Source: a virus | Lineage: Duplodnaviria; Caudoviricetes | Length of the DNA stretch: 64,000 nucleotides | Virus record (IMG/VR): IMGVR_UViG_3300037247_001786 | Location: 192,001 to 256,000 of that record | Direction: 5' to 3' (one strand) | Part shown: one piece after another, positions 1 through 64,000 of the stretch | How positions within the stretch are numbered: the stretch's first letter is position 1 | How the letters are laid out: each line of letters starts with the position of its first letter | Notes under the pieces: model-generated | What the model saw: the letters and a program-made list of their open reading frames with translations, nothing else | What the model was told of the DNA's origin: nothing | The model's database searches: none | Program-made: the position numbers and the translations under genes

Positions 1-1
1 C

Positions 2-199
2 GGAGAGATAGAATTTTTTGAGAAAGTATTGCAAAAAGTTGACACTCTAACAAGAGCTAAAAATAAAAAAGATTTAGAGAAGATATTTTCTTTTTTAGTA
101 GAGATAGGTATCCCTTATAGAGCAGAAGTTTTTTATGATAGGCAAGAGCAAAAAATAATAGAAGAGAGTTCCGAAATAGAAGTATGGAGAAGTATATAG
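2..199 (+). CDS. 3' end of a hypothetical protein (runs off the window start)
   Basis: Open frame from position 2 (GEIEFFEKVLQ...VWRSI) to TAG at 197-199, abutting the next ATG. Confidence 0.55.
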   Translation, partial: GEIEFFEKVLQKVDTLTRAKNKKDLEKIFSFLVEIGIPYRAEVFYDRQEQKIIEESSEIEVWRSI

Positions 200-1042
200 A
201 TGGTAAATAGAATAATTTGTGCAGATGTTATAGACGGTTTGAAGAAAATTAAGAATGATACTATTCATTTAACATTCACTTCTCCACCTTACAATGTGAG
301 ATTAGATTATGACAATTCATCTGATGATTTAGCATATGCGGATTATATACAATGGTTGAAGAAGATATTCTCTTCAATTTATAAGAAGACTGTCAGCGGA
401 GGCAGAATAGCTATTAATATCGATGCTATAACAAATAGAGAAAGCGATAAAGACCAAGAATATGTAAGAGCAATATATCCTCATCTTTATAATATAATGA
501 AAGAGATAGGTTGGAAATTCAGAACAGAAATTTGTTGGTATAAACAGAATGCAGTTGGAAGAGCCACCGCTTGGGGGAGTTATAAATCTGCATCGAACCC
601 ATGTCTCCGTCGGAACCATGAATATATTTTAGTTTGGAGTAAAGATGATTGGAAAATAAATAGCGAAGAAAAATCAGATATGACTAAACAAGAGTTCGAA
701 TTATGGACTTTAAGCACTTGGCATGTTCAACCTCAAACAAGAAAGATGGCAGGGCATCCGGCGGCGTTTCCAGAAGAGCTTGCTAAAAGGGTTATTAAAT
801 TATTTTCTTTTCCTGGTCAGACTATTTTAGATCCATTTTCTGGAACTGGTACGACAGCAAAAGTTGCTTATATGTGGAATAGAAATTATCTTGGCATAGA
901 TAACTCAGAAGATTATTGCGAGTTCGCTAGAAATAGGATCGCTGAAGTCGAACAAGTCGAAGCGATGGAAGAGCTTCTCTCGCCCAAGAAAGATAAGTCT
1001 ATTAAAAAAGGAACAGAGTCTACAAATATTTTTGGAGATTAG
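200..1042 (+). CDS. Site-specific DNA methyltransferase, N4-C/N6-A (beta class)
   Basis: TSPPY catalytic motif near the N-terminus, HPAAFP, and DPFSGTGTT SAM-binding motif near the C-terminus. Confidence 0.92.
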   Translation: MVNRIICADVIDGLKKIKNDTIHLTFTSPPYNVRLDYDNSSDDLAYADYIQWLKKIFSSIYKKTVSGGRIAINIDAITNRESDKDQEYVRAIYPHLYNIMKEIGWKFRTEICWYKQNAVGRATAWGSYKSASNPCLRRNHEYILVWSKDDWKINSEEKSDMTKQEFELWTLSTWHVQPQTRKMAGHPAAFPEELAKRVIKLFSFPGQTILDPFSGTGTTAKVAYMWNRNYLGIDNSEDYCEFARNRIAEVEQVEAMEELLSPKKDKSIKKGTESTNIFGD

Positions 1043-1471
1043 ATGGATAGAGAAATAGAAATACAATTGGATTTTACAGACGTTACTATGGCTGAAGCGG
1101 ATGGAGATTTTGAAGAAGTTAAAGATATAATGATTCAAGAAGTCCCATACGATGATAGTTGGATGATAAGAAGCACTATTACTATTACTAGCGAATTTGG
1201 TGTCGGAGTAATGGTTGTTCATTTTTTCGGTACAGGAAAAATACTTATAATGGAATATAACCCCTCTGTTAATGATGTTTTTTATAATCCAGATGTGAGA
1301 GCTTTTTGTACATGGTCTCAAGATTTTGGATGGAATATCCCACAGCCAAGTATTGATTTAGCTAAGAAAGATAAAGAATTTTGGAAATATTTCTGGGATA
1401 CCTTATTAATAGATAGTGATTATTTTGATAAGGCTTATGGAAAAAGAGATGTCCTGGATGGGGAAGAATAG
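1043..1471 (+). CDS. Hypothetical acidic protein
   Basis: 142-aa ORF abutting the upstream stop; no family recognised. Confidence 0.7.
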   Translation: MDREIEIQLDFTDVTMAEADGDFEEVKDIMIQEVPYDDSWMIRSTITITSEFGVGVMVVHFFGTGKILIMEYNPSVNDVFYNPDVRAFCTWSQDFGWNIPQPSIDLAKKDKEFWKYFWDTLLIDSDYFDKAYGKRDVLDGEE

Positions 1472-1488
1472 GCTATAAGTTCGATAAT

Positions 1489-1689
1489 ATGATATGTGAT
1501 AAATGTGATTATGAATATGAGATAGGACCAGACGGTTCTTATAAAAATGTATATGGAACGAGATGTCAGAAGTGCAACCATTTGATAAGACCTGATCAAG
1601 AGCCTAAATTTATAAGAGATAATAATAAAAAAATAAATGAGTTAATTTCCGAGATGAGAAGAATATGGTTAAAAGGAAATAAGGAGTAA
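1489..1689 (+). CDS. Small Zn-ribbon-like protein
   Basis: CDKC...CQKC pair. Confidence 0.55.
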   Translation: MICDKCDYEYEIGPDGSYKNVYGTRCQKCNHLIRPDQEPKFIRDNNKKINELISEMRRIWLKGNKE

Positions 1690-1694
1690 CTAGA

Positions 1695-2300
1695 ATGCCT
1701 ATTAAAGAAGAACCAGTTAGAATTGAATTCCAGTACGAGCAAGAAGGCGGAGTAACAAGTGACGGAGTATTTGACGTTGAATATTTTTCCGAAATGAATG
1801 ATGGAAAAGAGAAGAAGTATGTGAGGGTAACTCCTCATGGAGCTACAGAGGGTAGTATTTTTGAGCTTGATTTCCTTGTAGAAGTTGTAGATTTTTTAAG
1901 AAAAAAAGGAGTTATAGATAATAGTTCTCCATTGCAAGAAAATGTAGCTACTGGAACTTTACCCTTGCCTCAGATAGATGTTTCTGGTAATATCTCAAAG
2001 CCACAGCCTCAAGCCATTGCGATTGATAGCCCCCCTCAGGCTCTTCCGGTATCCACTTTCTCTACAGAATTGACTCCTGATATCGATACTCCAACAGTTA
2101 AGGCTATTGATGCGTCAGTGGGTCCTAGTGTTATCGTTTCTGGAGTTGCAGTAGATAATAATGTTATTATTGATAGACCAGTCGTTAGGACTAAAGTGGG
2201 TGCCAATGAAGACCCTCTTAAGAGTATTGAAGATTCAGCAAGACAAAGAAATGCTATGCAGAAGACAACGAAGAAAACTATTAAACGAAGAGAAGACTAG
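1695..2300 (+). CDS. Hypothetical protein
   Basis: 201-aa ORF with a Pro/Ser/Thr-rich middle; GGAG upstream. Confidence 0.7.
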   Translation: MPIKEEPVRIEFQYEQEGGVTSDGVFDVEYFSEMNDGKEKKYVRVTPHGATEGSIFELDFLVEVVDFLRKKGVIDNSSPLQENVATGTLPLPQIDVSGNISKPQPQAIAIDSPPQALPVSTFSTELTPDIDTPTVKAIDASVGPSVIVSGVAVDNNVIIDRPVVRTKVGANEDPLKSIEDSARQRNAMQKTTKKTIKRRED

Positions 2301-2524
2301 TGAAGTATAAGTGCAGATCAATTCCGTTAACAAAACTATTCGTTACAAATAAGGGATTCCTAAAGCCTCTTTGTACTAATTGCCAAACTATAGATTGTGA
2401 AAACGATATAGAAATACAAAAAGTTAGCATAATGGGAATAACGACGGAGTATAGATTACTGACGAAAAAAGATGGCTCATATATCGTTTCATCGTGCGAG
2501 GGATTTATTGATGACAAAAAATGA
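2300..2524 (+). CDS. Small Cys-containing hypothetical protein
   Basis: CTNCQTIDC motif; GTG start overlapping the upstream stop. Confidence 0.55.
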   Translation: MKYKCRSIPLTKLFVTNKGFLKPLCTNCQTIDCENDIEIQKVSIMGITTEYRLLTKKDGSYIVSSCEGFIDDKK

Positions 2525-3311
2525 CATGACGATAAATGATGCTATGGAAATAAATAATAGGTGGGAAGAGTATAGAAAAAAACAAATAAATTTGACAGTA
2601 GACTTATCAGCTAAAATAAAGAAAAATTTATCTACTAAAAAAGTGAGCTATAATGATTACAGGGAAGCTTTTGATTATGTCGGAAAAATATTTCCTGATA
2701 TAGAGGTTAAAGACATTGATGTAAGATTAGCTACTCCTATTTTATTAAAAAAATTAGGTTATAATGGCATAGGCGGTTTTTTTGAAAGAATAAGCAAAAC
2801 AGTTATTGTCTCGTCATATCAATTAGTTTCCAATGATTTCAATAAGAATTCTGTAAAAGCAAAATTGAATAAAGATGAGATTATAGTTCACGAATTATTG
2901 CATTATTGTCATGATGTTATAGGATCAAACTCAAGCGTTAACTTAAAAGAAGAATTTGCCTATGGATGGTCTCTGGGGTATTTAAGGGGTAAAGGATATA
3001 CGGATGAAGAGATAGTAAAAGATAATTACCTTCCTTATCTGTATAAAGTTTGTTCTGAAGATGGATATAAGAACATTTTAAGATCGGAAGAAATTAGTCT
3101 TGAAGAACTGAAGAGATCGTCAAGAGTTCACAGAGAAAAAGTTTTTAATAGCCGCTTAAGAAGTAAGATACATAAGGAAATTTTAGAATTATCAACAGTA
3201 AAAGGAAAAGAAATAATAAGAATCTACGACAAGAAGATAAAAGAGGGAAAGCCATACAGGTGCATAAATAAATCGAAAAATACTGTTTTTGACGTTTTGG
3301 ATTTGGAATAA
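2472..3311 (+). CDS. Putative HExxH zinc metallopeptidase-like protein with the FDxxD C-terminal motif
   Basis: IVHELLHYCH followed by EEFAY; ends VFDVLDLE. Confidence 0.5.
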   Translation: MAHISFHRARDLLMTKNDMTINDAMEINNRWEEYRKKQINLTVDLSAKIKKNLSTKKVSYNDYREAFDYVGKIFPDIEVKDIDVRLATPILLKKLGYNGIGGFFERISKTVIVSSYQLVSNDFNKNSVKAKLNKDEIIVHELLHYCHDVIGSNSSVNLKEEFAYGWSLGYLRGKGYTDEEIVKDNYLPYLYKVCSEDGYKNILRSEEISLEELKRSSRVHREKVFNSRLRSKIHKEILELSTVKGKEIIRIYDKKIKEGKPYRCINKSKNTVFDVLDLE

Positions 3312-3751
3312 TGTATACACATATAGAAAATAATCATGAAATATATTTTGCCGATGAAAAAGATTATCTAAGATGCAAATTAGAATATCTTGAAGATTAT
3401 ACTTATGACGTTTCGGGTCCTATAACTTTTACTTTTTTTGTTGATAGAAGATTATATGATAGGTCACAGGTTAGGGTTCTTGAAGTAAAACATATAGAAA
3501 CCCATCCATCGCAACAAAATTACGGAAGAGAAGACGAATCGGGCAGAAATAGATTTATAGGTTACGCTGCTGGTGACCAGGACGCAGGAGACGAGGGGCG
3601 TGTAACGGTGAGTATCCCTGCTGATTCTCTGCTGGCTTTTAACATAAAGGAAGGGAATGACGAAGCTTTTCTCGACTGTTTAATATGTCCCACACCAGCG
3701 ATACCTTCTAAAAAGAAGAAGTCTTATTTTGATATTATTGATGTAGATTAG
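3311..3751 (+). CDS. Hypothetical protein with the FDxxD C-terminal motif
   Basis: 146 aa; ends KKKKSYFDIIDVD. Confidence 0.7.
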   Translation: MYTHIENNHEIYFADEKDYLRCKLEYLEDYTYDVSGPITFTFFVDRRLYDRSQVRVLEVKHIETHPSQQNYGREDESGRNRFIGYAAGDQDAGDEGRVTVSIPADSLLAFNIKEGNDEAFLDCLICPTPAIPSKKKKSYFDIIDVD

Positions 3752-3772
3752 TGATTCCGATTATTGTAAGAT
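3750..3772 (+). promoter_or_regulatory. Putative promoter, AGTGA-N12-TAAGAT
   Basis: agtga ttccgattattg taagat directly upstream of the ORF at 3783. Confidence 0.55.
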
Positions 3773-3782
3773 AGGAAAAGAT

Positions 3783-4070
3783 ATGACGCGTTTTTATTAT
3801 TATAAACATCCTAATACAGATGAGATTTATTCAGATCAAAGAATGATGGGCTTCGAGACAAGACCCTACATAGCCCCAGATGGAGAAAAGTGTGAATTAT
3901 TAGAAGACTATGTTCCTCCTGCTAAAGATACTAAAAACCAAATAGGAATAATAAATAAAAATGCAGAAGTTTTTGAAAAAGATGCTGATTATGTAAAAAA
4001 GTGCAATCCAAAATATATTAAGTTTCGAGACGGGCATAGAGAGAAGTACGACCCTACAAGACACTGTTAA
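3783..4070 (+). CDS. Hypothetical protein
   Basis: 95-aa ORF downstream of the promoter motif. Confidence 0.65.
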   Translation: MTRFYYYKHPNTDEIYSDQRMMGFETRPYIAPDGEKCELLEDYVPPAKDTKNQIGIINKNAEVFEKDADYVKKCNPKYIKFRDGHREKYDPTRHC

Positions 4071-4081
4071 AAGGAAGTGAA

Positions 4082-4441
4082 ATGACGAATAGAATTTTAG
4101 GTAAAATAGGGCAATTTAAAACTGCTAAAAAACAATTGAAAAATATAGATAATTTAGAAATTATTGAAATAAAATATAAATATAGCGATGTGTATGAATT
4201 TGTAATAGATTTTAATAAAAGCAGGGTAGAAACCGTAGATGAAGATATCTTAAAAGAATCAATTGAAAGAAATTTTAAAAGCATTAAGAAAGATATAAAA
4301 GCCCTTTATAAAGAAAAGATAAAAAAATTAAATGAAGAGGCTATCGAAGAGGCTTATGAGTTTCTTGACGATAAAGAAAATGGCACAAAAAATATTTCTA
4401 AAAAGAAAAAAATATGGGACTATATTGATCTGGAGAGATAG
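4082..4441 (+). CDS. Hypothetical protein with the WDxID C-terminal motif
   Basis: AAGGAAG upstream; ends KKKKIWDYIDLER. Confidence 0.7.
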   Translation: MTNRILGKIGQFKTAKKQLKNIDNLEIIEIKYKYSDVYEFVIDFNKSRVETVDEDILKESIERNFKSIKKDIKALYKEKIKKLNEEAIEEAYEFLDDKENGTKNISKKKKIWDYIDLER

Positions 4442-4810
4442 ATGAGGTTTATAAGACAAGAAGAAATTATAACAACTATTTGCAATAAAGAAATAGAAGA
4501 TAATAAAAATATAGCTTTTGTTCTTGAAAGATTAAAAGAAGAGGGAGTATATTTCGCATTAACTATAAAAAAAATGTTTAGTAGTGATTACAGAGATCGT
4601 ACAATAGCGTATGAAAAAGTTAAAGTTAAAAATGTTAATGCCGAAACAGACAAAGTTGATTTTATAGTATATAAAGGAAGCTCTCTTATTAAACTAACTA
4701 ATATGGATTTTGAAGATATCAACGAGATATTTGCATTAACTAAAAAAACTAATTTATTAGATAGTAGTCAAAATAAGGGGTTCTTTGATTATATCGATAT
4801 CGAGGAATAG
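4442..4810 (+). CDS. Hypothetical protein with the FDxID C-terminal motif
   Basis: Ends NKGFFDYIDIEE. Confidence 0.7.
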   Translation: MRFIRQEEIITTICNKEIEDNKNIAFVLERLKEEGVYFALTIKKMFSSDYRDRTIAYEKVKVKNVNAETDKVDFIVYKGSSLIKLTNMDFEDINEIFALTKKTNLLDSSQNKGFFDYIDIEE

Positions 4811-4812
4811 AA

Positions 4813-5151
4813 ATGGAAGAAGAATTTGACTGTATATATTGTGGGAGATCAGTTTACATCGAAGAGGGACTAGAGGCTGAGATGGATAATACTTATCACC
4901 ACATGTGCCATATAGAATATCTTGAGTCCGAGATCTCTCGTTCCCAGTGGATAAGCGTCGAAGATAGATTGCCAAAAAAAGAGCGTATAAATTATTTAGT
5001 AATAGATGATCAAACAGGATATGTATCAACAGAACTATTTATGGTTAGGATGAAGTTTAGGTGGGACAAAGACGAAGCAGAGGTTGCTGAATTTTCAGAT
5101 TGGGTTACTCATTGGATGCCGATACCTAAATTACCAGGAGAGAAAATATGA
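4813..5151 (+). CDS. DUF551 domain protein with N-terminal CxxC
   Basis: WISVEDRLP...VTHWMPIPKLP signature. Confidence 0.8.
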   Translation: MEEEFDCIYCGRSVYIEEGLEAEMDNTYHHMCHIEYLESEISRSQWISVEDRLPKKERINYLVIDDQTGYVSTELFMVRMKFRWDKDEAEVAEFSDWVTHWMPIPKLPGEKI

Positions 5152-5636
5152 CAGAAGAAATAAAACCATGTTGGTGTTGTGGGCATGAAATGTTCGTTGG
5201 AGAGCATAAGCGTTCTCCTGGCAAATATGTTGTACGTTGTGGTTCAGATGGGACTAATTGTATATGGTTCCCATCATCTGGAGCTATCGAAAAAAAAGAT
5301 TTGCCGAGATATATTGCTATATGGAACGCAAGAAAAACAAGGAAATCAAACACTCATTACCAAAGGTTATTCGATAAATCCCTGAAGTTAAATATGATTT
5401 TAGCTGTAGAAAACTCCGAACTCAAAGATCCTTGGATAAGCGTCAAGGATAGGTTGCCAGAAAAAAAACATGAGGTTTTAATTTATTACACATATAAAGC
5501 AAACCAAAATTCATACACAGGAATTGCATTTCTCGACAAGGAGTTATGGTATAGCGATGACGGAAAAACAGTATTTAGGAAAGAAGAAGTAACTCTCTGG
5601 ATGCCAATACCCGAACTATCTAAAGGAGGCGAGTAA
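5148..5636 (+). CDS. Lar-like Zn ribbon fused to a DUF551 domain
   Basis: IKPCWCCG...VRC...AIWNAR at the N-terminus; WISVKDRLPE...VTLWMPIPEL at the C-terminus. Confidence 0.75.
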   Translation: MTEEIKPCWCCGHEMFVGEHKRSPGKYVVRCGSDGTNCIWFPSSGAIEKKDLPRYIAIWNARKTRKSNTHYQRLFDKSLKLNMILAVENSELKDPWISVKDRLPEKKHEVLIYYTYKANQNSYTGIAFLDKELWYSDDGKTVFRKEEVTLWMPIPELSKGGE

Positions 5637-5637
5637 G

Positions 5638-6273
5638 ATGGGAAGATGCGTAGGTGTGGGGACTAAGGAATGTTATAGCGTCGTTTCTTCTAATGGAGAT
5701 TTGTGCCGTTCTTGTCAATTCGATAAACTAAAAGCAGCAAACAGTCTATTAAAAGAAGCATTGGAAGAATCGGTTAGATTTCAATCTCATTATGCTAAAC
5801 TTTTAAATATGTACGACGCAGGAGAACGTATGGAATTTAAAGATGCTAATGAATGGATAGAAAGATTAGAGAAAATCGAAGGCGGTCAGATGGCGACATT
5901 AAAATATTCTGATATTAAACACGTTGGAAATGAACCGCAAAGAAAAAAATATTCTTATGAAGAAAAGATTTTTGCTGATAAATGGGAAGAGCTTAATGAT
6001 CGCAAGACAGGAACCAATGGAGGTTACGGTGCTTTAGAGTTGCTACTAGACAAGTCTGGATATGATAGCGGAAACTGGACAACCCACTTCATTCCTGTTG
6101 ATGAGATAACTGAAAGAGATGCTTTTGTCGCCGCGACTACGATTCAATGGTTAGGTACAAAATGTGGATGTGTTTTCTTGTGGGAATGTGAGCAAAAGAT
6201 AAAAGAAGAACATAAAAAAGAGATGGAAGAGTTTCATAAGAAATATAATTTACATGTAGAAGAAAATAGTTGA
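5638..6273 (+). CDS. Hypothetical phage protein
   Basis: 211 aa; GGAGG RBS; no confident family. Confidence 0.65.
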   Translation: MGRCVGVGTKECYSVVSSNGDLCRSCQFDKLKAANSLLKEALEESVRFQSHYAKLLNMYDAGERMEFKDANEWIERLEKIEGGQMATLKYSDIKHVGNEPQRKKYSYEEKIFADKWEELNDRKTGTNGGYGALELLLDKSGYDSGNWTTHFIPVDEITERDAFVAATTIQWLGTKCGCVFLWECEQKIKEEHKKEMEEFHKKYNLHVEENS

Positions 6274-6283
6274 AGGAAAAAAT

Positions 6284-7705
6284 ATGAGTTTTAGTAATAA
6301 AGATTTTGTACATTTTCACACACATTCTGACAGATCTCGTTTTGATGGATTAGCTAAATTATCTGATTTGGTACTTCAAGCTAGGAAGATGGGGTTTCCC
6401 GCTTTAGCACTTACGGATCATGGGAACGTTATGGGATATGTTCAATTCCTAAAAGACTGTAGAGCTACTTCTAATAAAAAAGGTCCAATTGAGTACGCTC
6501 CGATTAAACCTATTTTAGGCTCTGAATTTTATCTTGCTAGACAAATGAATATAGGGCAATACGAAGTTAAGAGAGATAAAGAGGGGAAAAAGCTCAAACC
6601 AAAAGATTTTCAACCAGATGGAAGAAAGGGCAATCGTCATCTTAATATATATGCTATGAACTGGGAGGGCTATAGTAATCTATGTACTCTCTCACAGCGT
6701 TCTTTTACGGAAGGTTTCTATTCTGACCCTCGTATTGATATTGAGCTGCTCTCAAAGCATTCTAAGGGTCTCATGGGAGGATCAGCTTGTTTGTCTAGTG
6801 TTATTAATGTGAACCTCTTATATGGCAATTACGATAAAGCTAAAAAGATGGCTGGGTTATTAAATGAGATTTTTGATAAAAATTTCTTCCTTGAAGTTAT
6901 GTACCATGGGATACCTGAAGAGAAGGCTATTATCCCAGATATATTTAAATTGTCTTCTGAATTAAACATCCCTATTATTGCTACGAATGATACTCATTAT
7001 ATCCTTCCAGAACATGCAGAATCTCAAGAAGTTTTAATGTGCATGAGCACAAGTAGATGCATTAAAGATCCTAAAAGGATGTCATTCTCTTATAAGGAGT
7101 TTTATCTTAAATCGGCGGAAGAGATGGCTAAAATGTTTGGAAGTACTCCTCATGTTTTGACTAATTCAGTTCTAATGGCAGACAGAGTAGATACGGCAGA
7201 TATCGAAAGAAATCTTTTCGGAGGTATGAGATTGCCTAAGTTCGCTATTCCTGATGAGTTTGAGAACTCTTTTGAATACCTTAAAAAATTATCTTGGGAA
7301 GGTTTGAAGAAGCATGGTTGGGATAAGAGTGAAAAGCATATTAAAGCACTGGAAAGAGAAATAGAAGATGTCAGAGTTGCTAAAGTTAATAATAATTATG
7401 ACTTTGCTACTTATTTTTTAATTGTTAAAGATTACCTTGATGCATCAAAAGATATGGATATATTGATTGGTAGCGGTAGAGGTTCAGGTTACGCATCCGT
7501 TATGCTGCGTTGTCTTGACATTACTTACGGTCCCGACCCACTCAAATTCGATCTTATCTGGGAAAGATTTTTAGGATTTGATGATCTGCGTTTTATAAAA
7601 GATTCAGATTTTGGTTTTGAAGAAGAAGTTAAATCTGTAGAAGTCGATGTATTAGATGTGGATAGAGATTTAGAAGATGACCAGGGTGGAGTTGATAGAT
7701 ACTAA
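6284..7705 (+). CDS. dnaE: DNA polymerase III alpha subunit, N-terminal piece (PHP domain plus start of palm)
   Basis: FVHFHTHSDRS, ALTDHG, PILGSEFY, ATNDTHY, GSGRGSG, DLIWERFL; ends in an acidic tail before the PDID motif. Confidence 0.93.
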   Translation: MSFSNKDFVHFHTHSDRSRFDGLAKLSDLVLQARKMGFPALALTDHGNVMGYVQFLKDCRATSNKKGPIEYAPIKPILGSEFYLARQMNIGQYEVKRDKEGKKLKPKDFQPDGRKGNRHLNIYAMNWEGYSNLCTLSQRSFTEGFYSDPRIDIELLSKHSKGLMGGSACLSSVINVNLLYGNYDKAKKMAGLLNEIFDKNFFLEVMYHGIPEEKAIIPDIFKLSSELNIPIIATNDTHYILPEHAESQEVLMCMSTSRCIKDPKRMSFSYKEFYLKSAEEMAKMFGSTPHVLTNSVLMADRVDTADIERNLFGGMRLPKFAIPDEFENSFEYLKKLSWEGLKKHGWDKSEKHIKALEREIEDVRVAKVNNNYDFATYFLIVKDYLDASKDMDILIGSGRGSGYASVMLRCLDITYGPDPLKFDLIWERFLGFDDLRFIKDSDFGFEEEVKSVEVDVLDVDRDLEDDQGGVDRY

Positions 7706-7720
7706 AACAGGAGAGAAGTA

Positions 7721-7936
7721 ATGATTAAATGTTGTAAGTGCGATTTAGAGACAGAGGTAAAGCCTCATAATTTTTGTTATAAAAATCAAAGAAATGTAAG
7801 CTATTATAAATGCGATGAATGTATCTTAATAGACGCTAAATGTTTGATTTTAGACGGATTAAAAAAGATAGCACATAATATATCTTTTGAAAAAATAAAA
7901 AGTATTTTAGATGATGGGATTAGCAAGGAGAGTTAA
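7721..7936 (+). CDS. Small Cys-rich hypothetical protein
   Basis: CCKC...CDEC. Confidence 0.55.
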   Translation: MIKCCKCDLETEVKPHNFCYKNQRNVSYYKCDECILIDAKCLILDGLKKIAHNISFEKIKSILDDGISKES

Positions 7937-8228
7937 TATGAGATGTAAAATTTGCAATGAGTGGGATTGGGGGGATGGACATCATAAATGTCCTCCAGTT
8001 ATGTATTTTAAACATGAAGATTGGGACGACGAATGGCAAGAGATTAGGGCTAGAGACTATGAGGAAGCAGCTTTGAAATTTGCGGAGATATATAATGATT
8101 GTGATTATGCGTTAATGAATCACGATACAGATGTTATTATATTTGATGGAGAGGAAGAGAAGGCTTTTACTGTTTCTGCTGAACCATCTATAGATTATCA
8201 TGCGACAGAAAAAGAGGTGCTAAAATGA
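7911..8228 (+). CDS. Hypothetical protein (likely start MRCKIC at about 7938)
   Basis: AAGGAG RBS before the internal ATG. Confidence 0.6.
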   Translation: MMGLARRVNMRCKICNEWDWGDGHHKCPPVMYFKHEDWDDEWQEIRARDYEEAALKFAEIYNDCDYALMNHDTDVIIFDGEEEKAFTVSAEPSIDYHATEKEVLK

Positions 8229-8353
8229 AATTTAATATTAGAGAATTTAGAAAATATTTTATGAAGAAATTTAATATAAGTGAAGAAGAGCTGAAAGAAG
8301 CTGAAAAAATGTGGAAGACGGAAGCATGTCGCAGGAGAAAGAATGGGAATTAA
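8225..8353 (+). CDS. Small hypothetical protein, 42 aa (below the ORF-track cutoff)
   Basis: ATGA overlap with the upstream stop; GAGG RBS; fills the gap between ORFs. Confidence 0.5.
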   Translation: MKFNIREFRKYFMKKFNISEEELKEAEKMWKTEACRRRKNGN

Positions 8354-8525
8354 AGATGATGTTAAAACTTTTGGCTTATTTAGTACTATTAGGTCATTTT
8401 TTAAAAAATGGGGTTATTGTGACGGTTGTAAATATTTTTCTAATTTTAAGTGCGATAAATATGGTAATGGAATGACATATGGTTGTTGTGGGTATGTAAG
8501 GGATGTAAGTCGAAGGAAAAAATAA
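8343..8525 (+). CDS. Small Cys-rich hypothetical protein
   Basis: CDGC...C...CC. Confidence 0.5.
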   Translation: MGIKDDVKTFGLFSTIRSFFKKWGYCDGCKYFSNFKCDKYGNGMTYGCCGYVRDVSRRKK

Positions 8526-8526
8526 A

Positions 8527-8697
8527 ATGGATGAGAGCGAAAAAGATAGAGCTAGTAAAAAGTCAATGATAAAATTTTTAAAGAGCATCGGCTGGACAGA
8601 AAAGGAAATTAGAGAACAGTCAAGACTCAGTGCATCTGATCAGAAAAGAAAAATTAAAAATAAGATAGCAAAATACTATGGAAGAGAAAAAGAATAA
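8527..8697 (+). CDS. Small hypothetical protein, 56 aa (below the ORF-track cutoff)
   Basis: Read from sequence: MDESEKDRAS...YYGREKE; fills the gap between ORFs. Confidence 0.45.
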   Translation: MDESEKDRASKKSMIKFLKSIGWTEKEIREQSRLSASDQKRKIKNKIAKYYGREKE

Positions 8698-8908
8698 AAA
8701 AATAAAATTTAGTACCTACTCTCCATTATACGTTAGCACCCGTGGTGAAGAAGGATACTTTTATTTAGGAGAGGGTAGAAGAATGACAAGTGAAGAATTT
8801 TTAGAGAAAACTAAAGAGTGGCATAATAATGACTATGAAGGTGAATTACACGAATTTTTACATATGACAGAAAAAGAATATGCAAAATATGTGGAGGGTA
8901 AAAAATGA
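8678..8908 (+). CDS. Hypothetical protein
   Basis: 76 aa; overlaps the next start (ATGA). Confidence 0.55.
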   Translation: MEEKKNKKIKFSTYSPLYVSTRGEEGYFYLGEGRRMTSEEFLEKTKEWHNNDYEGELHEFLHMTEKEYAKYVEGKK

Positions 8909-9489
8909 CATATTTAGAGTTTTTAAAAGAAATTATAGGTAAGGATTATGCCCAGTATAGTAAAGAAGATATAGATAAGATAGGGGCGACCAGTCATGGA
9001 CTCGACAGAGATTCTTTCAGAGATGCTTATGAGAGTTCCCATTTTCCCGGAGTAGAGATATATCATTTAGACAATCCTAAAACATTGCGTATAGGATTTG
9101 TGGTTGACTGGGGAGAACATCAAATATGGCATACTATTAGAATTCAAGCTTGGAGGGCAGGAGATAAAAGTGACCCATCATATAAGTTTGATTTTCATGA
9201 AAGTTTGCGAGAATATATTTTAAAAAAGGAAAAGAAAGAAATTCAGAATAAACCAATGACCATAAAAGAAGGGTGGTTTTGTTACGGTGCGAATTTTGAT
9301 TGTAAAGAACCTCATATCATTATTGCCGATAATGACTGTAATAAGGAAGAAAAGATATTAATACCTGAAACAGTAGCGTATTATTTAAGAACTCATTTTT
9401 GCGGATCTAATCAAATGAGAGATACTATAAGAGATAACGCTATTAGTGATATGCAATATAAATTTAAGGAATTATTAGGAATTAAATAA
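8905..9489 (+). CDS. Hypothetical protein
   Basis: 194 aa; ends LLGIK. Confidence 0.65.
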   Translation: MTYLEFLKEIIGKDYAQYSKEDIDKIGATSHGLDRDSFRDAYESSHFPGVEIYHLDNPKTLRIGFVVDWGEHQIWHTIRIQAWRAGDKSDPSYKFDFHESLREYILKKEKKEIQNKPMTIKEGWFCYGANFDCKEPHIIIADNDCNKEEKILIPETVAYYLRTHFCGSNQMRDTIRDNAISDMQYKFKELLGIK

Positions 9490-9507
9490 TGCCAGATGTG
9501 AAACAGA
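9475..9507 (+). repeat. 33-bp direct repeat, copy 1
   Basis: ttaggaattaaataatgccagatgtgaaacaga; 32/33 identical to 10114-10146. Confidence 0.9.
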
Positions 9508-9510
9508 AAA

Positions 9511-10128
9511 TTGGGAGTAATTATGAATATTTTAGATGTTAAGTATGATAATTTTGTAGATAGTTTATTTGTAAACACAGATGAATATGAGAGTAAAACT
9601 TTTAATAAAGTTAAAGATTTTAAAAAGAAATATATTGAGTCTTTAAAAAATAACTATTGTGTTATTAGAAGTGACGACCCCTTAAAAAAACAAGTTGGTT
9701 TTAAGGTTATCAATAAGGGGGAGGTAAAAAAATATTTAATTTCAATGAGAAAGATTGTAGAACATCTTCATCTTAAAGAAATAGATGAAAAAGAACTTGC
9801 TCTGTCTTTTGTTAAAAATTATTATAAAAGGATTCTCGATATCCCAGATAACGAAGATGAAATCGTAGATGTTAGATATGAGATTAAAGATAAAATGATA
9901 CTGATTCTTTTTGTAATGTCCGAGGGGTCTGTCTCTTCATTTTTGGAAGATGATTGTAATGTACTTCCTTTATATTTCACTACGATTGATGGTTTAGATG
10001 GTTGGAGTTATTCTATATGCTATTTAAGACAGAATGAATTGGAAGTAGCAGATTTTAGTGAGAGTTGGGGCAGTATAAAAGATTTTATTTCGGAAAAAAT
10101 TATAGATGATGATTTAGGAATTAAATAA
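9511..10128 (+). CDS. Hypothetical protein bracketed by 33-bp direct repeats
   Basis: 205 aa; ends DLGIK, like the upstream ORF. Confidence 0.65.
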   Translation: MGVIMNILDVKYDNFVDSLFVNTDEYESKTFNKVKDFKKKYIESLKNNYCVIRSDDPLKKQVGFKVINKGEVKKYLISMRKIVEHLHLKEIDEKELALSFVKNYYKRILDIPDNEDEIVDVRYEIKDKMILILFVMSEGSVSSFLEDDCNVLPLYFTTIDGLDGWSYSICYLRQNELEVADFSESWGSIKDFISEKIIDDDLGIK

Positions 10129-10146
10129 TGCCAGATGTAAAACAGA
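10114..10146 (+). repeat. 33-bp direct repeat, copy 2 (contains the dnaE-C start)
   Basis: ttaggaattaaataatgccagatgtaaaacaga. Confidence 0.9.
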
Positions 10147-12089
10147 TTAGAAAAGAAATAACCGATGCTATAAAAAAGAAGCGTGGCGATAAGATTTCAG
10201 AAGATCTTTGGAAAGCTATCGAAACAGAACTAGATATCTGCGAGATAACTGATGGATTGGGAGGTAAGAATAATCTTCAAACTTTTTATAATATATGGCA
10301 AAAAAGAAAAGATAAAGTCGGAAATAAGAATGAGATAAATAGTTGGATAGCTTACTCTTTAGGTTTCACAAGTAAAAAACCAGATGGCGAATTCTTATTT
10401 AAAAGAAGAGCTTTCGCTAGAGCAGGCTTCCCAGATATAGATGTAGACTTCGAAGATAGCCGTCAGAACGATGTTTTCGAATACTTGGTAGATACTTACG
10501 GGAGAGATAAGGGCGGCAGGATAGGCACACATCAGTTCTTAACATTTAAATCATGCATCACAAGAGTTGTTAAGGCTTTAGATATAGCCGACGCATTTCA
10601 TAAAGGTAAAGATGTTATGACCACCGAAAATGCGAAAAAGGTTTCAGAAATATTAGAGTCGTTTCCTAAAGGTGGAGTTATCCGTCTTAGAGGCGACGAT
10701 GGAGAGATGCATCTTATTAAAACTATCAAAGATGCATATGAGCATAGCCCAGATTTTAAGCATTATATGGATAAGTATCCTTTACTTAAAAAGCATAGCT
10801 TTGAGGTAGAAAAAACTTTTTCAGCATTCGGATCCCATGCGGCCGGTTATGTGATATCGGATATACCTATCGAGAAGATTGCTCCTTTAAGAAGAGCAAC
10901 AGGAGATGCCTTATGCACTCAATTTACAGGACCAGAATTAGAGAGTTTGGGGCTGATAAAGTTTGATATTTTAGGTTTATCTACTTTAAGTGTTATTAAA
11001 AAATGTTTAGAGCTAATAAAAGAAAATTATGATATAGATATTGATATCGCCAATTTGTCTTTAACTGATGAACCAACTTTTAAATTATATAGAACTGGTA
11101 ATTTGGGAGGAGTATTTCAGTGTGAGCAATCAGGAATGCAACATACCATGAGAGAGATTGGAGTCGATAGATTTGAAGATATAATGGCTGGAGTTGCTTT
11201 ATACAGACCTGGACCTATGGATAATATTCCAGATTATTGTGCCAGAAAAAAGGGTGAGCAACAGATAGACTACTTCCATCCTTCTATTGAGCCTTTTGTT
11301 AAGAAGCATCTTGAAAAAACATACGGCATTCTAGTCTATCAAGAACAGATTATGAATATATGTAGTTCTTTAGCTGGTTTCTCTATCACAGATGGTTACA
11401 TAATGATTAAAGCTATTGGCAAGAAAAAAATAGAACTTATGAAGAAATTCGAGAACCAATTTATTGAGGGAGCTATGAATAACGGAGTTCCTAAAGAGGT
11501 CATCGAACAGTATTGGTCTAAATTTATAGTTCCATTCTCTAATTATGGTTTTAATGCTGCACATGCATGTTGCTATGGTTTTAACAGTTACATCACAGCA
11601 TATCTTAAAGCTAATTATCCAGATGAATTTATTTGTGCTACTCTTATTACGGAAACCAAAAAGAATTCTGGAACTAAGTTTGAGAAGCTGTCTGGTTTTG
11701 AAAGGGAATTTAAAAAGAAATTAGCTGTTAAATTTTTGTCAAGAAATATTAATGACTGTAAATTAGATTATGTTATAGAGAAGAAGAAAGATCTTCAAAA
11801 TGGAGTTATGGTTTCAGAGATAAGACCTTCTTTAATTTGTAAGGGTTTGGGATGGGTTGCTGCTAAGGAAATAGAGAAAAATCAACCTTTTGAGAATTTA
11901 AAGGATTTCGCGGAAAAAAATGGATCATCTGTTGACACTAAAGCGGTATTAGCTTTAGTCGTAGCAGGCTATTTCGGAGCAAAGCCCAAGAAAAATTCAG
12001 AAGCATTCGTAAGGCAATTTGCAATCATTAAAGAAGATATTAAAAAAGTTCGTAAAAAAGGAATTGAATCTGTAGATATATTTGGATAG
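10128..12089 (+). CDS. dnaE: DNA polymerase III alpha subunit, C-terminal piece (palm, thumb, fingers, HhH)
   Basis: FPDIDVDF, GSHAAG, LIKFDILGLSTL, GVFQCE, ALYRPGPM, TYGILVYQEQIM, YGFNAAHA, YLKANYP. Confidence 0.95.
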   Translation: MPDVKQIRKEITDAIKKKRGDKISEDLWKAIETELDICEITDGLGGKNNLQTFYNIWQKRKDKVGNKNEINSWIAYSLGFTSKKPDGEFLFKRRAFARAGFPDIDVDFEDSRQNDVFEYLVDTYGRDKGGRIGTHQFLTFKSCITRVVKALDIADAFHKGKDVMTTENAKKVSEILESFPKGGVIRLRGDDGEMHLIKTIKDAYEHSPDFKHYMDKYPLLKKHSFEVEKTFSAFGSHAAGYVISDIPIEKIAPLRRATGDALCTQFTGPELESLGLIKFDILGLSTLSVIKKCLELIKENYDIDIDIANLSLTDEPTFKLYRTGNLGGVFQCEQSGMQHTMREIGVDRFEDIMAGVALYRPGPMDNIPDYCARKKGEQQIDYFHPSIEPFVKKHLEKTYGILVYQEQIMNICSSLAGFSITDGYIMIKAIGKKKIELMKKFENQFIEGAMNNGVPKEVIEQYWSKFIVPFSNYGFNAAHACCYGFNSYITAYLKANYPDEFICATLITETKKNSGTKFEKLSGFEREFKKKLAVKFLSRNINDCKLDYVIEKKKDLQNGVMVSEIRPSLICKGLGWVAAKEIEKNQPFENLKDFAEKNGSSVDTKAVLALVVAGYFGAKPKKNSEAFVRQFAIIKEDIKKVRKKGIESVDIFG

Positions 12090-12110
12090 TGATTCAATTT
12101 ATGTTAGTAT
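12088..12110 (+). promoter_or_regulatory. Putative promoter, AGTGA-N12-TAGTAT
   Basis: 12086-12111 is 24/26 identical to 13815-13840; followed by an AAGGAG RBS. Confidence 0.65.
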
Positions 12111-12135
12111 TTAAAAAAGTTAAAAGGAGTATAAG

Positions 12136-12468
12136 ATGAAGAAATCAATTATTAAAAAATCAATTACGAGAAAAATTAGTACAGCTCCATACGAGACCCT
12201 TGATGTTCATGTAGAAATACAAGAAGAGATAGAATGGGAGAATATGCAGCAGAGAATTGAAAAAGCCGATTCGGTGTCAAAAATCCTCATTTTAGATTTT
12301 GTAAAGACATTAAATCAAGTAGCGGCTGAGTTGCACGTAGATAAAAAAATAGCATCTATTTCTGGCAAAAAAAATCCTCAAGAAGCTCAAGAAAAACCAG
12401 TGGATACGTCGATAAATAATAGTAAAGATGGTGATGTCGCTGGTGCTGATTTTGACTTTTTAAGCTGA
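12136..12468 (+). CDS. Hypothetical protein
   Basis: AAGGAG RBS; acidic-aromatic tail ADFDFLS. Confidence 0.7.
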   Translation: MKKSIIKKSITRKISTAPYETLDVHVEIQEEIEWENMQQRIEKADSVSKILILDFVKTLNQVAAELHVDKKIASISGKKNPQEAQEKPVDTSINNSKDGDVAGADFDFLS

Positions 12469-12498
12469 TAATTTCCCCTATTTTGAGGTGCAATAGCA

Positions 12499-13803
12499 AT
12501 GGTTTTAGGTAACGATGTAGTCCAAGAAGTAAAAGATATGTTTAACATAGATTATTCTCAAGATAATGTTCAAGATGATGCTCAAGATAATGTAGAAGTA
12601 TCTGTAGAACCTTTTAAAGAGCTTGAGCAAGAAGTTTCTGATATAATATCAGGGATGGAAGACAAGGGGGATATTATAGATAGTCCAGCCGAAGATATTA
12701 CTGAAATCGCTGTCGAGCGGTCAGATGAATCTAAAGAGAACAACATAGAAAATAACAATACAGAGGAGAGTAAAGTGGAAACTATTGAAGATTTGATTGC
12801 TGATTCAGTGGAAGAGGCTTCATTGAAAACTAAAACACAAGATCAGCAGGATGATATAGTCCAAATAGATATAGAAGAAGATTGTTTCGATAGTATCGTC
12901 ATAGAAAAAAGTAGTTCTTGCGAAACGCCTTCTTCAGAAGAAAAGATAGAGACTTCTCCTAAAGAGGAAGTATCTGTTATAGAAGAAGAAGATATAGACA
13001 TAATCCCTCAAAAAGATGATGAGGGCAATGTTAAGGGTGAACTTAAAATGAAAAATGTCGTAAGTATATCTGTTGACGATAAGGGCAAAACCATTATCAG
13101 AGGTGGGGAAATCGTCTGGAGTATCGAAAGTCCTTCTGAGCTTTATGACTCATTTTATAATATCAAAAGAAACCATATAGATACTTTTTCTGGAGGTGAA
13201 CAGTTGGACTTTGATAGTCTCTATGCGGAACTATTTGGGGCTAAAGTCGATACCTCGACAGAAGTTTTAGACCAATATATCTTGGTGGAAAAAATGGATG
13301 CTGTTATGCAATGTATCGAAAGAGTAGCGATGATACAAGTTCAAATTAATCAACAGCATTTTGTTTGGAAGAGGTTTGTAGAACTACTAAGAGGGGCTTT
13401 AGCTAGGGTACAGTATTTGAAACCAGTTTTAAAACAAGATGGTTTAATATTAGAACATATGGGAGATGTAGAGTTTTATTCTGATAGATTGTTAGCTATT
13501 AAGAATTCAGCAAATGATGTGATGGGAACGTTAGAGAAGGCTTTTGAATCTTTGAGTAGAAAAGTTAGCATAATGTTAACCGTCCAGAGTAAACATGTGA
13601 TCAGAACGGCACCGGATGCCTACGGTCAATCCTCTCAGCAGACCTACCAAGCTCCTCCTCCATCTACAGTTGCGGAAGAAAGCCCAGCGTCAATGATTAC
13701 GCCTACTCAGAATTTAGGTGATTATGATGGTTTTGAGATAGGAACAAAAGTAGCTTCAACCAGACTCTCTTCTGGAGTAGTTAGTTGGGGAGAAGTATTT
13801 TAA
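12499..13803 (+). CDS. Hypothetical protein: long acidic N-terminus and helical C-terminal half (possible recombination mediator)
   Basis: D/E-rich first ~170 aa; amphipathic helical segment; located just before ssb-recA. Confidence 0.6.
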   Translation: MVLGNDVVQEVKDMFNIDYSQDNVQDDAQDNVEVSVEPFKELEQEVSDIISGMEDKGDIIDSPAEDITEIAVERSDESKENNIENNNTEESKVETIEDLIADSVEEASLKTKTQDQQDDIVQIDIEEDCFDSIVIEKSSSCETPSSEEKIETSPKEEVSVIEEEDIDIIPQKDDEGNVKGELKMKNVVSISVDDKGKTIIRGGEIVWSIESPSELYDSFYNIKRNHIDTFSGGEQLDFDSLYAELFGAKVDTSTEVLDQYILVEKMDAVMQCIERVAMIQVQINQQHFVWKRFVELLRGALARVQYLKPVLKQDGLILEHMGDVEFYSDRLLAIKNSANDVMGTLEKAFESLSRKVSIMLTVQSKHVIRTAPDAYGQSSQQTYQAPPPSTVAEESPASMITPTQNLGDYDGFEIGTKVASTRLSSGVVSWGEVF

Positions 13804-13816
13804 AAAAACATTTTAT

Positions 13817-13839
13817 AGTGATTCAATTTAGGTTACTAT
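13817..13839 (+). promoter_or_regulatory. Putative promoter, AGTGA-N12-TACTAT
   Basis: Intergenic, upstream of the GGAGG RBS of the ssb-like gene. Confidence 0.65.
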
Positions 13840-13880
13840 TATATTTAACGAAAAAACTTTTATTATAGGAGGTTCATGAT

Positions 13881-14618
13881 ATGAACGGAGTATTAGACTG
13901 GGGCGATTTCACCCCTAACAACAACAAAGGAAACAGTGATAGGTTAAACTTTTTATGGTTAAAAAGTGGGAACACTTATCGAGTAAGGCCAGTAGCTAAG
14001 CCAGTTATTTTTTACAAATATTTTTATCGTAATGATGGAAAGTTGAGAACAGCTATTTGTGAAGATCCTGCAAGTTGCATGGTTAAAACTGCCCATCCAG
14101 AATTAGATACACCTGGTGAGCGATTCGCCATTTTGGTTATCGACAGAGCAGATGGTGAGTTAAAGATAATGGAATTCACAAAGGGAGTATTCTTGTCTAT
14201 CAAGGCATGGTGGAACGCAACTCAACAGAGTCCTGGAGGAAATGACGGCGTCGATTGGGCGATTCAGATCACAGGGTCAGGTAAGAATGGTACTAAATAT
14301 ACTGCCACCCCTACGACCCCAACTCCTTTCACTAGCGAAGAGAAGTCGATGATTATTGGCATCATCAAAGATGCTGATGGTAATGATGCTCATTATCTTG
14401 AGGGTATATTTAAGCCCCATAGTGCAGAGGTTATTGAGAAGAAGTTATTCGGTGAATGGGAAACAAGAGGTGATCAGGGAGGTACGCAAACCTCTCAGGC
14501 ACCAGTTGATGCACAACCAGCACCAGTTGATGCACAGCCAGCTCCTGCTGCTGCACAGCCAGCTCCTGCTGCCCCTGCTGCAACTCAAACATCAGGCAAT
14601 TTCGACATTGATTTCTAA
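13881..14618 (+). CDS. ssb: Single-stranded DNA-binding protein, gp32-like phage type
   Basis: Aromatic-rich beta region (YRVRPV...FYKYFY), Ala/Pro/Gln linker, acidic-aromatic tail NFDIDF; adjacent to recA. Confidence 0.7.
   Translation: MNGVLDWGDFTPNNNKGNSDRLNFLWLKSGNTYRVRPVAKPVIFYKYFYRNDGKLRTAICEDPASCMVKTAHPELDTPGERFAILVIDRADGELKIMEFTKGVFLSIKAWWNATQQSPGGNDGVDWAIQITGSGKNGTKYTATPTTPTPFTSEEKSMIIGIIKDADGNDAHYLEGIFKPHSAEVIEKKLFGEWETRGDQGGTQTSQAPVDAQPAPVDAQPAPAAAQPAPAAPAATQTSGNFDIDF
14499..14573 (+). repeat. 21-bp in-frame tandem repeat (about 3.5 copies) encoding APVDAQP/APAAAQP
   Basis: gcaccagttgatgcacaacca / gcaccagttgatgcacagcca / gctcctgctgctgcacagcca / gctcctgctgcc. Confidence 0.9.
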
Positions 14619-14649
14619 AGAAACATAAGTAAAGTAAGAGGATTTAAGT

Positions 14650-15879
14650 ATGGCTAAAAAAATAAATATGAGTGAGAATGCCTTTAAGCATCTTCAAGGT
14701 TTTGGGATAAGAACTGCAAAATTTAATAGTCCTGGCAATATCCCAACTGGGCATTTTAATTTAGATTTTGCTATTAACTTTGGCTCTCCTCCTGATAATA
14801 TTAACTTAAATACCCTAGAGGGATATGATTCTTCTAAACCTCTAGGGTTGCCTCTTGGCAAAGTTATTGAGATCTCAGGGTCAGAGGGCTCAGGTAAATC
14901 ATCTATTGCTTACAGAGTAGTAGGTGCTGCCCAAAAACTAGGGTACAATACCGCATGGCTTGATGCCGAGCATAGCTTTTCAGAAGCGTTAGCTGCTATT
15001 AATGGTTGCGATGTCGATGAAATTATTATGCCTGATAACAACTTAAGTGCGGAGCAGTTTTTAGATTTGATAGAAGCTCTATGCAAGACAGATAAAGTTC
15101 CAATGGTTAAGAATGGTAAAAATGTTCTAGTTGACGCACCAAAAGTAATAGTATTAGATTCTATAGCCAGTTTGGTTCCTAAAGCTGTTGGAGAAAGTTT
15201 ATCTGAGCAGCAATTTATGGGATTATTGCCAAGAGTCTTTAGTCAAAATATGGGCAAGATCGCTGGAGCTGCTGAAGCTAATGGCGTCCTATTAATATTT
15301 ATTAATCAGATAAGAGAAAAGATAGGCGTTATGTTTGGCAACCCTGAGACAACACCTGGAGGTAGAGCTTTAAAACATTTCTATTCTTTGCGTCTAAAAG
15401 TAACACAAAGAAAAGGCAAAGAGTATTTTATTAATAGAATTGATGAAGAAACTGGTGAAGAAATTTTGATAGGTAAAAAGTCTTACGTTAAGATTGAAAA
15501 GAATAGATTCGCTAAACCTATGTTAGACATTATTGATATTCCAATCTATTACGAAAATTATTTTCCTGCGGCTGAAGAGATAGCCTTTGATGTCGGTAGG
15601 CAAATGAAATTAGTTTCTATTCGTAATATGATTTATAGTTGGGATGGTCACAAAAGTGCCGATGAGGGAAAAGAGGCTTTCATTCAGAATCTTAAAGATA
15701 ATGAGTTAATGGGTTTATTTATGGCAGCTATTAAGAGTCAAGCATTAGAAGATAATATATTCTTACCACCGGAATTGATGCAATATAAGGAAAAAGAAGA
15801 TGGAAAGAGTAGAAAAGTTCAGCGAGGTTCAAAGGCTAAAGATAGTACAAGCGGCGAAGGCGTGCCTAAGAAAGACTGA
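14650..15879 (+). CDS. recA: RecA/UvsX-like recombinase
   Basis: GSEGSGKS Walker A, LDAEH, IVLDSIASL, FINQIREKIGVMFGNPETTPGGRALK. Confidence 0.95.
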   Translation: MAKKINMSENAFKHLQGFGIRTAKFNSPGNIPTGHFNLDFAINFGSPPDNINLNTLEGYDSSKPLGLPLGKVIEISGSEGSGKSSIAYRVVGAAQKLGYNTAWLDAEHSFSEALAAINGCDVDEIIMPDNNLSAEQFLDLIEALCKTDKVPMVKNGKNVLVDAPKVIVLDSIASLVPKAVGESLSEQQFMGLLPRVFSQNMGKIAGAAEANGVLLIFINQIREKIGVMFGNPETTPGGRALKHFYSLRLKVTQRKGKEYFINRIDEETGEEILIGKKSYVKIEKNRFAKPMLDIIDIPIYYENYFPAAEEIAFDVGRQMKLVSIRNMIYSWDGHKSADEGKEAFIQNLKDNELMGLFMAAIKSQALEDNIFLPPELMQYKEKEDGKSRKVQRGSKAKDSTSGEGVPKKD

Positions 15880-16510
15880 GGGACTAAAAGCTCTTAACTA
15901 TCTTAGAGACCAGCGTGGATTTTCAGATGAAGTTATAGATAGATTTGATTTCGGTTATTGTCCTATAGGTATTAATCATCAGCTTAAAGGGAGGGTGATA
16001 AGTCCCATATACGACCCATATGGAGAGATAGTCTCTGTATCGACCAGAAGTCTTTTTATGAACAAGGGAGATAGCGGGTATTTTTGGCATGAAAGTTTTG
16101 ATAAAGGAAGTTATCTTTATGGTTTAAACTGGGCTAAAGATAGTATCATAAGATACAAAAAAGCAATTGTAGTAGAAGGAGAGTTTGATGTCGCAGCAAT
16201 GCATTCTTATGGATTTACGATGACGGTAGGGGTCTGCGGCAGTACTTTCACGCTGGCTCAAGCTTCATTGTTAGCAAGATATTGTCAAGAGGTTTATTTT
16301 ATGTTTGACAATGACTCATCGGGAGTAAATGGTTTAAAGAGGGTGATGAAACTTCATAAGAATAATTATTTAGATTCTTATGGAATACGATATGCTCCCG
16401 TAAATCTTCCGGTAGGAAAAGATCCTGATAATGTACTTAAGAGTGTAGGAGCATTAGGAATGAAGAAGATATTAGTTAAAGCTAAAGAAGAATTTAAATT
16501 ATGGAGTTAA
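15800..16510 (+). CDS. dnaG: DNA primase catalytic core (TOPRIM), no Zn-binding domain
   Basis: YLRDQRG..IDRFDFGY, LYGL, VVEGEFD, MFDNDSSG, GKDPD. Confidence 0.88.
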   Translation: MERVEKFSEVQRLKIVQAAKACLRKTEGLKALNYLRDQRGFSDEVIDRFDFGYCPIGINHQLKGRVISPIYDPYGEIVSVSTRSLFMNKGDSGYFWHESFDKGSYLYGLNWAKDSIIRYKKAIVVEGEFDVAAMHSYGFTMTVGVCGSTFTLAQASLLARYCQEVYFMFDNDSSGVNGLKRVMKLHKNNYLDSYGIRYAPVNLPVGKDPDNVLKSVGALGMKKILVKAKEEFKLWS

Positions 16511-17547
16511 AAATGGATTTTAGTTACACACCTAAAGAAGTATCATCATTGATGGGGCTTATAGATACTTATTTAAGACATAAGAATCAAGTTGTAGAAG
16601 CAGGAACAAGAAAGTATGAGCATTATCATCCCAGCGAATGGGGTAAGTGTTTAAGGATGCAACAGTATAAGCATTATGCTCATAAGGGCTTATTGAGTGT
16701 AACTCCGGAGGTCTTTGATAGCCGCATATTAAGACTCTTCGGTAAAGGTCATAATATGCATGAAAGATGGACTCAGTATTTTGAGGAGATAGGTGTTCTT
16801 AAGGGTCATTGGAGATGTAAGAATCGAGCATGTAAGTTATTTGATGATTCGGGACAGATGAGGAATTTAAGTACTCAAGATGTCGCACGTATGTTCGCTG
16901 GGAACCCAAGAGTTTATGGGGAAGAGGAAAACTTTGGCATTTTTAAACCTAATAGGTGTGTATGCGGTTGTGCTGAATTCGACTATGAAGAGAACGATGT
17001 TGTGTCTGAAGAATTAAATATACATGGTCATTGCGATTTAATATTTGATTGCACAAATTTGCCTGAAGATGCTTTTGAAGGAGTTAGACCAACTTATGCA
17101 AGAAAATATCTTCCCATGAATGGCAAAATGGTAGTGGGGGATATGAAGACGATAAGTAGTAGTGCATGGAAGAACCAATTAGAGAAGAAAGGACCACATA
17201 AATATTATCTTATTCAACTTACTTGTTATGTTCATATTCTAGGATGCGATTATGGACTATTGATGTATGAGAATAAAGATAACTCCGAAATGAAGTGGTA
17301 TAAGGTAGAAAGAAATGATGAATGGTGGGAAGCTATCAAGTGGCAGTCAAAGACTATGCAAGATATGTCCCAAGCGACAAATGAAGCTGGCGATCCAAGT
17401 CCGAAATTGCCACCGCCTAGACCAACATGTAAAAGCTCTTATGACTGTAAAGGGTGCGACTTCAGATCTCTTTGTCATAAATCTTCTATCTGGGACAATC
17501 CTAACTTAATTAGCATGAGAAAACAATTTTATCAGTGTTTGCTATAA
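16501..17547 (+). CDS. PD-(D/E)XK (Cas4-like) exonuclease
   Basis: HPSEWGKCLR, GHNMH, GHCDL, GDMKT, QLTCY, C-terminal C...CKGCDF cluster. Confidence 0.8.
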   Translation: MELKMDFSYTPKEVSSLMGLIDTYLRHKNQVVEAGTRKYEHYHPSEWGKCLRMQQYKHYAHKGLLSVTPEVFDSRILRLFGKGHNMHERWTQYFEEIGVLKGHWRCKNRACKLFDDSGQMRNLSTQDVARMFAGNPRVYGEEENFGIFKPNRCVCGCAEFDYEENDVVSEELNIHGHCDLIFDCTNLPEDAFEGVRPTYARKYLPMNGKMVVGDMKTISSSAWKNQLEKKGPHKYYLIQLTCYVHILGCDYGLLMYENKDNSEMKWYKVERNDEWWEAIKWQSKTMQDMSQATNEAGDPSPKLPPPRPTCKSSYDCKGCDFRSLCHKSSIWDNPNLISMRKQFYQCLL

Positions 17548-17599
17548 TAGCATTAAAGATTTTACGATGATATAGTATAATACAATTTAAGGAGTAAAA

Positions 17600-18241
17600 A
17601 TGCAAGACGGGAAAAAAGACGAGAAAACAACAAGTGACGATTCATTACTTCTAATAAGTGGAAGCAAAGGAAGCAAGAAAGAAGATAAAGAATATGCCAA
17701 GAAGATATCAGGAGCTATTATTTCATGTATCACTAAATATGATAATGCAAAATTAAGATGCGTAGGAGCTGCGTCTTTAAATAATGCAATAAAAGGTATC
17801 ATTATCGCTAAAAATGATATTTTAAAAAGAGGAGAGTATCTGTTAGTTAATCCTAGTTTTACAATGGTTAGATTCGGTGATGAAGAAAAAACTGGACTAA
17901 TACTCGAAGCAATAAGTATAAAAACTTTTGAAAAAGATGGAAATTTAAATAGAGATGAGGCTCTTTTAAAGGTGAGAGGCAATAGGGGGAGCAGAGAAGA
18001 GAATAAAGAGTATGTTAAAAAGTTATCCAATGCTGTGCTTTCCTGTTTTTCAAAACAGGGAATAGCGTTACTTCGCTTTGTAGGAGTTTCATCTGGCAAT
18101 AACGCTCTGAAAGCTGCTACAATAGCTGTAGGAAATGCACTGCTAGAAGGAAAAACTTTAATGATAGATCCTAGTTTTACGACAGTTAAATTCGGTGAAG
18201 AAGAAAAAACAGGAATGATATTAGAAATAATTTCTGTGTAA
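17600..18241 (+). CDS. spoVS: Tandem two-domain SpoVS (Alba-fold) protein
   Basis: Both halves match the SpoVS pattern (VGAASLNNAIKGIIIA...PSFTMVRFGDEEKTG and VGVSSGNNALKAATIA...PSFTTVKFGEEEKTG). Confidence 0.8.
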   Translation: MQDGKKDEKTTSDDSLLLISGSKGSKKEDKEYAKKISGAIISCITKYDNAKLRCVGAASLNNAIKGIIIAKNDILKRGEYLLVNPSFTMVRFGDEEKTGLILEAISIKTFEKDGNLNRDEALLKVRGNRGSREENKEYVKKLSNAVLSCFSKQGIALLRFVGVSSGNNALKAATIAVGNALLEGKTLMIDPSFTTVKFGEEEKTGMILEIISV

Positions 18242-18261
18242 TATTTTATAGGAGATGTATT

Positions 18262-18846
18262 ATGGATTTTGAAAGTAAAAAAGAATTAAGAGAAAGATGT
18301 AGTAGTAACGATGTTAAGCCTCTTGACGATATGTACGATCTTGAAGATGTAGCTTTTATAATAAAAGGATTATCTCATAAAATAGATATCCAAAAGGGAT
18401 ATAAGAAGAAAAAAAATGAAGCTATAAATAATGAGATGAATGTTTTGCAAAATAAAATAGATTATTATAAGAAAGTCATCTCTACCACATTAGAAAAGCA
18501 TAAAGAAAAAAATCTGAATTTTCCAGACGCCTGTAAATTAAGCTTGAGAAAAGCAAGAGCGAAGTGGATTATTGATGATGAAGAATCGTTTATAGAAACT
18601 TTAAAACAGATGAAAGAAATAGAAAATTGTGCTACTAAATTAGAGGGTTGGAAGATAGTTAAGAGGGAAGCTGATAAAGTTTTAAATGATTGGGAAAAAA
18701 GTGAAAATCTTCCTGAAAGCGTTCATAAAGAGCTAGGGGAAACAGGCGTTTCTATCTCTTTCGTAGAAGAGGAAGACGAGACAGAGGAAGAGGTCGATAT
18801 GACAGTTCCTATTAAAGAAGAGGATTATGACGAGTTGGAGTTTTAA
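18262..18846 (+). CDS. Mu Gam-like host-nuclease inhibitor (putative)
   Basis: Coiled-coil N-terminus, then KNLNFPDACKLSLRK...IIDDEESFIETLK. Confidence 0.5.
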   Translation: MDFESKKELRERCSSNDVKPLDDMYDLEDVAFIIKGLSHKIDIQKGYKKKKNEAINNEMNVLQNKIDYYKKVISTTLEKHKEKNLNFPDACKLSLRKARAKWIIDDEESFIETLKQMKEIENCATKLEGWKIVKREADKVLNDWEKSENLPESVHKELGETGVSISFVEEEDETEEEVDMTVPIKEEDYDELEF

Positions 18847-18850
18847 ATAA

Positions 18851-19600
18851 ATGGAAACTTTTGGATTTTATAAAAATATAAGAATCAGTTCTGATAAAGT
18901 TAAAAAATCTTGCCCTAAGATTCACAATCTTTATAGCGAGATTCCAGATACTGTGGGGTGCATGGACAATATTGAGAAAGAAGGAGGCTGTAAAGGTTGG
19001 TGCTGCCAATGTCAATCTCCTCAATTATTATATAGTGAGTTTCTTAATTTATGGGGCAGCGTTATGAGAGGATGGGAGGTCTCTGACATCTGCGACATTA
19101 TAGAAAAAAGTTTAAAAAATTATGTTTTAGGATCGACTACTAAAGGATGTATATTTTTTAACGACGAAACAAAGATGTGTAAAGTTCATAAAAAAAGACC
19201 TTATAATTGTCGCATATATGGAATAACTCCTGATGAAGAATTTGCTCCACGATTAAAAAGAATGAAAGAGGTTTATAAAGATATTGTCGGTGCTGTAATT
19301 AAAGATCAATGTCATTTAATAAAAACTTCTGATGATGTGGAAGTTAGTCAAGAAAATACGAATGAATGGTGGGATAAATTAGTAGAAATAGAAAAGAGCA
19401 TAGGTATTGATAGAGGGAATATCAATGACGATATGGGAGGGAGTTATAGAACTCCTCACGATCATGTCCTTTTGTATGTGATGCCAAGTGAAATAATGCA
19501 AAAACTTCAAGAAATCAGATTTATAGACAATCACACTGAAAAGATGGAAGTTATTGATAAATACATGAAAGCTGTTAGAGGGACACTTCATAATGACTGA
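18851..19600 (+). CDS. YkgJ-family cysteine-cluster (Zn/Fe-S) protein
   Basis: GCKGWCC and CIFF..ETKMCKVHKKRPYNCRIYG. Confidence 0.8.
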   Translation: METFGFYKNIRISSDKVKKSCPKIHNLYSEIPDTVGCMDNIEKEGGCKGWCCQCQSPQLLYSEFLNLWGSVMRGWEVSDICDIIEKSLKNYVLGSTTKGCIFFNDETKMCKVHKKRPYNCRIYGITPDEEFAPRLKRMKEVYKDIVGAVIKDQCHLIKTSDDVEVSQENTNEWWDKLVEIEKSIGIDRGNINDDMGGSYRTPHDHVLLYVMPSEIMQKLQEIRFIDNHTEKMEVIDKYMKAVRGTLHND

Positions 19601-19979
19601 AGAAAAAATTAAAATAATAGAAGCTACTTATGATTTAAAAAAAGATTTAGCAAAAATAAAAGTTGAAAAAATAGACGGAGGCAAAGAGATTACTTGGGCT
19701 TTGACCGGAGATAGTTTTGATTCTCTCGTAGGGCAGATAACAGGGATTGCTTTGAGTTATTATCCGCCACAAAGAAATTTACTTTGTACAAAGATTGTTG
19801 GGCTTGAAATTTTAAATCAAATTGAAGTAGATATAGAGAATGCTGACGTTGAAAATGTTAAAGAGAGAAGTGAGACAGATTTTAAACATGGTCTCGATGT
19901 TGTTGATATGTATCCTTTTTATGAGCTTCAAGAAGAGGTAATTGAAAATATACCAGAGCCACAGGAAACTGATGAATGA
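19593..19979 (+). CDS. Hypothetical protein
   Basis: 128 aa; overlapping starts and stops. Confidence 0.65.
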   Translation: MTEEKIKIIEATYDLKKDLAKIKVEKIDGGKEITWALTGDSFDSLVGQITGIALSYYPPQRNLLCTKIVGLEILNQIEVDIENADVENVKERSETDFKHGLDVVDMYPFYELQEEVIENIPEPQETDE

Positions 19980-20233
19980 AAGCAATAGTTAGACTTTTTA
20001 TTGGTCATGCTTGTCCTATCTGCGACCTTGCTATGCTTAAGCTAGAAGCAGAATTAGATAGTTTCGAATATGAATATATCGACGCTTTCGCAGGAGATAC
20101 TCAAGATTTCTGCGATGAACAAAATATTGACGAATTACCACATTTGCAATATATAGATACAGAAGAAAAAGTTATTGAAGAATATATAGGCAAAGATGTT
20201 TTAACACATTTAAGAGATGTCTGCGATAAATAA
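19976..20233 (+). CDS. Thioredoxin/glutaredoxin-like protein
   Basis: CPIC motif near the N-terminus, LPHL (cis-Pro region), 85 aa. Confidence 0.7.
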   Translation: MKAIVRLFIGHACPICDLAMLKLEAELDSFEYEYIDAFAGDTQDFCDEQNIDELPHLQYIDTEEKVIEEYIGKDVLTHLRDVCDK

Positions 20234-20254
20234 TAATTATAATGAGGTAGAAAA

Positions 20255-22174
20255 ATGAAGATGAAGTTAAACGAACACCAAGAAAAAGCTGCTGACCACT
20301 TTGATGGACCATGTCTCGTAACGAGTTGTCCTGGATCAGGAAAAACATTTACACTGGTCGAGAGAATCGTAAGACTTATTGATAAGGGGGTTCGTCCTCA
20401 AAATATTTTGTGCATCACCTTTACTAATAAGGCTGCGGCAGAGATGAAGGAACGTATTTGTAAAAGGTTAGGAGTTAAAACTCCTGGTTTCTTTATTGGA
20501 ACGTTCCACTCCCTTTGTGCTAACGTCTTACGAAAGATGGGTCATCTTGGAGGATATCCTTCTGATTTTACTATTATAGATGATAAAGAGCAGTTCAACG
20601 TTGTAATGCAGATAGCCAGAAAAATGGGAAGAGAAGTAGATAAGCCAGAAGTATATAATATATTAAAATTCCTTAATCATTATAGAGACCAGCAAGGCGA
20701 TTTTTCCTATGTCGAAGATAGACTGGTTCATGATTATCAAATAGATATAGCTAGGAGATATCTTGAAAAATGTAAAGAATCTCATCTAGTAGATTTTAGT
20801 GCATTGATATATGATGCTATACAACTGATAGAAGATTGTGATGAGATTAGAGATAAATTGCAAAATGGTTTTAAGTATATATTGGTTGATGAAACTCAAG
20901 ATACTAATAACTCTCAATATCATTTGGTAAATCTTTTAGGAGCAAAATGGAATAATATTATGTTAATTGGCGACTTAGATCAGTCTATCTATTTATTCCG
21001 AGGAGCAAGATATAAAAATTTACAAAATTTTATCAAAAAACATGATAACTGCACTGTCATCCCTCTGTCCAAAAATTATCGTTCTACACCTGAGATAATA
21101 GGAGCAGCGGATAAGCTCATTAAACATAATAGTAGCCATATGGGAGGAAAGTTCGAAACAGACAATCCAAGCGGAGAGCCTGTCAGATGCTTCCAGAAGA
21201 GCAATCAAATATCTGAGGCTAATTGGGTAGGAGATCAAATTAGAAGGCTTAAAGAGGAAGGTGGATGGGATGGTGACGATATAGCTGTCTTGTATCGTAT
21301 GAATAAGATGTCTGAGCCGATAGAACAAAGTTTAGCGGCAAGAGGTATCCCATATGAGGTTATTGGAAATTTTAGTTTCTACGATAGAAAGGAAGTTAAA
21401 GATGTTATAGCAATGATTAAATTTTTAATTAATAAAAGAGATGGAATTGCTTTTCATAGAATATGTTCAATACTTCCAGGAATGGGAGATGTTACAGTTG
21501 GTAAAATAGAGAATAGGGCTGAAGAACAAGGAATTACCATACTGCAAGCAGCTAACGATATATTAGAAGGATGCAGATCGGTTAAGGTAAAAAATGCTTG
21601 TCGCAAAATAGTAGAAGTGTATGGCTCAGAATATGATCACTCTAAGCCAGCCCAATCTATTATGTCGCTTGTCGAACAATTTAATTATTCAGATTATCTA
21701 GAAAAATATTATCCTAAAAATGCTATTGAACGTAAAGATAATGTTTCGCAGATTGTAGAGTCGGCGAGTAGTTATAATGATTTTTCTGATGGCATAGAGA
21801 AATATTTACAACAGATATCTCTTGTATCGCATAGCGACAAAGAAGTGGAAGGGAAGAAAGTTTCCCTTATGTCTCTCCATGCCGCAAAGGGTTTAGAGTA
21901 CCCTGTTATTTTTATGATTGGGGTAGAAGAGAGTATATTGCCTCATGGTAGAGCTATTAGCGAAAATCCAGAAGAGGGACTCGAAGAAGAACGTAGGTTG
22001 GCATATGTTGGAATGACAAGAGCGAAGAAAGTTCTTTATATAACGTATTGTTCTAGTCGTTTCGGTTTCGGTAAGTTTGGAAATAAGAACCAGAGAAAAG
22101 TAATTCCAAGTAGATTTTTAACAGAGGCAGGGCTTATAGATGAGCAAAGAGATAGAACGAAAATTTATTATTAA
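20255..22174 (+). CDS. uvrD: UvrD/PcrA-family SF1 helicase
   Basis: PGSGKT, TFTNKAA, GTFHS, LVDETQD, GDLDQSIY, KNYRST, AVLYR, SLHAAKGLEY, EERRLAYVGMTRA. Confidence 0.95.
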   Translation: MKMKLNEHQEKAADHFDGPCLVTSCPGSGKTFTLVERIVRLIDKGVRPQNILCITFTNKAAAEMKERICKRLGVKTPGFFIGTFHSLCANVLRKMGHLGGYPSDFTIIDDKEQFNVVMQIARKMGREVDKPEVYNILKFLNHYRDQQGDFSYVEDRLVHDYQIDIARRYLEKCKESHLVDFSALIYDAIQLIEDCDEIRDKLQNGFKYILVDETQDTNNSQYHLVNLLGAKWNNIMLIGDLDQSIYLFRGARYKNLQNFIKKHDNCTVIPLSKNYRSTPEIIGAADKLIKHNSSHMGGKFETDNPSGEPVRCFQKSNQISEANWVGDQIRRLKEEGGWDGDDIAVLYRMNKMSEPIEQSLAARGIPYEVIGNFSFYDRKEVKDVIAMIKFLINKRDGIAFHRICSILPGMGDVTVGKIENRAEEQGITILQAANDILEGCRSVKVKNACRKIVEVYGSEYDHSKPAQSIMSLVEQFNYSDYLEKYYPKNAIERKDNVSQIVESASSYNDFSDGIEKYLQQISLVSHSDKEVEGKKVSLMSLHAAKGLEYPVIFMIGVEESILPHGRAISENPEEGLEEERRLAYVGMTRAKKVLYITYCSSRFGFGKFGNKNQRKVIPSRFLTEAGLIDEQRDRTKIYY

Positions 22175-23012
22175 AGATTATCCTTCGATAGATAAACACA
22201 GAGATAGTATTTACTATTCAGAGGTGAATATAACGCAAGGGTATTTTAAAAATGGGCAAGTCAGAATCAGGCTGACCAGTCGAGGTCTGTATGAAGAAGA
22301 TCCTCAAGCTTTTTTAACTATAAAAAGTAAAAGAGAAGGCATCTCAAGATACGAATTCGAATATGAGATAACAGTAGAAGATGCTCAACAAATGATAGAT
22401 TTGTTTTGCGATCATATTATTGAGAAGACCAGATACAATGTAAAGGAAAATGAAAAGAAGTGGGAAATCGATGTTTTTAAAGGGGACAATGATGGATTAG
22501 TTTTAGCCGAGATAGAATTAGAATCAGAAGATGAAGAAATGACTCTCCCTTATTTCGTCGGCAAAGAAGTTACAGACGATGAAAGATACTATAACTCTTA
22601 TCTTTCCAAAACCCCCTATAAGGAATGGAAAAGATTGTGGACATCTCATTTTAATTCAACTGAATTTGATTATAGCAAAGCCGTCTCTATATGCGGTAAG
22701 CCTCCTGCCTATTATGGAGGAAGAGAATATAAAAAATTAGCACCTAAATATTGGTTCTTTAAAAAATATAAAGAAGATGGAGACAAAGATTTTTATAGAG
22801 AACAATACTATAAAGAAGTTTTAGATAAGTTAGATCCAGAGGAAGTTTATAAAGATTTAGGCAAAGATGCAGTTCTCCTCTGTTGGGAGAACCCAGACGA
22901 GTTTTGCCATAGACATATGGTGGCAGATTGGTTCAATGATAAAATAATACAATATCAAGGTAACGGTTTTGAAGTAGAAGTTAATGAAGTAGGAGAAGAA
23001 AATGAAATGTAA
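22140..23012 (+). CDS. CYTH-domain protein fused to a DUF488-like domain
   Basis: EIERKF...EKTRY...WEIDVF...LAEIEL...YYNSYL, then in frame KLAP...LLCWE...FCHRH. Confidence 0.8.
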   Translation: MSKEIERKFIIKDYPSIDKHRDSIYYSEVNITQGYFKNGQVRIRLTSRGLYEEDPQAFLTIKSKREGISRYEFEYEITVEDAQQMIDLFCDHIIEKTRYNVKENEKKWEIDVFKGDNDGLVLAEIELESEDEEMTLPYFVGKEVTDDERYYNSYLSKTPYKEWKRLWTSHFNSTEFDYSKAVSICGKPPAYYGGREYKKLAPKYWFFKKYKEDGDKDFYREQYYKEVLDKLDPEEVYKDLGKDAVLLCWENPDEFCHRHMVADWFNDKIIQYQGNGFEVEVNEVGEENEM

Positions 23013-23196
23013 TATTTGTAAAGGCAAGAAATGGTTAAAATATCATACTTTTAAGGAGAAAATAAAGTGTCCTTATTGTGATGCTACTGGGATAAGAGGT
23101 TCTGATTATAGTTCTTCATTAGATATACAAGTGGATGTATATAATCAATATCCAGATGGTGACATTTTTTATAAAAATAAAACAGGAGAAGAGTAA
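23002..23196 (+). CDS. Small Zn-finger protein (DnaJ-type CxxCxG)
   Basis: CNICKG...CPYCDATG. Confidence 0.55.
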   Translation: MKCNICKGKKWLKYHTFKEKIKCPYCDATGIRGSDYSSSLDIQVDVYNQYPDGDIFYKNKTGEE

Positions 23197-23197
23197 A

Positions 23198-23455
23198 ATG
23201 AATAGAAAAGAATTAGAGCAAGAGATAATCAAGATAGTGGCATATCAGATATCCTATGATGTAAATGAGATTACGACAAGTGAAAATTTTATCAATGATT
23301 TAGGTTTTGATAGTCTTGATGGTGTAGAGTTGATTATGGGAATAGAAGATAAATTTGATTTAAGTGTTGAAGATGAGGATTTCTACAGATTGACCACTGT
23401 TGACCTTGTAGCTGATTATGTCGAGAAAAATGATTCTAATATTAGCATAAGGTAA
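23198..23455 (+). CDS. acpP: Acyl carrier protein
   Basis: DLGFDSLDGVELIMGIEDKF phosphopantetheine-Ser motif; likely start MNRKEL at 23198 after GGAG. Confidence 0.9.
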   Translation: MNRKELEQEIIKIVAYQISYDVNEITTSENFINDLGFDSLDGVELIMGIEDKFDLSVEDEDFYRLTTVDLVADYVEKNDSNISIR

Positions 23456-23458
23456 TCT

Positions 23459-23956
23459 ATGGCAACTGTCCGTAATATTTTTGAGTTATCTCCAGAAGAT
23501 TTTTTTCAGTTAGTCCAGACGGGAGCTTGCTGTAGGGATTTTTCAATTTTATTACACAATGGTGATTGGAAGGATGTTTCCCTTAGAGAGACATCTCTTT
23601 CTATTGATCCTGCTGCTATGAAATCTTCAATATTATTGTGCGGGATTGTCAAGACTGATATAAATTCTATTATGTCTTTTACAGGTCCAACTTTTATTAG
23701 CCTTTTAGGAAAAGAGATCCCGTGCGAAGTTATTAGTTGGCAAACTAATATGTCGCATATTTCTCGCCATGATGGAAGGGAAGAAGTTGTATCGGTTGAT
23801 TCGGATATAGGTATTTATTTATCGTATAGTGGGTATCATTTTAGGCATAGAAGTTGGTGCGATATAGAAGAGGGCGATTCTAAACCCACGATTAAAGAGA
23901 TGGAGAAAAAGATAGAAAAGAAAAAAACATTTTTCGATTGGATAGATATGGATTAA
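23459..23956 (+). CDS. Hypothetical protein with the FDxID C-terminal motif
   Basis: Ends KKKTFFDWIDMD. Confidence 0.65.
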   Translation: MATVRNIFELSPEDFFQLVQTGACCRDFSILLHNGDWKDVSLRETSLSIDPAAMKSSILLCGIVKTDINSIMSFTGPTFISLLGKEIPCEVISWQTNMSHISRHDGREEVVSVDSDIGIYLSYSGYHFRHRSWCDIEEGDSKPTIKEMEKKIEKKKTFFDWIDMD

Positions 23957-23957
23957 T

Positions 23958-24218
23958 TTGGAGAAAGAAATGAACAAAATTTTTACTTGCCCAATGTTGG
24001 TAGGATGTCATGTCCCTCTATACAAAACTCGTGATAGTTTTTTTGTAGGGGCTAAAAATATAGATGAAGCCAGAACATATGTAGTGGAACATATAGAAAA
24101 TAGATGTAAAGAGTCTGGTCTCAAAATGGTAGAATATTTCGGAGCTATTAAGTTAGAAGGATATATGTGTAATGATGTATATTACATAAAAGAGATAACT
24201 GAAAGAAATTTTAATTAA
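23958..24218 (+). CDS. Hypothetical protein
   Basis: 86 aa. Confidence 0.55.
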   Translation: MEKEMNKIFTCPMLVGCHVPLYKTRDSFFVGAKNIDEARTYVVEHIENRCKESGLKMVEYFGAIKLEGYMCNDVYYIKEITERNFN

Positions 24219-24300
24219 AGAAAAAAGAAGGAATATTTCGATAATAATTTAATAAGTTAATTAGTAAATAATTAAATAATAGAAAAGGAGAAATATTCTA

Positions 24301-24636
24301 ATGGGAAAAAAGAAGAAAAAAACGGTACCAGTAAAAATTAACACAAAACCAAAGCCTAGAGATACAAATGACATTCTTTGCGATACTAGGGCTGATATAG
24401 AGCCTATATTGGATTTAAATGTCCAAGGTCAAACTATAGAAGGTCTTTTGAATTTAAAGCAGACATATGACACCAGAGATAACATAACTGTATCTTTTAG
24501 GGTTCCTAAGAACGTTCTCGATTGGGCAAAAACAACAGCCATGAAAGAAAGTTTAGCTCATGATGAAGAGATTCATTACCAAAAACTTATTTTAAGTTGC
24601 TTCCTAGACAGATATCCTCTTGTCGAAAAGGAGTAG
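24301..24636 (+). CDS. Hypothetical protein, possible ribbon-helix-helix regulator
   Basis: ITVSFRVPKNVLDWAK beta-alpha pattern; AAGGAG RBS. Confidence 0.45.
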   Translation: MGKKKKKTVPVKINTKPKPRDTNDILCDTRADIEPILDLNVQGQTIEGLLNLKQTYDTRDNITVSFRVPKNVLDWAKTTAMKESLAHDEEIHYQKLILSCFLDRYPLVEKE

Positions 24637-24640
24637 AGAT

Positions 24641-25060
24641 ATGCCTTTTTATATTATTCAAGAAGATGGTAAAGGTTATATTAAAATCGGCAAGGGCTAT
24701 GCTTATGATAGAATGAGGGAGTTTAGCACGGGGAATCCTCATAATATGGAACTTTTAAAACAGCTTCCAGGTGGATACAGAGAAGAGCATATATTACATA
24801 AGGTATTTTATAGAGAAAGATTAGACCCCAGTCATGAATGGTTTTTTCCTAGTGAAGAACTATTAAAAGCTGCGTCCCTTGAAGATAAAGAATTAGTTAA
24901 TCTCATAAATAACGCAGAAAAGATTATCGCAAGTCATCCCTATGATTGGGATAGAATGTGTGTGAAGTTTGATGGAGAATCAGATGAAGATGTTGAAAGA
25001 AGACAAGAAAAATATGCTGCATATAGAGCTGCCCCATATCTTTGGAAATATGGAGAGTAA
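24641..25060 (+). CDS. GIY-YIG/T5orf172-like nuclease
   Basis: FYIIQ...YIKIG...RMREFSTGNP...EHILHKVF...EWF. Confidence 0.75.
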   Translation: MPFYIIQEDGKGYIKIGKGYAYDRMREFSTGNPHNMELLKQLPGGYREEHILHKVFYRERLDPSHEWFFPSEELLKAASLEDKELVNLINNAEKIIASHPYDWDRMCVKFDGESDEDVERRQEKYAAYRAAPYLWKYGE

Positions 25061-25064
25061 ATAA

Positions 25065-25295
25065 ATGGCTACTTTCTTTAATCGCCCGCATATTAAAATA
25101 GGTGAAAATAAATTTTATGGAGAGATTAAGTTCCAAGAGGGGGTTTTTAATGAGTCAAACGATGCCAACTCTTATAGATATGACAATACGTCCTCTATAA
25201 ATTATAAGAAGAAGGGCAAAAAGAAAAAAGTAGAAAAAAAAGTTAATAAAAAGAAACAAAATATATTCGATATCATTGATTTAGAGGACTCGTAA
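25065..25295 (+). CDS. Small basic protein with the FDxID C-terminal motif
   Basis: Ends KKKQNIFDIIDLEDS. Confidence 0.65.
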   Translation: MATFFNRPHIKIGENKFYGEIKFQEGVFNESNDANSYRYDNTSSINYKKKGKKKKVEKKVNKKKQNIFDIIDLEDS

Positions 25296-25598
25296 ATGAA
25301 AACGCCATCACAAAGAAGACGAGATGGAGCTGCGAATAGGATTAAGTTTAAAACGCAGTTCGATGTGGATATGGCAAATGGTGTCCCTTCATATGAATAT
25401 GGGCGAGATTCTGGTATCAATTATAATGGCGGAACAAGAAGGAAATCTGGAAAAACTAACATTGTGTCGAAAAGAGAATTAGAAAAAGAAGCTAAAAAAG
25501 TAGAAAAAGCAAGAAAGATAAGAGAGGCTAAAGAATTAGCCTTAAAAAAAGAATTAGAAAATAGAACTATATTCGATATCATTGATATCGATGATTAA
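25296..25598 (+). CDS. Small basic protein with the FDxID C-terminal motif
   Basis: Ends ENRTIFDIIDIDD. Confidence 0.65.
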   Translation: MKTPSQRRRDGAANRIKFKTQFDVDMANGVPSYEYGRDSGINYNGGTRRKSGKTNIVSKRELEKEAKKVEKARKIREAKELALKKELENRTIFDIIDIDD

Positions 25599-26487
25599 AA
25601 AGGAGAATATTATGAAACAAGAAGTTAGAGATATAAGTATCCCAATAAATGTTGATACAAGTAGGCAGTCTTTTAAACAAACAAAAGAAAAAAATGAAAA
25701 TGGATCGCAGATTTCTCATATACAAAAGCCAGTAACGACACTAGTAACTGCTGATGGTAAAGTTAAAAGAGATATAAATGTAGAGCAGTATCTTAAGGGT
25801 TTAGGATCCGTCAAGAAAGCCCCAAAAACAAATGTAAAAAAATCTTTGCAGCATTTAGCTAAGATGGTAAAAGGATGTTATTTAAGCAGAATGGCAGGCG
25901 ATGTAGAATTCTCAATATTTTGCGAAGATGCTATCTCTAATCTTATACAAAAGAAAGCGGAGGAGTTAAGCATCTCGGATAGTTCTCTTGATCCTAATTC
26001 TGTTTATGTGAAAAAAGCAGACAGACCTCTCGGGGGAAAAATAGGAGGCAAGCAGTCTATAAGATCAGACGAGAGGGTTCTCGATTGTATGGAGATAGAA
26101 GATAGCAAGGGTATTTCTAGAGAAGATAAAAAAGATTTGATAGAAAAAATATTTACTCATCCCCAACATGTAAAAAAACTTGATTCAGATCATATTTATA
26201 GATATTTTTCAGAAAAGATGTCGAAGTCAGGTTCTGAAGAGTTCAAAGATATAGCTAAGCATATGGATTTCACTAACTATAATATTGAAAGAATAAAAGC
26301 ATTATTGGAAGAAGAGAAAGGAGCTATAGCTCTTGATACACAGAAAATTTTAGATGCTAAAAAAGAGAAACGTCAAAAAGAGAAGAAAAAAGAAAAAGTT
26401 TCTATAGCTAAAAAATCAGTTAAGAAAGTAACTAAAAAGAAGAAAGTGGTAAAAAAGAAAGCTAAGAGAAGAACTCCTAAAAAATAA
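25582..26487 (+). CDS. Hypothetical protein with Lys-rich histone-like tail (likely start about 25612)
   Basis: Ends KKSVKKVTKKKKVVKKKAKRRTPKK; AAGGAG before MKQEV. Confidence 0.65.
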   Translation: MISMIKKENIMKQEVRDISIPINVDTSRQSFKQTKEKNENGSQISHIQKPVTTLVTADGKVKRDINVEQYLKGLGSVKKAPKTNVKKSLQHLAKMVKGCYLSRMAGDVEFSIFCEDAISNLIQKKAEELSISDSSLDPNSVYVKKADRPLGGKIGGKQSIRSDERVLDCMEIEDSKGISREDKKDLIEKIFTHPQHVKKLDSDHIYRYFSEKMSKSGSEEFKDIAKHMDFTNYNIERIKALLEEEKGAIALDTQKILDAKKEKRQKEKKKEKVSIAKKSVKKVTKKKKVVKKKAKRRTPKK

Positions 26488-26496
26488 TAAGTTGAA

Positions 26497-26519
26497 AGTG
26501 ATTCTAATTGTGGTATAAT
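26497..26519 (+). promoter_or_regulatory. Putative promoter, (TTGAA)AGTGA-N12-TATAAT
   Basis: gttgaaagtgattctaattgtggtataat, intergenic. Confidence 0.7.
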
Positions 26520-26553
26520 GAAGTAAAATTATGTTTTAGATGAAGGAAATACT

Positions 26554-27357
26554 ATGAAAATTACGTTTTTAGGCGTATCTGGGGCTTTGTCAGCCAAATA
26601 TAATTCTAATATGCTGATAGAGTCAGATGGTCAGTGTATGTTATTTGATTGCGGAGAGGATGTAATGCATTCTCTTAAAGCTGCTGGCAGAAAACCAGAG
26701 GAATTAACAGATGTTTATATCTCCCATCTTCATTATGACCATATGGGGGGTCTAAGTTGGCTAGGGTATTATTCTTATTTTATACTTAAGAAGAGATTGA
26801 TTCTTCATATTCATGAGTCTATGGTCTCTGATTTGTGGGCTATGCTCCGTCCAGCGATGGAGAAACTTGATTGTAAGGACGAGATGATGACTCTTGATAA
26901 TTATTTTGATGTTGTGGCGATTAAGGGAGTAAAGACTGAAGAGTATAACCCTTCTTTCTTTTTCGGAAAATGTTATTTTGACCTTGTCGAACAATTACAT
27001 GTTGAAACAGTTAATGGAAATATGTATTCTTATGGTCTCAACATTATAGACTCTACGAATAAGTCTCAAGTATTTATAAGTTCTGATTCCAAAAAGATGT
27101 CAATTCCTTATAGTCCTTATTCCGGGGTATCTTTTCCGCAAAAATACATTTTTTGCGATTGTGATGTTATGAACCTTAATGGCGTTCATCCCAATTATAA
27201 TGATTTAAAAAAATATAAAGCTGACACAAAAAGCAAAATGTGGTTATATCATTACACAAATCTTGATGATTATGAGGGCAAGTTCGGAGAAATGCCAGAT
27301 GCTGTAGCAGATGGTTTTGCAGGATTTGTTAAAGAGGGACAAATTTTTGAGATATAA
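26554..27357 (+). CDS. Metallo-beta-lactamase-fold hydrolase (RNase Z/phosphodiesterase-like)
   Basis: MKITFLGVSGA, LFDCG, SHLHYDHMGG, ISSDS, WLYHY. Confidence 0.85.
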   Translation: MKITFLGVSGALSAKYNSNMLIESDGQCMLFDCGEDVMHSLKAAGRKPEELTDVYISHLHYDHMGGLSWLGYYSYFILKKRLILHIHESMVSDLWAMLRPAMEKLDCKDEMMTLDNYFDVVAIKGVKTEEYNPSFFFGKCYFDLVEQLHVETVNGNMYSYGLNIIDSTNKSQVFISSDSKKMSIPYSPYSGVSFPQKYIFCDCDVMNLNGVHPNYNDLKKYKADTKSKMWLYHYTNLDDYEGKFGEMPDAVADGFAGFVKEGQIFEI

Positions 27358-27359
27358 CT

Positions 27360-27779
27360 ATGAATTACTATAACGGATATCTAAATTATACAGAATGGAA
27401 AAGAAAAGATCCAGATAGTTATTGGGCTTTTATTGAAGGTAGAGAAAAGAAACTAAAATTTGAGATTGATGAGAAGTTTGCGGAAAGAATATCTAGAATT
27501 AAAGTTCCCGAAGAAGTAGATCCTTTTTACGGTATGGTAGGTAGGGCGGTTACAAATAAGAATACCTTATGGGATGATATGTGCGAGAAAATAGTAACAA
27601 GCTCGAAACCTCATTTTTTATTAGGAGTTTTTAATAGATTTATAGATGGAAATCTAACTGAGAAAGATTCAAAGAAGATAAATAGGATTAATAAAGGATT
27701 GCATCCTGATATCCTTATTGTTAGATTTTTGAAGTGGCTTAAAAAGAAGATTTGTTTTTGGAGTAAAAATGACGGATAA
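27360..27779 (+). CDS. Hypothetical protein
   Basis: 139 aa. Confidence 0.6.
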   Translation: MNYYNGYLNYTEWKRKDPDSYWAFIEGREKKLKFEIDEKFAERISRIKVPEEVDPFYGMVGRAVTNKNTLWDDMCEKIVTSSKPHFLLGVFNRFIDGNLTEKDSKKINRINKGLHPDILIVRFLKWLKKKICFWSKNDG

Positions 27780-28257
27780 AAAAACAGAAAGAGAAACAGA
27801 TAGTCATATATTTTTTTGGAAAAGTTATTTATCCCAATGGTATATGAGAGATTTTAAAAGAGAGGACATAGTTTATTGTTGTTGTGAGCAGTATATGATG
27901 GCAGAGAAAGCGAGACTATTTGGAGATGATGACGCTCTTGGGAGAATTATGTCTTCCAATAGCCCATCTACTCACAAAATGGTTGGCAGGCAAGTCAAGA
28001 ATTACGATGACGGTCAATGGCAAGCTATTTCTAGATACGTTGTCTTCCTCGGCAATATGGCAAAATTCGCTCAGCATGAAGATTTAAAAGAAAAGCTCTT
28101 GTTAACTAAAGGTAAAATTTTAGTCGAGGCTAGTCCTTATGATAAATTATGGGGAGTAGGTCTTGAAGCTTGGGATGATAGGATTTTAGATGAAAAGACT
28201 TGGCAAGGTGAAAACTGGTTAGGCCAGGAAATAATGAATGTTAGGGGGGTGTTATGA
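27769..28257 (+). CDS. NADAR-family protein (YbiA/RibX-like)
   Basis: LSQWY, EQYMMAEKARLFGD, GRQVKNYD, KFAQH, LVEASPYDKLWGVG, NWLGQEIM. Confidence 0.92.
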   Translation: MTDKKTERETDSHIFFWKSYLSQWYMRDFKREDIVYCCCEQYMMAEKARLFGDDDALGRIMSSNSPSTHKMVGRQVKNYDDGQWQAISRYVVFLGNMAKFAQHEDLKEKLLLTKGKILVEASPYDKLWGVGLEAWDDRILDEKTWQGENWLGQEIMNVRGVL

Positions 28258-28919
28258 GTCTTAAAGGTTATGATTATTTTACGCCAGATCCAGGAACTAT
28301 TGATGAAATAAATTGCACGGTTTGTGGTGAAATTTGTTATGTAGAAAGAGGCGTTAATGGTTATCGAAGTTCTGCTGGTGCTATGGCGAAGATTAAAGTT
28401 CTACACGACTGCTTCTGCTGCCCTCATTCAGATAAGGATTGGCATGAAAAGGCTTTGAATCTTTTACAAGATATCAAAAAGTGTAATAGTCCATCTCTCG
28501 AAAAAATAATGAGAGAAGATTTAAAGTTGCTAATAAGGGAAAAAGACAAGAAAAAGATTTATGTATTTGAAGATTCTTCAGAAAGAATGAAATGGTTTTT
28601 AAGAATCTTCAAAGATTGCGAGATAACCCACACTGAAGATGCCGGCACTGCCTGTCAAGATATTGAACATAATGAGTATGATATTATATTTTTAGATCGA
28701 GATATGGGGCATTACAAATTTAGTGGTGAAGATATCGCTAAATATATGGCAGAAAAAAAGTTGGCGAAAGATGCTACAATTGTTATTCATTCAGTTAATC
28801 CTCTTGGGCAGCGAAAGATAAAAGAATATTTGGACGAATATCATGATAATGTTTATCAGATACCTTTTACAGAATTAAATAAAATGGAAAGAGAAGATTT
28901 TACATGGAATGATAAATAA
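28254..28919 (+). CDS. Cys/His module fused to a cyclic-phosphate-processing receiver-like domain
   Basis: C-terminal half IYVFEDS..R...IIFLDRDMG...GEDIA...IVIHSVNP; N-terminal half paralogous to 29387..29710. Confidence 0.65.
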   Translation: MSLKGYDYFTPDPGTIDEINCTVCGEICYVERGVNGYRSSAGAMAKIKVLHDCFCCPHSDKDWHEKALNLLQDIKKCNSPSLEKIMREDLKLLIREKDKKKIYVFEDSSERMKWFLRIFKDCEITHTEDAGTACQDIEHNEYDIIFLDRDMGHYKFSGEDIAKYMAEKKLAKDATIVIHSVNPLGQRKIKEYLDEYHDNVYQIPFTELNKMEREDFTWNDK

Positions 28920-29140
28920 TGTATAATAAAGAATTAAAACAATTTTTAATAGATGGATTACCGAAAGAGCAGGTAACTGGCAAAGGTACTGGTAAGGTAA
29001 CTAGAATTCATGGAGATCTTGTAAATAATAAAATTATTGAAGAAAGTCTCAACGAAATTAGAGCATCCATGATGGTTCAAGATGAAGATAAACTTGATGC
29101 TTGCCAGCAATTAGTCCTCATATTATTAAACTACACATAG
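28919..29140 (+). CDS. Hypothetical protein
   Basis: 73 aa. Confidence 0.55.
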   Translation: MYNKELKQFLIDGLPKEQVTGKGTGKVTRIHGDLVNNKIIEESLNEIRASMMVQDEDKLDACQQLVLILLNYT

Positions 29141-29153
29141 GAAAATATTTCAT

Positions 29154-29378
29154 ATGCAATTAGAGAAAGAAGAAGTGCAGTTTTTGTTAAATTTAGGATT
29201 AGAACCTATTGATATTGTAGGAGGTCCACACGACGATGAATTATATTGGTCTCCTCCAAAAGCAACCAGTAGTGACGAGCCTCATACTGCTGAATTCGAA
29301 AAAGAAGGTGTCGTGTCCTTGTATCGATATGATAAGATTATGAAAGTTATGTTATATGCTAGAGAGATTTTAAATTAG
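29154..29378 (+). CDS. Hypothetical protein
   Basis: 74 aa. Confidence 0.55.
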   Translation: MQLEKEEVQFLLNLGLEPIDIVGGPHDDELYWSPPKATSSDEPHTAEFEKEGVVSLYRYDKIMKVMLYAREILN

Positions 29379-29386
29379 GAGATGAT

Positions 29387-29710
29387 ATGAGACATAAAGG
29401 TTATAATAGTTTTAGTTACCCTCCAGACCTTGTTGAAGAGAAGGGGTGTGAGGTTTGCGGCTGCATTTGTGATGTTAATCGAGGAGTAGTTGGACCTACG
29501 AGTTTCGCTGGAGCGATGGCCAAATGCAAAACTCCTCATGATAGTTTTACTTGCCCTTACAGTGATGAGGAGTGGCATATCTCGGCACTGAGTATGTCTT
29601 TGGAGAGAGACGAATTTCATAGTCCATCATTAAAAAAACTTATACAGAGCGATATCGACGATATTGTATTTAATAATGTTAATCCTTTTATAGAGGCTGA
29701 GCGTTCTTGA
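29387..29710 (+). CDS. Stand-alone Cys/His module (CxxC...HD.F.CP)
   Basis: CEVCGCICDVNRGVVGPTSFAGAMAKCKTPHDSFTCPYSDEEWH. Confidence 0.65.
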   Translation: MRHKGYNSFSYPPDLVEEKGCEVCGCICDVNRGVVGPTSFAGAMAKCKTPHDSFTCPYSDEEWHISALSMSLERDEFHSPSLKKLIQSDIDDIVFNNVNPFIEAERS

Positions 29711-30444
29711 ATACATATGTTGAGTTAATTAACAAGCATAAGGGAGAGGATTGTTTTATTTTGGCGGCTGGACCAACTCTTTATGATGTTTTTTATAAAG
29801 AGTACAAAGACTATATTGATCTATTTCGAGACAAAGTTGTTATCTCTGTAAATGCTTCGATTATAGCTTGCGTTGAGCATCTTGATTGGATGGGAGACGG
29901 AGATAATAGATATTGGATATCAGATGACTCATTGACTACGAGGTGGTCGTGGTGGAAGTTAGTTGAGCAGAGTAAGTGTACTAAAATAGTAAGAAATAGT
30001 TGGTTGAAACAGAAACATTATGGGGATATCGATGGTTTCCTTCATTTCTCCGCCAGACCGACACCAGAGGACGTAATTAACAAAGATGATGTTGGTCTGT
30101 CATATTGTTCTTCTGCTCCCTCAGCGATAGACCTGGCGATTCAGATGGGTTGTAAGAATATCTATTTACTAGGTCTTGATCATGCGAAGAGAGACGGCAA
30201 AGTGTATTTTTGGGAATATTTCTCAAAAGTTAGGCATCCCAAACAATTCAAACCAGGTAAACCTCCTTGGCATGTTCAGAAGGACATGTACAAAGTCAAT
30301 GCTATGGCATATGAGGCACTAGATAAATTCGCGGAAGAAAAAGGTTCTCAAATTTATAATTGTAGCAAAATAGCACATCAGGAGAAGACCACATATTCAT
30401 TCAAATACAAGGATTTTGCCGATATTATAGCAAGTGAGCAATAA
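29707..30444 (+). CDS. DUF115/MptE-like (Maf/Cst-type) putative nonulosonate transferase
   Basis: CFILAAGPTL, VISVN, IYLLGLDH, IYNCS. Confidence 0.65.
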   Translation: MNTYVELINKHKGEDCFILAAGPTLYDVFYKEYKDYIDLFRDKVVISVNASIIACVEHLDWMGDGDNRYWISDDSLTTRWSWWKLVEQSKCTKIVRNSWLKQKHYGDIDGFLHFSARPTPEDVINKDDVGLSYCSSAPSAIDLAIQMGCKNIYLLGLDHAKRDGKVYFWEYFSKVRHPKQFKPGKPPWHVQKDMYKVNAMAYEALDKFAEEKGSQIYNCSKIAHQEKTTYSFKYKDFADIIASEQ

Positions 30445-30456
30445 AGGAGAGTTCTT

Positions 30457-31125
30457 ATGTCGAAAAAATATAAACCTCTAGAAAAGTGGAACGGGATACT
30501 TGAGAAAAAAGAGCCTATTTTTATTTTAGGTAATGGACCTAGCTTAACAGATAATGATTTATCTTTACTTGATACTTATTTAACAATTGGCATAAATAGA
30601 GTTTTTCAAGCTTATGATCCAACTATTCTTTTTTGGCAAGATAGAAGTGTCTGGGCTACAAGCTCAAAAGATATGCAGAAAACCAAGTCTATAAAGGTAA
30701 CTAGGAAGGGAATGGTTGGTCCTAATCTATTTCCTAATTATTTATTTTTTGTTTTAAAAGGCAAACGTAATTCTCCTTATCCTGGACAGTGTGATACCGC
30801 TAAATTAATAGGGCAAGATATAACACATGGAGTTACCACTCAATTTGCAGAAGCTTTATGCCCATCTCATATTGTCTTTTTAGGAATAGATTGTCAGTTT
30901 AGAGATGGTAAAACTGATTTTTATGGTAATAATAAATTTCATAGAAAGGATATGTTAGATAGATGTGCCCAGATTTCTATGAAAATAAAACGGGGATGTC
31001 AGGTTCCTATTTTTAACTGTGGTTTGAGCGATTGCTGGAGAACAAGAAAATTAGAAGAAGTTATTGCAGAAATAAATCCTCCAAAACATGACAGAGAATA
31101 TTATGAAAAACTTTTTGGAAGATAA
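30457..31125 (+). CDS. DUF115/MptE-like (Maf/Cst-type) putative nonulosonate transferase
   Basis: IFILGNGPSL, TIGINR, IVFLGIDC, IFNCG. Confidence 0.7.
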   Translation: MSKKYKPLEKWNGILEKKEPIFILGNGPSLTDNDLSLLDTYLTIGINRVFQAYDPTILFWQDRSVWATSSKDMQKTKSIKVTRKGMVGPNLFPNYLFFVLKGKRNSPYPGQCDTAKLIGQDITHGVTTQFAEALCPSHIVFLGIDCQFRDGKTDFYGNNKFHRKDMLDRCAQISMKIKRGCQVPIFNCGLSDCWRTRKLEEVIAEINPPKHDREYYEKLFGR

Positions 31126-31127
31126 TA

Positions 31128-31955
31128 ATGGGCAGAGTCAGTTCTAGATACAATTATAGAATATCAAAAAGTAAAAAAGATCCTCAGAAGAAATCTAATA
31201 GGAAAGTATTGTCACCAGATCAAATCATAATACGAAATAAGAAGACAAAACCTAAAAAGGTAAAGAAGATTTTAGAAATTAAGACTGTTGTTGATCCCAA
31301 AAGACATAGAAATAATATTATAAAGAAAGCGGTAAATTCTAAAAATCTACAAGGAGGAGCATCTCTTAATGATATAAAAGATTATTGTTATGATAAGAAA
31401 GTGATACTGGTAGGAAACGCCAGTGATATAATTAAAAATCCTTATGGTTCTCAGATAGATTCATACGATATTGTTATCCGCATGAATCATGGGCATCCTA
31501 TTTTAAAGTTTGCTTCTCAAATGGGGTCGAAATACAATATATGGGCACACGGTTTTTTAAGTTATAAAAAACAGATATCTGAATATGGGCGTATAAAAGA
31601 AAAAATTGACTTTCATATAGAGACTAATGAGAAGAAACTATGCAAGAAGATTTTTGATAAAAAAGCTTTTCTAATTCCTAATAAATGGTATAAAAAAGAA
31701 TACGAAACAAGACATGCAGGAAAAGAAATGTCAACAGGTCTTAATGCGGCAAGTTTTTTCGTCAACTGGGTTGGAACGATGAGAGAGATATCTATTGTTG
31801 GTTTCGACTTTTTAAAAACATCTAATCCTACATTACAGTCTGCACCAGCAAGAAAGTTTCATGATACAAATATTGAAAGGGCGACAATGATATCATTATT
31901 GATAGAAAGTGAAAAATATTTGCCATTTAATGAAAAATATAATTTTGCAAAGTGA
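31128..31955 (+). CDS. GT29-like sialyltransferase with a Lys-rich N-terminus
   Basis: VILVGNA...GSQIDSYDIVIRMNH...GSK (sialylmotif-L-like); STG...ISIVGFDF (motif-S-like). Confidence 0.7.
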   Translation: MGRVSSRYNYRISKSKKDPQKKSNRKVLSPDQIIIRNKKTKPKKVKKILEIKTVVDPKRHRNNIIKKAVNSKNLQGGASLNDIKDYCYDKKVILVGNASDIIKNPYGSQIDSYDIVIRMNHGHPILKFASQMGSKYNIWAHGFLSYKKQISEYGRIKEKIDFHIETNEKKLCKKIFDKKAFLIPNKWYKKEYETRHAGKEMSTGLNAASFFVNWVGTMREISIVGFDFLKTSNPTLQSAPARKFHDTNIERATMISLLIESEKYLPFNEKYNFAK

Positions 31956-31973
31956 TTATAGATAAAGTAAGAT
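31951..31973 (+). promoter_or_regulatory. Putative promoter, AGTGA-N12-TAAGAT
   Basis: agtga ttatagataaag taagat upstream of the ORF at 32004. Confidence 0.55.
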
Positions 31974-32003
31974 TAAGTAAACGTAAAATATCGAGGAAAC
32001 AAA

Positions 32004-32339
32004 ATGGATATATTAAAAGCGAATAATGGAAACGAAACCCAGTATATAGTTAATCGCCATGTTTATGTAAAAGTTTGGGATTATAACAAGAAATTTCTTT
32101 TATCACATTTAAAACTTTCGATGACTGAAACTATTTGGGTGTGGATAGGGCTGAATGAAGGGACAATAACAGAGATAGGGGAATTGAGTCATGCTACTTT
32201 TGAGGATGCTATAAATAAAGCTGTTAATAATCCTTATGCAACCGTTTATGGGTTTGATTCGTATGAGGAGATGGCAATACATTGGGAAGATATCAAATAT
32301 ATTGATACAATAACGACTACTTATAAGGCGAAAAAGTAA
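32004..32339 (+). CDS. Hypothetical protein
   Basis: 111 aa; GAGG RBS. Confidence 0.6.
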   Translation: MDILKANNGNETQYIVNRHVYVKVWDYNKKFLLSHLKLSMTETIWVWIGLNEGTITEIGELSHATFEDAINKAVNNPYATVYGFDSYEEMAIHWEDIKYIDTITTTYKAKK

Positions 32340-32405
32340 TGAACAGTTTATTAATTTTGATATATTTATTTATGGGTTATAACTGGGTTCAAAGATATCT
32401 CTTAA

Positions 32406-32450
32406 TGAGTGGGGGGGGCTGGACGGGTTTCGCACTCAATTTTTTGTTTT
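32406..32450 (+). terminator. Possible intrinsic terminator with a G8 tract
   Basis: tgagtg...cactca stem with G-rich interior followed by attttttgtttt. Confidence 0.4.
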
Positions 32451-32522
32451 GGCCAATATATTTATTAAGATCAATATTTTTCACTTGAAAGTGAAATCAA
32501 ATAATGTTAAAAAGGAATTATT

Positions 32523-32924
32523 ATGAGTCAACAAGCAGTTTATGAAGTAGATGATTTTAAAAATGAAGATGTGCTATTAGAAGCTCTTAAAGAAATGGGG
32601 TACAAAACTACTGTTCATAAAGAAGCTATAACTTTGAGAACTTATGGTAATCAAGGAAATACTAAAGCCCATATTGTAATATCAAAAGAGCAAGGAGGTT
32701 TTAGATATGCTGACTTGGGTTTTGAAAGACTCTCTAATGGAGGGTTTAAGCTTCATGCAGATCATATAGATATTAATAAGCTAGGATTAGTTAAGCTCAA
32801 ACAGACATATACTAAATGTTTCATAGCTAAAAGAATTAAAATGCTAGGAACTCAATATGTAATGGGTAAGGGCGAGATAGACCAAAATGGAACTATGAAA
32901 TTAAAAGTTAGAGTGATGGAGTAA
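32523..32924 (+). CDS. DUF1257-like protein
   Basis: FKNEDVLLEALKEMGY...AHIVI...DLGFER...FKLHAD. Confidence 0.65.
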   Translation: MSQQAVYEVDDFKNEDVLLEALKEMGYKTTVHKEAITLRTYGNQGNTKAHIVISKEQGGFRYADLGFERLSNGGFKLHADHIDINKLGLVKLKQTYTKCFIAKRIKMLGTQYVMGKGEIDQNGTMKLKVRVME

Positions 32925-32926
32925 TT

Positions 32927-33613
32927 ATGACAAAGTTAAAAGGTAAAAAGAAAGCTAAAGCAAGACGAAAAAAAATTCAAAACAAACAGATGTCTAAAAC
33001 TGCTTACAGGACAAAGATGTTATCGATGCTTTTGAAATACGATAATGAAATATTGTCTCAAGAATGCAAGACGGTTCCTAAACACAATTCTGACGTATTA
33101 GAAACTATCGCTAAAATGAAAAAAGTTTTAGGTTTTACTGATAATGGAGTTGGACTTGCTGCCTCTCAAATAGGGATTCTTGAGAGAGTTATTGTTATTA
33201 GACCGGATTCTAGAAAATATGAAATAAAGGCTATGATCAATCCTGAGATTATAGAGCATAGCGAACATAAGAAATATGGTATAGAGGGATGCTTGTCATA
33301 TCCTAAGATATATTCTCCTATTGAGAGATATACTTCTATTACGGTAAAATATTTTGATGAGAATTGGAAAGAGCATATTGTAGAGTATAAAGAGGGAGAG
33401 ATAGAGGGAATAATCTTCCAACATGAACTCGAACATCTTTCGGAAGGAGATTGTCAAATTCACGATTGGTGGAAAGATCCAGAAGGGATGAAAGCAAAGC
33501 TCCAGGAAGTTTTTGAGGCTAAAAAAGAAGAAAGCACAGGAGGTTATGACGTAGAAGAGTCAGAAGACCTTCAGAAGGAAAACGAAGAAGAGCCTACTCA
33601 AGAAGATGAGTAA
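32927..33613 (+). CDS. def: Peptide deformylase
   Basis: GVGLAASQIG, EGCLS, QHELEH. Confidence 0.92.
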   Translation: MTKLKGKKKAKARRKKIQNKQMSKTAYRTKMLSMLLKYDNEILSQECKTVPKHNSDVLETIAKMKKVLGFTDNGVGLAASQIGILERVIVIRPDSRKYEIKAMINPEIIEHSEHKKYGIEGCLSYPKIYSPIERYTSITVKYFDENWKEHIVEYKEGEIEGIIFQHELEHLSEGDCQIHDWWKDPEGMKAKLQEVFEAKKEESTGGYDVEESEDLQKENEEEPTQEDE

Positions 33614-34454
33614 TGTTAAATTATATGAGAAGAAAGACGGTTATGTAGAGTGTAGCCTATGCCCTCATAGATGCCAACTTCGAAGTGGAGAAGCCGGTAA
33701 GTGTTCGGTTCGTAAATGCGATGGGGACTCTATATATTTATCCAATTATGGAGAGTTGGTTTCTGTCGCTATTAATCCGATTGAGAAGAAACCATTTTAT
33801 CACTTCTTGCCAGGTACAAAAACGCTGTCGATTGGATCTTTAGGTTGCCCTCTTAATTGTCTTTATTGTGAAAATCATAAAATAAGTCAAACAGATACCC
33901 ATCATGATAGTCAGGTCTTTTCTGCTGACAAGATAGCGTGTATCGCTATAGAAAAACATTGCAAAAGTGTGTGCATGACGTTCAATGAACCTACTATCTC
34001 TTTTGAATATCTTATGGATGTAGCGGAGGCTTGTCATAAGAGCAATTTAAAGTTTATACTTAAAACAAATGCTTATGTAAATAAAGAGCCATGGGAAGAA
34101 ATCTGCAAAGTAACAGATGCTATTAATATAGACCTCAAAGCTGGGACTAGTGATAGTTTTAAATTTATTACTAATTATCGTTTTCTTAATCAGGTAGTGT
34201 ATAGGATTCATGAGGCTTATGCCTCAGATGCTCATATGGAGATTAGTATTCCTTTATATTATTCCGATGAGGTTTTAGGAGAACAGGTGAAAGAAATTGG
34301 GAAATTTTTATCTTCTATAGATAAAGACATACCATGCCATTTGTTGAAGGTCTTGCCAGCATACAATTACGATGATTTCGTTTTCAATCCTAAAAATATG
34401 GATAAAGCTCAAGAAATATTATCTAATTATATGAATAATATTTTTGTAGAGTAA
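33606..34454 (+). CDS. Radical SAM enzyme, AmmeMemoRadiSam/PflA-like
   Basis: CSLCPHRC...GKCSVR, NPIEKKPFYHF, GCPLNCLYCENHKISQ, TFNEP. Confidence 0.85.
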   Translation: MSNVKLYEKKDGYVECSLCPHRCQLRSGEAGKCSVRKCDGDSIYLSNYGELVSVAINPIEKKPFYHFLPGTKTLSIGSLGCPLNCLYCENHKISQTDTHHDSQVFSADKIACIAIEKHCKSVCMTFNEPTISFEYLMDVAEACHKSNLKFILKTNAYVNKEPWEEICKVTDAINIDLKAGTSDSFKFITNYRFLNQVVYRIHEAYASDAHMEISIPLYYSDEVLGEQVKEIGKFLSSIDKDIPCHLLKVLPAYNYDDFVFNPKNMDKAQEILSNYMNNIFVE

Positions 34455-35078
34455 CTATACTTTATCTTTTAGATATCTTGATGCTTGGAAGTGTTCTACT
34501 ATGGGGTCTTTACAGTAGTCCATTATATCAAATATCTTACAATATTCTGGTCCTAATTTTTGAATTTTCAATCCTGGTATGTTACTTTTATTGATTGTAT
34601 TTTGTAGATTTCTTTGATCACATATTCTGGCGACATATACCCCTTTTGCTCGGATAATATTCTTTCTATTTAGTTTGTGCCATATCTTAAAAAGATTTTT
34701 AATTTTATCATTATTCCTATAAAATATTGTTCCACTAAGCATAGTCGGATTTTTTTTATGCCATTTTCCGTTTCTACCTCTTATCTTATAATGAATAGAC
34801 ATATCTCCATCTATTTCTTTTAGAGGTATCTCTCTTTGTATTATACCGTCTGCATCTACATACATAAATAGTTCTGTATCTGGGTTTTTTTCCATAGAAT
34901 TAAGTAATAGTCTAGATTTGTATTTAGTATTTGCATCCCATGACCCTTGATTTTCTATCCCTTCAATGTAGGAGTCGTAACCAAATTTATCGATAGATTT
35001 TTTAAGTTTTTTTATTTCGTTTTCGTATCCTGTATCGATAGTGAAGAACGAGACAACTTTAAATTTATTTTTTTCCAT
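34455..35078 (-). CDS. Nucleotide-diphospho-sugar transferase-like glycosyltransferase
   Basis: YVDADG DxD motif, SGTIFY, DQ, HFQASR; paralog of the adjacent minus-strand gene. Confidence 0.75.
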   Translation of the reverse strand: MEKNKFKVVSFFTIDTGYENEIKKLKKSIDKFGYDSYIEGIENQGSWDANTKYKSRLLLNSMEKNPDTELFMYVDADGIIQREIPLKEIDGDMSIHYKIRGRNGKWHKKNPTMLSGTIFYRNNDKIKNLFKIWHKLNRKNIIRAKGVYVARICDQRNLQNTINKSNIPGLKIQKLGPEYCKIFDIMDYCKDPIVEHFQASRYLKDKV

Positions 35079-35655
35079 TTACTTGTCCTTTTAGTCTTCT
35101 TGACGCTTGATTGTGAGAAATTATAGGGTCTTTAATTCTTTTATGAGTTCCGCATTTTGATCCATTAATTTTGCAGTATTTGAGTGAGATCCTTTGTATC
35201 TTTATATTTTTATAGTTATTTTTAAGAACTGAATATAGGGTGTCTTGGTCATAAGTTTTTGGATTTTTTTGATTTATTTCTATCCACTCTTTCATAATAT
35301 TTTTCATCTTATCATTATTTTTAATAAATACTGTCCCGCTAAGTAGCCAACCTTTCTGTTTTCTTTGAGTTATAGTTTTGTGGCAGACAGCTATATCTCC
35401 TGATATATTATCTGTTGGTATTTTCTTATTTACGATAGCATCGGCGTCCAGGAATAGAAAATAATCTTCATCTGGATATTTTTTCATAGCATTTAGTATT
35501 AGATGAGGTTTGTATTTTGTATTTAAATCCCACGATCCCATATTATCTATTCCTTCTACATAGATATTGTGGTCAAATTTTTTGGCAGAAATTTTAAGTT
35601 TATCTATTTCTTTTTCATACCCAGTGTTAATAGTATAGAACGAAGTTATTATCAT
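35065..35655 (-). CDS. Nucleotide-diphospho-sugar transferase-like glycosyltransferase (likely start MIITSF at 35655)
   Basis: FLDADA, SGTVFI, DQ, HNQASR; homology to its paralog begins at this Met. Confidence 0.75.
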   Translation of the reverse strand: MIITSFYTINTGYEKEIDKLKISAKKFDHNIYVEGIDNMGSWDLNTKYKPHLILNAMKKYPDEDYFLFLDADAIVNKKIPTDNISGDIAVCHKTITQRKQKGWLLSGTVFIKNNDKMKNIMKEWIEINQKNPKTYDQDTLYSVLKNNYKNIKIQRISLKYCKINGSKCGTHKRIKDPIISHNQASRRLKGQVNGKK

Positions 35656-35659
35656 ACAC

Positions 35660-35684
35660 TTATATCGTCTTTTTGTCGATATAA
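35660..35684. promoter_or_regulatory. Inverted repeat in the divergent intergenic gap
   Basis: ttatatcg-N9-cgatataa. Confidence 0.35.
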
Positions 35685-35704
35685 ATATAAAAGGAGAAAA
35701 TATT

Positions 35705-36385
35705 ATGAAAAAATTTAGCATTGTGATACCAACAAGAAATAGATTAAAAAAATTGTATAATGTTTTAAATACTATTCCTGAGTCTTCAACATATGTTGTC
35801 AAAATAGCTTGTGATGGAGATAAGGCTACTCATGATAGCCTTAAGAAAGATTACCCACATGTAGAGTCTTATTATTTCAAAGACCACAGAGGGTCTGTCT
35901 GGTGTCGTAACGAGATAATAAAGAATGAGACAGATGGAGTTCTTCCTTGTGTAGATGACATAGTTTTCCCAGAAGGTTATTTTGATTATATTTTTGATTT
36001 GTTTAATACAACTTTTCCAGATGATGATGGGGTATTGGGCGTCCGTCAGCAGGGAGAATTTTTCGAAGCCTATTCTCCTACTGGAATGGCTTTGATAGGT
36101 AAAGAATTCTTATCTAGATATCCCGATGGGCAGCTTTACTATCCTAGATATTATCACTTTGCTGCTCAGGAAATATATAATTTATGTAAAAAGATAAAAG
36201 AGCAGACTGAAAAAGAAACTTATAAATTGGCAGACAAATATGTGGTGAAGCACGGGAAAGCTCTTTATAGTAAAAGTATTTTTATGGACATGACTCATAA
36301 GGAGGCTAGGAGATTTAAAAAAAGAGATTTAACAGTAAAAGCCGAATTAAGAAAAACGGATCTAGGGACTTGGGGAACGGTGTAA
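35705..36385 (+). CDS. GT2/GT-A family glycosyltransferase
   Basis: FSIVIPTRNR, CDG, PCVDD. Confidence 0.7.
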   Translation: MKKFSIVIPTRNRLKKLYNVLNTIPESSTYVVKIACDGDKATHDSLKKDYPHVESYYFKDHRGSVWCRNEIIKNETDGVLPCVDDIVFPEGYFDYIFDLFNTTFPDDDGVLGVRQQGEFFEAYSPTGMALIGKEFLSRYPDGQLYYPRYYHFAAQEIYNLCKKIKEQTEKETYKLADKYVVKHGKALYSKSIFMDMTHKEARRFKKRDLTVKAELRKTDLGTWGTV

Positions 36386-36386
36386 T

Positions 36387-37235
36387 ATGGGTAACGTCAT
36401 TGACATATCTAATTATAAATGTTTAACTTGTAAATTGTGTTTAACAAAATGTAGTAAAGATACATTTAAAAGTTGCGACAAGTACGTTGAAAATAGAGAT
36501 AAGATAGATAAGAAAATAACTGTAATTATGAATACTTATAGGCGTTCTGATATCTATCTTTCTGAAGCTATAGAATCATTTCTAAAGCAATCTTATAAAA
36601 ATGCTATTTTGCAGATAACAAATACTCATCCATCACCATTAAAATTAGATAAAGATTATGATAATATTGTTATATATAATTTGAAAGATGTTTTTAAACA
36701 ATATCCAAGACATGCGGTATGGTCAGTGTTTAGAGTGAAGACTCCTTACTGGACAATATTAGATGATGATGATATTATACTTCCTTCATATTTGGAAGAA
36801 TTTAATAAGGTTATAGAAAAGAAGGAGGGGCAATACATCCAGATAATTAGGAGAAAAAGGATGTTAGTAGATAAAAATAAAATTTCAAAATTACCATGCG
36901 GCGGTTGGGGAGGGCGTTTGTTAAGTCGTTTTAAAGTTTCTGATTTAAAAAATATATTGAAGAAAAAACCATTTAACAGTTATCAGGGAATAGATAATTA
37001 TCTTACTTGGCATGCTCATTCTGGTATTGTATCGGAAGTTAAGTTGCCTCATACTTATATAACAAGAAGGCAGAAAGATGTCATTCATATATACAAAAGG
37101 AAAGACAATAATCTTAAAGTCGTAAGAAATAGAATATCTAAATCTAAAAAGAAAGCCTATTCAGAAGTTAGGGGAAGTACTGTCTCCCCTCATTGGGAAA
37201 AGGATTATATAAAGGAATATGGAAAATATGTCTAG
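36387..37235 (+). CDS. GT2/GT-A family glycosyltransferase
   Basis: ITVIMNTYRR, IESFLKQSY, ILDDDDIILP. Confidence 0.7.
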   Translation: MGNVIDISNYKCLTCKLCLTKCSKDTFKSCDKYVENRDKIDKKITVIMNTYRRSDIYLSEAIESFLKQSYKNAILQITNTHPSPLKLDKDYDNIVIYNLKDVFKQYPRHAVWSVFRVKTPYWTILDDDDIILPSYLEEFNKVIEKKEGQYIQIIRRKRMLVDKNKISKLPCGGWGGRLLSRFKVSDLKNILKKKPFNSYQGIDNYLTWHAHSGIVSEVKLPHTYITRRQKDVIHIYKRKDNNLKVVRNRISKSKKKAYSEVRGSTVSPHWEKDYIKEYGKYV

Positions 37236-38007
37236 TCAGTGGGTATTGCAACATAATGGCTATGGTTTAGGAAATTTTGTGATGGCTACCCCAGCACTTA
37301 AGTTACTCGCAGATAGAAGAGCCTCAAAAGTAGATGTTTTTTTTCAGACAGCATCTATATCTGAGCTTTATAGAGATTGCCCATTTATAAATGTTTTAAA
37401 TAAAAAGCCTAAAAATAAGCCTTTTTTTACAATTAGAATGGTTAAAAGGAAAAAACATGAAAGCGATTCAGAAGCATTGTGTAGGATATTATTAAAAAAT
37501 AAATTTAAGATGCCTCACACGTATATTGACACTGTATCAGAGTTTTCTTTTGATAAAAAAAACAAAAAATGCGTGTCTATCTTTCATGGTTGTTTGGGAA
37601 AAATTTATAAAGATAAAAAGGATATAGGAGTTGAGGCAAGACAGTATATCATAGATCAATTATCGAAAGAAGATGTGGATATTATTTTGATAGGTACGAA
37701 TCGAGATGGAGATAGATATTGGGGCAAGAATAATTTAAAAAATGTTAAAAATTATTTAGGAAAACACTCTTTAAGAAAAAGTGTAGGAATTTTAAATAGT
37801 TGTGATTGTTTTATATCTAATGATACTGGATTGTATCATGTGGCAGGGGCGTTAAGGAAAAAGGGATTAGTTTGTTGGAAGAAAACTAATCATATTAAAA
37901 ATATGTCTCCTTTTGATGGGATAACTCATTCTCGAAGTTCAAAAGGTTATTTCGACGTATATAAAAAAGATATTGATAACTTTATAAAAAGGATAATAAG
38001 AAAATGA
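37219..38007 (+). CDS. GT9-family (heptosyltransferase-like) glycosyltransferase
   Basis: GLGNFVMATPAL, FISNDTGLYHVAGAL. Confidence 0.8.
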   Translation: MENMSSQWVLQHNGYGLGNFVMATPALKLLADRRASKVDVFFQTASISELYRDCPFINVLNKKPKNKPFFTIRMVKRKKHESDSEALCRILLKNKFKMPHTYIDTVSEFSFDKKNKKCVSIFHGCLGKIYKDKKDIGVEARQYIIDQLSKEDVDIILIGTNRDGDRYWGKNNLKNVKNYLGKHSLRKSVGILNSCDCFISNDTGLYHVAGALRKKGLVCWKKTNHIKNMSPFDGITHSRSSKGYFDVYKKDIDNFIKRIIRK

Positions 38008-38924
38008 GAATAGTTTTTAACTTACATCGAGTTGGATTAGGAAATAATGGAGGCAGTAGAACTATTGTTAAATCTGCTGAAGCCCTTGCCTCTCTAGGTC
38101 AAGAAGTTATTATCGCCAGTAATATTAGAAATAAATATACATGGGAACCTATCAACAAAAAAGTTAATTTTATTTGCAGTAAAAATATCCCCAAAGGGGA
38201 TATCATTATTGCTACAGGTATAGGAAGTGTTGGGAGTACAGTCTCCTCTAATTTCAAAAAGAAATTTTATTTTATAAGGGGCTTCGAAACCTGGGCTGCA
38301 AAAAAATCAGTTCTTTTAAAATCTTATAAATCGTTACAATGCATTGTTAATAGCGGTTGGCTTAAAAAAATGCTAAAGAGTAATGGGATAAAATCTAATT
38401 TAGTTTATAACGGTTTGGATTTTGAAGATTTTTACGATATGGATACTGAAAGACATAGTTCTTTAGGAGGATTATATAGCAAGCGGCACAAGACTAAAAA
38501 TCATGATTTTATTTCTAAATATTCCAATGAAAAAAATATTCCGATAGTGCTTTTAAATAGAGATATAAAGGATTCTAATCCTAAAAATATTAATAAATGG
38601 TATAATACTATTAAGGTCTGGGCTTCTCCGAGCGAGCTAGAGGGGTTACATAATCCTCCTATGGAAGCGTCTTTATCTGGTTGCGGTTTGGTTTCTACTG
38701 ATCATCCTAGATCTGGGACATCCGATTATGCCATTTCTAATGAAACGGCATTAATATATAAACATGGAGATATGCGTAGTTTTGATAACCAAGTTACAAA
38801 ATTATTAGAAGATGAACCTCTTCGACAGAATTTAAATAGGAATATGATAAGGTTATTGAAGGATAAAATAGGAACGAGGCAAAAAAATATGCAAAAATTT
38901 ATAGAGATATTGGATAAAAAGTAA
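38004..38924 (+). CDS. GT4-family glycosyltransferase
   Basis: NGGSRTI, VYNGLD, PSELEGLHNPPMEA (EX7E). Confidence 0.8.
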   Translation: MRIVFNLHRVGLGNNGGSRTIVKSAEALASLGQEVIIASNIRNKYTWEPINKKVNFICSKNIPKGDIIIATGIGSVGSTVSSNFKKKFYFIRGFETWAAKKSVLLKSYKSLQCIVNSGWLKKMLKSNGIKSNLVYNGLDFEDFYDMDTERHSSLGGLYSKRHKTKNHDFISKYSNEKNIPIVLLNRDIKDSNPKNINKWYNTIKVWASPSELEGLHNPPMEASLSGCGLVSTDHPRSGTSDYAISNETALIYKHGDMRSFDNQVTKLLEDEPLRQNLNRNMIRLLKDKIGTRQKNMQKFIEILDKK

Positions 38925-38925
38925 T

Positions 38926-39549
38926 ATGAATAAATGTCATATAAGAAAAATAGAAAGCCAGTTCGGAAAAATTATTAAGAGGGAGAGAGTAAGCAGCTGG
39001 AGACAAGTGTACAAATTGCATTTTAAGAGTTCTGTACTTAGACTTGATATACTTAAAAAAAATGACCCCACTTTGATGTATCATAAAATGTGTTTAGATC
39101 AAGGACTTATCTGTTTTCCAAAGATACAGAAAGTTTTTAAGGAAGGTAATCTATGCTTAAAAATAAGTGAATGGATAGAGGGTAGAACTTATTCTGATAT
39201 TTTTAGATCAGGTTCTTTAGAGAAGAGCATGGTTTTTAAAATGGGAAGTTCAGTTGCTAAAGTAAATATGATATCTCAGAATAGACTTCATTTACATAAT
39301 GATGATATTACCTATCATAATGTTATGCTCGATAGAAACGGCAATTTTATCATGTTTGATTTAGATAGGCTATCTTTTATTAAAGATGTGGATGGGGCAT
39401 TGGTTAAGACTTTACTAAAGAGGATTTCAAATAAAGAAATGATAGATTCTTTTTTAGAAGGATATAAAAAACATAGAGATATAAATAATTTGATTTCTTT
39501 GTGCCAGCAGAGAAATTGGAAATGGAAATGGAAAAAAAAAGGAGTGTAA
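38926..39549 (+). CDS. APH/protein-kinase-like phosphotransferase
   Basis: SEWIEG, HLHNDDITYHNVML, MFDLD. Confidence 0.65.
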   Translation: MNKCHIRKIESQFGKIIKRERVSSWRQVYKLHFKSSVLRLDILKKNDPTLMYHKMCLDQGLICFPKIQKVFKEGNLCLKISEWIEGRTYSDIFRSGSLEKSMVFKMGSSVAKVNMISQNRLHLHNDDITYHNVMLDRNGNFIMFDLDRLSFIKDVDGALVKTLLKRISNKEMIDSFLEGYKKHRDINNLISLCQQRNWKWKWKKKGV

Positions 39550-39550
39550 T

Positions 39551-40165
39551 ATGAATAAAATTACTATGAAAACATTTAGATCACAGCTAAGTAGTCTAAA
39601 CAAGAAATGGAGAAAGATTTCACCGAAACAGAAGATATATCAAGCTCCGAATAAGAGACTTGCAAACGCTATGGAGAATTTTGATTTTTTGAAAGGATGT
39701 AACGTCTTGGATATAGGATGTAATCAGGGTTTGCATTCTTTAATGTTGTCCAATATATCTAACAGCGTAATAGGATTAGAGGGGAACGAGAATACTTATA
39801 AAAGAGCGTTATGCACTCAAAAGCATTTCTCTTCATTAGGGTATAATTCCAGTAATGTTACTTTTGTAAATAGTCCTCTTAAAGACTTTAATGACTATGA
39901 AGGGGTTAACGCTATATTGGCTTGTTGCTGCATTTACAATATGAACGATGAGAATATAGATAACTTCATTGCCATCTTAAAGCAATGTCATAAATTAATA
40001 TATCAGACGAGACCAGCAGCGAATTCGAGGATCAAAGATAGAAGCAGACACGACCTTTGTTTAGAAAAGGACGTTATTAAGTTTCTAGAGGCAGAAGATT
40101 TTACTATTGTAGAGCATAAGCATTCTAATTCAAAATGGCCAATTTTTTGTGCAGAGAGGAAATAA
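39551..40165 (+). CDS. Class I SAM-dependent methyltransferase
   Basis: VLDIGCNQG, VIGLEG. Confidence 0.8.
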   Translation: MNKITMKTFRSQLSSLNKKWRKISPKQKIYQAPNKRLANAMENFDFLKGCNVLDIGCNQGLHSLMLSNISNSVIGLEGNENTYKRALCTQKHFSSLGYNSSNVTFVNSPLKDFNDYEGVNAILACCCIYNMNDENIDNFIAILKQCHKLIYQTRPAANSRIKDRSRHDLCLEKDVIKFLEAEDFTIVEHKHSNSKWPIFCAERK

Positions 40166-40166
40166 T

Positions 40167-40802
40167 ATGAATATAAGTTTCTCAATAACAGCTATGGTCA
40201 GGCCAGAGATTTTGAAGAGGACATTAAAGTCTTTCTCTGCTAATATAAAAGGATTGGATTTAAAAGAATGCGATGTTTTTATCAATGTAGACCCAATACC
40301 AGGAGACGGGAGCCAAGACTCGGTAGTAGATGTGGCTTCTTCGTTTTTTGGGAATGTTATTGCTAGCTTACCGAAGAAACCCAATTTTACGAAAGCCGTT
40401 AACTGGTGTTTAGCAACGGCAGATTCGGATTACCTTTTTCATCTAGAAGACGATTGGGAATTAGTACAAAAGTTTGACATTATAAACGTAATGAAGAAAA
40501 CATTTGCAGATAAGAGAGTACAACAGTTGGCTCTGCGTGCATATTCGTATCCTTATAATAAGGTTTGCCTAAGTCCTAGTATAATGAAGAAGGAATTGTA
40601 CAAAAGCTTCGTTGATAAGTTCGATTTAAAGATAAACCCAGAGATACAATTGAGACCCAGTTGGGTTAATAAATCTACTATCGTCGCTTATCCCAGTAAA
40701 AGAATTATAGTTAAAGACATCGGTAGGTTATGGATAAAAAAATCAGGATATAAGAAGTCGGGTGATAAGAAATTTCAATTTATTAAATGGGAGGAGAAAT
40801 GA
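40167..40802 (+). CDS. GT-A/GT2-like glycosyltransferase
   Basis: ITAMVRPEIL, INVD, YLFHLEDDWEL. Confidence 0.65.
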   Translation: MNISFSITAMVRPEILKRTLKSFSANIKGLDLKECDVFINVDPIPGDGSQDSVVDVASSFFGNVIASLPKKPNFTKAVNWCLATADSDYLFHLEDDWELVQKFDIINVMKKTFADKRVQQLALRAYSYPYNKVCLSPSIMKKELYKSFVDKFDLKINPEIQLRPSWVNKSTIVAYPSKRIIVKDIGRLWIKKSGYKKSGDKKFQFIKWEEK

Positions 40803-41716
40803 GAGTAATAGTTTTATACGGGTATATGTCTGATGGAGGACATAATAAGAAAAATCAGAAAATGATAGATGGTATTTTGACTTGCGGCTATAGAGAGTTT
40901 GCAAAAAATGCCGGTTGTATTATCTACCCTTGCATCCAATATAGGCTTAAAGAGTCTTGGGAGTATTCAATGCCTAATCCAGACGATATAGTCGATTTCT
41001 GTAATGATCATCCAGATGCTATTGTTTGGTCTGTGAAATATTCTCCAGAAAAGAATGAGATTCTGTCTCGAATAAAAAACTTTAAGATTCATTATCCATG
41101 CAATGCCAAAAACTCTATAAATTCATACTGTGATATCAATCTAGTGGATACAGAGCAGAGGATGACAAATGCTTCTTGTCGTCTATACTTAAAAGGGAAA
41201 GACCCTGACTTTTGGAAGCCAATAGAAGAGAAGAAGTTTGATTACCTTTTGATGGGAACAAGAGATGACAAGAACCAGAGCTATTTCATTAGGCAGCTAA
41301 ATTCTATTAAGCAGAAGAGGAAGATATTATGGATTGGAGGTAAAGGAAAGGTTAAAAAAACTATAAGAACTCATCATGAGGTTAGTTACACATCAGTTGG
41401 AGGTCCGGAATTTGTCAGTAAGAAAATAGGATTAGCAAAAATAGGAATATTGTATTCTGAGATTGCTAGTGAAGGCTTTCCTCAGTCATTTTTAGAGATG
41501 ACGATGTCCGGAGTCCCTGTAGTTTATGGAGGACCGTATAATCCTCTATACTTCTTTAAGGAAAACTCTTCCAGACCTAAAAAGAAGCATTTAATAATAG
41601 AAGCCGAAGATAGGTTAAAAAAATACAATGCTGATGTTAGTAAGGCTTGCCGAGCTTGTGCCGTTGATCATTATAGTATTGAAAAATCTATAGAAAGGAT
41701 GTGTTCATTTCGATGA
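40799..41716 (+). CDS. GT4-like glycosyltransferase
   Basis: KGKDPDFWKP, EGFPQSFLE (EX7E), GVPVV. Confidence 0.65.
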   Translation: MRVIVLYGYMSDGGHNKKNQKMIDGILTCGYREFAKNAGCIIYPCIQYRLKESWEYSMPNPDDIVDFCNDHPDAIVWSVKYSPEKNEILSRIKNFKIHYPCNAKNSINSYCDINLVDTEQRMTNASCRLYLKGKDPDFWKPIEEKKFDYLLMGTRDDKNQSYFIRQLNSIKQKRKILWIGGKGKVKKTIRTHHEVSYTSVGGPEFVSKKIGLAKIGILYSEIASEGFPQSFLEMTMSGVPVVYGGPYNPLYFFKENSSRPKKKHLIIEAEDRLKKYNADVSKACRACAVDHYSIEKSIERMCSFR

Positions 41717-42813
41717 AAAAAAGAATATTAATTGTAGCCACAATTTATAGATGTGGTCAAAAAATGTATCCAGTTATCCCTCTTCTTTGTCAGAAGTATG
41801 AGATTGATGTCCTTATGTTCAATCAGATGAGTGAGGATACTCCTTGGCATGGAGATAACGACCCAAGACTATTATTCTATAAGAAATGTGTAGAAGATGG
41901 GGCTACTGTCATGCAAGGTCCAAGTGCGGATTATATATCAAAGCATTATAAGGATTTATCTATTGTCTCAAAGATAGATTATGCGAAGTATAATATGATT
42001 CTATTGGATGATAATTTTGTCAAGGGAGGTTGGGGAACACCTCTTCTATGTAGAGAAGCTAGAAAACGAGGCATCATTGTTGTCGCGACTCCTCATGGCA
42101 ATCATGAGTTTGATAGATATGGCATTAAGGATAAACTAGGCGACATATTTGATTATTCCTTTGTTTTTGGAAAAAGAGAACAGCGAGAATTAATTGGTAA
42201 GCATAGAAGGAAGTTTCTTTTGCCTGGAGGAATCCCAGCTAACGATGTCCTCAAAAATTATAAGCGGACTAATGAGAACATTCTAATAGTTGTTAGCTAT
42301 GTAGACAAATTCAACTCTCGCAAAAAGAATCAAAACGGTTATTTACCTTTTACTGAAAAAACATTTTTAGATTTAGGTATTCCAGCCTTGCAGAAAAAGT
42401 ATGGACTAAATGTAATCATCAAAGAAAAAAGTAGATTCAAAAAGGGTTTAGATTACTCTCTGAAACATATGGAGAAATATGAGGGAGTTAAAGTTATTAT
42501 GGACCATCCAGATAACAATCAATTGATTGCTGAATCGGCTCTTCTTGTTTCGGCTCCATCGACATTATGTTTCAAGGCGATGCAGATAGGAATACCCACT
42601 GTATTGTTGAAACGGTATGGGATGACTGGCAATTTTAAGGGCTACGACGGTCTTATCGATATAGGCAAGGATGACATTAATGAGTCTATAGAGAGAGTCA
42701 TTAATAACGAGTATCCTGGTTTTATAGAAGATGTCCTTGAAGGCGGTAACGATTTTTCATCGACAGAGATATATGTAAAAACAATTAATGATATTTTGGG
42801 AGGAACTATATAA
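41713..42813 (+). CDS. GT-B-fold sugar-transferase-like protein
   Basis: PHG, VFG, LLVSAPSTLCFKAMQIGIPTV C-terminal pattern. Confidence 0.5.
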   Translation: MKKRILIVATIYRCGQKMYPVIPLLCQKYEIDVLMFNQMSEDTPWHGDNDPRLLFYKKCVEDGATVMQGPSADYISKHYKDLSIVSKIDYAKYNMILLDDNFVKGGWGTPLLCREARKRGIIVVATPHGNHEFDRYGIKDKLGDIFDYSFVFGKREQRELIGKHRRKFLLPGGIPANDVLKNYKRTNENILIVVSYVDKFNSRKKNQNGYLPFTEKTFLDLGIPALQKKYGLNVIIKEKSRFKKGLDYSLKHMEKYEGVKVIMDHPDNNQLIAESALLVSAPSTLCFKAMQIGIPTVLLKRYGMTGNFKGYDGLIDIGKDDINESIERVINNEYPGFIEDVLEGGNDFSSTEIYVKTINDILGGTI

Positions 42814-43769
42814 TGTTTGATTTTATAGTTTATGTTTCAAGCCGCAATAATTATGATATGTTAGAAAACGAAGTGATTAGAAATGTATTTTATCCAAATA
42901 TTATTTTTGTCAATGTAGATGATGGTTCCTGTGAAAAAGAGAAGTCAAAAGGCATGAGAATTTGCAAAGAGAACAACATTCCTTTTATAGAAAATGAAAA
43001 ACGAGGGTTACAGTGGGCTACAAAGTCTGTTGTTAATTACGCTAAGAAAAATCATCCGAATGTAAAATTTTTAATACATTTCCAGCATGATAACTATCCT
43101 ATGTTTATAGATTTTTATACAAAATTTCAGCGTTATATAGATAGTGGCTTTTTGGATGAATTTGGAACTATTGGATTTAATATTCTTGATATAGATGGAA
43201 GGAACACCAAAAAGTCTTACAAGTTAAAAAAGGATAAAGGGAAAGATGTCTTAGGCATGTGCGGCGTTGCTAATTTAGAGGAATCTAAAGCCGTATATTA
43301 TTGCAATAATCACATTTCTATGGATTGGAAAATATGGGGAAACCCTTTTGCGGTGGAATCTGTTATGTGGTGTTGTTTAGCAATTAATATAGAACTTTTT
43401 GAGAAATATATAGACGTTACGGACAAATACCATTTGCATTTATGGGGAGCGGATATATGTTATCAATTCTGCAAAAATAATATATATAACGTTGCTCTTC
43501 CTGATCTTTACGTTACGAATCATATGGCGTTGAAATCTAAATACGATATATCATCTAATTCAGCCAAAGGCTCTAAGGGTGGCGATGAATATCATTTTGG
43601 GCATAACAACCATCATAGTATCTTTAGAGAAAGATTTGGTTTTTGTTGGAAAGATTCTAGGAAGACTTTCGCAAAGGTTAAAAACGAGTACAAAGAAACG
43701 CTGTTGTATAAGTTTTTTAACCATAATATAAAAAATGGACCTCTCAAGACATGGGATATGCAGTTATGA
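42813..43769 (+). CDS. GT2-like glycosyltransferase
   Basis: VNVDDGS, FQHDNY, HLWGADICY. Confidence 0.65.
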   Translation: MFDFIVYVSSRNNYDMLENEVIRNVFYPNIIFVNVDDGSCEKEKSKGMRICKENNIPFIENEKRGLQWATKSVVNYAKKNHPNVKFLIHFQHDNYPMFIDFYTKFQRYIDSGFLDEFGTIGFNILDIDGRNTKKSYKLKKDKGKDVLGMCGVANLEESKAVYYCNNHISMDWKIWGNPFAVESVMWCCLAINIELFEKYIDVTDKYHLHLWGADICYQFCKNNIYNVALPDLYVTNHMALKSKYDISSNSAKGSKGGDEYHFGHNNHHSIFRERFGFCWKDSRKTFAKVKNEYKETLLYKFFNHNIKNGPLKTWDMQL

Positions 43770-44761
43770 AAATTGTAATCATCATTGGGACGAGACCCCA
43801 GTACATAAAGATAAAACCTCTTTATGACTATTTAAAAAATAATAATATTGACAGTTATTTAATTGATACAAACCAGCATTATTCAGACAGTGTCTCAAAG
43901 AACATCATAGAGGGTTTAGATTTAGAGATAGACCAGAATCTTCAAATCAAATCAGGTGACGAGATGTCTTTTTTATCAGATGCCCTCACATCTATTTCTG
44001 AGGCATTGCAATCTGTATGCGATGAAGGAGACGTAGTTGTAGTTATCGGCGATACAAATAGCACTCTCGTCTCTTCTATCGTAGCTAAAAAACTAGGGCT
44101 AAGATTAGCTCATATCGAAGCTGGTATTAGATGTAACGATAGATCTCGCCCAGAAGAACTAAACAGGATAGTTGTCGATAGCTTATCGGATGTCCATTTT
44201 ATTTCTAGAAAAAGAGATTCTTCAAATGTTTCAAATCCTATTTATGTCGGAGATTTAGAGTACAGTTTTTTATACAGTATAGAGCATAAATATAACGACA
44301 TTACATATGATGGAGATATATTACTAACTATCCACAGGCAAGAGAATATGAATGTATCAGTTTTATATAATATTTTCGAATACTGCCATTCATTAGAACA
44401 GCCGATACTCTTTCCAATGCATCATAGATCCAATAATTTTATCAAAGCCAACGGTATTAATATCCCGAATAATATCAAGATTATTGAGCCTTTGGAATAT
44501 TTCGATATGATACAAGTTATGAGAAATTGCAAAGGAATCATCACGGATAGCGGTGGAGTTTCTAAGACTTCTCCTTTTTTTGGAAAGAAATGTATCATAC
44601 CTCTTAAAAAAATAGAATGGTCCGAAATAATTGATGCTGGCTACGCTACAAACGAATTAAAAACAGGCTGGTTTGACGATTGTAAGATAGACAGAGATAT
44701 GAATTTTTATTACGCAGAAGATAGTTGTAAGACTATCTTGAAGGGATTATATGGAAAGTAA
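43766..44761 (+). CDS. Non-hydrolysing UDP-GlcNAc(3NAcA) 2-epimerase, WbpI/WecB-like
   Basis: IGTRPQYIK, TNQHY, GDTNSTL, AHIEAG, TIHRQEN, TDSGG. Confidence 0.88.
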   Translation: MKIVIIIGTRPQYIKIKPLYDYLKNNNIDSYLIDTNQHYSDSVSKNIIEGLDLEIDQNLQIKSGDEMSFLSDALTSISEALQSVCDEGDVVVVIGDTNSTLVSSIVAKKLGLRLAHIEAGIRCNDRSRPEELNRIVVDSLSDVHFISRKRDSSNVSNPIYVGDLEYSFLYSIEHKYNDITYDGDILLTIHRQENMNVSVLYNIFEYCHSLEQPILFPMHHRSNNFIKANGINIPNNIKIIEPLEYFDMIQVMRNCKGIITDSGGVSKTSPFFGKKCIIPLKKIEWSEIIDAGYATNELKTGWFDDCKIDRDMNFYYAEDSCKTILKGLYGK

Positions 44762-45308
44762 GTTTTTCGTACATGAATCATCATATATTGATGGAGAACC
44801 TAATATTGGAAAGGGTACGTTGATATGGCATTTTTCGCATGTACAAGAAGGAGCTATAATAGGAAAGAATTGTACTATCGGTCAAAATGTGAATATCGCT
44901 TCTGGTGCCATCATCGGGGATAACGTAAAGATACAGAACAACGTTAGCGTTTATGACGGAGTTATTATTGAGGATGATGTATTTATCGGACCTTCAGTTG
45001 TCTTTACTAATGTTATTAATCCTAGAGCTTTTGTTCAGAGGAAAGACGAGTTTAAGAAAACGATTGTTAGAAAAGGGTCTTCGATAGGAGCTAATGCTAC
45101 GATTGTATGCGGTTTAAATATTGGGGAATATGCCCTAGTGGGGGCCGGTTCGGTAGTAACTAAAAACGTCATGAGTAATGAGGTTGTTGTAGGGGTTCCC
45201 GCCTTAGTTATAGGTAGGATATGTGCTTGTGGTAATCTTATTAAGAAGAATAGAGAGAATACTATGGTGGTATTTGAATGTAGTCGCTGTAATGAAAAGA
45301 TTCATTAA
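44751..45308 (+). CDS. wbpD: Hexapeptide-repeat N-acetyltransferase, WbpD/WlbB-like
   Basis: IWHFSH, IGQNV, KIQNNVSVY, FIGPSVVFTNVINPR, IGANATIVCG. Confidence 0.85.
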   Translation: MESKFFVHESSYIDGEPNIGKGTLIWHFSHVQEGAIIGKNCTIGQNVNIASGAIIGDNVKIQNNVSVYDGVIIEDDVFIGPSVVFTNVINPRAFVQRKDEFKKTIVRKGSSIGANATIVCGLNIGEYALVGAGSVVTKNVMSNEVVVGVPALVIGRICACGNLIKKNRENTMVVFECSRCNEKIH

Positions 45309-45328
45309 GATGTTCATAAGGAGAATTA

Positions 45329-46264
45329 ATGAAGAAGTTTGCTTTGATAGGAGCTGCTGGATATATAGCTCCGAGGCATATGGATGCCATAAAAAAGACT
45401 GATAATATATTAGTCGCTGCTATAGATAAGAACGATTCCGTTGGAATCATAGACTCTTATTTTCCAACCTCAAGTTTTTTTACCGAGTTCGAGAGATTCG
45501 ATAGGTATATCGAGAAGATGAATCTTACAGACCCCGTGGATTACGTTTCTATCTGTTCTCCTAACTATCTACATGACGCACATGTCAGATTTGGTTTGAG
45601 GGTAGGAGCGAATGTTATTTGTGAGAAGCCTTTAGTTATTAATCCTCGCAATTTAGATTCTTTGGAAAAGATAGAGGAGATGTCTGATGGTAACGTTAAT
45701 TGTATATTGCAACTAAGGCTAAGCGAGGCATTTAAACAGATAAAAGAAAAAGTAGATAATGCTGATGATATTCTAGATATTGATGTTACTTATATTACTT
45801 CAAGAGGACAATGGTACACTTATTCTTGGAAGGGGGATGACCAGAAGTCAGGTGGAGTCATTTACAATATTGGGATACATCTCATTGATATGCTATGTTA
45901 CGCATTAGGGGAACCAATCCAAAATATCGTTCATCTTAACGAGAGTCGTAAGTCTGCTGGGTATATGGAATTTAAAAAAGCTAGAGTTAGATGGTTTTTA
46001 TCAATTCAAAATAGCGATATTCCAGAAGATATTAAAGACAGTACTACATATCGTTCGATTACTATAAATGGAGAAGCTATAGATATGTCTTTCGGTTTCC
46101 AGGATTTGCATGTCAAGGCTTATAAAAAGATATTGGATGGAGAAGGATTTAGTATGTCAGATGCTAGAACGGCTTTACAAGTTGCTTATGATATTAAAAA
46201 TTCAACTCAAGTTGGAATTAAGGGCGATTATCATCCATTACTATTAGACTTAAAATTTAGATAA
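45329..46264 (+). CDS. wbpB: UDP-GlcNAcA 3-dehydrogenase, WbpB/WlbA-like (Gfo/Idh/MocA)
   Basis: FALIGAAGYIAPRH, FTEFERFD, SICSPNYLH, CEKP, NIGIH. Confidence 0.88.
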   Translation: MKKFALIGAAGYIAPRHMDAIKKTDNILVAAIDKNDSVGIIDSYFPTSSFFTEFERFDRYIEKMNLTDPVDYVSICSPNYLHDAHVRFGLRVGANVICEKPLVINPRNLDSLEKIEEMSDGNVNCILQLRLSEAFKQIKEKVDNADDILDIDVTYITSRGQWYTYSWKGDDQKSGGVIYNIGIHLIDMLCYALGEPIQNIVHLNESRKSAGYMEFKKARVRWFLSIQNSDIPEDIKDSTTYRSITINGEAIDMSFGFQDLHVKAYKKILDGEGFSMSDARTALQVAYDIKNSTQVGIKGDYHPLLLDLKFR

Positions 46265-46274
46265 GGGACATTTT

Positions 46275-47243
46275 ATGAATATTCTACTCACAGGCGTCGC
46301 AGGCTCGATAGGTTCATTTCTTTTGGATTCTCTTTTAGAGAGAGGGCATACCGTAGTTGGCATTGATAATTTAATATATGGGCGTATGGATAATATCAGC
46401 CACAATCTATCCAATGATAATTTTACCTTTATAGACGGAGATATAACAGAATATGATTTTTTTTCAATGGAACAAAAGTTTGATTGCATTTGCCATCTAG
46501 CGGCTTTAAAGAAAATAGGCAATATGTCAAATTGGAAGAGAACAGATTTAATCAGAAACAATTTTGCTATTCAGCGGTTGTTAAGATTAGCTGTAGAACA
46601 AGATTGTAAGTTTGTCTTCTCATCTACTTCTGATGTCTATGGAACATCAGAAGATTTACCTTTTAGAGAAGATGGAGATTTGAAAATTGGACCGTCTGAT
46701 GTAGAGAGGTGGGATTACGCCGCTTCAAAACTTTTCGATGAACACGTATGTTTTTCTTATGCCGATGATTACGATATCGATTTAGTTGTCATTCGATATT
46801 TTGGTGCTTATAGCGATAGATCTAAATGGCAGTACGGAGAGCATATACCGTTGTTTATCAAGAGGGCAATGGAAGGAGAAGAGATAACTGTTCATGGAGA
46901 TGGATTACATACCAGGAGCATGTGCCATATAGATGATGCGATAATAGGGACGATACAGTCTATTGAATTAGAATCCGCTAATGGACATATTATTAATATC
47001 GGTTCAAATGAAGAAATGACCATATTAGAACATGCTAAAACTATATGGAGAATTGTTAACGGAAATGAAGAGCCTAATATAAAATTTATTCCAATGAAAG
47101 AAGTTTTTGGTAAATATAGAGAGATACAAAGAAGAGTTCCTGACTTAACAAAAGCTAAAAAACTTTTGGATTATGAACCTAAAATTTTATTTGAAGATGG
47201 CATAGCAGATGTCGTTGCAAAGATTAGGAGAAAAAATGATTAA
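46275..47243 (+). CDS. NAD-dependent epimerase/dehydratase (extended SDR)
   Basis: TGVAGSIG, HLAA, SSTSDVYG, YAASK, RYFGAYS. Confidence 0.88.
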   Translation: MNILLTGVAGSIGSFLLDSLLERGHTVVGIDNLIYGRMDNISHNLSNDNFTFIDGDITEYDFFSMEQKFDCICHLAALKKIGNMSNWKRTDLIRNNFAIQRLLRLAVEQDCKFVFSSTSDVYGTSEDLPFREDGDLKIGPSDVERWDYAASKLFDEHVCFSYADDYDIDLVVIRYFGAYSDRSKWQYGEHIPLFIKRAMEGEEITVHGDGLHTRSMCHIDDAIIGTIQSIELESANGHIINIGSNEEMTILEHAKTIWRIVNGNEEPNIKFIPMKEVFGKYREIQRRVPDLTKAKKLLDYEPKILFEDGIADVVAKIRRKND

Positions 47244-48882
47244 CGGTAAAAAAGTTTTAGCCATTACTTTAGCCAGAGGCGGCTCTACGAAAATAAAAAA
47301 GAAAAATATCGTAGACATTAATGGAAAACCGTTGTTGCAATACACAACTGATGAGGTTAAGAAAAGCAAGTATATAGACAATTATGCTGTTTCGACTGAT
47401 GATAAAGAAATAGCTCATGTCTGTACGGAAATGGACGTTCCTTATTATTGGCGTAATAATGAAAATGCAACAGACATAGCTAAGTCTTCCGATGCGTTGA
47501 TTGAGGTAGTAAATTATTTCGGCGGCAAGTATGATTATATCGTAGAAGTTATGTGTACTAACCCTTTAAAAACCGTTGAAGACATAGACGGATGTATAGA
47601 GAGAATAGAAGAGGCAGGAGGAGATTCAGTAGTTTCTGTTGTTAGAATATACGACCATCATCCAGCAAGATTAAAATATCTTGATGAACATAATGTCATG
47701 CAGGACTTTGTACCTGAAATTTTAGAGAGCAGAAGGCAAGACTTAACGCCTCCAGCGTATATCAGAAATGGCTCTATCTATGTAATGACTAAAAATTTTC
47801 TACTGACAGAAAAAAGTAGATACAATAAATCAAGTCAGGCTTACATAATGTCAGAGGATAACACTATTAATATTGACGAGAAGAGAGACTTGCTAATTGC
47901 CAAGTATATACTTCAAGAGAGGAACGGATTGAAAGTTCTATGCATTACACCTGTGTCCCACATCGAGGGACTAGTAGACATGCTTGAGCAATGCGGAGAT
48001 GTGACCTATAAGGTTGATATCGACAGGCAGGGGGCAAGAGATAGCCTATTAAGGGACAAGTATAATGTTATCTATACGAATCCTAACAAGATGACGTTTA
48101 GGATAGATGAAGAGTTATTAAAAGGGACTTCTGTAGAAATAGTTTGCACGGCATCTACTGGGACTAATCATATAGATATGAATTATTGTGAGAAAAATAA
48201 TATTGAAGTTATTTCACTTACAGTCGATTATGAAATAATCGAAAAAATAACGTCTACCGCTGAGATGGCTTTTACACTAATGTTATCTCTTATCAGGAAC
48301 CTTCCAAAAGCGGTGGATGGAGTTAAGAAATATGATTGGAATTATGAGAACTATATAGGGCGACAGCTAAATTGTTTAGATGTAGGAATTATTGGATACG
48401 GAAGGCTCGGCAAACATTATGCTAGATTCTGTGAGCCATTTTTTAGAAATATATTTATCACTGACCCTTATAAAAAAGTAGACGATAAGTATTATCAGAC
48501 TGATTTCGACCATTTACTAAAAGAATCAGATGTGGTTGTCTTGCATGTTCATTTGAATGATGATACTTATCATATGATTAACGAAACGACTATAAGTAAA
48601 ATGAAAAATGGTGCTTATTTGGTTAATACGTCAAGAGGAGACATTGTTGATGAAGAGGCTGTTATTGATGCTATTAAATCTGGCAAGCTAAAAGGGTACG
48701 CAACCGATGTAATTTCCGATGAACTATGTGAAGGCTTGGAAAACAGTAGTTTAATAAAGGCTATGAAAGAAGGGCATAATATTATAATTAGCCCTCATAT
48801 TGCTGGCATGACGAAAGAAGCACAAGAATTAGCTTATCGTAGGGTTGCCACAAGGTTATTGGAGAAAATAAATGAAAAATAA
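47236..48882 (+). CDS. neuA: CMP-nonulosonate synthetase (NeuA) fused to a D-2-hydroxyacid dehydrogenase
   Basis: ARGGS.KIKKKN, VSTDD, RNGSIY, INIDE; then ASTGTNHID, IGYGRLG, LVNTSRG, ATDV, SPHIAG. Confidence 0.88.
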   Translation: MINGKKVLAITLARGGSTKIKKKNIVDINGKPLLQYTTDEVKKSKYIDNYAVSTDDKEIAHVCTEMDVPYYWRNNENATDIAKSSDALIEVVNYFGGKYDYIVEVMCTNPLKTVEDIDGCIERIEEAGGDSVVSVVRIYDHHPARLKYLDEHNVMQDFVPEILESRRQDLTPPAYIRNGSIYVMTKNFLLTEKSRYNKSSQAYIMSEDNTINIDEKRDLLIAKYILQERNGLKVLCITPVSHIEGLVDMLEQCGDVTYKVDIDRQGARDSLLRDKYNVIYTNPNKMTFRIDEELLKGTSVEIVCTASTGTNHIDMNYCEKNNIEVISLTVDYEIIEKITSTAEMAFTLMLSLIRNLPKAVDGVKKYDWNYENYIGRQLNCLDVGIIGYGRLGKHYARFCEPFFRNIFITDPYKKVDDKYYQTDFDHLLKESDVVVLHVHLNDDTYHMINETTISKMKNGAYLVNTSRGDIVDEEAVIDAIKSGKLKGYATDVISDELCEGLENSSLIKAMKEGHNIIISPHIAGMTKEAQELAYRRVATRLLEKINEK

Positions 48883-49636
48883 TATTTTATTTTGTTCGGC
48901 GACTGCCAATGACAGATTTGAAGAAGCTTTATGCATGTTTACTACGATAAAAGATATTTATCCTGAAGCGAAGTGTCATTTTGATGCCATCTTTTTTACA
49001 GACGAACAGGTTAAATACTTTGAAGATTTAGGGGTTATCGTTAAAAGGTTTGATACTAAAGAAGATTTGCCTCTGTTATTCAGTGGAACTAAGGATGCTC
49101 GAAGGTCCATAAGTCAGAAAGAAATGGAGACTATAGGTTATAGGGCTAATACGGAATGGAATTTGATGTATGCCTCTTGGAGGTTATATATGTTGCCTAG
49201 AATTATGAAGGAATATGACGCTCCAATTATGTGGTTAGATACAGACTGTATGGTCAGAAAAAATATAGATGAATTTTTAAATAAATCTTTGAATTATGAT
49301 TTTTCTGTCAATTTAAGAAATAAATTAGAAGAGAGAAGGCAATTATTGTCAGCAGTCTTTGTCGTGAATAATACCCCTAAAGGGAAAAAATGTCTTGAGT
49401 TAATGCCTCAAATATATCTAGAGCTTTTTGAAAAAGCTATATGGTGGGCCGACCCCTGGAGTATTAATGCATCAAGAATAAGAAGCAAATGTGAAACTTG
49501 GAATTTTAGTTATGGAAAATATGCTGATAATTTTCTTAGGGGGAAATCCTCTATTTGGCACGCGAAGGCGGCGGGAGTGACAAAAAAAGTTTGGATTAAT
49601 GAAACAAAAAGATTTTTAAAAAGATATAAATTATAG
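48872..49636 (+). CDS. Nucleotide-diphospho-sugar transferase-like glycosyltransferase
   Basis: RLYMLP, WLDTDCMVR, WHAK. Confidence 0.6.
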   Translation: MKNNILFCSATANDRFEEALCMFTTIKDIYPEAKCHFDAIFFTDEQVKYFEDLGVIVKRFDTKEDLPLLFSGTKDARRSISQKEMETIGYRANTEWNLMYASWRLYMLPRIMKEYDAPIMWLDTDCMVRKNIDEFLNKSLNYDFSVNLRNKLEERRQLLSAVFVVNNTPKGKKCLELMPQIYLELFEKAIWWADPWSINASRIRSKCETWNFSYGKYADNFLRGKSSIWHAKAAGVTKKVWINETKRFLKRYKL

Positions 49637-49647
49637 GAGATTATAGT

Positions 49648-50436
49648 ATGGCAAAATTAATTGCAGAATTAGGATGGAATCACATGGGCGATATTTCAAT
49701 TGGTAAAGAAATGATATCCGCTGCTAAAGAGGCTGGAGCAGATTATGCAAAGTTTCAAACTTGGAAAGTCGAAAGGCTTATTGATGGTCCTTGGGATCAT
49801 GATGGTCGCCGACAAATTTACGAAAAAGCTGAATTAACAAGAGAGAAGCATCAAATTTTTAAAGACTATTGCGATTCAATTGGGATTAAGTTTTTAACTT
49901 CATGTTTTTGTATTAAAGATTTAGATATGGTTAGAGAGTTCTGCGACGAGGTTAAGATACCTAGTCCGGAAGGGTATAGCACAGATCTAATTAGTCAAGC
50001 TATTAAAAAGTTTGACCATGTTTATCTGTCAACAGGAGCTTCTTATGTAGATGAGTATATCCATCGATGGACATATGAGAATCTAACTTTATTGCATTGC
50101 GTTTCTTCTTATCCTTGTAGTATAGAAAATATAAATCTACCTAAATTAAAATTTTTACAAAGCGTCAGCCCTAGAGTGGGATATAGCGGTCATTATCAAG
50201 GGACATATGATGCCATAGCCGCTATTAGTTTAGGAGCTACTGTTATCGAGAAACATTTTACTATTGACCACGATTTGCCAGGTAGGGATAACAAATTCGC
50301 GTTATTGCCTGATCAATTTAAAGAAATTAGCGATTTTAATAAAGTTTTTTCTAGCATGGATATGAATAGGGGTTTGGGTATTCAAGATTGCGAAAATGAT
50401 TATAGAACTTATCAAAAAGGAAGATGGGGGGTATAG
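49648..50436 (+). CDS. neuB: Nonulosonic acid synthase (NeuB family), short form
   Basis: IAELGWNHMG, GADYAKFQ, LSTG, LLHCVSSYP, GYSGH, IEKHFT, DNKFAL. Confidence 0.92.
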   Translation: MAKLIAELGWNHMGDISIGKEMISAAKEAGADYAKFQTWKVERLIDGPWDHDGRRQIYEKAELTREKHQIFKDYCDSIGIKFLTSCFCIKDLDMVREFCDEVKIPSPEGYSTDLISQAIKKFDHVYLSTGASYVDEYIHRWTYENLTLLHCVSSYPCSIENINLPKLKFLQSVSPRVGYSGHYQGTYDAIAAISLGATVIEKHFTIDHDLPGRDNKFALLPDQFKEISDFNKVFSSMDMNRGLGIQDCENDYRTYQKGRWGV

Positions 50437-51323
50437 TGAATAAGATTTATATATCAGCTTTGTCTCGCGGAGGCTCTAATGTTATTGCGGCATTACTTCA
50501 TAACCATGAAGAGTTATATACTGTTGCTAGAAGAGATTGGAGTCAATTCAGGAATAAGGGTTCGATTAATATTCCTAAACTTTCGGAGCATTTGTCTAAA
50601 ACTAAGAAGTCTATATATTATCGAGGAGGCTTTCAGAAAGACTTATCTAAAGTAAAATATTTTGTTTTTGACAAGTACCTTGAAAAGGATTTTGATTTTA
50701 AATGCCCAGAAAAAGACTTAGTTTTGACTGTCGTCAGAAATCCTTTTGCTATCGTAAATTCGATGGATAATTTCGGAAAGAAATATGATTTTAAGGCTTG
50801 GAGACAGAATAAGAAGACCATAAATAAGATTATAGGATTTCGTTTTGTAGAGATGATTAAGAATTGCAGGGGGAGGAATAAAATAACTATACAATTTGAA
50901 GATTTGATTAAGGACTACAATAAGGTTCTTGCTGATGTTCATACTGGTATAGGGGTTCCTTATATCCCCCACACATCGTTCGAAGAAGTCTTTGCGAACA
51001 ATGGTTGTATATATTGCGGTGGGAAGTTTAAAGTAGAGGAGACGGATTGCTCAGATGCTTCAACCGTTCTTGTGGAAAGGAATCTAAAATTTGCACCGAG
51101 ACTTCATTTTTGTTGTGAAAATGATAATGCTTTTACTTTAGGGTATGGAGGGTTTAATCCCTGTCAAGAGATATCTGAGCCTAAAGGTTGGAGAGATAGC
51201 ATGACTGAGAGTAATTACGAATGCGTCTATTCTCATATTTCCGACAAACTAGGAGAGGATATCGCTAAGAAATTTTCGGATAATAATGTTACACTGAATG
51301 ATATATTAAACATAGAGGTCTAA
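50424..51323 (+). CDS. Sulfotransferase-like protein
   Basis: SRGGSNVIAALL (5'-PSB-like), VVRNPF, IQFEDL. Confidence 0.55.
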   Translation: MGGIVNKIYISALSRGGSNVIAALLHNHEELYTVARRDWSQFRNKGSINIPKLSEHLSKTKKSIYYRGGFQKDLSKVKYFVFDKYLEKDFDFKCPEKDLVLTVVRNPFAIVNSMDNFGKKYDFKAWRQNKKTINKIIGFRFVEMIKNCRGRNKITIQFEDLIKDYNKVLADVHTGIGVPYIPHTSFEEVFANNGCIYCGGKFKVEETDCSDASTVLVERNLKFAPRLHFCCENDNAFTLGYGGFNPCQEISEPKGWRDSMTESNYECVYSHISDKLGEDIAKKFSDNNVTLNDILNIEV

Positions 51324-51331
51324 GAACTTTA

Positions 51332-51973
51332 ATGAATATTTCTGTTATAATAAGATGTCGAAACGAAGAGAGGTGGATTGGGCATTCTATACAATCCGTT
51401 TTAGATTTTATAGAAGACCCTGAGATTATTATTATTAATAACAACTCTAATGACGATTCTATGGACATAGTTAGAGGTTTTGAGACATGGAACAATATTA
51501 AGAAAATAAATGTTGAAGATTATTCTCCTGGCAAGTCTATTAATGAAGGGGTTAAGTTAGCGTCGAATGATTATGTTTTAGTGTTCTCTGCTCATTGCTG
51601 TTTCATTGATTGTGATATAGAGATTGCGAAAAAAGAATTAGAAGCTGGCTACGTTTCTGTTTTTGGAAAACAGGTACCTAAGTATTTGGGTAGGCGTATT
51701 AGTTACAGAAATATCTGGAGTCATTTCGTTGACGAGGACGTTGTCAACATGTGGTCAGACTTAGAGGATAGATATTTTATGCATAATGCCATGTGTTTCT
51801 ACAAAAGAGATTTTCTACTTGAGCATCCTTTTGATGAACATTTATATGGAAAAGAAGATAGGTATTGGGTAAATGATATGGTGAAAGCGGGAGAAAAGTT
51901 TTTATATACTTCTAGAATAAAATGTGATCATCATTGGACTACATTAGGGGCTACCTGGAAAGGAATAGGTTGA
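51332..51973 (+). CDS. GT2-family glycosyltransferase
   Basis: SVIIRCRNEE, NNSNDDS, FSAHC, EDRYW. Confidence 0.85.
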   Translation: MNISVIIRCRNEERWIGHSIQSVLDFIEDPEIIIINNNSNDDSMDIVRGFETWNNIKKINVEDYSPGKSINEGVKLASNDYVLVFSAHCCFIDCDIEIAKKELEAGYVSVFGKQVPKYLGRRISYRNIWSHFVDEDVVNMWSDLEDRYFMHNAMCFYKRDFLLEHPFDEHLYGKEDRYWVNDMVKAGEKFLYTSRIKCDHHWTTLGATWKGIG

Positions 51974-51980
51974 AATACTA

Positions 51981-52694
51981 ATGATAGAGGATTATGAAAT
52001 TATTGACCATATCGGAGGAGGTAAAGATGGAAAGGTCTATATCGCAAAATTTTGTGATAAAAAGTTTATTTTAAAACAACTAACAAGCTACTCTAAATCT
52101 TTTCTTTTTATGACAAGATACTATATAGATGCAGGGGTAGAATCCCCTCATCTCTATAAATTAAATTTGATTGATAAAAATTATTGGGTGTACGCTTATG
52201 AATCTTTAAAAAATGTTGATTCGTTAGATGTGGGCATATTGTATCAGATATGCGAGGCACAAAAACACTTAATTCCTCATAATTTGGTGATGTGGGATTT
52301 CGGAATTAATCATAAAAATTATATGATTAACGAAAATGGGGTTTTAAAATGGATCGACTATGGAGGCAATAATTTTTTATATATAAAAAAACCTGCAGGG
52401 AAAAAGATAATATTTCCTGGAAATAATAGAAATTTAATTATAGCTAAAAATGATTTTATTCAAATGCAGTTGTTATTTCATATATGTCTGTACAAATATG
52501 GGTTTAAAAAATATGCCAAATATTCAATACTTATAAAAAAAACAAAAGAACCTTTAGAAAAAATTAAACAAAGAATTTCGTCGGAGTTAAAAGATTCAGA
52601 AGCTTTTATCTGGGTGGATAAAATATTTCGAGAAAATTTACTTTCAGTATCGGGTTGGTTAAACTTGCAAAAGGAAATTAAATTATGCATATAG
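51981..52694 (+). CDS. Protein-kinase-like phosphotransferase
   Basis: IGGGKDGKVY Gly loop, LKQ, WDFGINHKNYM, WIDYG. Confidence 0.65.
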   Translation: MIEDYEIIDHIGGGKDGKVYIAKFCDKKFILKQLTSYSKSFLFMTRYYIDAGVESPHLYKLNLIDKNYWVYAYESLKNVDSLDVGILYQICEAQKHLIPHNLVMWDFGINHKNYMINENGVLKWIDYGGNNFLYIKKPAGKKIIFPGNNRNLIIAKNDFIQMQLLFHICLYKYGFKKYAKYSILIKKTKEPLEKIKQRISSELKDSEAFIWVDKIFRENLLSVSGWLNLQKEIKLCI

Positions 52695-53374
52695 AAGAGA
52701 ACGGAGCGGATATAGATTCCGTTAATTATTTTAATGATAAGGTGGAGGTTAGAGGATATCAGAATTTTGATATTACGAAAGATGATATATCTGTACTAGA
52801 TAATAAAAGAAAATGGACTGTTACCTATGATAAATTTAATATTGTTAATTCTGCTATGAGTAGATTGGGAAATGATGTTAAGTCGTATATAGATATCGGT
52901 TCTAATCTCGGATTATATGTTTTTTTGGCAAGGATAAAATACGGATTAGTCTCTGTTGGTGTCGATTATAATTATGAATATATAGATGTCTGTGAAAAGA
53001 TTAATGATAAGTTCGGTTTCGGATGCGATTTTAATGTTAATTCTTTTAAGGAATTAGACATTAGGTATGATTGTGTTTCGTTGTTGGGGACTATCCATCA
53101 TTTGTACCATAGAACAGAAAGATTTGGCGAGCTAGGCCCTATTGTTAAGAAGATCGCCGATATTACTAAAAGATATTTAATTATTGAGTTCCCAACTATT
53201 AAAGATTCTAAGGCAAAAAAATGGGTAAATATGAAACATAGAGTAAAAAAAGAAGAATATAATTTAAATAATTTTATGAAGTATTGTGAGGAATATTTTA
53301 TAAATATAGAAAAACTTGGGGGAGTTATTCCTCAACGACCAATATTTTTAATGGAGAGAAAACCTAATGGGTAA
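52685..53374 (+). CDS. Class I SAM-dependent methyltransferase
   Basis: YIDIGSNLG, VGVD, YDCVSLLGTIHH, LIIE. Confidence 0.8.
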   Translation: MHIEENGADIDSVNYFNDKVEVRGYQNFDITKDDISVLDNKRKWTVTYDKFNIVNSAMSRLGNDVKSYIDIGSNLGLYVFLARIKYGLVSVGVDYNYEYIDVCEKINDKFGFGCDFNVNSFKELDIRYDCVSLLGTIHHLYHRTERFGELGPIVKKIADITKRYLIIEFPTIKDSKAKKWVNMKHRVKKEEYNLNNFMKYCEEYFINIEKLGGVIPQRPIFLMERKPNG

Positions 53375-54338
53375 AACAGCATTGATAACAGGGATAAGTG
53401 GAATGGATGGAAGTCATTTATCAGATCTGCTATTAAGTAAAGGTTACGAGGTGTTCGGATTAGAAAGGAGGCTTTCAAAAAAAAACAGAACAAATCTGTC
53501 TCATGTAGAAAAGGATATAAATTTTTTATGTGGAGATATGACCGACCAGAATTCGCTTATAAGAGCCTTAAGGGATAGCGACCCAGATGAGGTTTATAAC
53601 TTAGCTGCACAGTCATTTGTAGGAGATAGTTGGAATATCCCGATACAAACATCAGATGTTACAGGTTTAGGCGTTCTAAGGATGCTCGAAGCCATTAGAG
53701 AATATGGTAAAGATATTAAATTCTACCAAGCTAGTTCCTCTGAAATGTTTGGTCGGATGAAAGATACTATTGCTAATGAAGAAACCGTTTTTTACCCTAG
53801 AAGTCCGTATGGGGTATCCAAATTGTATGGGCATTGGATAACCAAGAATTACAGAGAATCTTATAAGATGTTTAATTGTTCTGGTATATTATTTAATCAT
53901 GAATCTGAGAGAAGGGGATTAGAATTCGTAACTAGAAAAATTACTAATGGAATTGCTTTGATAAAATGCGGAAAAGCTGATAAGATATATCTCGGCAACT
54001 TAGAGGCAAAAAGAGACTGGGGATATGCCCCTGATTATGTAGAGGCTATGTGGTTGATGCTGCAGCAAAAAAAACCAGATGATTATGTCGTGGCTACTGG
54101 AAAATCTTTCTCTATCAAATACTTTTTACGAGAAGCTTTTAGTGTGGTAGGGATAACCGATTGGGAGGATTACGTTGGCATAGATGAAAGATTTATGCGT
54201 CCAGCGGAAGTAGATTGTTTAAGAGGAGACTATAGTAAGGCTAAAGAAAAATTAGGTTGGGAACCAAAAGTTAGTTTCAAGAAAATGGTCGAAATGATGG
54301 TTAAAAACGATGTCCTAATTGTTGAAAATAGGAGATAA
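53367..54338 (+). CDS. gmd: GDP-mannose 4,6-dehydratase
   Basis: ALITGISGMDGSHL, YNLAAQSFV, YQASSSEMFG, PRSPYGVSK, NHESERRG, RDWGYA. Confidence 0.95.
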   Translation: MGKTALITGISGMDGSHLSDLLLSKGYEVFGLERRLSKKNRTNLSHVEKDINFLCGDMTDQNSLIRALRDSDPDEVYNLAAQSFVGDSWNIPIQTSDVTGLGVLRMLEAIREYGKDIKFYQASSSEMFGRMKDTIANEETVFYPRSPYGVSKLYGHWITKNYRESYKMFNCSGILFNHESERRGLEFVTRKITNGIALIKCGKADKIYLGNLEAKRDWGYAPDYVEAMWLMLQQKKPDDYVVATGKSFSIKYFLREAFSVVGITDWEDYVGIDERFMRPAEVDCLRGDYSKAKEKLGWEPKVSFKKMVEMMVKNDVLIVENRR

Positions 54339-54340
54339 TT

Positions 54341-63413: not shown

Positions 63414-64000
63414 ATGGCACGTAGAAGAAAAAAGAAGAAAAAAGTTGTAGGTCAATATGGGGAAGTAGTTTTACCCGATATTAAGGGGGCTATAAAAGCC
63501 ATAGCAAATAGATACAGGCAAAATCTCCCCTCTATGACGATTCTCCTAAACTTTAATGCTTTGGGAAAGAATTTCATCTTTCAGAGACTACACTCTTACC
63601 CCATTGATACCATGAAGCACATCGCCATATCTAATAGTGTTTTATTTACAGCAGAATGGAGTGCGGATGGAGCCAATCAATATAAACTGCCAAAATCTTT
63701 TTTTGAAACAGAAAATAAAAAAGGTAGTAGACGTACCGAGTGGGGGGATGTTAGTAGTTTCTATCCTAGTAAAGATATATCTATAAGCAGTTATATATGG
63801 ACAGATAGTATGGATGTCCAATCTGAAATTAGAATAGATAGTATTAAAAGTATTAATATGTATGGTTGGGGGTTTGAGGTCATAGGAGACATTCTCAGCA
63901 TGATAGCGATAAAAGGGGACTCTGTCATATCTCATTCTCTTAGAGATGTCTCTATGGACACAGTGAACCTCTCTTTTAAATATAGGGATATGGTTGCTGA
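63414..64000 (+). CDS. 5' part of a hypothetical protein (runs off the window end; absent from the ORF track)
   Basis: Open frame MARRRKKKKKVVGQYGEVVLPD... with no stop before 64000. Confidence 0.65.
   Translation, partial: MARRRKKKKKVVGQYGEVVLPDIKGAIKAIANRYRQNLPSMTILLNFNALGKNFIFQRLHSYPIDTMKHIAISNSVLFTAEWSADGANQYKLPKSFFETENKKGSRRTEWGDVSSFYPSKDISISSYIWTDSMDVQSEIRIDSIKSINMYGWGFEVIGDILSMIAIKGDSVISHSLRDVSMDTVNLSFKYRDMVA

What the first reader, a model, noticed from the sequence alone, without database searches (positions are those of the whole stretch)
2472..25598. Shared C-terminal motif (basic patch + [FW]-D-h-[IL]-D-h-[DE]) on 7-8 unrelated proteins
Seen: ORF ends are KNTVFDVLDLE (3311), KKKKSYFDIIDVD (3751), KKKKIWDYIDLER (4441), NKGFFDYIDIEE (4810), KKKTFFDWIDMD (23956), KKKQNIFDIIDLEDS (25295) and NRTIFDIIDIDD (25598), plus a near-match FFANIDLEDSPPKNK (60226). 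The protein bodies share no visible similarity, and the codons vary (gac/gat, ttt/ttc, att/ata/atc), so selection appears to act on the peptide rather than on a DNA repeat. Carriers occur in clusters (2.5-4.8 kb and 23.5-25.6 kb). Inference: a phage-wide C-terminal address tag, for example for docking to one hub protein, capsid co-packaging or ejection, compartment import, or recognition by the encoded AAA+/M41 protease. I do not recognise it as a described signal. This is the best candidate for an undescribed system in the window.
Basis: partly seen in the sequence, partly recalled or inferred. Interest (0 to 1): 0.88.

Follow-up and report, generated by a model that had tools for sequence, protein, structure and literature searches.

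The report
Shared docking tail on phage proteins
About a dozen unrelated proteins of this 461-kb phage, and dozens in its relatives, end in one short acidic-hydrophobic peptide that looks like a shared address tag, most likely for an uncharacterised Ycf46-type AAA+ ATPase that carries the same ending.

Summary
All seven ORFs end as described. Across the whole 460,978-bp genome, 10 of 13 motif hits lie in the last 12 residues of genes (P about 2e-13). Codons vary, so selection acts on the peptide.

The tail follows a disordered linker and is conserved in 87 homologues of one carrier, a zincin, down to 30% identity. Related huge phages carry it on 17 to 38 or more small ORFan genes, including a 17-kb array of about 40. 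Its 'dialect' changes in concert within each genome.

A Ycf46-type AAA+ ATPase lies 4-5.6 kb upstream of the window. It ends in a short form of the tail, and that form tracks each genome's dialect. Many cellular Ycf46 homologues end the same way (R-x-h-D/E-h). In ten bacterial operons, neighbouring HHH-domain proteins share that ending, and the ATPase is the only component those operons have in common with the phage.

Best reading (0.45): a docking or recognition tag for this ATPase. Rivals are a T4/RB69-like clamp-binding tail, a third-party hub, a degron and a packaging signal. No binding was shown. The scan had already noted this tag in overlapping windows of the same genome.

The parts
2511..3311 (+). 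Carrier 1: a 266-aa HExxH...EEFAYG gluzincin-like protein. Residues 245-266 form a disordered linker and tail ending TVFDVLDLE (motif codons 3288-3308).
   Evidence: 87 homologues; H127, E128, H131 and E147 invariant; nearly all keep the tail. (pLDDT 89.8, tail below 50). (only weak zinc-peptidase fold matches).
3311..3751 (+). Carrier 2: 146 aa, ends KKKKSYFDIIDVD. Tailed orthologues occur in related phages (146-197 aa).
   Evidence: orthologous group with L001, L003, L008, L012.
4082..4441 (+). Carrier 3: 119 aa, ends KKKKIWDYIDLER. A singleton.
4442..4810 (+). Carrier 4: 122 aa, ends NKGFFDYIDIEE. Belongs to a clade-wide family of about 120 aa that always carries the tail.
   Evidence: 10-member orthologous group.
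23459..23956 (+). Carrier 5: 165 aa, ends KKKTFFDWIDMD.
25065..25295 (+). Carrier 6: 76 aa. Small body, lysine-rich linker, tail NIFDIIDLEDS.
25296..25598 (+). Carrier 7: 100 aa, ends NRTIFDIIDIDD.
59819..60226 (+). Near-match carrier: 135 aa, zinc-ribbon-like. The motif FFANIDLED is followed by 6 more residues.
   Evidence: A similar FFENIDLEDNP lies 20 residues from the end of a 248-aa ORF near genome 9490.
3783..4070 (+). Conserved small protein without a tail (ends KFRDGHREKYDPTRHC). It always sits between the conserved carriers. Function unknown.
10128..12089 (+). DnaE polymerase core. It ends in a different terminal motif (GIESVDIFG), resembling the beta-clamp-binding consensus. This is context that separates two motif classes.

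Best explanation
The tail is a short linear docking or recognition peptide placed after a flexible linker, usually at the extreme C-terminus. In this genome it reads h-F-D-x-[IL]-D-h-[DE]; in relatives it reads R-F-[DE]-[IL]-[LM]-D-[LI]. It gives otherwise unrelated proteins one common partner.

The most likely partner is the phage's Ycf46-type AAA+ ATPase (557 aa, genome 186388-188061, 4-5.6 kb upstream of the window). That ATPase has a degenerate AAA-like N-half and one classic Cdc48-like ATPase domain. Its own disordered C-terminus carries the short form of the motif, [KR]-x-[IL]-D-[IL](E).

Proposed mechanism (inferred, not shown): a site on the ATPase ring binds h-D-h tails. The ATPase's own tail occupies that site in cis or from a neighbouring subunit. 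Tagged proteins, including the zincin and many small ORFan proteins, are recruited there as clients, adaptors or substrates for remodelling or unfolding.

Shown: the motif is real and selected at the peptide level. It follows a disordered linker in the two carriers that were folded. It is clade-wide and varies in concert within genomes, including in the ATPase tail. The same ending occurs on many cellular Ycf46 homologues and on their operon neighbours.

Not shown: any physical binding, or what happens to the tagged proteins.
For: 1. Enrichment and peptide-level selection.
2. Nearly all of the 87 zincin homologues, down to 30% identity, keep the tail after a variable linker. AF2 leaves the zincin tail and the ATPase tail disordered.
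3. Scale in relatives: counts of F-[DE]-x-x-D-x-stop are 38, 26, 17 and 6 in four related huge phages, against 0 for the reversed-pattern control. One relative has a 17-kb array of about 40 small genes ending PIx[NSD]R[FSA]E[IL][LM]D[LI]. Of 67 carriers, only two have a credible Pfam domain (DUF4116, DUF551).
4. Concerted dialects. In relatives position -7 is R in 33 of 42 tails, whereas here it is hydrophobic. The extra terminal D/E occurs in both the carriers and the ATPase of this lineage only. D(-2) becomes N in both carriers of L071. In L013 both the zincin and the ATPase lose D(-2). The number of residues after the core correlates between the ATPase and zincin tails over 14 genomes (Spearman 0.70, permutation P 0.005, not corrected for phylogeny).
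5. The ATPase is syntenic with the conserved carriers in 13 of 14 loci and is unusually conserved (44-57% identity for full-length orthologues, against 25-44% for neighbouring genes). In the one lineage without the ATPase domain on its contig, the zincin tail is degenerate (FDFMVL) and no other carrier is present.
6. It is a full-length Ycf46 homologue (Foldseek E 1e-47, TM 0.75-0.86). About half of the cellular homologues I inspected end in R-x-h-[DE]-h.
7. In ten bacterial operons, 1-3 neighbouring HHH_3 proteins end in the same R-x-h-D-h. HMMs of the other operon members find nothing in the phage. The ATPase is therefore the only shared component.
Against: - No binding evidence exists.
- The ATPase bears the motif itself. 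It could equally be a fellow client of a third, unidentified hub.
- AF2 does not dock the ATPase's own tail onto the monomer.
- The ATPase's short form shares only the last three positions (h-D-h) with the long carrier motif.
- The lineage-loss argument rests on one lineage and on a contig estimated to be 14% complete.
- The dialect correlations are not corrected for phylogeny.
Confidence: 0.45

Rival explanations
1. T4/RB69-style toolbelt: the tail binds the phage's own beta-type sliding clamp (411 aa, genome 262145-263380) and tethers the ATPase, the zincin and the small proteins to DNA-loaded clamps.
For: - RB69 gp43 ends EKKASLFDMFDF and gp55 ends SPSLDFLYEDDN. T4 gp43 ends EKASLDFLFG (PMC6212786). 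These show the same h-F-D-h-h-D-h pattern, the basic patch before it, and 0-4 acidic residues after it.
- In T4, the hydrophobic-acidic C-termini of unrelated gp43, gp33 and gp55 sit on unstructured linkers and are interchangeable (PMC2988020).
- The conserved carriers lie in the replication module.
- The phage encodes dnaX, a sigma-like gene, a beta clamp and a possible holA in one cluster. The clamp profile matches solved beta clamps at E 3.7e-18.
Against: - In every genome, DnaE, two methyltransferases and the N-terminus of the 434-aa replisome protein carry a different motif, x-[VI]-D-[ILM]-F-[GDE]. That motif is conserved across the clade and resembles the beta-clamp consensus QL[SD]LF. 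The clamp-adjacent sigma-like protein ends KEIFDKY in relatives (KEVFKQH in this genome).
- The two classes never interconvert, which suggests two receptors.
- Thirty-eight or more small ORFans competing for the clamp seems implausible.
- Some homologues of the tail-bearing ATPase are in records labelled archaeal, and archaea do not use beta clamps (the labels were not checked).
Confidence: 0.15
2. All tagged proteins, the ATPase included, dock onto a third hub that is not yet identified. It could be phage-encoded (for example the conserved 75-95-aa KFRDGHREKYDPTRHC protein, the 434-aa replisome protein or SSB) or a universal host protein.
For: - The ATPase carries the tail like a client, and its tail co-varies with the others.
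- The ATPase tail is not self-docked in the AF2 monomer.
- A small conserved tail-less protein always sits among the conserved carriers.
Against: - Apart from the ATPase, the phage module and the cellular operons that show the same tail sharing have no protein in common.
- A host hub would have to be conserved from Paenibacillus to Gastranaerophilales and in the hosts of these phages.
Confidence: 0.2
3. The tail is a degradation tag (degron) that times the removal of early proteins. It would be read by the phage's soluble Clp-type AAA/M41 protease (window 61292-63307) or by a host protease.
For: - Carriers are mostly small ORFans in arrays typical of early genes.
- The AAA/M41 protease is present here and in the one complete relative (44% identity).
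- The position is usually the extreme C-terminus.
Against: - Sixteen of 42 tails in relatives have 1-7 residues after the core, and one copy here is N-terminal. A free carboxylate is therefore not required.
- A long-lived enzyme pair (ATPase and zincin) carries the tail in every genome.
- The M41 protease was not found in four partial relatives, which is uninformative.
- The phage has no ClpP or proteasome.
Confidence: 0.1
4. The tail is a packaging or localisation signal, for loading into the capsid for ejection or for import into a phage-made compartment. It would be analogous to the C-terminal cargo-loading peptides of encapsulins.
For: A shared terminal peptide on heterologous cargo is what such signals look like. 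The capsids of huge phages have room for cargo.
Against: - The conserved carriers are replication-module proteins, including an ATPase.
- First-stage notes list a separate N-terminal tag as the capsid-signal candidate (unchecked).
- The same tail sharing occurs in bacterial operons that have no capsid.
Confidence: 0.07

Closest known systems
T4/RB69 sliding-clamp-binding C-termini (gp43, gp33, gp55; ligase loop)
   Same: A hydrophobic-acidic 6-8-residue motif at the extreme C-terminus. It follows an unstructured linker of variable length, is shared by unrelated proteins of one phage, and is preceded by basic residues. The RB69 gp43 ending LFDMFDF has the same h-F-D-h-h-D-h pattern.
   Different: Here the polymerase itself uses another motif (SVDIFG). 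The clamp is beta-type, not gp45-type. The number of carriers reaches dozens of ORFans. The motif is shared with a Ycf46-type ATPase and its cellular homologues. Clamp binding is not shown (one search gave no verdict).
Terminal docking peptides of AAA+ systems: SspB XB peptide for ClpX, ESCRT-III MIM motifs for the Vps4 MIT domain, HbYX tails of proteasome activators, HslU C-terminal tail for HslV (from general knowledge)
   Same: The architecture is a folded body, a flexible linker and a short terminal peptide. Several different proteins use one peptide to reach one AAA+-centred machine. With HbYX, an ATPase and non-ATPase factors share the same ending.
   Different: The consensus matches none of them. 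The ATPase family (Ycf46) has no known function, partner or peptidase. Which protein is the receptor is unknown.
Bacterial beta-clamp-binding motif QL[SD]LF / QLxLxL
   Same: A short terminal hub-docking motif in replication proteins. It ends in h-x-h, as in the Pol IV ending LGL (from memory).
   Different: The tail lacks the Q-L start and the terminal F. The canonical-looking motif in these genomes is the separate x-[VI]-D-[ILM]-F class on DnaE and the methyltransferases.
Encapsulin cargo-loading peptides and the T4 capsid-targeting sequence
   Same: A short shared terminal tag on heterologous proteins.
   Different: There is no link to structural genes. The carriers include replication-module enzymes. 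The same sharing is seen in capsid-less bacterial operons.

Membership tests
T4/RB69-type clamp-binding C-terminal tails | Hydrophobic-acidic motif at the C-terminus after an unstructured linker, on unrelated proteins of one phage | tested here: met
T4/RB69-type clamp-binding C-terminal tails | The replicative polymerase carries the same motif | tested here: not met
   DnaE ends GIESVDIFG here and [ST]-[VIM]-D-[ILM]-F in most relatives
T4/RB69-type clamp-binding C-terminal tails | The tail binds the hydrophobic pocket of the phage sliding clamp | tested here: inconclusive
   Complex prediction of the clamp dimer with a 32-residue tail scored 0.12 against a mark of 0.32, which is no verdict
Bacterial beta-clamp-binding motif (QL[SD]LF / QLxLxL) | Match to the sequence consensus | tested here: not met
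   The tail is h-F-D-x-[IL]-D-h-[DE]. The consensus-like motif is the separate DIFG class
AAA+ client/adaptor docking peptides (XB, MIM, HbYX type) | Short terminal peptide on a flexible linker, shared by different proteins, with a cognate AAA+ encoded nearby | tested here: met
AAA+ client/adaptor docking peptides (XB, MIM, HbYX type) | Physical binding of the peptide to the ATPase or its partner ring | not tested
This needs a peptide-hexamer prediction or biochemistry
AAA+ client/adaptor docking peptides (XB, MIM, HbYX type) | Consensus equal to a described motif (LRVVK, HbYX, MIM1/2) | tested here: not met
   The consensus differs from all of these. The known motifs are quoted from general knowledge
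ssrA-like C-terminal degrons | Strict extreme C-terminal position with a free carboxylate | tested here: not met
   0-7 residues follow the core, and one copy is N-terminal
Capsid or encapsulin cargo-targeting peptides | Carriers are virion or shell cargo | not testable with these tools
   No virion proteome is available. The gene context is the replication module and ORFan arrays
Ycf46-family AAA ATPase (for the ATPase that bears the short tail) | Full-length similarity: degenerate N-terminal AAA-like half plus one classic AAA domain | tested here: met
   Foldseek against reviewed UniProt models gave E 1e-43 to 1e-47, 34-36% identity, over residues 17/21-536/542. Pfam AAA plus AAA_lid_3. Cdc48/p97 is the best PDB sequence match for the ATPase domain

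The most novel reading that the evidence does not exclude
The tail marks an unrecognised client-recruitment system centred on Ycf46-type AAA+ ATPases. The ATPase and its clients share one C-terminal peptide (R-x-h-D-h). The system is present in bacterial operons with membrane-anchored HHH DNA-binding proteins. Huge phages expanded it into a library of dozens of small tagged proteins, plus a zincin protease, that the ATPase engages. One possible role is a set of adaptors or substrates for targeted unfolding or proteolysis during host takeover or replisome maintenance.
Probability: 0.3. Interest if true: 0.85.

Novelty: new variant of a known kind. Interest (0 to 1): 0.72.

Why it matters
- Huge phages are full of small ORFans of unknown function. 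A shared tag that groups 12 to 40 or more of them per genome gives a direct experimental handle: one peptide, one pull-down.
- The tag also links them to Ycf46, a widespread AAA+ family in cyanobacteria, plastids and many other bacteria that has no known mechanism or partner. The shared C-terminal peptide is a testable hypothesis for how that family recognises its clients.
- If the clamp reading is right instead, T4's toolbelt logic would extend to a beta-type clamp with a far larger client set.

Tried and rejected
- **Complex prediction.** Clamp dimer (82-row alignment) with the last 32 residues of the 76-aa carrier scored 0.12 and 0.00 against a mark of 0.32. This is no verdict, neither for nor against.
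- **Close relatives by DNA or single protein.** Megablast and tblastn against GenBank phages found no close relative. Single-protein scans of IMG/VR found nothing. Only the alignment-based scan worked.
- **Family searches on carriers.** Pfam and PHROG on carriers gave nothing credible. PADLOC gave only generic AAA similarity.
- **Zincin identity.** The profile against PDB sequences gave nothing. Foldseek gave only weak zinc-peptidase matches.
- **434-aa protein between DnaE and SSB.** I first suspected it was the clamp. It is not: it has a disordered acidic N-half, a helical C-domain and no PDB match.
- **Clamp detection.** Genome scans with Pfam beta-clamp models missed the clamp. It was found through a first-stage note and then confirmed.
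- **Peptidase partners.** No ClpP or proteasome family in the genome.
- **Cellular operon partners.** HMMs of the radical-SAM-like protein, DUF2997, the downstream protein and the HHH_3 proteins found nothing in the phage.
- **Literature.** Searches for the peptides and for Ycf46 mechanism found nothing relevant.
- **Exact DNA pattern for FEILDL-stop in IMG/VR.** Real hits came only from three known relatives and two further contigs. The rest were chance hits in short frames.
- **DNA-repeat explanation.** Rejected because of synonymous variation.
- **Self-docking.** The AF2 monomer of the ATPase did not dock its own tail.

Full report
**Setting.** The window is bases 192001-256000 of a 460,978-bp virus record with direct terminal repeats (34% G+C, complete by CheckV). 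Genes run almost entirely on the + strand. The first 27 kb of the window is a replication module:
- an N6/N4 methyltransferase;
- a split DnaE, with the PHP part at 6284-7705 and the polymerase core at 10128-12089;
- an SSB, RecA, a Toprim primase and a PD-(D/E)XK nuclease;
- a SpoVS-like protein, UvrD, a CYTH/DUF488 protein and an Apyc1-like metallo-beta-lactamase.

Just upstream of the window lie a SNF2-type helicase, a Dam-like methyltransferase, an IF3 homologue and a 557-aa AAA ATPase. These are followed by a DnaC/IstB-like protein (by language-model features only), DnaB and an intein-bearing primase.

**The observation.** Across the genome, the pattern [FW][DEA]x[IL]D[LIVM][DE] occurs 13 times in 734 crude genes. 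Ten hits are in the last 12 residues, where 0.4 would be expected (P = 2.4e-13). Shuffled tails give a mean of 0.03, and none of 1316 non-gene ORFs has it. More carriers lie outside the window, and one protein has the motif at its N-terminus, again after a basic patch. The carrier bodies are unrelated by BLAST and have no family assignment. Codon choice differs among carriers, so this is not a DNA repeat.

**Conservation.** The first carrier is a 266-aa protein with invariant H-E-x-x-H and a downstream E-E-F-A-Y-G, which is a gluzincin signature. It has 87 homologues in huge-phage contigs. Almost all end in the tail after a linker that varies in length and sequence. AF2 folds the body with confidence (pLDDT 89.8) and leaves residues 245-266 disordered. 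The fold matches only weakly to zinc peptidases.

An alignment-based scan of IMG/VR returned 14 syntenic loci from phages of up to 548 kb. In these loci many small unrelated ORFs end in R-F-[DE]-[ILF]-[LM]-D-[LI], with 0-7 residues after it.

A pattern scan for F-[DE]-x-x-D-x-stop found 38, 26, 17 and 6 hits in four relatives. The reversed-pattern control found none. One relative has a 17-kb array of about 40 genes of 58-174 aa, nearly all with the extended ending P-I-x-[NSD]-R-[FSA]-E-[IL]-[LM]-D-[LI]. Of 67 carriers scanned, only two had a credible Pfam domain (DUF4116, DUF551).

Three carrier families are clade-wide: the zincin, a protein of about 120 aa (window 4442-4810) and a 146-197-aa protein (window 3311-3751).

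**Concerted variation.** Within a genome the tails are nearly uniform. Between genomes they differ in 'dialect':
- This genome and its close relatives have a hydrophobic residue where others have R at -7, and they add a terminal D/E.
- In locus L071, both carriers have N instead of the otherwise invariant D at -2.
- In L013, the zincin and the AAA ATPase both lack that D.

This pattern is what co-evolution with one shared receptor predicts.

**The ATPase.** The 557-aa ATPase upstream of the window ends KNIDIE. Its orthologues end [KR]-x-[IL]-D-[IL], and the extra terminal E occurs only in the lineage whose carriers also have an extra acidic residue. Over 14 genomes, the number of residues after the core correlates between the ATPase and zincin tails (Spearman 0.70, permutation P 0.005, not corrected for phylogeny).

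The ATPase is syntenic with the conserved carriers in 13 of 14 loci. Full-length orthologues are 44-57% identical to it, against 25-44% for neighbouring genes. In the remaining lineage, only its N-terminal half is present on a 68-kb contig. There the zincin tail is degenerate (FDFMVL) and no other carrier is present.

Its ATPase domain is closest to Cdc48/p97 in the PDB. The whole protein is a Ycf46 homologue (34-36% identity, TM 0.75-0.86). AF2 shows a degenerate AAA-like N-half plus one ATPase domain, with a disordered tail that is not docked in the monomer.

**Cellular homologues.** A scan of one genome per prokaryotic species found hundreds of homologues. About half of those I inspected end in R-x-h-[DE]-h, for example QRMEF in cyanobacteria, RRMEF in Verrucomicrobiota and RGGRxLD[LFVY] in several other groups.

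Ten loci share one conserved operon:
- one to three HHH_3 (ComEA-like) proteins, several beginning with a hydrophobic N-terminal stretch (a transmembrane anchor is inferred from the first residues only);
- a radical-SAM-like Fer4_12 protein;
- the ATPase;
- an uncharacterised protein;
- DUF2997.

In these operons the HHH_3 proteins end in the same R-x-h-D-h as the ATPase. HMMs of the other operon members find nothing in the phage. Sharing of this ending between the ATPase and co-encoded proteins is therefore seen in two unrelated genetic contexts, and the ATPase is their only common component. This is the main reason I place the receptor at, or with, the ATPase. I found no paper on Ycf46 mechanism.

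**The clamp alternative.** The tail is strikingly like the clamp-binding ends of the T4 family:
- RB69 gp43 ends EKKASLFDMFDF and gp55 ends SPSLDFLYEDDN.
- T4 gp43 ends EKASLDFLFG (PMC6212786).
- The T4 ends are hydrophobic-acidic, sit on unstructured linkers, occur on unrelated proteins and are interchangeable (PMC2988020).

The phage encodes its own dnaX, a sigma-like gene, a divergent beta clamp and a possible holA in one cluster, 4 kb beyond the window. The clamp family has more than 600 representatives and matches solved beta clamps over their full length (E 3.7e-18).

However, a second terminal motif, x-[VI]-D-[ILM]-F-[GDE], marks a different set of proteins. These are DnaE in nearly every genome, two methyltransferases, a few small proteins and the N-terminus of the 434-aa protein between DnaE and SSB. 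The clamp-adjacent sigma-like protein ends KEIFDKY in relatives (KEVFKQH in this genome). That motif resembles the beta-clamp consensus and is stable across the clade, whereas the tail under study varies by lineage. Two stable and distinct classes suggest two receptors, with the clamp served by the DIFG class. The one complex prediction I could run, clamp dimer plus tail, gave no verdict.

A third class of acidic ends with a final aromatic residue occurs on DnaB, SSB and the small protein after DnaE. From general knowledge, these recall the T7 gp4 and gp2.5 tails.

**Other readings.**
- A strict C-terminal degron fits poorly, because residues often follow the core and one copy is N-terminal.
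- The soluble AAA/M41 protease in the window is also present in the one complete relative and remains a possible reader.
- The phage has no ClpP or proteasome.
- Packaging or compartment targeting has no positive evidence.

**Verdict.** The motif is real, selected at the peptide level, clade-wide, and expanded to dozens of ORFans in relatives. It is best read as a shared docking or recognition tag. I put 0.45 on the Ycf46-type ATPase system as its target, 0.2 on an unidentified third hub, 0.15 on the sliding clamp, 0.1 on a degron and 0.07 on packaging or localisation. The principle is known (terminal docking peptides). This motif, its scale and its link to Ycf46 are, as far as I could find, undescribed. 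First-stage readers had already noted the same tag in overlapping windows of this genome.

Noticed in passing
window 200-1042, 10128-12089, 12499-13803 (N-terminus), 55564-56043; genome 119417-119692, 291066-292097, 311862-312086: A second terminal motif class, x-[VI/N]-D/N-[ILM]-F-[GDE]. It occurs on DnaE, two DNA methyltransferases and some small proteins, and as K-D-M-F-N-I at the N-terminus of the 434-aa protein. It is conserved across the clade and resembles the beta-clamp-binding consensus.
   Followed up: partly
window 12136-12468 and 13881-14618; genome 188901-190391: A third class of acidic ends with aromatic residues: ADFDFLS on a 110-aa protein, GNFDIDF on SSB, and VDNFDFEDF on DnaB. 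Relatives' SSBs end D-[DE]-[LF]-P-[FW], like the bacterial SSB tip.
   Followed up: no
L019:4091-8541 (genome 260091-264541): A cluster of dnaX, a sigma-like gene, a divergent beta clamp and a possible holA, conserved in relatives. The sigma-like protein has a conserved C-terminal K-E-[IV]-[FY]-D-K-Y in relatives. This recalls T4 late transcription, which is coupled to the clamp.
   Followed up: partly
L093, L097, L103, L110, L111, L123, L136, L143 (bacterial genome contigs): A conserved operon: 1-3 HHH_3 proteins (possibly membrane-anchored), a radical-SAM-like Fer4_12 protein, a Ycf46-type ATPase, an unknown protein and DUF2997. The HHH_3 proteins and the ATPase share the C-terminal ending R-x-h-D-h. 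No PADLOC system matches.
   Followed up: partly
L025 (G001:134001-153500): A 17-kb minus-strand array of about 40 small genes in a 548-kb relative, many with CxxC pairs near the N-terminus. It includes a paralogous 120-175-aa family whose tail reads R-[SA]-E-[IL]-L-D-L plus 2-6 residues.
   Followed up: partly
window 6284-7705 and 10128-12089: DnaE is split into a PHP/N-terminal gene and a polymerase-core gene, separated by 2.4 kb of small ORFs. Some relatives have an unsplit gene of 1100 aa.
   Followed up: no
window 1-199 with genome 190394-192199; L015:9829-10329: A primase zinc-ribbon protein carrying an intein with a LAGLIDADG domain. A full-length IF3 homologue lies directly upstream of the Ycf46-type ATPase. 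Several relatives carry inteins in the ATPase itself.
   Followed up: no
window 17600-18241, 22140-23012, 23135-23455, 26554-27357: A SpoVS-like protein, a CYTH/DUF488 fusion, an acyl-carrier-like (PP-binding) protein, and an Apyc1-like metallo-beta-lactamase (a candidate cyclic-nucleotide anti-defence enzyme).
   Followed up: no
genome 280637-281083: A 148-aa protein with the full motif at its N-terminus (MQSQMDKKTLFDIIDLEDGD). This suggests the tag can work away from a C-terminus.
   Followed up: no

Follow-up and report, generated by a model that had tools for sequence, protein, structure and literature searches.

The halves of the cyanobacterial DnaE carry Hint fragments and are ligated by trans-splicing, the cut lying after approximately residue 774, far from the palm. 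The rejoining is due to the naturally split DnaE intein (cited in PMC3919608). Jumbo phages of group 2.2 (T4-like) encode a split "minimal" Pol III alpha as two proteins that lack an intein and that, by prediction, come together as a single enzyme (Iyer, Anantharaman, Krishnan, Burroughs, Aravind 2021, PMC7824862). The cut in that protein falls between the NTP-binding and the Mg2+/template-binding subdomains, PHP and other domains are absent, the protein accompanies a family B polymerase, and its two genes lie far apart; in group 3.2 jumbo phages the Pol III alpha is of the ordinary kind, with PHP at its N-terminus, and no split is mentioned for it (PMC7824862). According to a review, gp43A and gp43B, the two parts of the family B polymerase in Aeromonas phages 25 and 44RR, co-purify and are active, the split NrdA of phage Aeh1 is fully functional, and these splits are tied to homing endonuclease genes or to an untranslated spacer (PMC2988022).

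The window described here, the whole stretch of 64,000 nucleotides that was analysed, belongs to the complete 461-kb genome of an uncultured phage, and its ORF list contains a C-family polymerase in two ORFs, dnaE-N and dnaE-C, on the same strand and 2.4 kb apart (Table 1). These are the two PF07733 matches of the complete genome, in which no match to PolA or PolB (PF00136 for family B) was detected, and the split dnaE is the sole replicative DNA polymerase found there. We consider it likely that the products of the two genes pair, without ever being covalently joined, as the subunits of a single heterodimeric replicative polymerase of the C family (DnaE type). The PHP proofreading domain would come from DnaE-N, together with the region of the palm that binds the nucleotide (GSGRGS, ERFL); DnaE-C would bring the Asp residues that bind metal (D103, D105, D280) as well as the thumb, fingers and HhH domain.

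Table 1. Features of the split dnaE locus (window coordinates).
Feature	Position	Strand	Remarks
dnaE-N gene	6284..7705	+	ORF, 473 aa; PHP and start of PF07733; aligns to Taq, Mtb and E. coli DnaE
PHP domain	6311..6907	+	PF02811, E = 1.9e-39
GSGRGS loop, aa 396-401, triphosphate-binding GS motif of palm	7469..7486	+	aligns to Taq GPGRGS
ERFL motif, aa 427-430	7562..7573	+	R428, F429, L430 invariant
Strand FDDLR, aa 432-436	7577..7591	+	modelled pairing with C residues 89-94
KDSDFGF, aa 439-445, disabled copy of catalytic PDIDxDF strand	7598..7618	+	aligns to Taq D-x-D strand
Acidic linker, conserved C-terminal ...LEDDxGGVDRY, stop codon	7619..7705	+	motif kept in most of 120 relatives
Gap with eight small ORFs	7706..10127	+	7721, 7911, 8225, 8343, 8527, 8678, 8905, 9511/9523
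One-gene cassette, 639-bp period	9475..10146	+	bounded by 33-nt direct repeat
dnaE-C gene: extra N-terminal domain, catalytic palm, thumb, fingers, HhH	10128..12089	+	653 aa; PF07733, PF17657, PF14579
N-terminal helical domain ("relic"), aa 1-96	10128..10415	+	GNKNEINSW where GRGSxxGSL expected
PDIDVDF, aa 102-108, catalytic Asp pair	10431..10451	+	aligns to Taq PDIDTDF
K278-F-D280, palm Lys and third catalytic Asp	10959..10967	+	both invariant; aligns to Taq GLLKMDFLGL
Fingers domain, aa 286-453	10983..11486	+	PF17657, E = 4.3e-52
HhH domain (weak match), aa 534-618	11727..11981	+	PF14579, 23.7 bits vs cut-off 25.6
Conserved C-terminal ...ESVDIFG tail of dnaE-C	12066..12086	+	F652 nearly invariant, G645 invariant

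In Pfam searches of dnaE-N, the PHP domain matched residues 10-208, and positions 1-111 of the PF07733 profile matched residues 331-448. Nine PHP residues (H12, H14, D21, H46, E81, H119, C169, D236 and H238) are invariant among 31 relatives; we take them to be the metal ligands of active PHP exonucleases, and the domain is probably a proofreading exonuclease. G398, R399, G400, S401 and G402 of the GS loop are likewise invariant. In the fused homologue P0191, the counterpart of the FDDLR strand forms a beta-strand at 421-425. In the segment that follows, D442 is invariant, F443 and G444 are conserved, and position 440 is D, E, A or K; in BLAST alignments this N tail falls on the genuine catalytic strand of canonical-like relatives. 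The initial annotation had dnaE-N ending in an acidic tail some 44 codons after ERFL; the count is 43 codons, followed by TAA at 7703-7705, and the last 28 residues do form an acidic tail. In most relatives this tail stays conserved as far as the stop codon, so N is evidently translated to its own end. The LEDDxGGVDRY motif is missing from a subset of N pieces of about 445 aa and from the fused forms described below.

The dnaE-C product aligns to solved DnaE structures, and its predicted fold matched 3E0D, 2HNH and 7PU7 at Z 25-26.6. PDIDxDF had been placed at 10431 in a separate ORF, and it does lie there, as residues 102-108 of the 653-aa ORF at 10128-12089, with P102, D103, D105, D107 and F108 invariant. 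The HhH family, which falls below the cut-off in this phage, is recorded for the C pieces of most relatives; since dnaE-C ends after the HhH region, the beta-binding, OB and tau-binding parts have no match. The GS loop and the three catalytic Asp residues of a DnaE-type palm are therefore all present but spread over two chains: in the alignments of relatives, GSGRGS and ERFL are invariant solely in N, and D103, D105, K278 and D280 solely in C. The N-terminal PHP, the fingers and the HhH domain were recognized from Pfam and fold matches (HhH below the cut-off). A DnaE-type enzyme has all of its domains on one polypeptide, but here, and likewise in more than 100 relatives, they are encoded by two ORFs.

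The position of the break reported in the initial annotation proved to be real, but it is not a clean cut, and the conserved elements that overlap there had been missed. Residues 425-471 of Taq DnaE are covered twice in the alignments, by N 400-446 and by C 67-109, and thus N retains a degenerate D-x-D strand and C a degenerate version of the segment that follows GRGS. The last third of the 96-residue domain at the start of C, hereafter the relic, aligns to that segment, with GNKNEINS in the place of GRGS, and the domain as a whole has the appearance of a GRGS-bearing palm segment that was copied and then disabled. This relationship is not demonstrated by sequence statistics: a search of relics alone against PF07733 gave no hit (best E = 0.0086, in one of ten relics), an hhalign comparison of N 331-473 with C 1-112 was not significant, and a relic profile matched no canonical DnaE among 1.84 billion representatives. 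The relic is as conserved as the catalytic domains and is under purifying selection: column conservation is 0.59-0.70 over residues 31-95 vs 0.61-0.76 elsewhere, and E34, N68, N71, P85, F89, R93 and R94 are invariant.

When C was folded alone, the relic was modelled as all-helical with pLDDT 80-89, and its residues 37 onwards superposed on Taq 380 onwards, occupying the place expected for the N palm segment; where it would sit in the heterodimer is therefore indicated by a single model. In that model, which covered residues 1-520 of the 653 in C, the N-C pair scored an ipSAE of 0.89 vs 0.00 for the best of three controls, passing a mark that 58 of 80 solved complexes and 2 of 110 mismatched pairs reached, although the pass may reflect memory rather than binding because the family has solved single-chain structures. 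Contact agreement between runs was at least 92% and partner pLDDT at least 83. The modelled interface comprises N 393-404, N 427-445, C 37-98 and C 101-109, and so includes both the GRGS loop of N and the PDIDVDF strand of C; the contact pairs include C92-N436 (expected error 0.8 A) and C69-N442. The acidic tail of N made no confident contact with C residues 1-520. The natural fused form folded with pLDDT 90.9 and pTM 0.85. The proposal of a non-covalently assembled active site, to which one chain contributes GRGS and the other the catalytic Asp residues, is supported by the motifs, their conservation, the fused relatives and the model.

One could envisage instead that the two proteins act separately, DnaE-C being self-sufficient with the relic as the nucleotide-binding half of its palm and DnaE-N being a free PHP exonuclease or phosphatase with a vestigial palm. 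The superposition of relic residues 37-100 on the palm segment of solved DnaE (within a whole match of 489-511 residues at Z 25-26.6 and an rmsd of 5-7 A), the purifying selection on the relic and the invariance of all nine presumed PHP ligands in N are compatible with such a division. However, the relic has GNKNEINS for GRGS, whereas both GSGRGS and ERFL are invariant in N; canonical-like relatives lack the relic but still have the N palm segment; and the catalytic strand of C (residues 92-109) has a pLDDT below 50 and is disordered when C is folded without N. The complex model, subject to the same possible memory of solved structures, sets the GRGS loop of N against C 101-109. On balance, separate action is unlikely, and the heterodimer is the reading we retain.

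The initial annotation proposed a survey of homologues, which returned the same breakpoint in at least 120 N-piece clusters and about 96 C-piece clusters from independent assemblies; misassembly, which had also been raised there, was thus not borne out, and neither chance nor faulty assembly comes close to explaining the split. The N pieces are roughly 470 aa and 54-86% identical over their full length, the C pieces are roughly 650 aa, and the contigs reach 505 kb. The genes form a syntenic module of DnaB, DnaG zinc ribbon, methyltransferase, N, gap, C, RecA and Toprim. At one locus (L004) a Zn-ribbon/CapR-like ORF lies just upstream of dnaE-N, and another (L012) has a faint CapR hit upstream. 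In several fused forms (P0155, P0191 and P0215, also P0256 and P0266) both extra elements occur in one chain and the GGVDRY tail is absent; canonical-like forms (991-998 aa) and loci L020 and L023 are without both extras together. Because natural single-chain relatives exist, the two halves belong to one enzyme. Fused and canonical-like forms nest inside the split clade in the C-part tree and in the N-part tree, and an AU test, the groups of which were named after the tree had been seen, rejected placing all extra-bearing forms on one side of a branch (p = 2.6e-23).

These relatives also bear on whether an atypically split intein has escaped detection, the N tail holding a short N-intein and the opening 96 residues of C a long C-intein. 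The sizes of the two elements (28-45 aa for the N tail and about 96 aa for the C extra) loosely recall those of atypically split inteins, and ordinary inteins occur inside some related C pieces (PF14890 and PF14528 in the precomputed domains of P0125, P0128, P0205 and others). Searched at E up to 0.01 with the same library that detects the latter, neither N nor C matched a Hint or intein family, and PDID is preceded by RAFARAGF rather than by His-Asn and then Cys, Ser or Thr, in agreement with the earlier observation that intein hallmarks are absent from both ends. Furthermore, the residue after DFGF is acidic, with no conserved Cys or Ser, in fused relatives the relic remains part of the mature chain, the tail is missing altogether from a subset of split N pieces, and the relic is modelled as all-helical, in contrast to the beta-rich Hint fold. 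We regard a hidden intein as very improbable.

The eight ORFs that had been noted between the two genes were found, all on the same strand and occupying 7721-10128 of the 2.4-kb gap. None has an informative Pfam or PHROG family; the genes are unrelated to those in the gaps of three other loci (L005, L006 and L007), and just two are common to L004. The gap ranges from 0 to 2.9 kb across split relatives with unrelated cargo, and in L013 the stop codon of N overlaps the start codon of C (TAGTG). The gap ORFs are variable cargo that lies outside the enzyme. Excision of the 2.4-kb gap from RNA, as an intron with ORF cargo, has nothing positive in its favour beyond a size and internal ORFs that could resemble intron-encoded genes; no Rfam match was detected in 6000-12300 at E up to 1, the gap holds eight separate ORFs, and neither its length nor its content is kept in relatives. 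The conservation of the N tail up to its stop codon and the invariance of catalytic residues across more than 100 independent assemblies also count against this group of explanations (intron, pseudogene or assembly error), and it is very doubtful that any of the three accounts for the locus. The architecture is best read as non-covalent assembly, as predicted from the sequences and models, and this fits all of the evidence gathered.

Two 33-nt direct repeats at 9475-9507 and 10114-10146, identical at 32 of 33 positions, duplicate the junction "LGIK stop / ATG of dnaE-C", the first copy starting a 17-codon decoy ORF, and the cassette that they flank is a fresh one-gene insertion in the window. 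No HNH, GIY-YIG or LAGLIDADG family was detected in the eight gap ORFs or in the gap ORFs of L006 and L007; an ancient endonuclease, since lost, is possibly behind the split.

The break falls between ERFL and PDID, where a beta-hairpin has its tip, and each side of it bears a conserved extra, the KDSDFGF strand on N and the 96-aa helical domain on C. The two extras would pack together across the subunit boundary, and these conserved overlap elements probably help the two chains to dock. We infer that the arrangement may have arisen when some 50-100 codons were duplicated so as to overlap and the two copies then lost complementary motifs. The intergenic space has since become a landing site for unrelated small genes. 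The "monkey king" gene of Drosophila is said to have undergone fission through a duplicated stretch, the copies then losing complementary parts. As in that account, duplication and then complementary degeneration would have yielded two genes; monkey king, however, involves whole-gene copies in an animal genome, whereas the duplicate proposed here spans only about 50-100 codons at the cut, the phage enzyme is essential, and both remnants are still conserved.

Single-chain DnaE enzymes with an active PHP proofreader, those of Thermus aquaticus (2HPI/3E0D) and M. tuberculosis (5LEW/7PU7), are the best sequence and fold matches of both pieces. The order PHP, palm, thumb, fingers, HhH and all catalytic motifs are common to them and to the phage enzyme, but they are one polypeptide with 7 residues between ERFL and PDID, whereas the phage has two chains with extras. 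As in cyanobacteria, dnaE is encoded by two separate genes; unlike there, no Hint domain was found, the enzyme is divided between the GS loop and the D-x-D strand, and ligation is not expected. The gp43A/gp43B and NrdA splits resemble this one in that a replication enzyme is cut in two by inserted DNA, and in those cases the halves reassemble non-covalently; the folds differ, however, no endonuclease gene was found in the gap here, and overlapping degenerate copies at the cut, present here, are unmentioned in the review passage on those splits (PMC2988022). Compared with the text of the paper on group 2.2 (PMC7824862), the phage has a similarly intein-less C-family core cut at about the same place (GSGRGS/ERFL vs PDIDVDF). 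In contrast to the group 2.2 protein, it has the full DnaE architecture (PHP, fingers, HhH), it is the sole polymerase found in a complete genome with no PF00136 match, its genes and those of its relatives lie 0-2.9 kb apart in a replication module, and each piece carries a conserved extra element at the cut.

The dnaE gene of this phage is present as two separate ORFs, and the coordinates of these and of the other features discussed here are collected in the table. The window covers bases 192001-256000 of a virus record that is 460,978 bp long, carries direct terminal repeats and is rated complete; its G+C content is about 33%, and nearly all long ORFs lie on the plus strand. The dnaE-N product (N piece) carries the PHP domain, GSGRGS and ERFL, and the dnaE-C product (C piece) carries PDIDVDF; Pfam assigned to the latter PF07733, the finger domain (E = 4.3e-52) and a weak HhH match. 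The initial annotation had stated, from the sequence, that DnaE-N ends about 44 codons past ERFL, that PDIDxDF lies in a separate ORF and that eight ORFs separate the two genes. This description of the split genes is accurate, as ERFL is followed by 43 codons and a stop, PDIDVDF lies inside dnaE-C, and the gap holds eight ORFs in the window ORF set. PF07733 was matched twice in the complete genome, by the two dnaE pieces, and neither PolA nor PolB had a match in the same 461 kb. A megablast search of 6284-12089 against 50,697 phage records returned no near-identical DNA, and a promoter and terminator scan gave no more sites than shuffled sequence.

Coordinates of the split dnaE genes and of related features. 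Unprefixed numbers are window positions; L and P numbers denote related phage loci and related DnaE proteins.
Feature	Location	Strand	Remark
dnaE-N ORF	6284-7705	+	473 aa
dnaE-C ORF	10128-12089	+	653 aa
PHP domain	aa 10-208 of dnaE-N product		Pfam
PF07733 palm, model positions 1-111 of 260	aa 331-448 of dnaE-N product		Pfam
ERFL	7562-7573		dnaE-N; then 43 codons, TAA stop
PDIDVDF	starts 10431		within dnaE-C
N tail	7619-7702
C tail	12066-12086
33-nt direct repeat	9475-9507 / 10114-10146		32/33 identical, period 639
Cys-rich ORF upstream of dnaE-N	5638-6273; L004 1736-2467; L012 4839-6020
TnpB/IS605 OrfB-type gene	L012 727-1971
Two-gene primase	L006 1724-2338 and 13185-13320
Two-gene primase	L009 1428-2108 and 13399-14133
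Two-gene primase	L013 3028-3660 and 13509-14201
Interrupted N piece	L018 6388-8862
Short-tail proteins	4082-4810; L005 9431-12316; L007 7392-7859; L004 3-542 and 883-1296
C piece with intein or insertion	P0125, P0128, P0150, P0160, P0168, P0186, P0205, P0234, P0239; L022, L023, L026

The absence of intein hallmarks at the ends of the two pieces, also noted in the initial annotation, was borne out: Pfam detected no Hint or intein family in either piece, and the N tail is conserved to its stop codon in most N pieces. Inteins can be detected in this family, since the same library flagged ordinary ones in several related C pieces. Rfam matched no family, and no intron, in 6000-12300. The inteins of the related C pieces (PF14890, PF14528, PF05204, PF01079), or other insertions, lie elsewhere in the gene. 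At L018, an IMG/VR relative, an interruption of about 1.1 kb separates residues 79 and 81 of the N piece, both parts staying in one frame; it may be an intein inside the PHP domain.

A search with the N piece, restricted to proteins of 260-828 aa and E values up to 1e-10, returned 539 proteins. The best 120 clusters were 421-494 aa long and 54-86% identical to the query, nearly all over 90-100% of its length, and the contigs carrying them reach 472 kb; among the best 120 matches to the C piece, about 96 were clusters of 630-690 aa. The survey of homologs for the same breakpoint, which had been proposed with the initial annotation, thus showed that the split recurs. Synteny was compared at loci from ENA, NCBI, JGI and IMG/VR, and the shared order is DnaB, DnaG zinc ribbon, methyltransferase, small genes, N, gap, C, three conserved genes, RecA and Toprim. 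The gap between N and C ranges from an overlapping stop and start (TAGTG, locus L013) through about 0.1-0.7 kb to 1.6-2.9 kb. Together these findings rule out misassembly and recent decay as explanations of the split.

Several other features of these loci were recorded. The primase of the clade is also encoded by two genes: a DnaG zinc-ribbon gene adjoins DnaB, and about 10 kb downstream, past RecA, lies a Toprim gene. At L004 and L012 a Cys-rich ORF with CapR-like and Zn-ribbon matches lies directly upstream of dnaE-N and overlaps its start; the L004 ORF has an HNH-like motif by eye, and the window counterpart is an unrelated Cys-rich ORF. L012, which has a canonical-like dnaE, also carries a TnpB/IS605 OrfB-type gene in its replication module. 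In the phage collection about 300 Pseudomonas phage records matched the C piece and not the N piece, which suggests DnaE-like polymerases without a PHP domain.

Alignment to solved structures by phmmer placed N 370-446 on residues 395-471 of Thermus aquaticus (Taq) DnaE, with GSGRGS intact and KDSDFGF (aa 439-445) at the position of PDIDTDF, and placed C 67-153 on Taq 425-513, with GNKNEINS at the position of GRGSAAGS and PDIDVDF intact. The two alignments overlap, and therefore both pieces represent some 47 residues of the canonical enzyme. Similarly, when both pieces were compared by tblastn with an unsplit DnaE from a gut phage, their footprints shared about 300 nt, and in BLAST alignments to canonical-like relatives the N tail fell on the true catalytic strand. 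We refer to KDSDFGF, a disabled copy of the catalytic D-x-D strand, as the pseudo-strand, and to the helical domain at C 1-96 as the relic. The nine presumed PHP ligands, GSGRGS, ERFL and D442 of the pseudo-strand are invariant in N among 31 paired relatives, and PDIDxDF, K278 and D280 are invariant in C among the relatives aligned. Mean column conservation was 0.59-0.70 in relic residues 31-95 versus 0.61-0.76 in the catalytic domains, and relic residues E34, N68, N71, P85, F89, R93 and R94 are invariant in 36 sequences; judged from these alignments, the first 96 residues of C are not decaying.

The last third of the relic is clearly DnaE-like in the phmmer alignment to Taq, and an overlap duplication is the likely origin, on sequence grounds, of the segment adjoining the cut. 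For C 1-64 the likeness to the palm segment is co-linear and non-significant. An hhalign comparison of N 331-473 with C 1-112 gave E = 0.16 over 19 columns; of ten relics searched alone against Pfam, one reached PF07733 (E = 0.0086); a local relic HMM scored 4 bits against canonical DnaEs, in a co-linear alignment; and an exhaustive relic profile search of 1.84 billion representatives returned 68 matches, all of them relic-bearing pieces and none a canonical palm. For C 1-64 the same origin is plausible, its support coming from the fold model.

Most N pieces carry a conserved ...LEDDxGGVDRY directly before the stop codon, preceded in the window by an acidic linker, and conservation up to the stop argues for selection on a protein that ends there. 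Acidic, aromatic-ended tails are used by replisome proteins for partner binding, and the N tail resembles such tails. The C piece ends in a conserved ...ESVDIFG (family consensus DIF[GA]) that recalls the clamp-binding C-termini of phage polymerases; the DnaN and gp45 Pfam models detected no sliding clamp in the genome.

Three architectures were found among the close relatives. The first is split, as in the window. The second is one chain of 1089-1106 aa made up of N as far as DFGF, a short linker and the whole C piece with its relic, and it lacks the GGVDRY tail. The third is a canonical-like single chain of 991-998 aa with ERFL[GA]F followed by 4-6 residues and then GKRxFARAGFPDID, without pseudo-strand, tail or relic; the IMG/VR loci L020 and L023 share this form. 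One of the fused chains with a relic was confirmed on its contig, and more were found by the exhaustive profile search. A tree was built from C residues 98-653, so that the columns of the trait itself were excluded, with 48 rows for split forms, 3 for fused forms, 5 for canonical-like forms and 3 for the outgroup; intein-bearing hits, fragmentary hits and every second split form were omitted. Both kinds of single chain nest in the split clade, each adjoining split forms. In AU tests with groups named after the tree had been seen, a single clade of canonical-like forms was rejected (p = 8e-6), as was the placement of all forms bearing the relic and pseudo-strand on one side of a branch (p = 2.6e-23). 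Recombination could also place fused forms among split ones; it is unlikely, because P0191, P0211 and the P0187 group kept their neighbours, with weaker support, in a tree of the PHP region. The simplest reading of the trees is that the split form with both extra elements was ancestral to the clade and was re-fused several times, with or without loss of these elements. Repeated splitting of a fused ancestor would account for the same nesting less parsimoniously than ancestral splitting and re-fusion.

When C was folded alone (pLDDT 82.8), the relic formed confident helices, and residues 92-109, including the catalytic strand, scored below 50. This model aligned to solved DnaE structures from residue 37-41 onward (Taq 380-383, E. 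coli 317-325, M. tuberculosis 341), with Z 25-26.6 and rmsd 5-7 Å over 489-511 residues; given this starting point, the model gives the relic the same fold and location as the palm segment, which N carries too. The natural fused protein P0191 (pLDDT 90.9, pTM 0.85) was modelled with strands FQNSK (421-425), DRRVF (532-536) and DMDFD (545-549) and a low-confidence linker at 434-444.

Multimer modelling of the two ORFs, also proposed with the initial annotation, used N 1-473 and residues 1-520 of the 653 in C. The complex gave ipSAE 0.89 versus 0.00 for the best of three controls; for comparison, 58 of 80 solved complexes reached this mark, as did 2 of 110 mismatched pairs. The runs shared 92% or more of their contacts, and partner pLDDT was at least 83. 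Solved DnaE structures are themselves single chains with this fold, so the score may echo structures known to the predictor; it shows likeness and not binding. On the N side the modelled interface includes the GRGS loop (393-404) and residues 427-445, and on the C side the relic (37-98) and the catalytic strand (101-109); C92-N436 and C69-N442 are low-error pairs. We read the model as a two-stranded intermolecular sheet at the break, with the relic placing its N68-N71 loop against the pseudo-strand of N. A short turn connects the same two strands in canonical-like relatives, which places the cut at a hairpin tip. The N tail (446-473) made no confident contact with C 1-520 in this model.

The gap genes are unrelated between lineages. 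The gap ORFs of the window matched no informative family in Pfam or PHROGs, and L006 and L007 have one gap ORF each, related neither to the window ORFs nor to each other. The ideas of a conserved third subunit and of a resident homing endonuclease were dropped on these grounds. The 33-nt direct repeat flanks a single inserted gene and duplicates the junction of the LGIK stop with the ATG of dnaE-C, leaving a 17-codon decoy ORF at the first copy. This shows that genes are still entering immediately upstream of dnaE-C, with the TAATG start overlap kept. The gap further shows that the point at which an essential gene is broken can turn into a stable site of entry for new phage genes. Many unrelated small proteins share a similar short tail (...WDYIDLER, ...FFDYIDIEE, ...RFEILDI, ...KFDILDI, ...FEVIDLD), and at L005 nearly every gene in the dnaE gap carries such a tail.

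Taken together, the results support a conserved, intein-free two-subunit DnaE with retained overlap elements. Non-covalent assembly of the split active site, as first put forward in the initial annotation, is the supported reading and is predicted from the lack of intein matches, the finding of no other polymerase, the complementary invariant motifs and the complex model. With rather more doubt than confidence, we propose that the remnants may be a built-in means of docking and not debris. Two active-site folds would then assemble across the subunit boundary. To a dead second copy, N would contribute its disabled D-x-D strand and C its disabled GRGS-type domain; the working copy would combine the live GRGS loop from N with the live D-x-D strand from C, and the chains would thus be interlocked twice. 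The route would have led from overlap duplication through complementary decay to retention of the remnants as glue, and would have been reversed several times in nature by joint deletion of both. If true, this would be a general intein-free route for cutting an essential enzyme through its active site.

Replicative C-family polymerases are treated as single catalytic chains; to our knowledge, departures from this are limited to the cyanobacterial DnaE, which is split by an intein, and to a minimal split core that has been predicted for certain jumbo phages. In the present case the cut separates the nucleotide-binding loop from the metal-binding strand in a full DnaE with its probable proofreader, and this DnaE is the sole polymerase found for a whole clade of very large phages. 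It offers a natural two-piece replicase that could be expressed and tested. Its split relatives, fused relatives with the extra elements and fused relatives without them are ready-made controls for asking what holds a protein together when its active site is cut, and the same design could inform intein-free engineering of split polymerases. No description of a PHP-bearing split DnaE family was found in the searchable literature. The cyanobacterial split DnaE uses an intein, whereas none was found in the dnaE pieces of the window. The closest published case found comes from group 2.2 jumbo phages, whose split minimal Pol III alpha is reported to be cut at about the same place; unlike the window enzyme, which has a PHP domain and no PolB match beside it in the genome, it lacks PHP, occurs beside a PolB and is encoded by distant genes (PMC7824862). 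In T4-like phages the halves of the split PolB, gp43A/B, and of the split NrdA can reassemble (PMC2988022).

What the first reader, a model, noticed from the sequence alone, without database searches (positions are those of the whole stretch)
47236..50436. NeuA-dehydrogenase fusion and short NeuB with no NeuC: likely a non-standard nonulosonic acid
Seen: CMP-synthetase fused at about 47930 to a complete D-2-hydroxyacid dehydrogenase. NeuB is 262 aa and lacks the C-terminal SAF/antifreeze-like domain. The only 2-epimerase is the non-hydrolysing type (GTRP, GDTNST), and there is no Pse/Leg aminotransferase. Inference: an unusual hexose precursor, with the dehydrogenase oxidising or reducing the ulosonate or making a 2-hydroxy-acyl (lactyl or glyceryl) substituent, channelled to CMP activation.
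Basis: partly seen in the sequence, partly recalled or inferred. Interest (0 to 1): 0.62.

Follow-up and report, generated by a model that had tools for sequence, protein, structure and literature searches.

The report
Uncharacterised ulosonic-acid cassette in huge phage
A 461-kb marine phage carries a gene set for making and CMP-activating a sialic-acid-like acidic sugar, and it always includes a dedicated dehydrogenase (here fused to the activating enzyme); the same set recurs in SAR11, SAR86, other marine bacteria and at least 46 viral contigs, I found no description of it in print, and its product is unknown.

Summary
Gene 47236-48882 is a NeuA-type cytidylyltransferase joined end-to-start, with no linker, to a complete D-2-hydroxyacid dehydrogenase. 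The junction is at about 47929. Gene 49648-50436 is a complete, catalytically intact NeuB TIM barrel with no SAF domain. The complete phage genome has no DegT aminotransferase, no second NeuB and no second CTP_transf_3 gene.

These are traits of a large cassette, not quirks of this phage. The cassette comprises a NeuB-like synthase, the dehydrogenase, the cytidylyltransferase, a small GT2 and usually a UDP-glucuronate-type SDR.
- Of 46 viral loci with this NeuB class, 45 carry the dehydrogenase. None of 34 loci with other NeuB types do.
- The two enzymes fused independently about five to seven times. The phage's own fusion is recent.

The dehydrogenase is therefore neither inactive nor an ordinary SerA, and the product is probably not Neu5Ac, Leg or Pse. 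Most loci of this class lack both a 2-epimerase and an aminotransferase, which points to a non-amino ulosonic acid. The dehydrogenase's exact step is unresolved.

The closest precedent is prophage EpaA, a cytidylyltransferase-reductase fusion for 8-epi-pseudaminic acid.

This scan has already noted the same cassette on other DNA (e1-5325098, e1-5683162). I class it as a new variant of a known kind, of moderate to high interest.

The parts
47236..48882 (+). Fused gene: NeuA-type CMP-ulosonate cytidylyltransferase (nt ~47236-47928) joined without a linker to an NAD-dependent D-2-hydroxyacid dehydrogenase (nt ~47929-48882).
   Evidence: Pfam and NCBIfam. Best PDB matches of the N-terminal half are NeuA (6ifd 7e-22; 1eyr), against only ~1e-4 for KdsB. 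In the alignment of 27 fused proteins, R176-Q177-D178-L179 are invariant in the cytidylyltransferase half. In the dehydrogenase half the glycines of the NAD motif, D419, and the catalytic R476, E505 and H530 are invariant. Junction mapped; start codon.
49648..50436 (+). SAF-less NeuB-family PEP-dependent ulosonate synthase (262 aa).
   Evidence: Pfam NeuB only. Below the equivalog cut-offs for NeuB (167.1 vs 399.65) and PseI (139.6 vs 340.25). Residues I recall as the metal, PEP and catalytic residues of N. meningitidis NeuB align and are kept: E7, K35/Q37, K103, S128, S180/H182, E201/H203, D214. Model pLDDT 95. Foldseek: 1xuu TM-score by query 0.88; 6ncs 0.88 by query and 0.81 by target.
46275..47243 (+). 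SDR of the UDP-glucuronate-acting type (decarboxylase or 4-epimerase like). It is a core partner of the cassette.
   Evidence: Best PDB matches are human UXS1 (5.5e-39) and a Bacillus cereus 'epimerase domain' protein that I recall to be the UDP-GlcA 4-epimerase (6.8e-36). ArnA and RmlB score only ~1e-22. A homologue is present in 49 of 59 loci of this NeuB class.
51332..51973 (+). Small GT2 glycosyltransferase (213 aa) that travels with the synthase.
   Evidence: Pfam GT2 7.5e-17. Present in 48 of 59 loci of this class, typically the gene directly after NeuB. Present in 0 of 34 viral loci with other NeuB types.
48872..49636 (+). GT8/glycogenin-like GT-A glycosyltransferase (254 aa, DxD motif WLDTDC). 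A rare accessory gene.
   Evidence: Only 3 homologues were found, two of them on contigs that also carry the cassette. D123 and D125 are invariant. The model (pLDDT 67) matches glycogenin, LgtC and the UGGT catalytic domains, E down to 3.5e-7.
50424..51323 (+). Sulfotransferase-family protein (299 aa).
   Evidence: 16 of 22 relatives match Pfam Sulfotransfer_3. The family consensus keeps LPRxGSN and RNP motifs, which from memory are the PAPS-binding motifs. This protein itself scores only E = 0.14.
42813..43769 (+). GT2-fold protein (318 aa) of a mostly virus-annotated family; a frequent cassette neighbour.
   Evidence: The Atlas structure search gives TM 0.63-0.69 to GT2 families. Present in 32 of 59 loci of this class.
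41701..42813 (+). Unknown 370-aa protein; a frequent cassette neighbour.
   Evidence: Present in 31 of 59 loci. The homologue in L001 carries the precomputed Pfam hit Lept_O_ant_chp1. No Pfam hit here.
29707..31955 (+). Three candidate CMP-ulosonate transferases: two MptE-like/DUF115 (Maf-like) proteins and one GT29-like protein.
   Evidence: Pfam MptE-like 5.9e-8 and 1.8e-5 (both below the cut-off); Glyco_transf_29 at 34.4 bits, above its cut-off of 23.

Best explanation
The fused gene and the short NeuB are the core of a self-contained cassette. It builds, modifies and CMP-activates an ulosonic acid (a sialic-acid/Kdo-type 2-keto-3-deoxy sugar acid) that is not Neu5Ac, legionaminic acid or pseudaminic acid.

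Proposed order of steps:
1. A host-supplied nucleotide sugar, most likely UDP-glucuronate, is processed by the neighbouring UXS-like or uronate-epimerase-like SDR. (Inferred.)
2. The product gives a free non-amino aldose. (Inferred; the releasing enzyme is not identified.)
3. The SAF-less NeuB condenses that aldose with PEP. (Enzyme family and intact active site shown; substrate inferred.)
4. The dehydrogenase domain performs one NAD(H)-dependent oxidation or reduction at an alpha-hydroxy or alpha-keto carboxylate of the sugar acid. (Intact active site and obligatory presence shown; position inferred.)
5. The fused NeuA-type domain activates the product with CMP straight away. (Family shown.)
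6. The co-travelling GT2, or the GT29-like and Maf-like proteins 15 kb upstream, transfer the sugar. Sulfo- and methyltransferases in the island decorate the glycan. (Inferred.)

My preferred reading of step 4 is that the aldose is a uronic acid. The product would then be a dicarboxylic 'ulosaric' acid, and its distal alpha-hydroxy acid end would be the dehydrogenase's target.
For: 1. Both halves look active and are conserved. The NeuA-type sugar and CTP motifs, the NAD motif and the Arg/Glu/His triad are invariant in 27 fused proteins.

2. The association is specific. Of 46 viral loci whose NeuB is at least 45% identical to this one, 45 have the dehydrogenase, 39 the cytidylyltransferase and 40 the GT2 within 8 kb. 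Of 34 viral loci with other NeuB types, none has the dehydrogenase or the GT2.

3. In 84 loci (78 from bacterial or archaeal genomes, 6 from metagenome contigs) the two enzymes are fused in 37 and adjacent in 26. NeuB mostly lies 1-4 genes away.

4. The dehydrogenase tree needs about 7 fused/split changes. The phage fusion (window plus L001) nests inside a clade of huge-phage genes that are separate (support 1.0).

5. Three NeuB clades are linked to the dehydrogenase, one of which keeps the SAF domain. The same dehydrogenase, cytidylyltransferase and GT2 also sit with a DAHP-synthase-like aldolase in two SAR11-type loci. The dehydrogenase therefore follows the activating enzyme, not one particular synthase.

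6. Loci of this NeuB class rarely have a 2-epimerase (7/59) or a DegT aminotransferase (8/59), and the phage has no DegT at all.

7. Uronate link. The SDR's best solved relatives are a UDP-GlcA decarboxylase and a protein I recall to be a UDP-GlcA 4-epimerase. UDP-sugar 6-dehydrogenase-family genes occur in 19/58 and 13/20 loci of two cassette classes, against 1/33 control NeuB loci.

8. Precedent. EpaA is a CTP_transf_3 plus aldo-keto-reductase fusion carried by prophages. Together with EpaB it converts pseudaminic acid into its 8-epimer (PMC12053666).
Against: - No product has been measured for any member of the cassette.
- The aldose and the position the dehydrogenase attacks are inferred only.
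- If the SDR is a true decarboxylase (its STSD motif resembles what I recall as the STSE of UXS), the uronate carboxylate is lost. The dehydrogenase then has no obvious alpha-hydroxy acid handle other than C1-C2 of the ulosonate, and reducing that position would prevent CMP activation.
- The phage itself has no UDP-sugar 6-dehydrogenase. Only 2 of 18 loci of the SAF-containing cassette class have one.
- No enzyme that releases the free aldose is identified.
- The first Asp of the DID motif, which I recall as the NeuA metal site, is Asn (NID) throughout the fused family. The activating chemistry could therefore differ from NeuA.
- The Elusimicrobia locus (recovered twice, as L003 and L011) and several other loci show the fusion with no NeuB within 10 kb.
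Confidence: 0.6

Rival explanations
1. The dehydrogenase makes a small D-2-hydroxy acid (D-glycerate or D-lactate, from hydroxypyruvate or pyruvate). This acid is attached to the ulosonic acid as an N- or O-acyl or ether substituent.
For: The domain is a generic 2-hydroxyacid dehydrogenase whose nearest solved relatives are a D-lactate dehydrogenase and archaeal PGDH or glyoxylate-reductase-type enzymes. Glyceroyl-substituted nonulosonic acids exist, for example Pse5Am7Gra in Tannerella (PMC6388019).
Against: I recognised no ligase, ATP-grasp enzyme, CoA-transferase or acyltransferase among the recurrent partners I annotated in the cassette. The minimal four-gene operons in Prochlorococcus- and Pelagibacter-type loci have none next to them either. 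Most loci lack an aminotransferase, so there is usually no amino group to acylate. Repeated fusion to the activating enzyme is hard to explain for a step that supplies a side chain.
Confidence: 0.12
2. The dehydrogenase works on the C1-C2 alpha-keto acid head group of the ulosonate, like a 2-ketoaldonate reductase. It either reduces this group to a 3-deoxy-aldonic acid or oxidises an aldonate to the 2-ulosonate that the cytidylyltransferase needs.
For: This is the orthodox chemistry of the family; GhrB/TkrA-type 2-ketoaldonate reductases are an example (from my own knowledge). The head group is the one feature shared by the products of the different synthases found with this pair: three NeuB clades and a DAHP-synthase-like enzyme. 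One such locus also carries an MR/MLE enolase-superfamily protein, a superfamily that I recall includes sugar-acid dehydratases.
Against: NeuB-type and DAHP-synthase-type enzymes already deliver the 2-keto acid, so an oxidation is not needed. A reduction would remove the anomeric centre that NeuA/KdsB-type enzymes activate.
Confidence: 0.15
3. Ordinary case: NeuB makes Neu5Ac (or Kdn) from a host sugar, and the dehydrogenase domain is a metabolic SerA-like passenger or is inactive.
For: The best NCBIfam hit of the dehydrogenase is the PGDH model. The phage has a WecB-like epimerase that could make UDP-ManNAc.
Against: The PGDH score is 168.8 against a cut-off of 454. The catalytic triad and NAD motif are invariant. 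The 45/46 versus 0/34 association and about 7 fused/split changes rule out a passenger. NeuB is far below the NeuB equivalog cut-off. No hydrolysing epimerase is present.
Confidence: 0.03

Closest known systems
EpaA/EpaB of Acinetobacter baumannii prophages (8-epi-pseudaminic acid; PMC12053666), and the related ElaABC and Aci systems
   Same: A phage-borne gene with an N-terminal CTP_transf_3 cytidylyltransferase fused to a C-terminal NAD(P)-dependent oxidoreductase. The logic is to modify a nonulosonic acid by redox chemistry and then activate the new sugar with a dedicated CMP-transferase.
   Different: The oxidoreductase there is an aldo-keto reductase that works with a separate SDR (EpaB) on a sugar made by the host's psa genes. 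Here it is a D-2-hydroxyacid dehydrogenase with no paired second oxidoreductase, and the cassette brings its own synthase and GT2. There is no detectable sequence relation between the reductase halves.
Bacterial CMP-nonulosonate pathways: NeuC/NeuB/NeuA, PseB-I/PseF, LegB-I/LegF
   Same: A PEP-dependent NeuB-family TIM-barrel synthase with the metal, PEP and catalytic residues kept, and a NeuA-family cytidylyltransferase.
   Different: There is no SAF domain, no hydrolysing 2-epimerase or PseG, and no aminotransferase. All equivalog models score below their cut-offs. A dehydrogenase and a GT2 are obligatory extras.
PDB 6NCS, the 290-aa 'sialic acid synthetase' of Leptospira borgpetersenii
   Same: It is the best solved match of the short-NeuB family profile (1.9e-42). 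It is also SAF-less and aligns almost end to end (TM 0.88 by query, 0.81 by target).
   Different: About 28% identity. As far as I could find, its function and partners are not described. It lacks the family's conserved C-terminal E/R/R/W residues seen.
Kdn and Kdo pathways (non-amino ulosonic acids)
   Same: A likely non-amino backbone, CMP activation, and no aminotransferase.
   Different: From my own knowledge, Kdn-9-P and Kdo-8-P routes use phosphorylated aldoses plus a phosphatase, and KdsA has a different sequence family. None of them has a 2-hydroxyacid dehydrogenase.
D-2-hydroxyacid dehydrogenases (SerA, GhrB/TkrA 2-ketoaldonate reductase, D-LDH)
   Same: The fold, the NAD motif and the Arg-Glu-His triad.
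   Different: No equivalog model is reached. It is genomically tied to a cytidylyltransferase. I found no mention of cytidylyltransferase-fused forms in the 2HADH classification paper (PMC6303947).

Membership tests
NeuB family (Pfam PF03102) ulosonate synthases | NeuB TIM-barrel domain above the Pfam gathering score | tested here: met
   178.7 bits against a cut-off of 22.1. Model pLDDT 95 with 8 strands. TM 0.88 to 1xuu.
NeuB family (Pfam PF03102) ulosonate synthases | Metal-binding histidines and PEP/catalytic residues (N. meningitidis numbering, from memory: E25, K53, K129, S154, S213/H215, E234/H236, D247) | tested here: met
   The aligned residues are E7, K35, K103, S128, S180/H182, E201/H203 and D214. 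Most are invariant in the family alignment.
N-acetylneuraminate synthase NeuB/NnaB (TIGR03569) and PseI (TIGR03586) equivalogs | Score above the curated equivalog cut-off | tested here: not met
   167.1 against 399.65, and 139.6 against 340.25.
N-acetylneuraminate synthase NeuB/NnaB (TIGR03569) and PseI (TIGR03586) equivalogs | C-terminal SAF (antifreeze-like) domain that caps the partner's active site | tested here: not met
   No SAF hit. The protein ends about 30 residues after the barrel, with two helices.
NeuA-type CMP-ulosonate cytidylyltransferases (PF02348) | CTP_transf_3 domain; P-loop ARGGS..K..KN; RRQDL and NGxIY sugar/dimer motifs | tested here: met
   79.8 bits against a cut-off of 22.6. 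R23, G25, S26, K32, N33, R176-Q177-D178-L179, G188 and Y191 are invariant. Nearest PDB matches are NeuA enzymes.
NeuA-type CMP-ulosonate cytidylyltransferases (PF02348) | Asp-x-Asp metal site (D209/D211 in N. meningitidis, from memory) | tested here: inconclusive
   The motif is N221-I222-D223. The Asn is nearly invariant in the fused family.
PseF equivalog (TIGR03584) | Score above the cut-off | tested here: not met
   107.3 against 205.7.
D-isomer-specific 2-hydroxyacid dehydrogenases (PF02826/PF00389) | NAD-binding GxGxxG...D motif and the catalytic Arg, Glu and His | tested here: met
   161 bits against a cut-off of 25.1. G396, G398, G401, D419, R476, E505 and H530 are invariant.
D-3-phosphoglycerate dehydrogenase SerA (TIGR01327) | Score above the equivalog cut-off | tested here: not met
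   168.8 against 454. The protein ends with the dehydrogenase domain.
EpaA-like cytidylyltransferase-reductase fusions | N-terminal CTP_transf_3 fused to a C-terminal aldo-keto reductase, paired with an SDR (EpaB) | tested here: not met
   The architecture is analogous, but the C-terminal domain is a 2HADH, not an AKR (PMC12053666). No EpaB-like short-chain SDR is adjacent.
Marine cytidylyltransferase + 2HADH + NeuB-like + GT2 cassette (defined here) | All four genes within a few kb, with NeuB of the 262-290-aa clade | tested here: met
   All four lie in window 47236-51973. In 59 loci of this class the counts are 57 (dehydrogenase), 56 (cytidylyltransferase) and 48 (GT2). The NeuB sits in that clade.

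The most novel reading that the evidence does not exclude
The cassette makes a structurally new CMP-activated acidic sugar. One candidate is a uronate-derived dicarboxylic 'ulosaric' acid; another is a pentose-derived octulosonic acid that needs a 2-hydroxyacid-dehydrogenase step. This sugar would be a common but unrecognised surface component of the most abundant marine bacteria (SAR11, SAR86, Prochlorococcus-type cells, Magnetococcales). At least 46 marine viral contigs, including this 461-kb phage, carry the cassette and could use it to re-dress the infected cell or to glycosylate their own particles.
Probability: 0.35. Interest if true: 0.8.

Novelty: new variant of a known kind. Interest (0 to 1): 0.6.

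Why it matters
Sialic-acid-like sugars govern phage adsorption, grazing and immune recognition, and the known pathways (Neu, Leg, Pse, Kdn, Kdo) are used to predict them from genomes. This cassette does not fit any of them. It is nevertheless carried by dominant ocean bacteria and by many of their viruses, so current annotation ('sialic acid synthase', 'phosphoglycerate dehydrogenase') is probably misleading for a large number of marine genomes.

The repeated fusion of the dehydrogenase to the activating enzyme gives a compact two- to four-gene target for heterologous expression and mass spectrometry. The question of which acidic sugars coat SAR11-type cells thereby becomes directly testable.

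For phage biology, the finding adds a ~20-kb, conserved glycan-building island to a clade of 300-550-kb phages.

Tried and rejected
- Literature. Eight full-text searches combined cytidylyltransferase, 2-hydroxyacid or phosphoglycerate dehydrogenase, NeuB, nonulosonic, SAR11, huge phage and Pse5Am7Gra. None found a description of this fusion or cassette. The only useful precedent was EpaA. Another paper shows that undescribed CMP-ulosonic acids exist in environmental bacteria. I found no mention of cytidylyltransferase-fused forms in the 2HADH classification paper.
- Deposited phage records (INPHARED collection). No record has this NeuB class (best 29% identity) or the fusion.
- Rfam and tRNA scans of the window found nothing.
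- Pfam at relaxed thresholds left several island ORFs unassigned.
- Idea rejected: the WecB-like, acetyltransferase and GFO block (43751-46264) feeds NeuB. Such genes are absent from most loci of this class.
- Idea rejected: SAF loss defines the pathway. One dehydrogenase-linked NeuB clade keeps the SAF domain.
- I could not extract coordinates from the NeuB model to test whether the conserved C-terminal tail (E249, R253, R259, W260) covers the active site.
- No complex prediction was run.

Full report
**Context.** The window is bases 192001-256000 of a single 460,978-bp contig. The record is a virus record with direct terminal repeats and a CheckV completeness of 100%. It has 34% GC and 36 clustered tRNA genes. 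The window also holds DnaE in two pieces, RecA, UvrD and topoisomerase I, and nearly all genes lie on the + strand. Earlier notes of this scan also treat it as a huge marine(-sediment) phage. From about 35.7 to 55.3 kb lies a glycan-building island of glycosyltransferases, methyltransferases, SDRs and the genes of this finding.

**Observation.** It is correct in every point I could test.
- ORF 47209-48882 most likely starts at the ATG at 47236, behind an AGGAG.
- It carries CTP_transf_3 (residues 18-193) and a complete D-2-hydroxyacid dehydrogenase (residues 257-552).
- In a related 487-kb phage contig (L005) the two enzymes are adjacent, overlapping genes. Its cytidylyltransferase aligns with residues 10-242 and its dehydrogenase aligns from its Met1 with residue 241. 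The fusion is therefore a clean end-to-start join at nt ~47929 with no linker.
- A relative at 75% identity on another contig (L001) has the same fused gene, which excludes an assembly error.
- ORF 49648-50436 has the NeuB domain only. Its model (pLDDT 95.0, pTM 0.91) is a full eight-stranded barrel followed by two short helices where NeuB and PseI carry the SAF domain. It superposes on the barrel of N. meningitidis NeuB (TM 0.88 by query) and nearly end to end on 6NCS, a 290-aa SAF-less Leptospira protein.
- The residues that I recall as metal, PEP and catalytic residues of NeuB are all kept.
- The genome has no DegT aminotransferase, no UDP-sugar 6-dehydrogenase, one CTP_transf_3 and one NeuB.
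- The only 2-epimerase in the stretch I scanned is nearer to WecB than to NeuC, and is below both cut-offs.

**The features belong to a large cassette.** Three searches show this.
- A search with the fused protein found dozens of fused proteins of 540-596 aa at 33-44% identity. It also found free-standing dehydrogenases up to 68% identical on very long contigs.
- A search with the short NeuB returned a best-120 list almost entirely of 228-290 aa with the NeuB domain only. Many lie on the same contigs as those dehydrogenases.
- A scan of one genome per prokaryote species gave 78 loci. They come from Pelagibacteraceae, SAR86, a Prochlorococcus single-cell genome, OM43, Magnetococcales, Elusimicrobia, Omnitrophota, Planctomycetes and others.

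In these loci, plus six metagenome loci fetched earlier, the two enzymes are fused in 37 and adjacent in 26. A NeuB homologue mostly lies one to four genes away. Three NeuB clades are tied to the dehydrogenase:
- about 229 aa, with fused CT-DH and a 220-aa GT2;
- 262-290 aa, which is the phage's class, usually with separate cytidylyltransferase and dehydrogenase genes and a GT2 directly after NeuB;
- 335-360 aa with a SAF domain and a 450-aa GT2.

So SAF loss is not the defining trait. The defining trait is the quartet of synthase, dehydrogenase, cytidylyltransferase and GT2.

**Specificity.** IMG/VR holds 344 viral contigs with a NeuB relative, and I examined the best 80. Of 46 loci whose NeuB is at least 45% identical to the phage's, 45 have the dehydrogenase, 39 the cytidylyltransferase and 40 the GT2 within 8 kb. 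Of 34 loci with other NeuB types (30-36% identity), none has the dehydrogenase or this GT2. This removes the reading that the dehydrogenase is an ordinary SerA. So do its score against the PGDH model (168.8 against 454) and the invariance of the NAD motif and the Arg476/Glu505/His530 triad in 27 fused proteins.

**Fusion history.** A tree of 106 dehydrogenase domains needs about seven changes between fused and separate states. The phage pair (window plus L001) sits inside a clade of huge-phage dehydrogenases that are separate genes, with support 1.0. In those relatives the dehydrogenase even lies upstream of the cytidylyltransferase, several genes away. Repeated, independent fusion in the same N-to-C order is strong evidence that the two enzymes act on the same molecule in successive steps.

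**What the sugar is not, and what it may be.** Among 59 loci of the phage's NeuB class, only 7 have a 2-epimerase and 8 a DegT aminotransferase. The WecB-like, acetyltransferase and GFO block of the window is therefore probably for another sugar, and the cassette's product is most likely a non-amino ulosonic acid.

The commonest further partner is an SDR (49/59 loci). The window's copy lies directly upstream of the fusion. Its best solved relatives are human UDP-glucuronate decarboxylase (5.5e-39) and a Bacillus cereus protein that I recall to be a UDP-glucuronate 4-epimerase (6.8e-36). These are well ahead of ArnA and RmlB. Genes of the UDP-sugar 6-dehydrogenase family are enriched near the cassette: 19/58 and 13/20 loci in two classes, against 1/33 in control viral NeuB loci. 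The third class has only 2/18, and the phage has none. This points to UDP-glucuronate as the entry metabolite.

Two readings follow, and both are inference.
- A hexuronic acid is condensed with PEP. This gives a dicarboxylic 'ulosaric' acid whose distal alpha-hydroxy acid end is a natural substrate for a 2-hydroxyacid dehydrogenase.
- Decarboxylation gives a pentose and hence an eight-carbon acid. In that case the dehydrogenase's target is unclear.

In two SAR11-type loci the same CT-DH fusion and GT2 sit with a DAHP-synthase-family aldolase, a second 2-hydroxyacid dehydrogenase and an MR/MLE enolase-superfamily protein instead of NeuB. The dehydrogenase therefore follows the activating enzyme rather than one particular synthase. 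This keeps alive the rival that it acts on the alpha-keto acid head group.

**Other genes in and near the finding.**
- The 254-aa ORF between the fusion and NeuB is a rare GT8/glycogenin-like glycosyltransferase with a DxD motif.
- The 299-aa ORF after NeuB belongs to a sulfotransferase family. The phage has no APS kinase.
- Fifteen kb upstream lie two Maf-like (MptE-like/DUF115) proteins and one GT29-like protein, which are plausible CMP-ulosonate transferases.

**Comparison with what is known.** The nearest precedent is EpaA of Acinetobacter prophages. It is a CTP_transf_3 plus aldo-keto-reductase fusion that, with the SDR EpaB, turns pseudaminic acid into its 8-epimer and activates it (PMC12053666). 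The present protein works on the same plan but is not a member: the reductase fold differs, there is no partner SDR, and the cassette has its own synthase. Against the Neu, Pse and Leg families, the Pfam-level domains are met but every equivalog cut-off is missed. I found no paper describing the cassette (see Tried and rejected). A recent preprint shows that undescribed CMP-ulosonic acids do exist in environmental bacteria.

**Earlier scan notes.** This scan has already flagged the same or a sister cassette on other DNA (e1-5325098, e1-5683162, e1-5683169, e1-5740283/95). I treated these as leads only.

**Verdict.** The finding is real and is not an artefact. It is a phage copy, with a recent lineage-specific fusion, of a widespread ulosonic-acid cassette for which I found no description. 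The chemistry of the dehydrogenase step and the identity of the sugar remain open and are directly testable.

Noticed in passing
L001:15727-20792 (32-kb contig of a phage relative with the fusion at 75% identity): A second fused activating enzyme, HMGL-like aldolase + CTP_transf_3 (589 aa), is followed by a HAD hydrolase and by PAPS-synthesis-type genes (a GTP_EFTU/APS_kinase protein and a PAPS_reduct protein). This suggests a second, pyruvate-aldolase-based ulosonic acid route plus sulfation that this window's phage lacks.
   Followed up: no
L072:3176-8506 and L023 (SAR11-type genomes): A CT-DH fusion is followed by an MR/MLE enolase-superfamily protein, a second 2-hydroxyacid dehydrogenase, a DAHP_synth_1-family aldolase and a GT2. 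This is a NeuB-free version of the cassette.
   Followed up: partly
window 29707-31955: Two MptE-like/DUF115 (Maf-like) ORFs and one GT29-like ORF lie in tandem, 15 kb upstream of the synthase. They are candidate transferases for the CMP-sugar.
   Followed up: partly
L005:13423-14604 (487-kb Tara contig, a phage relative): A 393-aa RuBisCO_large-family protein lies inside the glycan island, next to a cupin and an NTP_transferase, on the opposite strand to the cassette.
   Followed up: no
L119:11537-12400 and 15 other loci; L005:15740-16618: A short (~287 aa) UDP-glucose/GDP-mannose dehydrogenase-family protein recurs beside the cassette (16 of 59 loci). It has the N-terminal and central domains but no C-terminal UDP-binding domain.
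   Followed up: partly
window 6284-7705 and 10128-12089: DNA polymerase III alpha (DnaE) is encoded in two ORFs: PHP plus the start of the NTPase domain, then the rest. They are separated by about 2.4 kb holding three small ORFs.
   Followed up: no
G000:C1 ends (outside the window): Both ends of the 461-kb contig consist of tandem copies of a 57-bp unit (the first 50 bases recur at offset 57). This is what reads as the direct terminal repeat.
   Followed up: no
window 42813-43769: The 318-aa protein belongs to Atlas clusters annotated 95-100% as viruses, with a GT2-like fold (TM 0.63-0.69) but no Pfam hit. It accompanies the cassette in 32 of 59 loci.
   Followed up: partly
window 49648-50436, residues 249-260: The short-NeuB class has an invariant C-terminal tail (E249, R253, R259, W260). 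The tail might replace the active-site Arg that the SAF domain supplies in NeuB. I could not test this.
   Followed up: no
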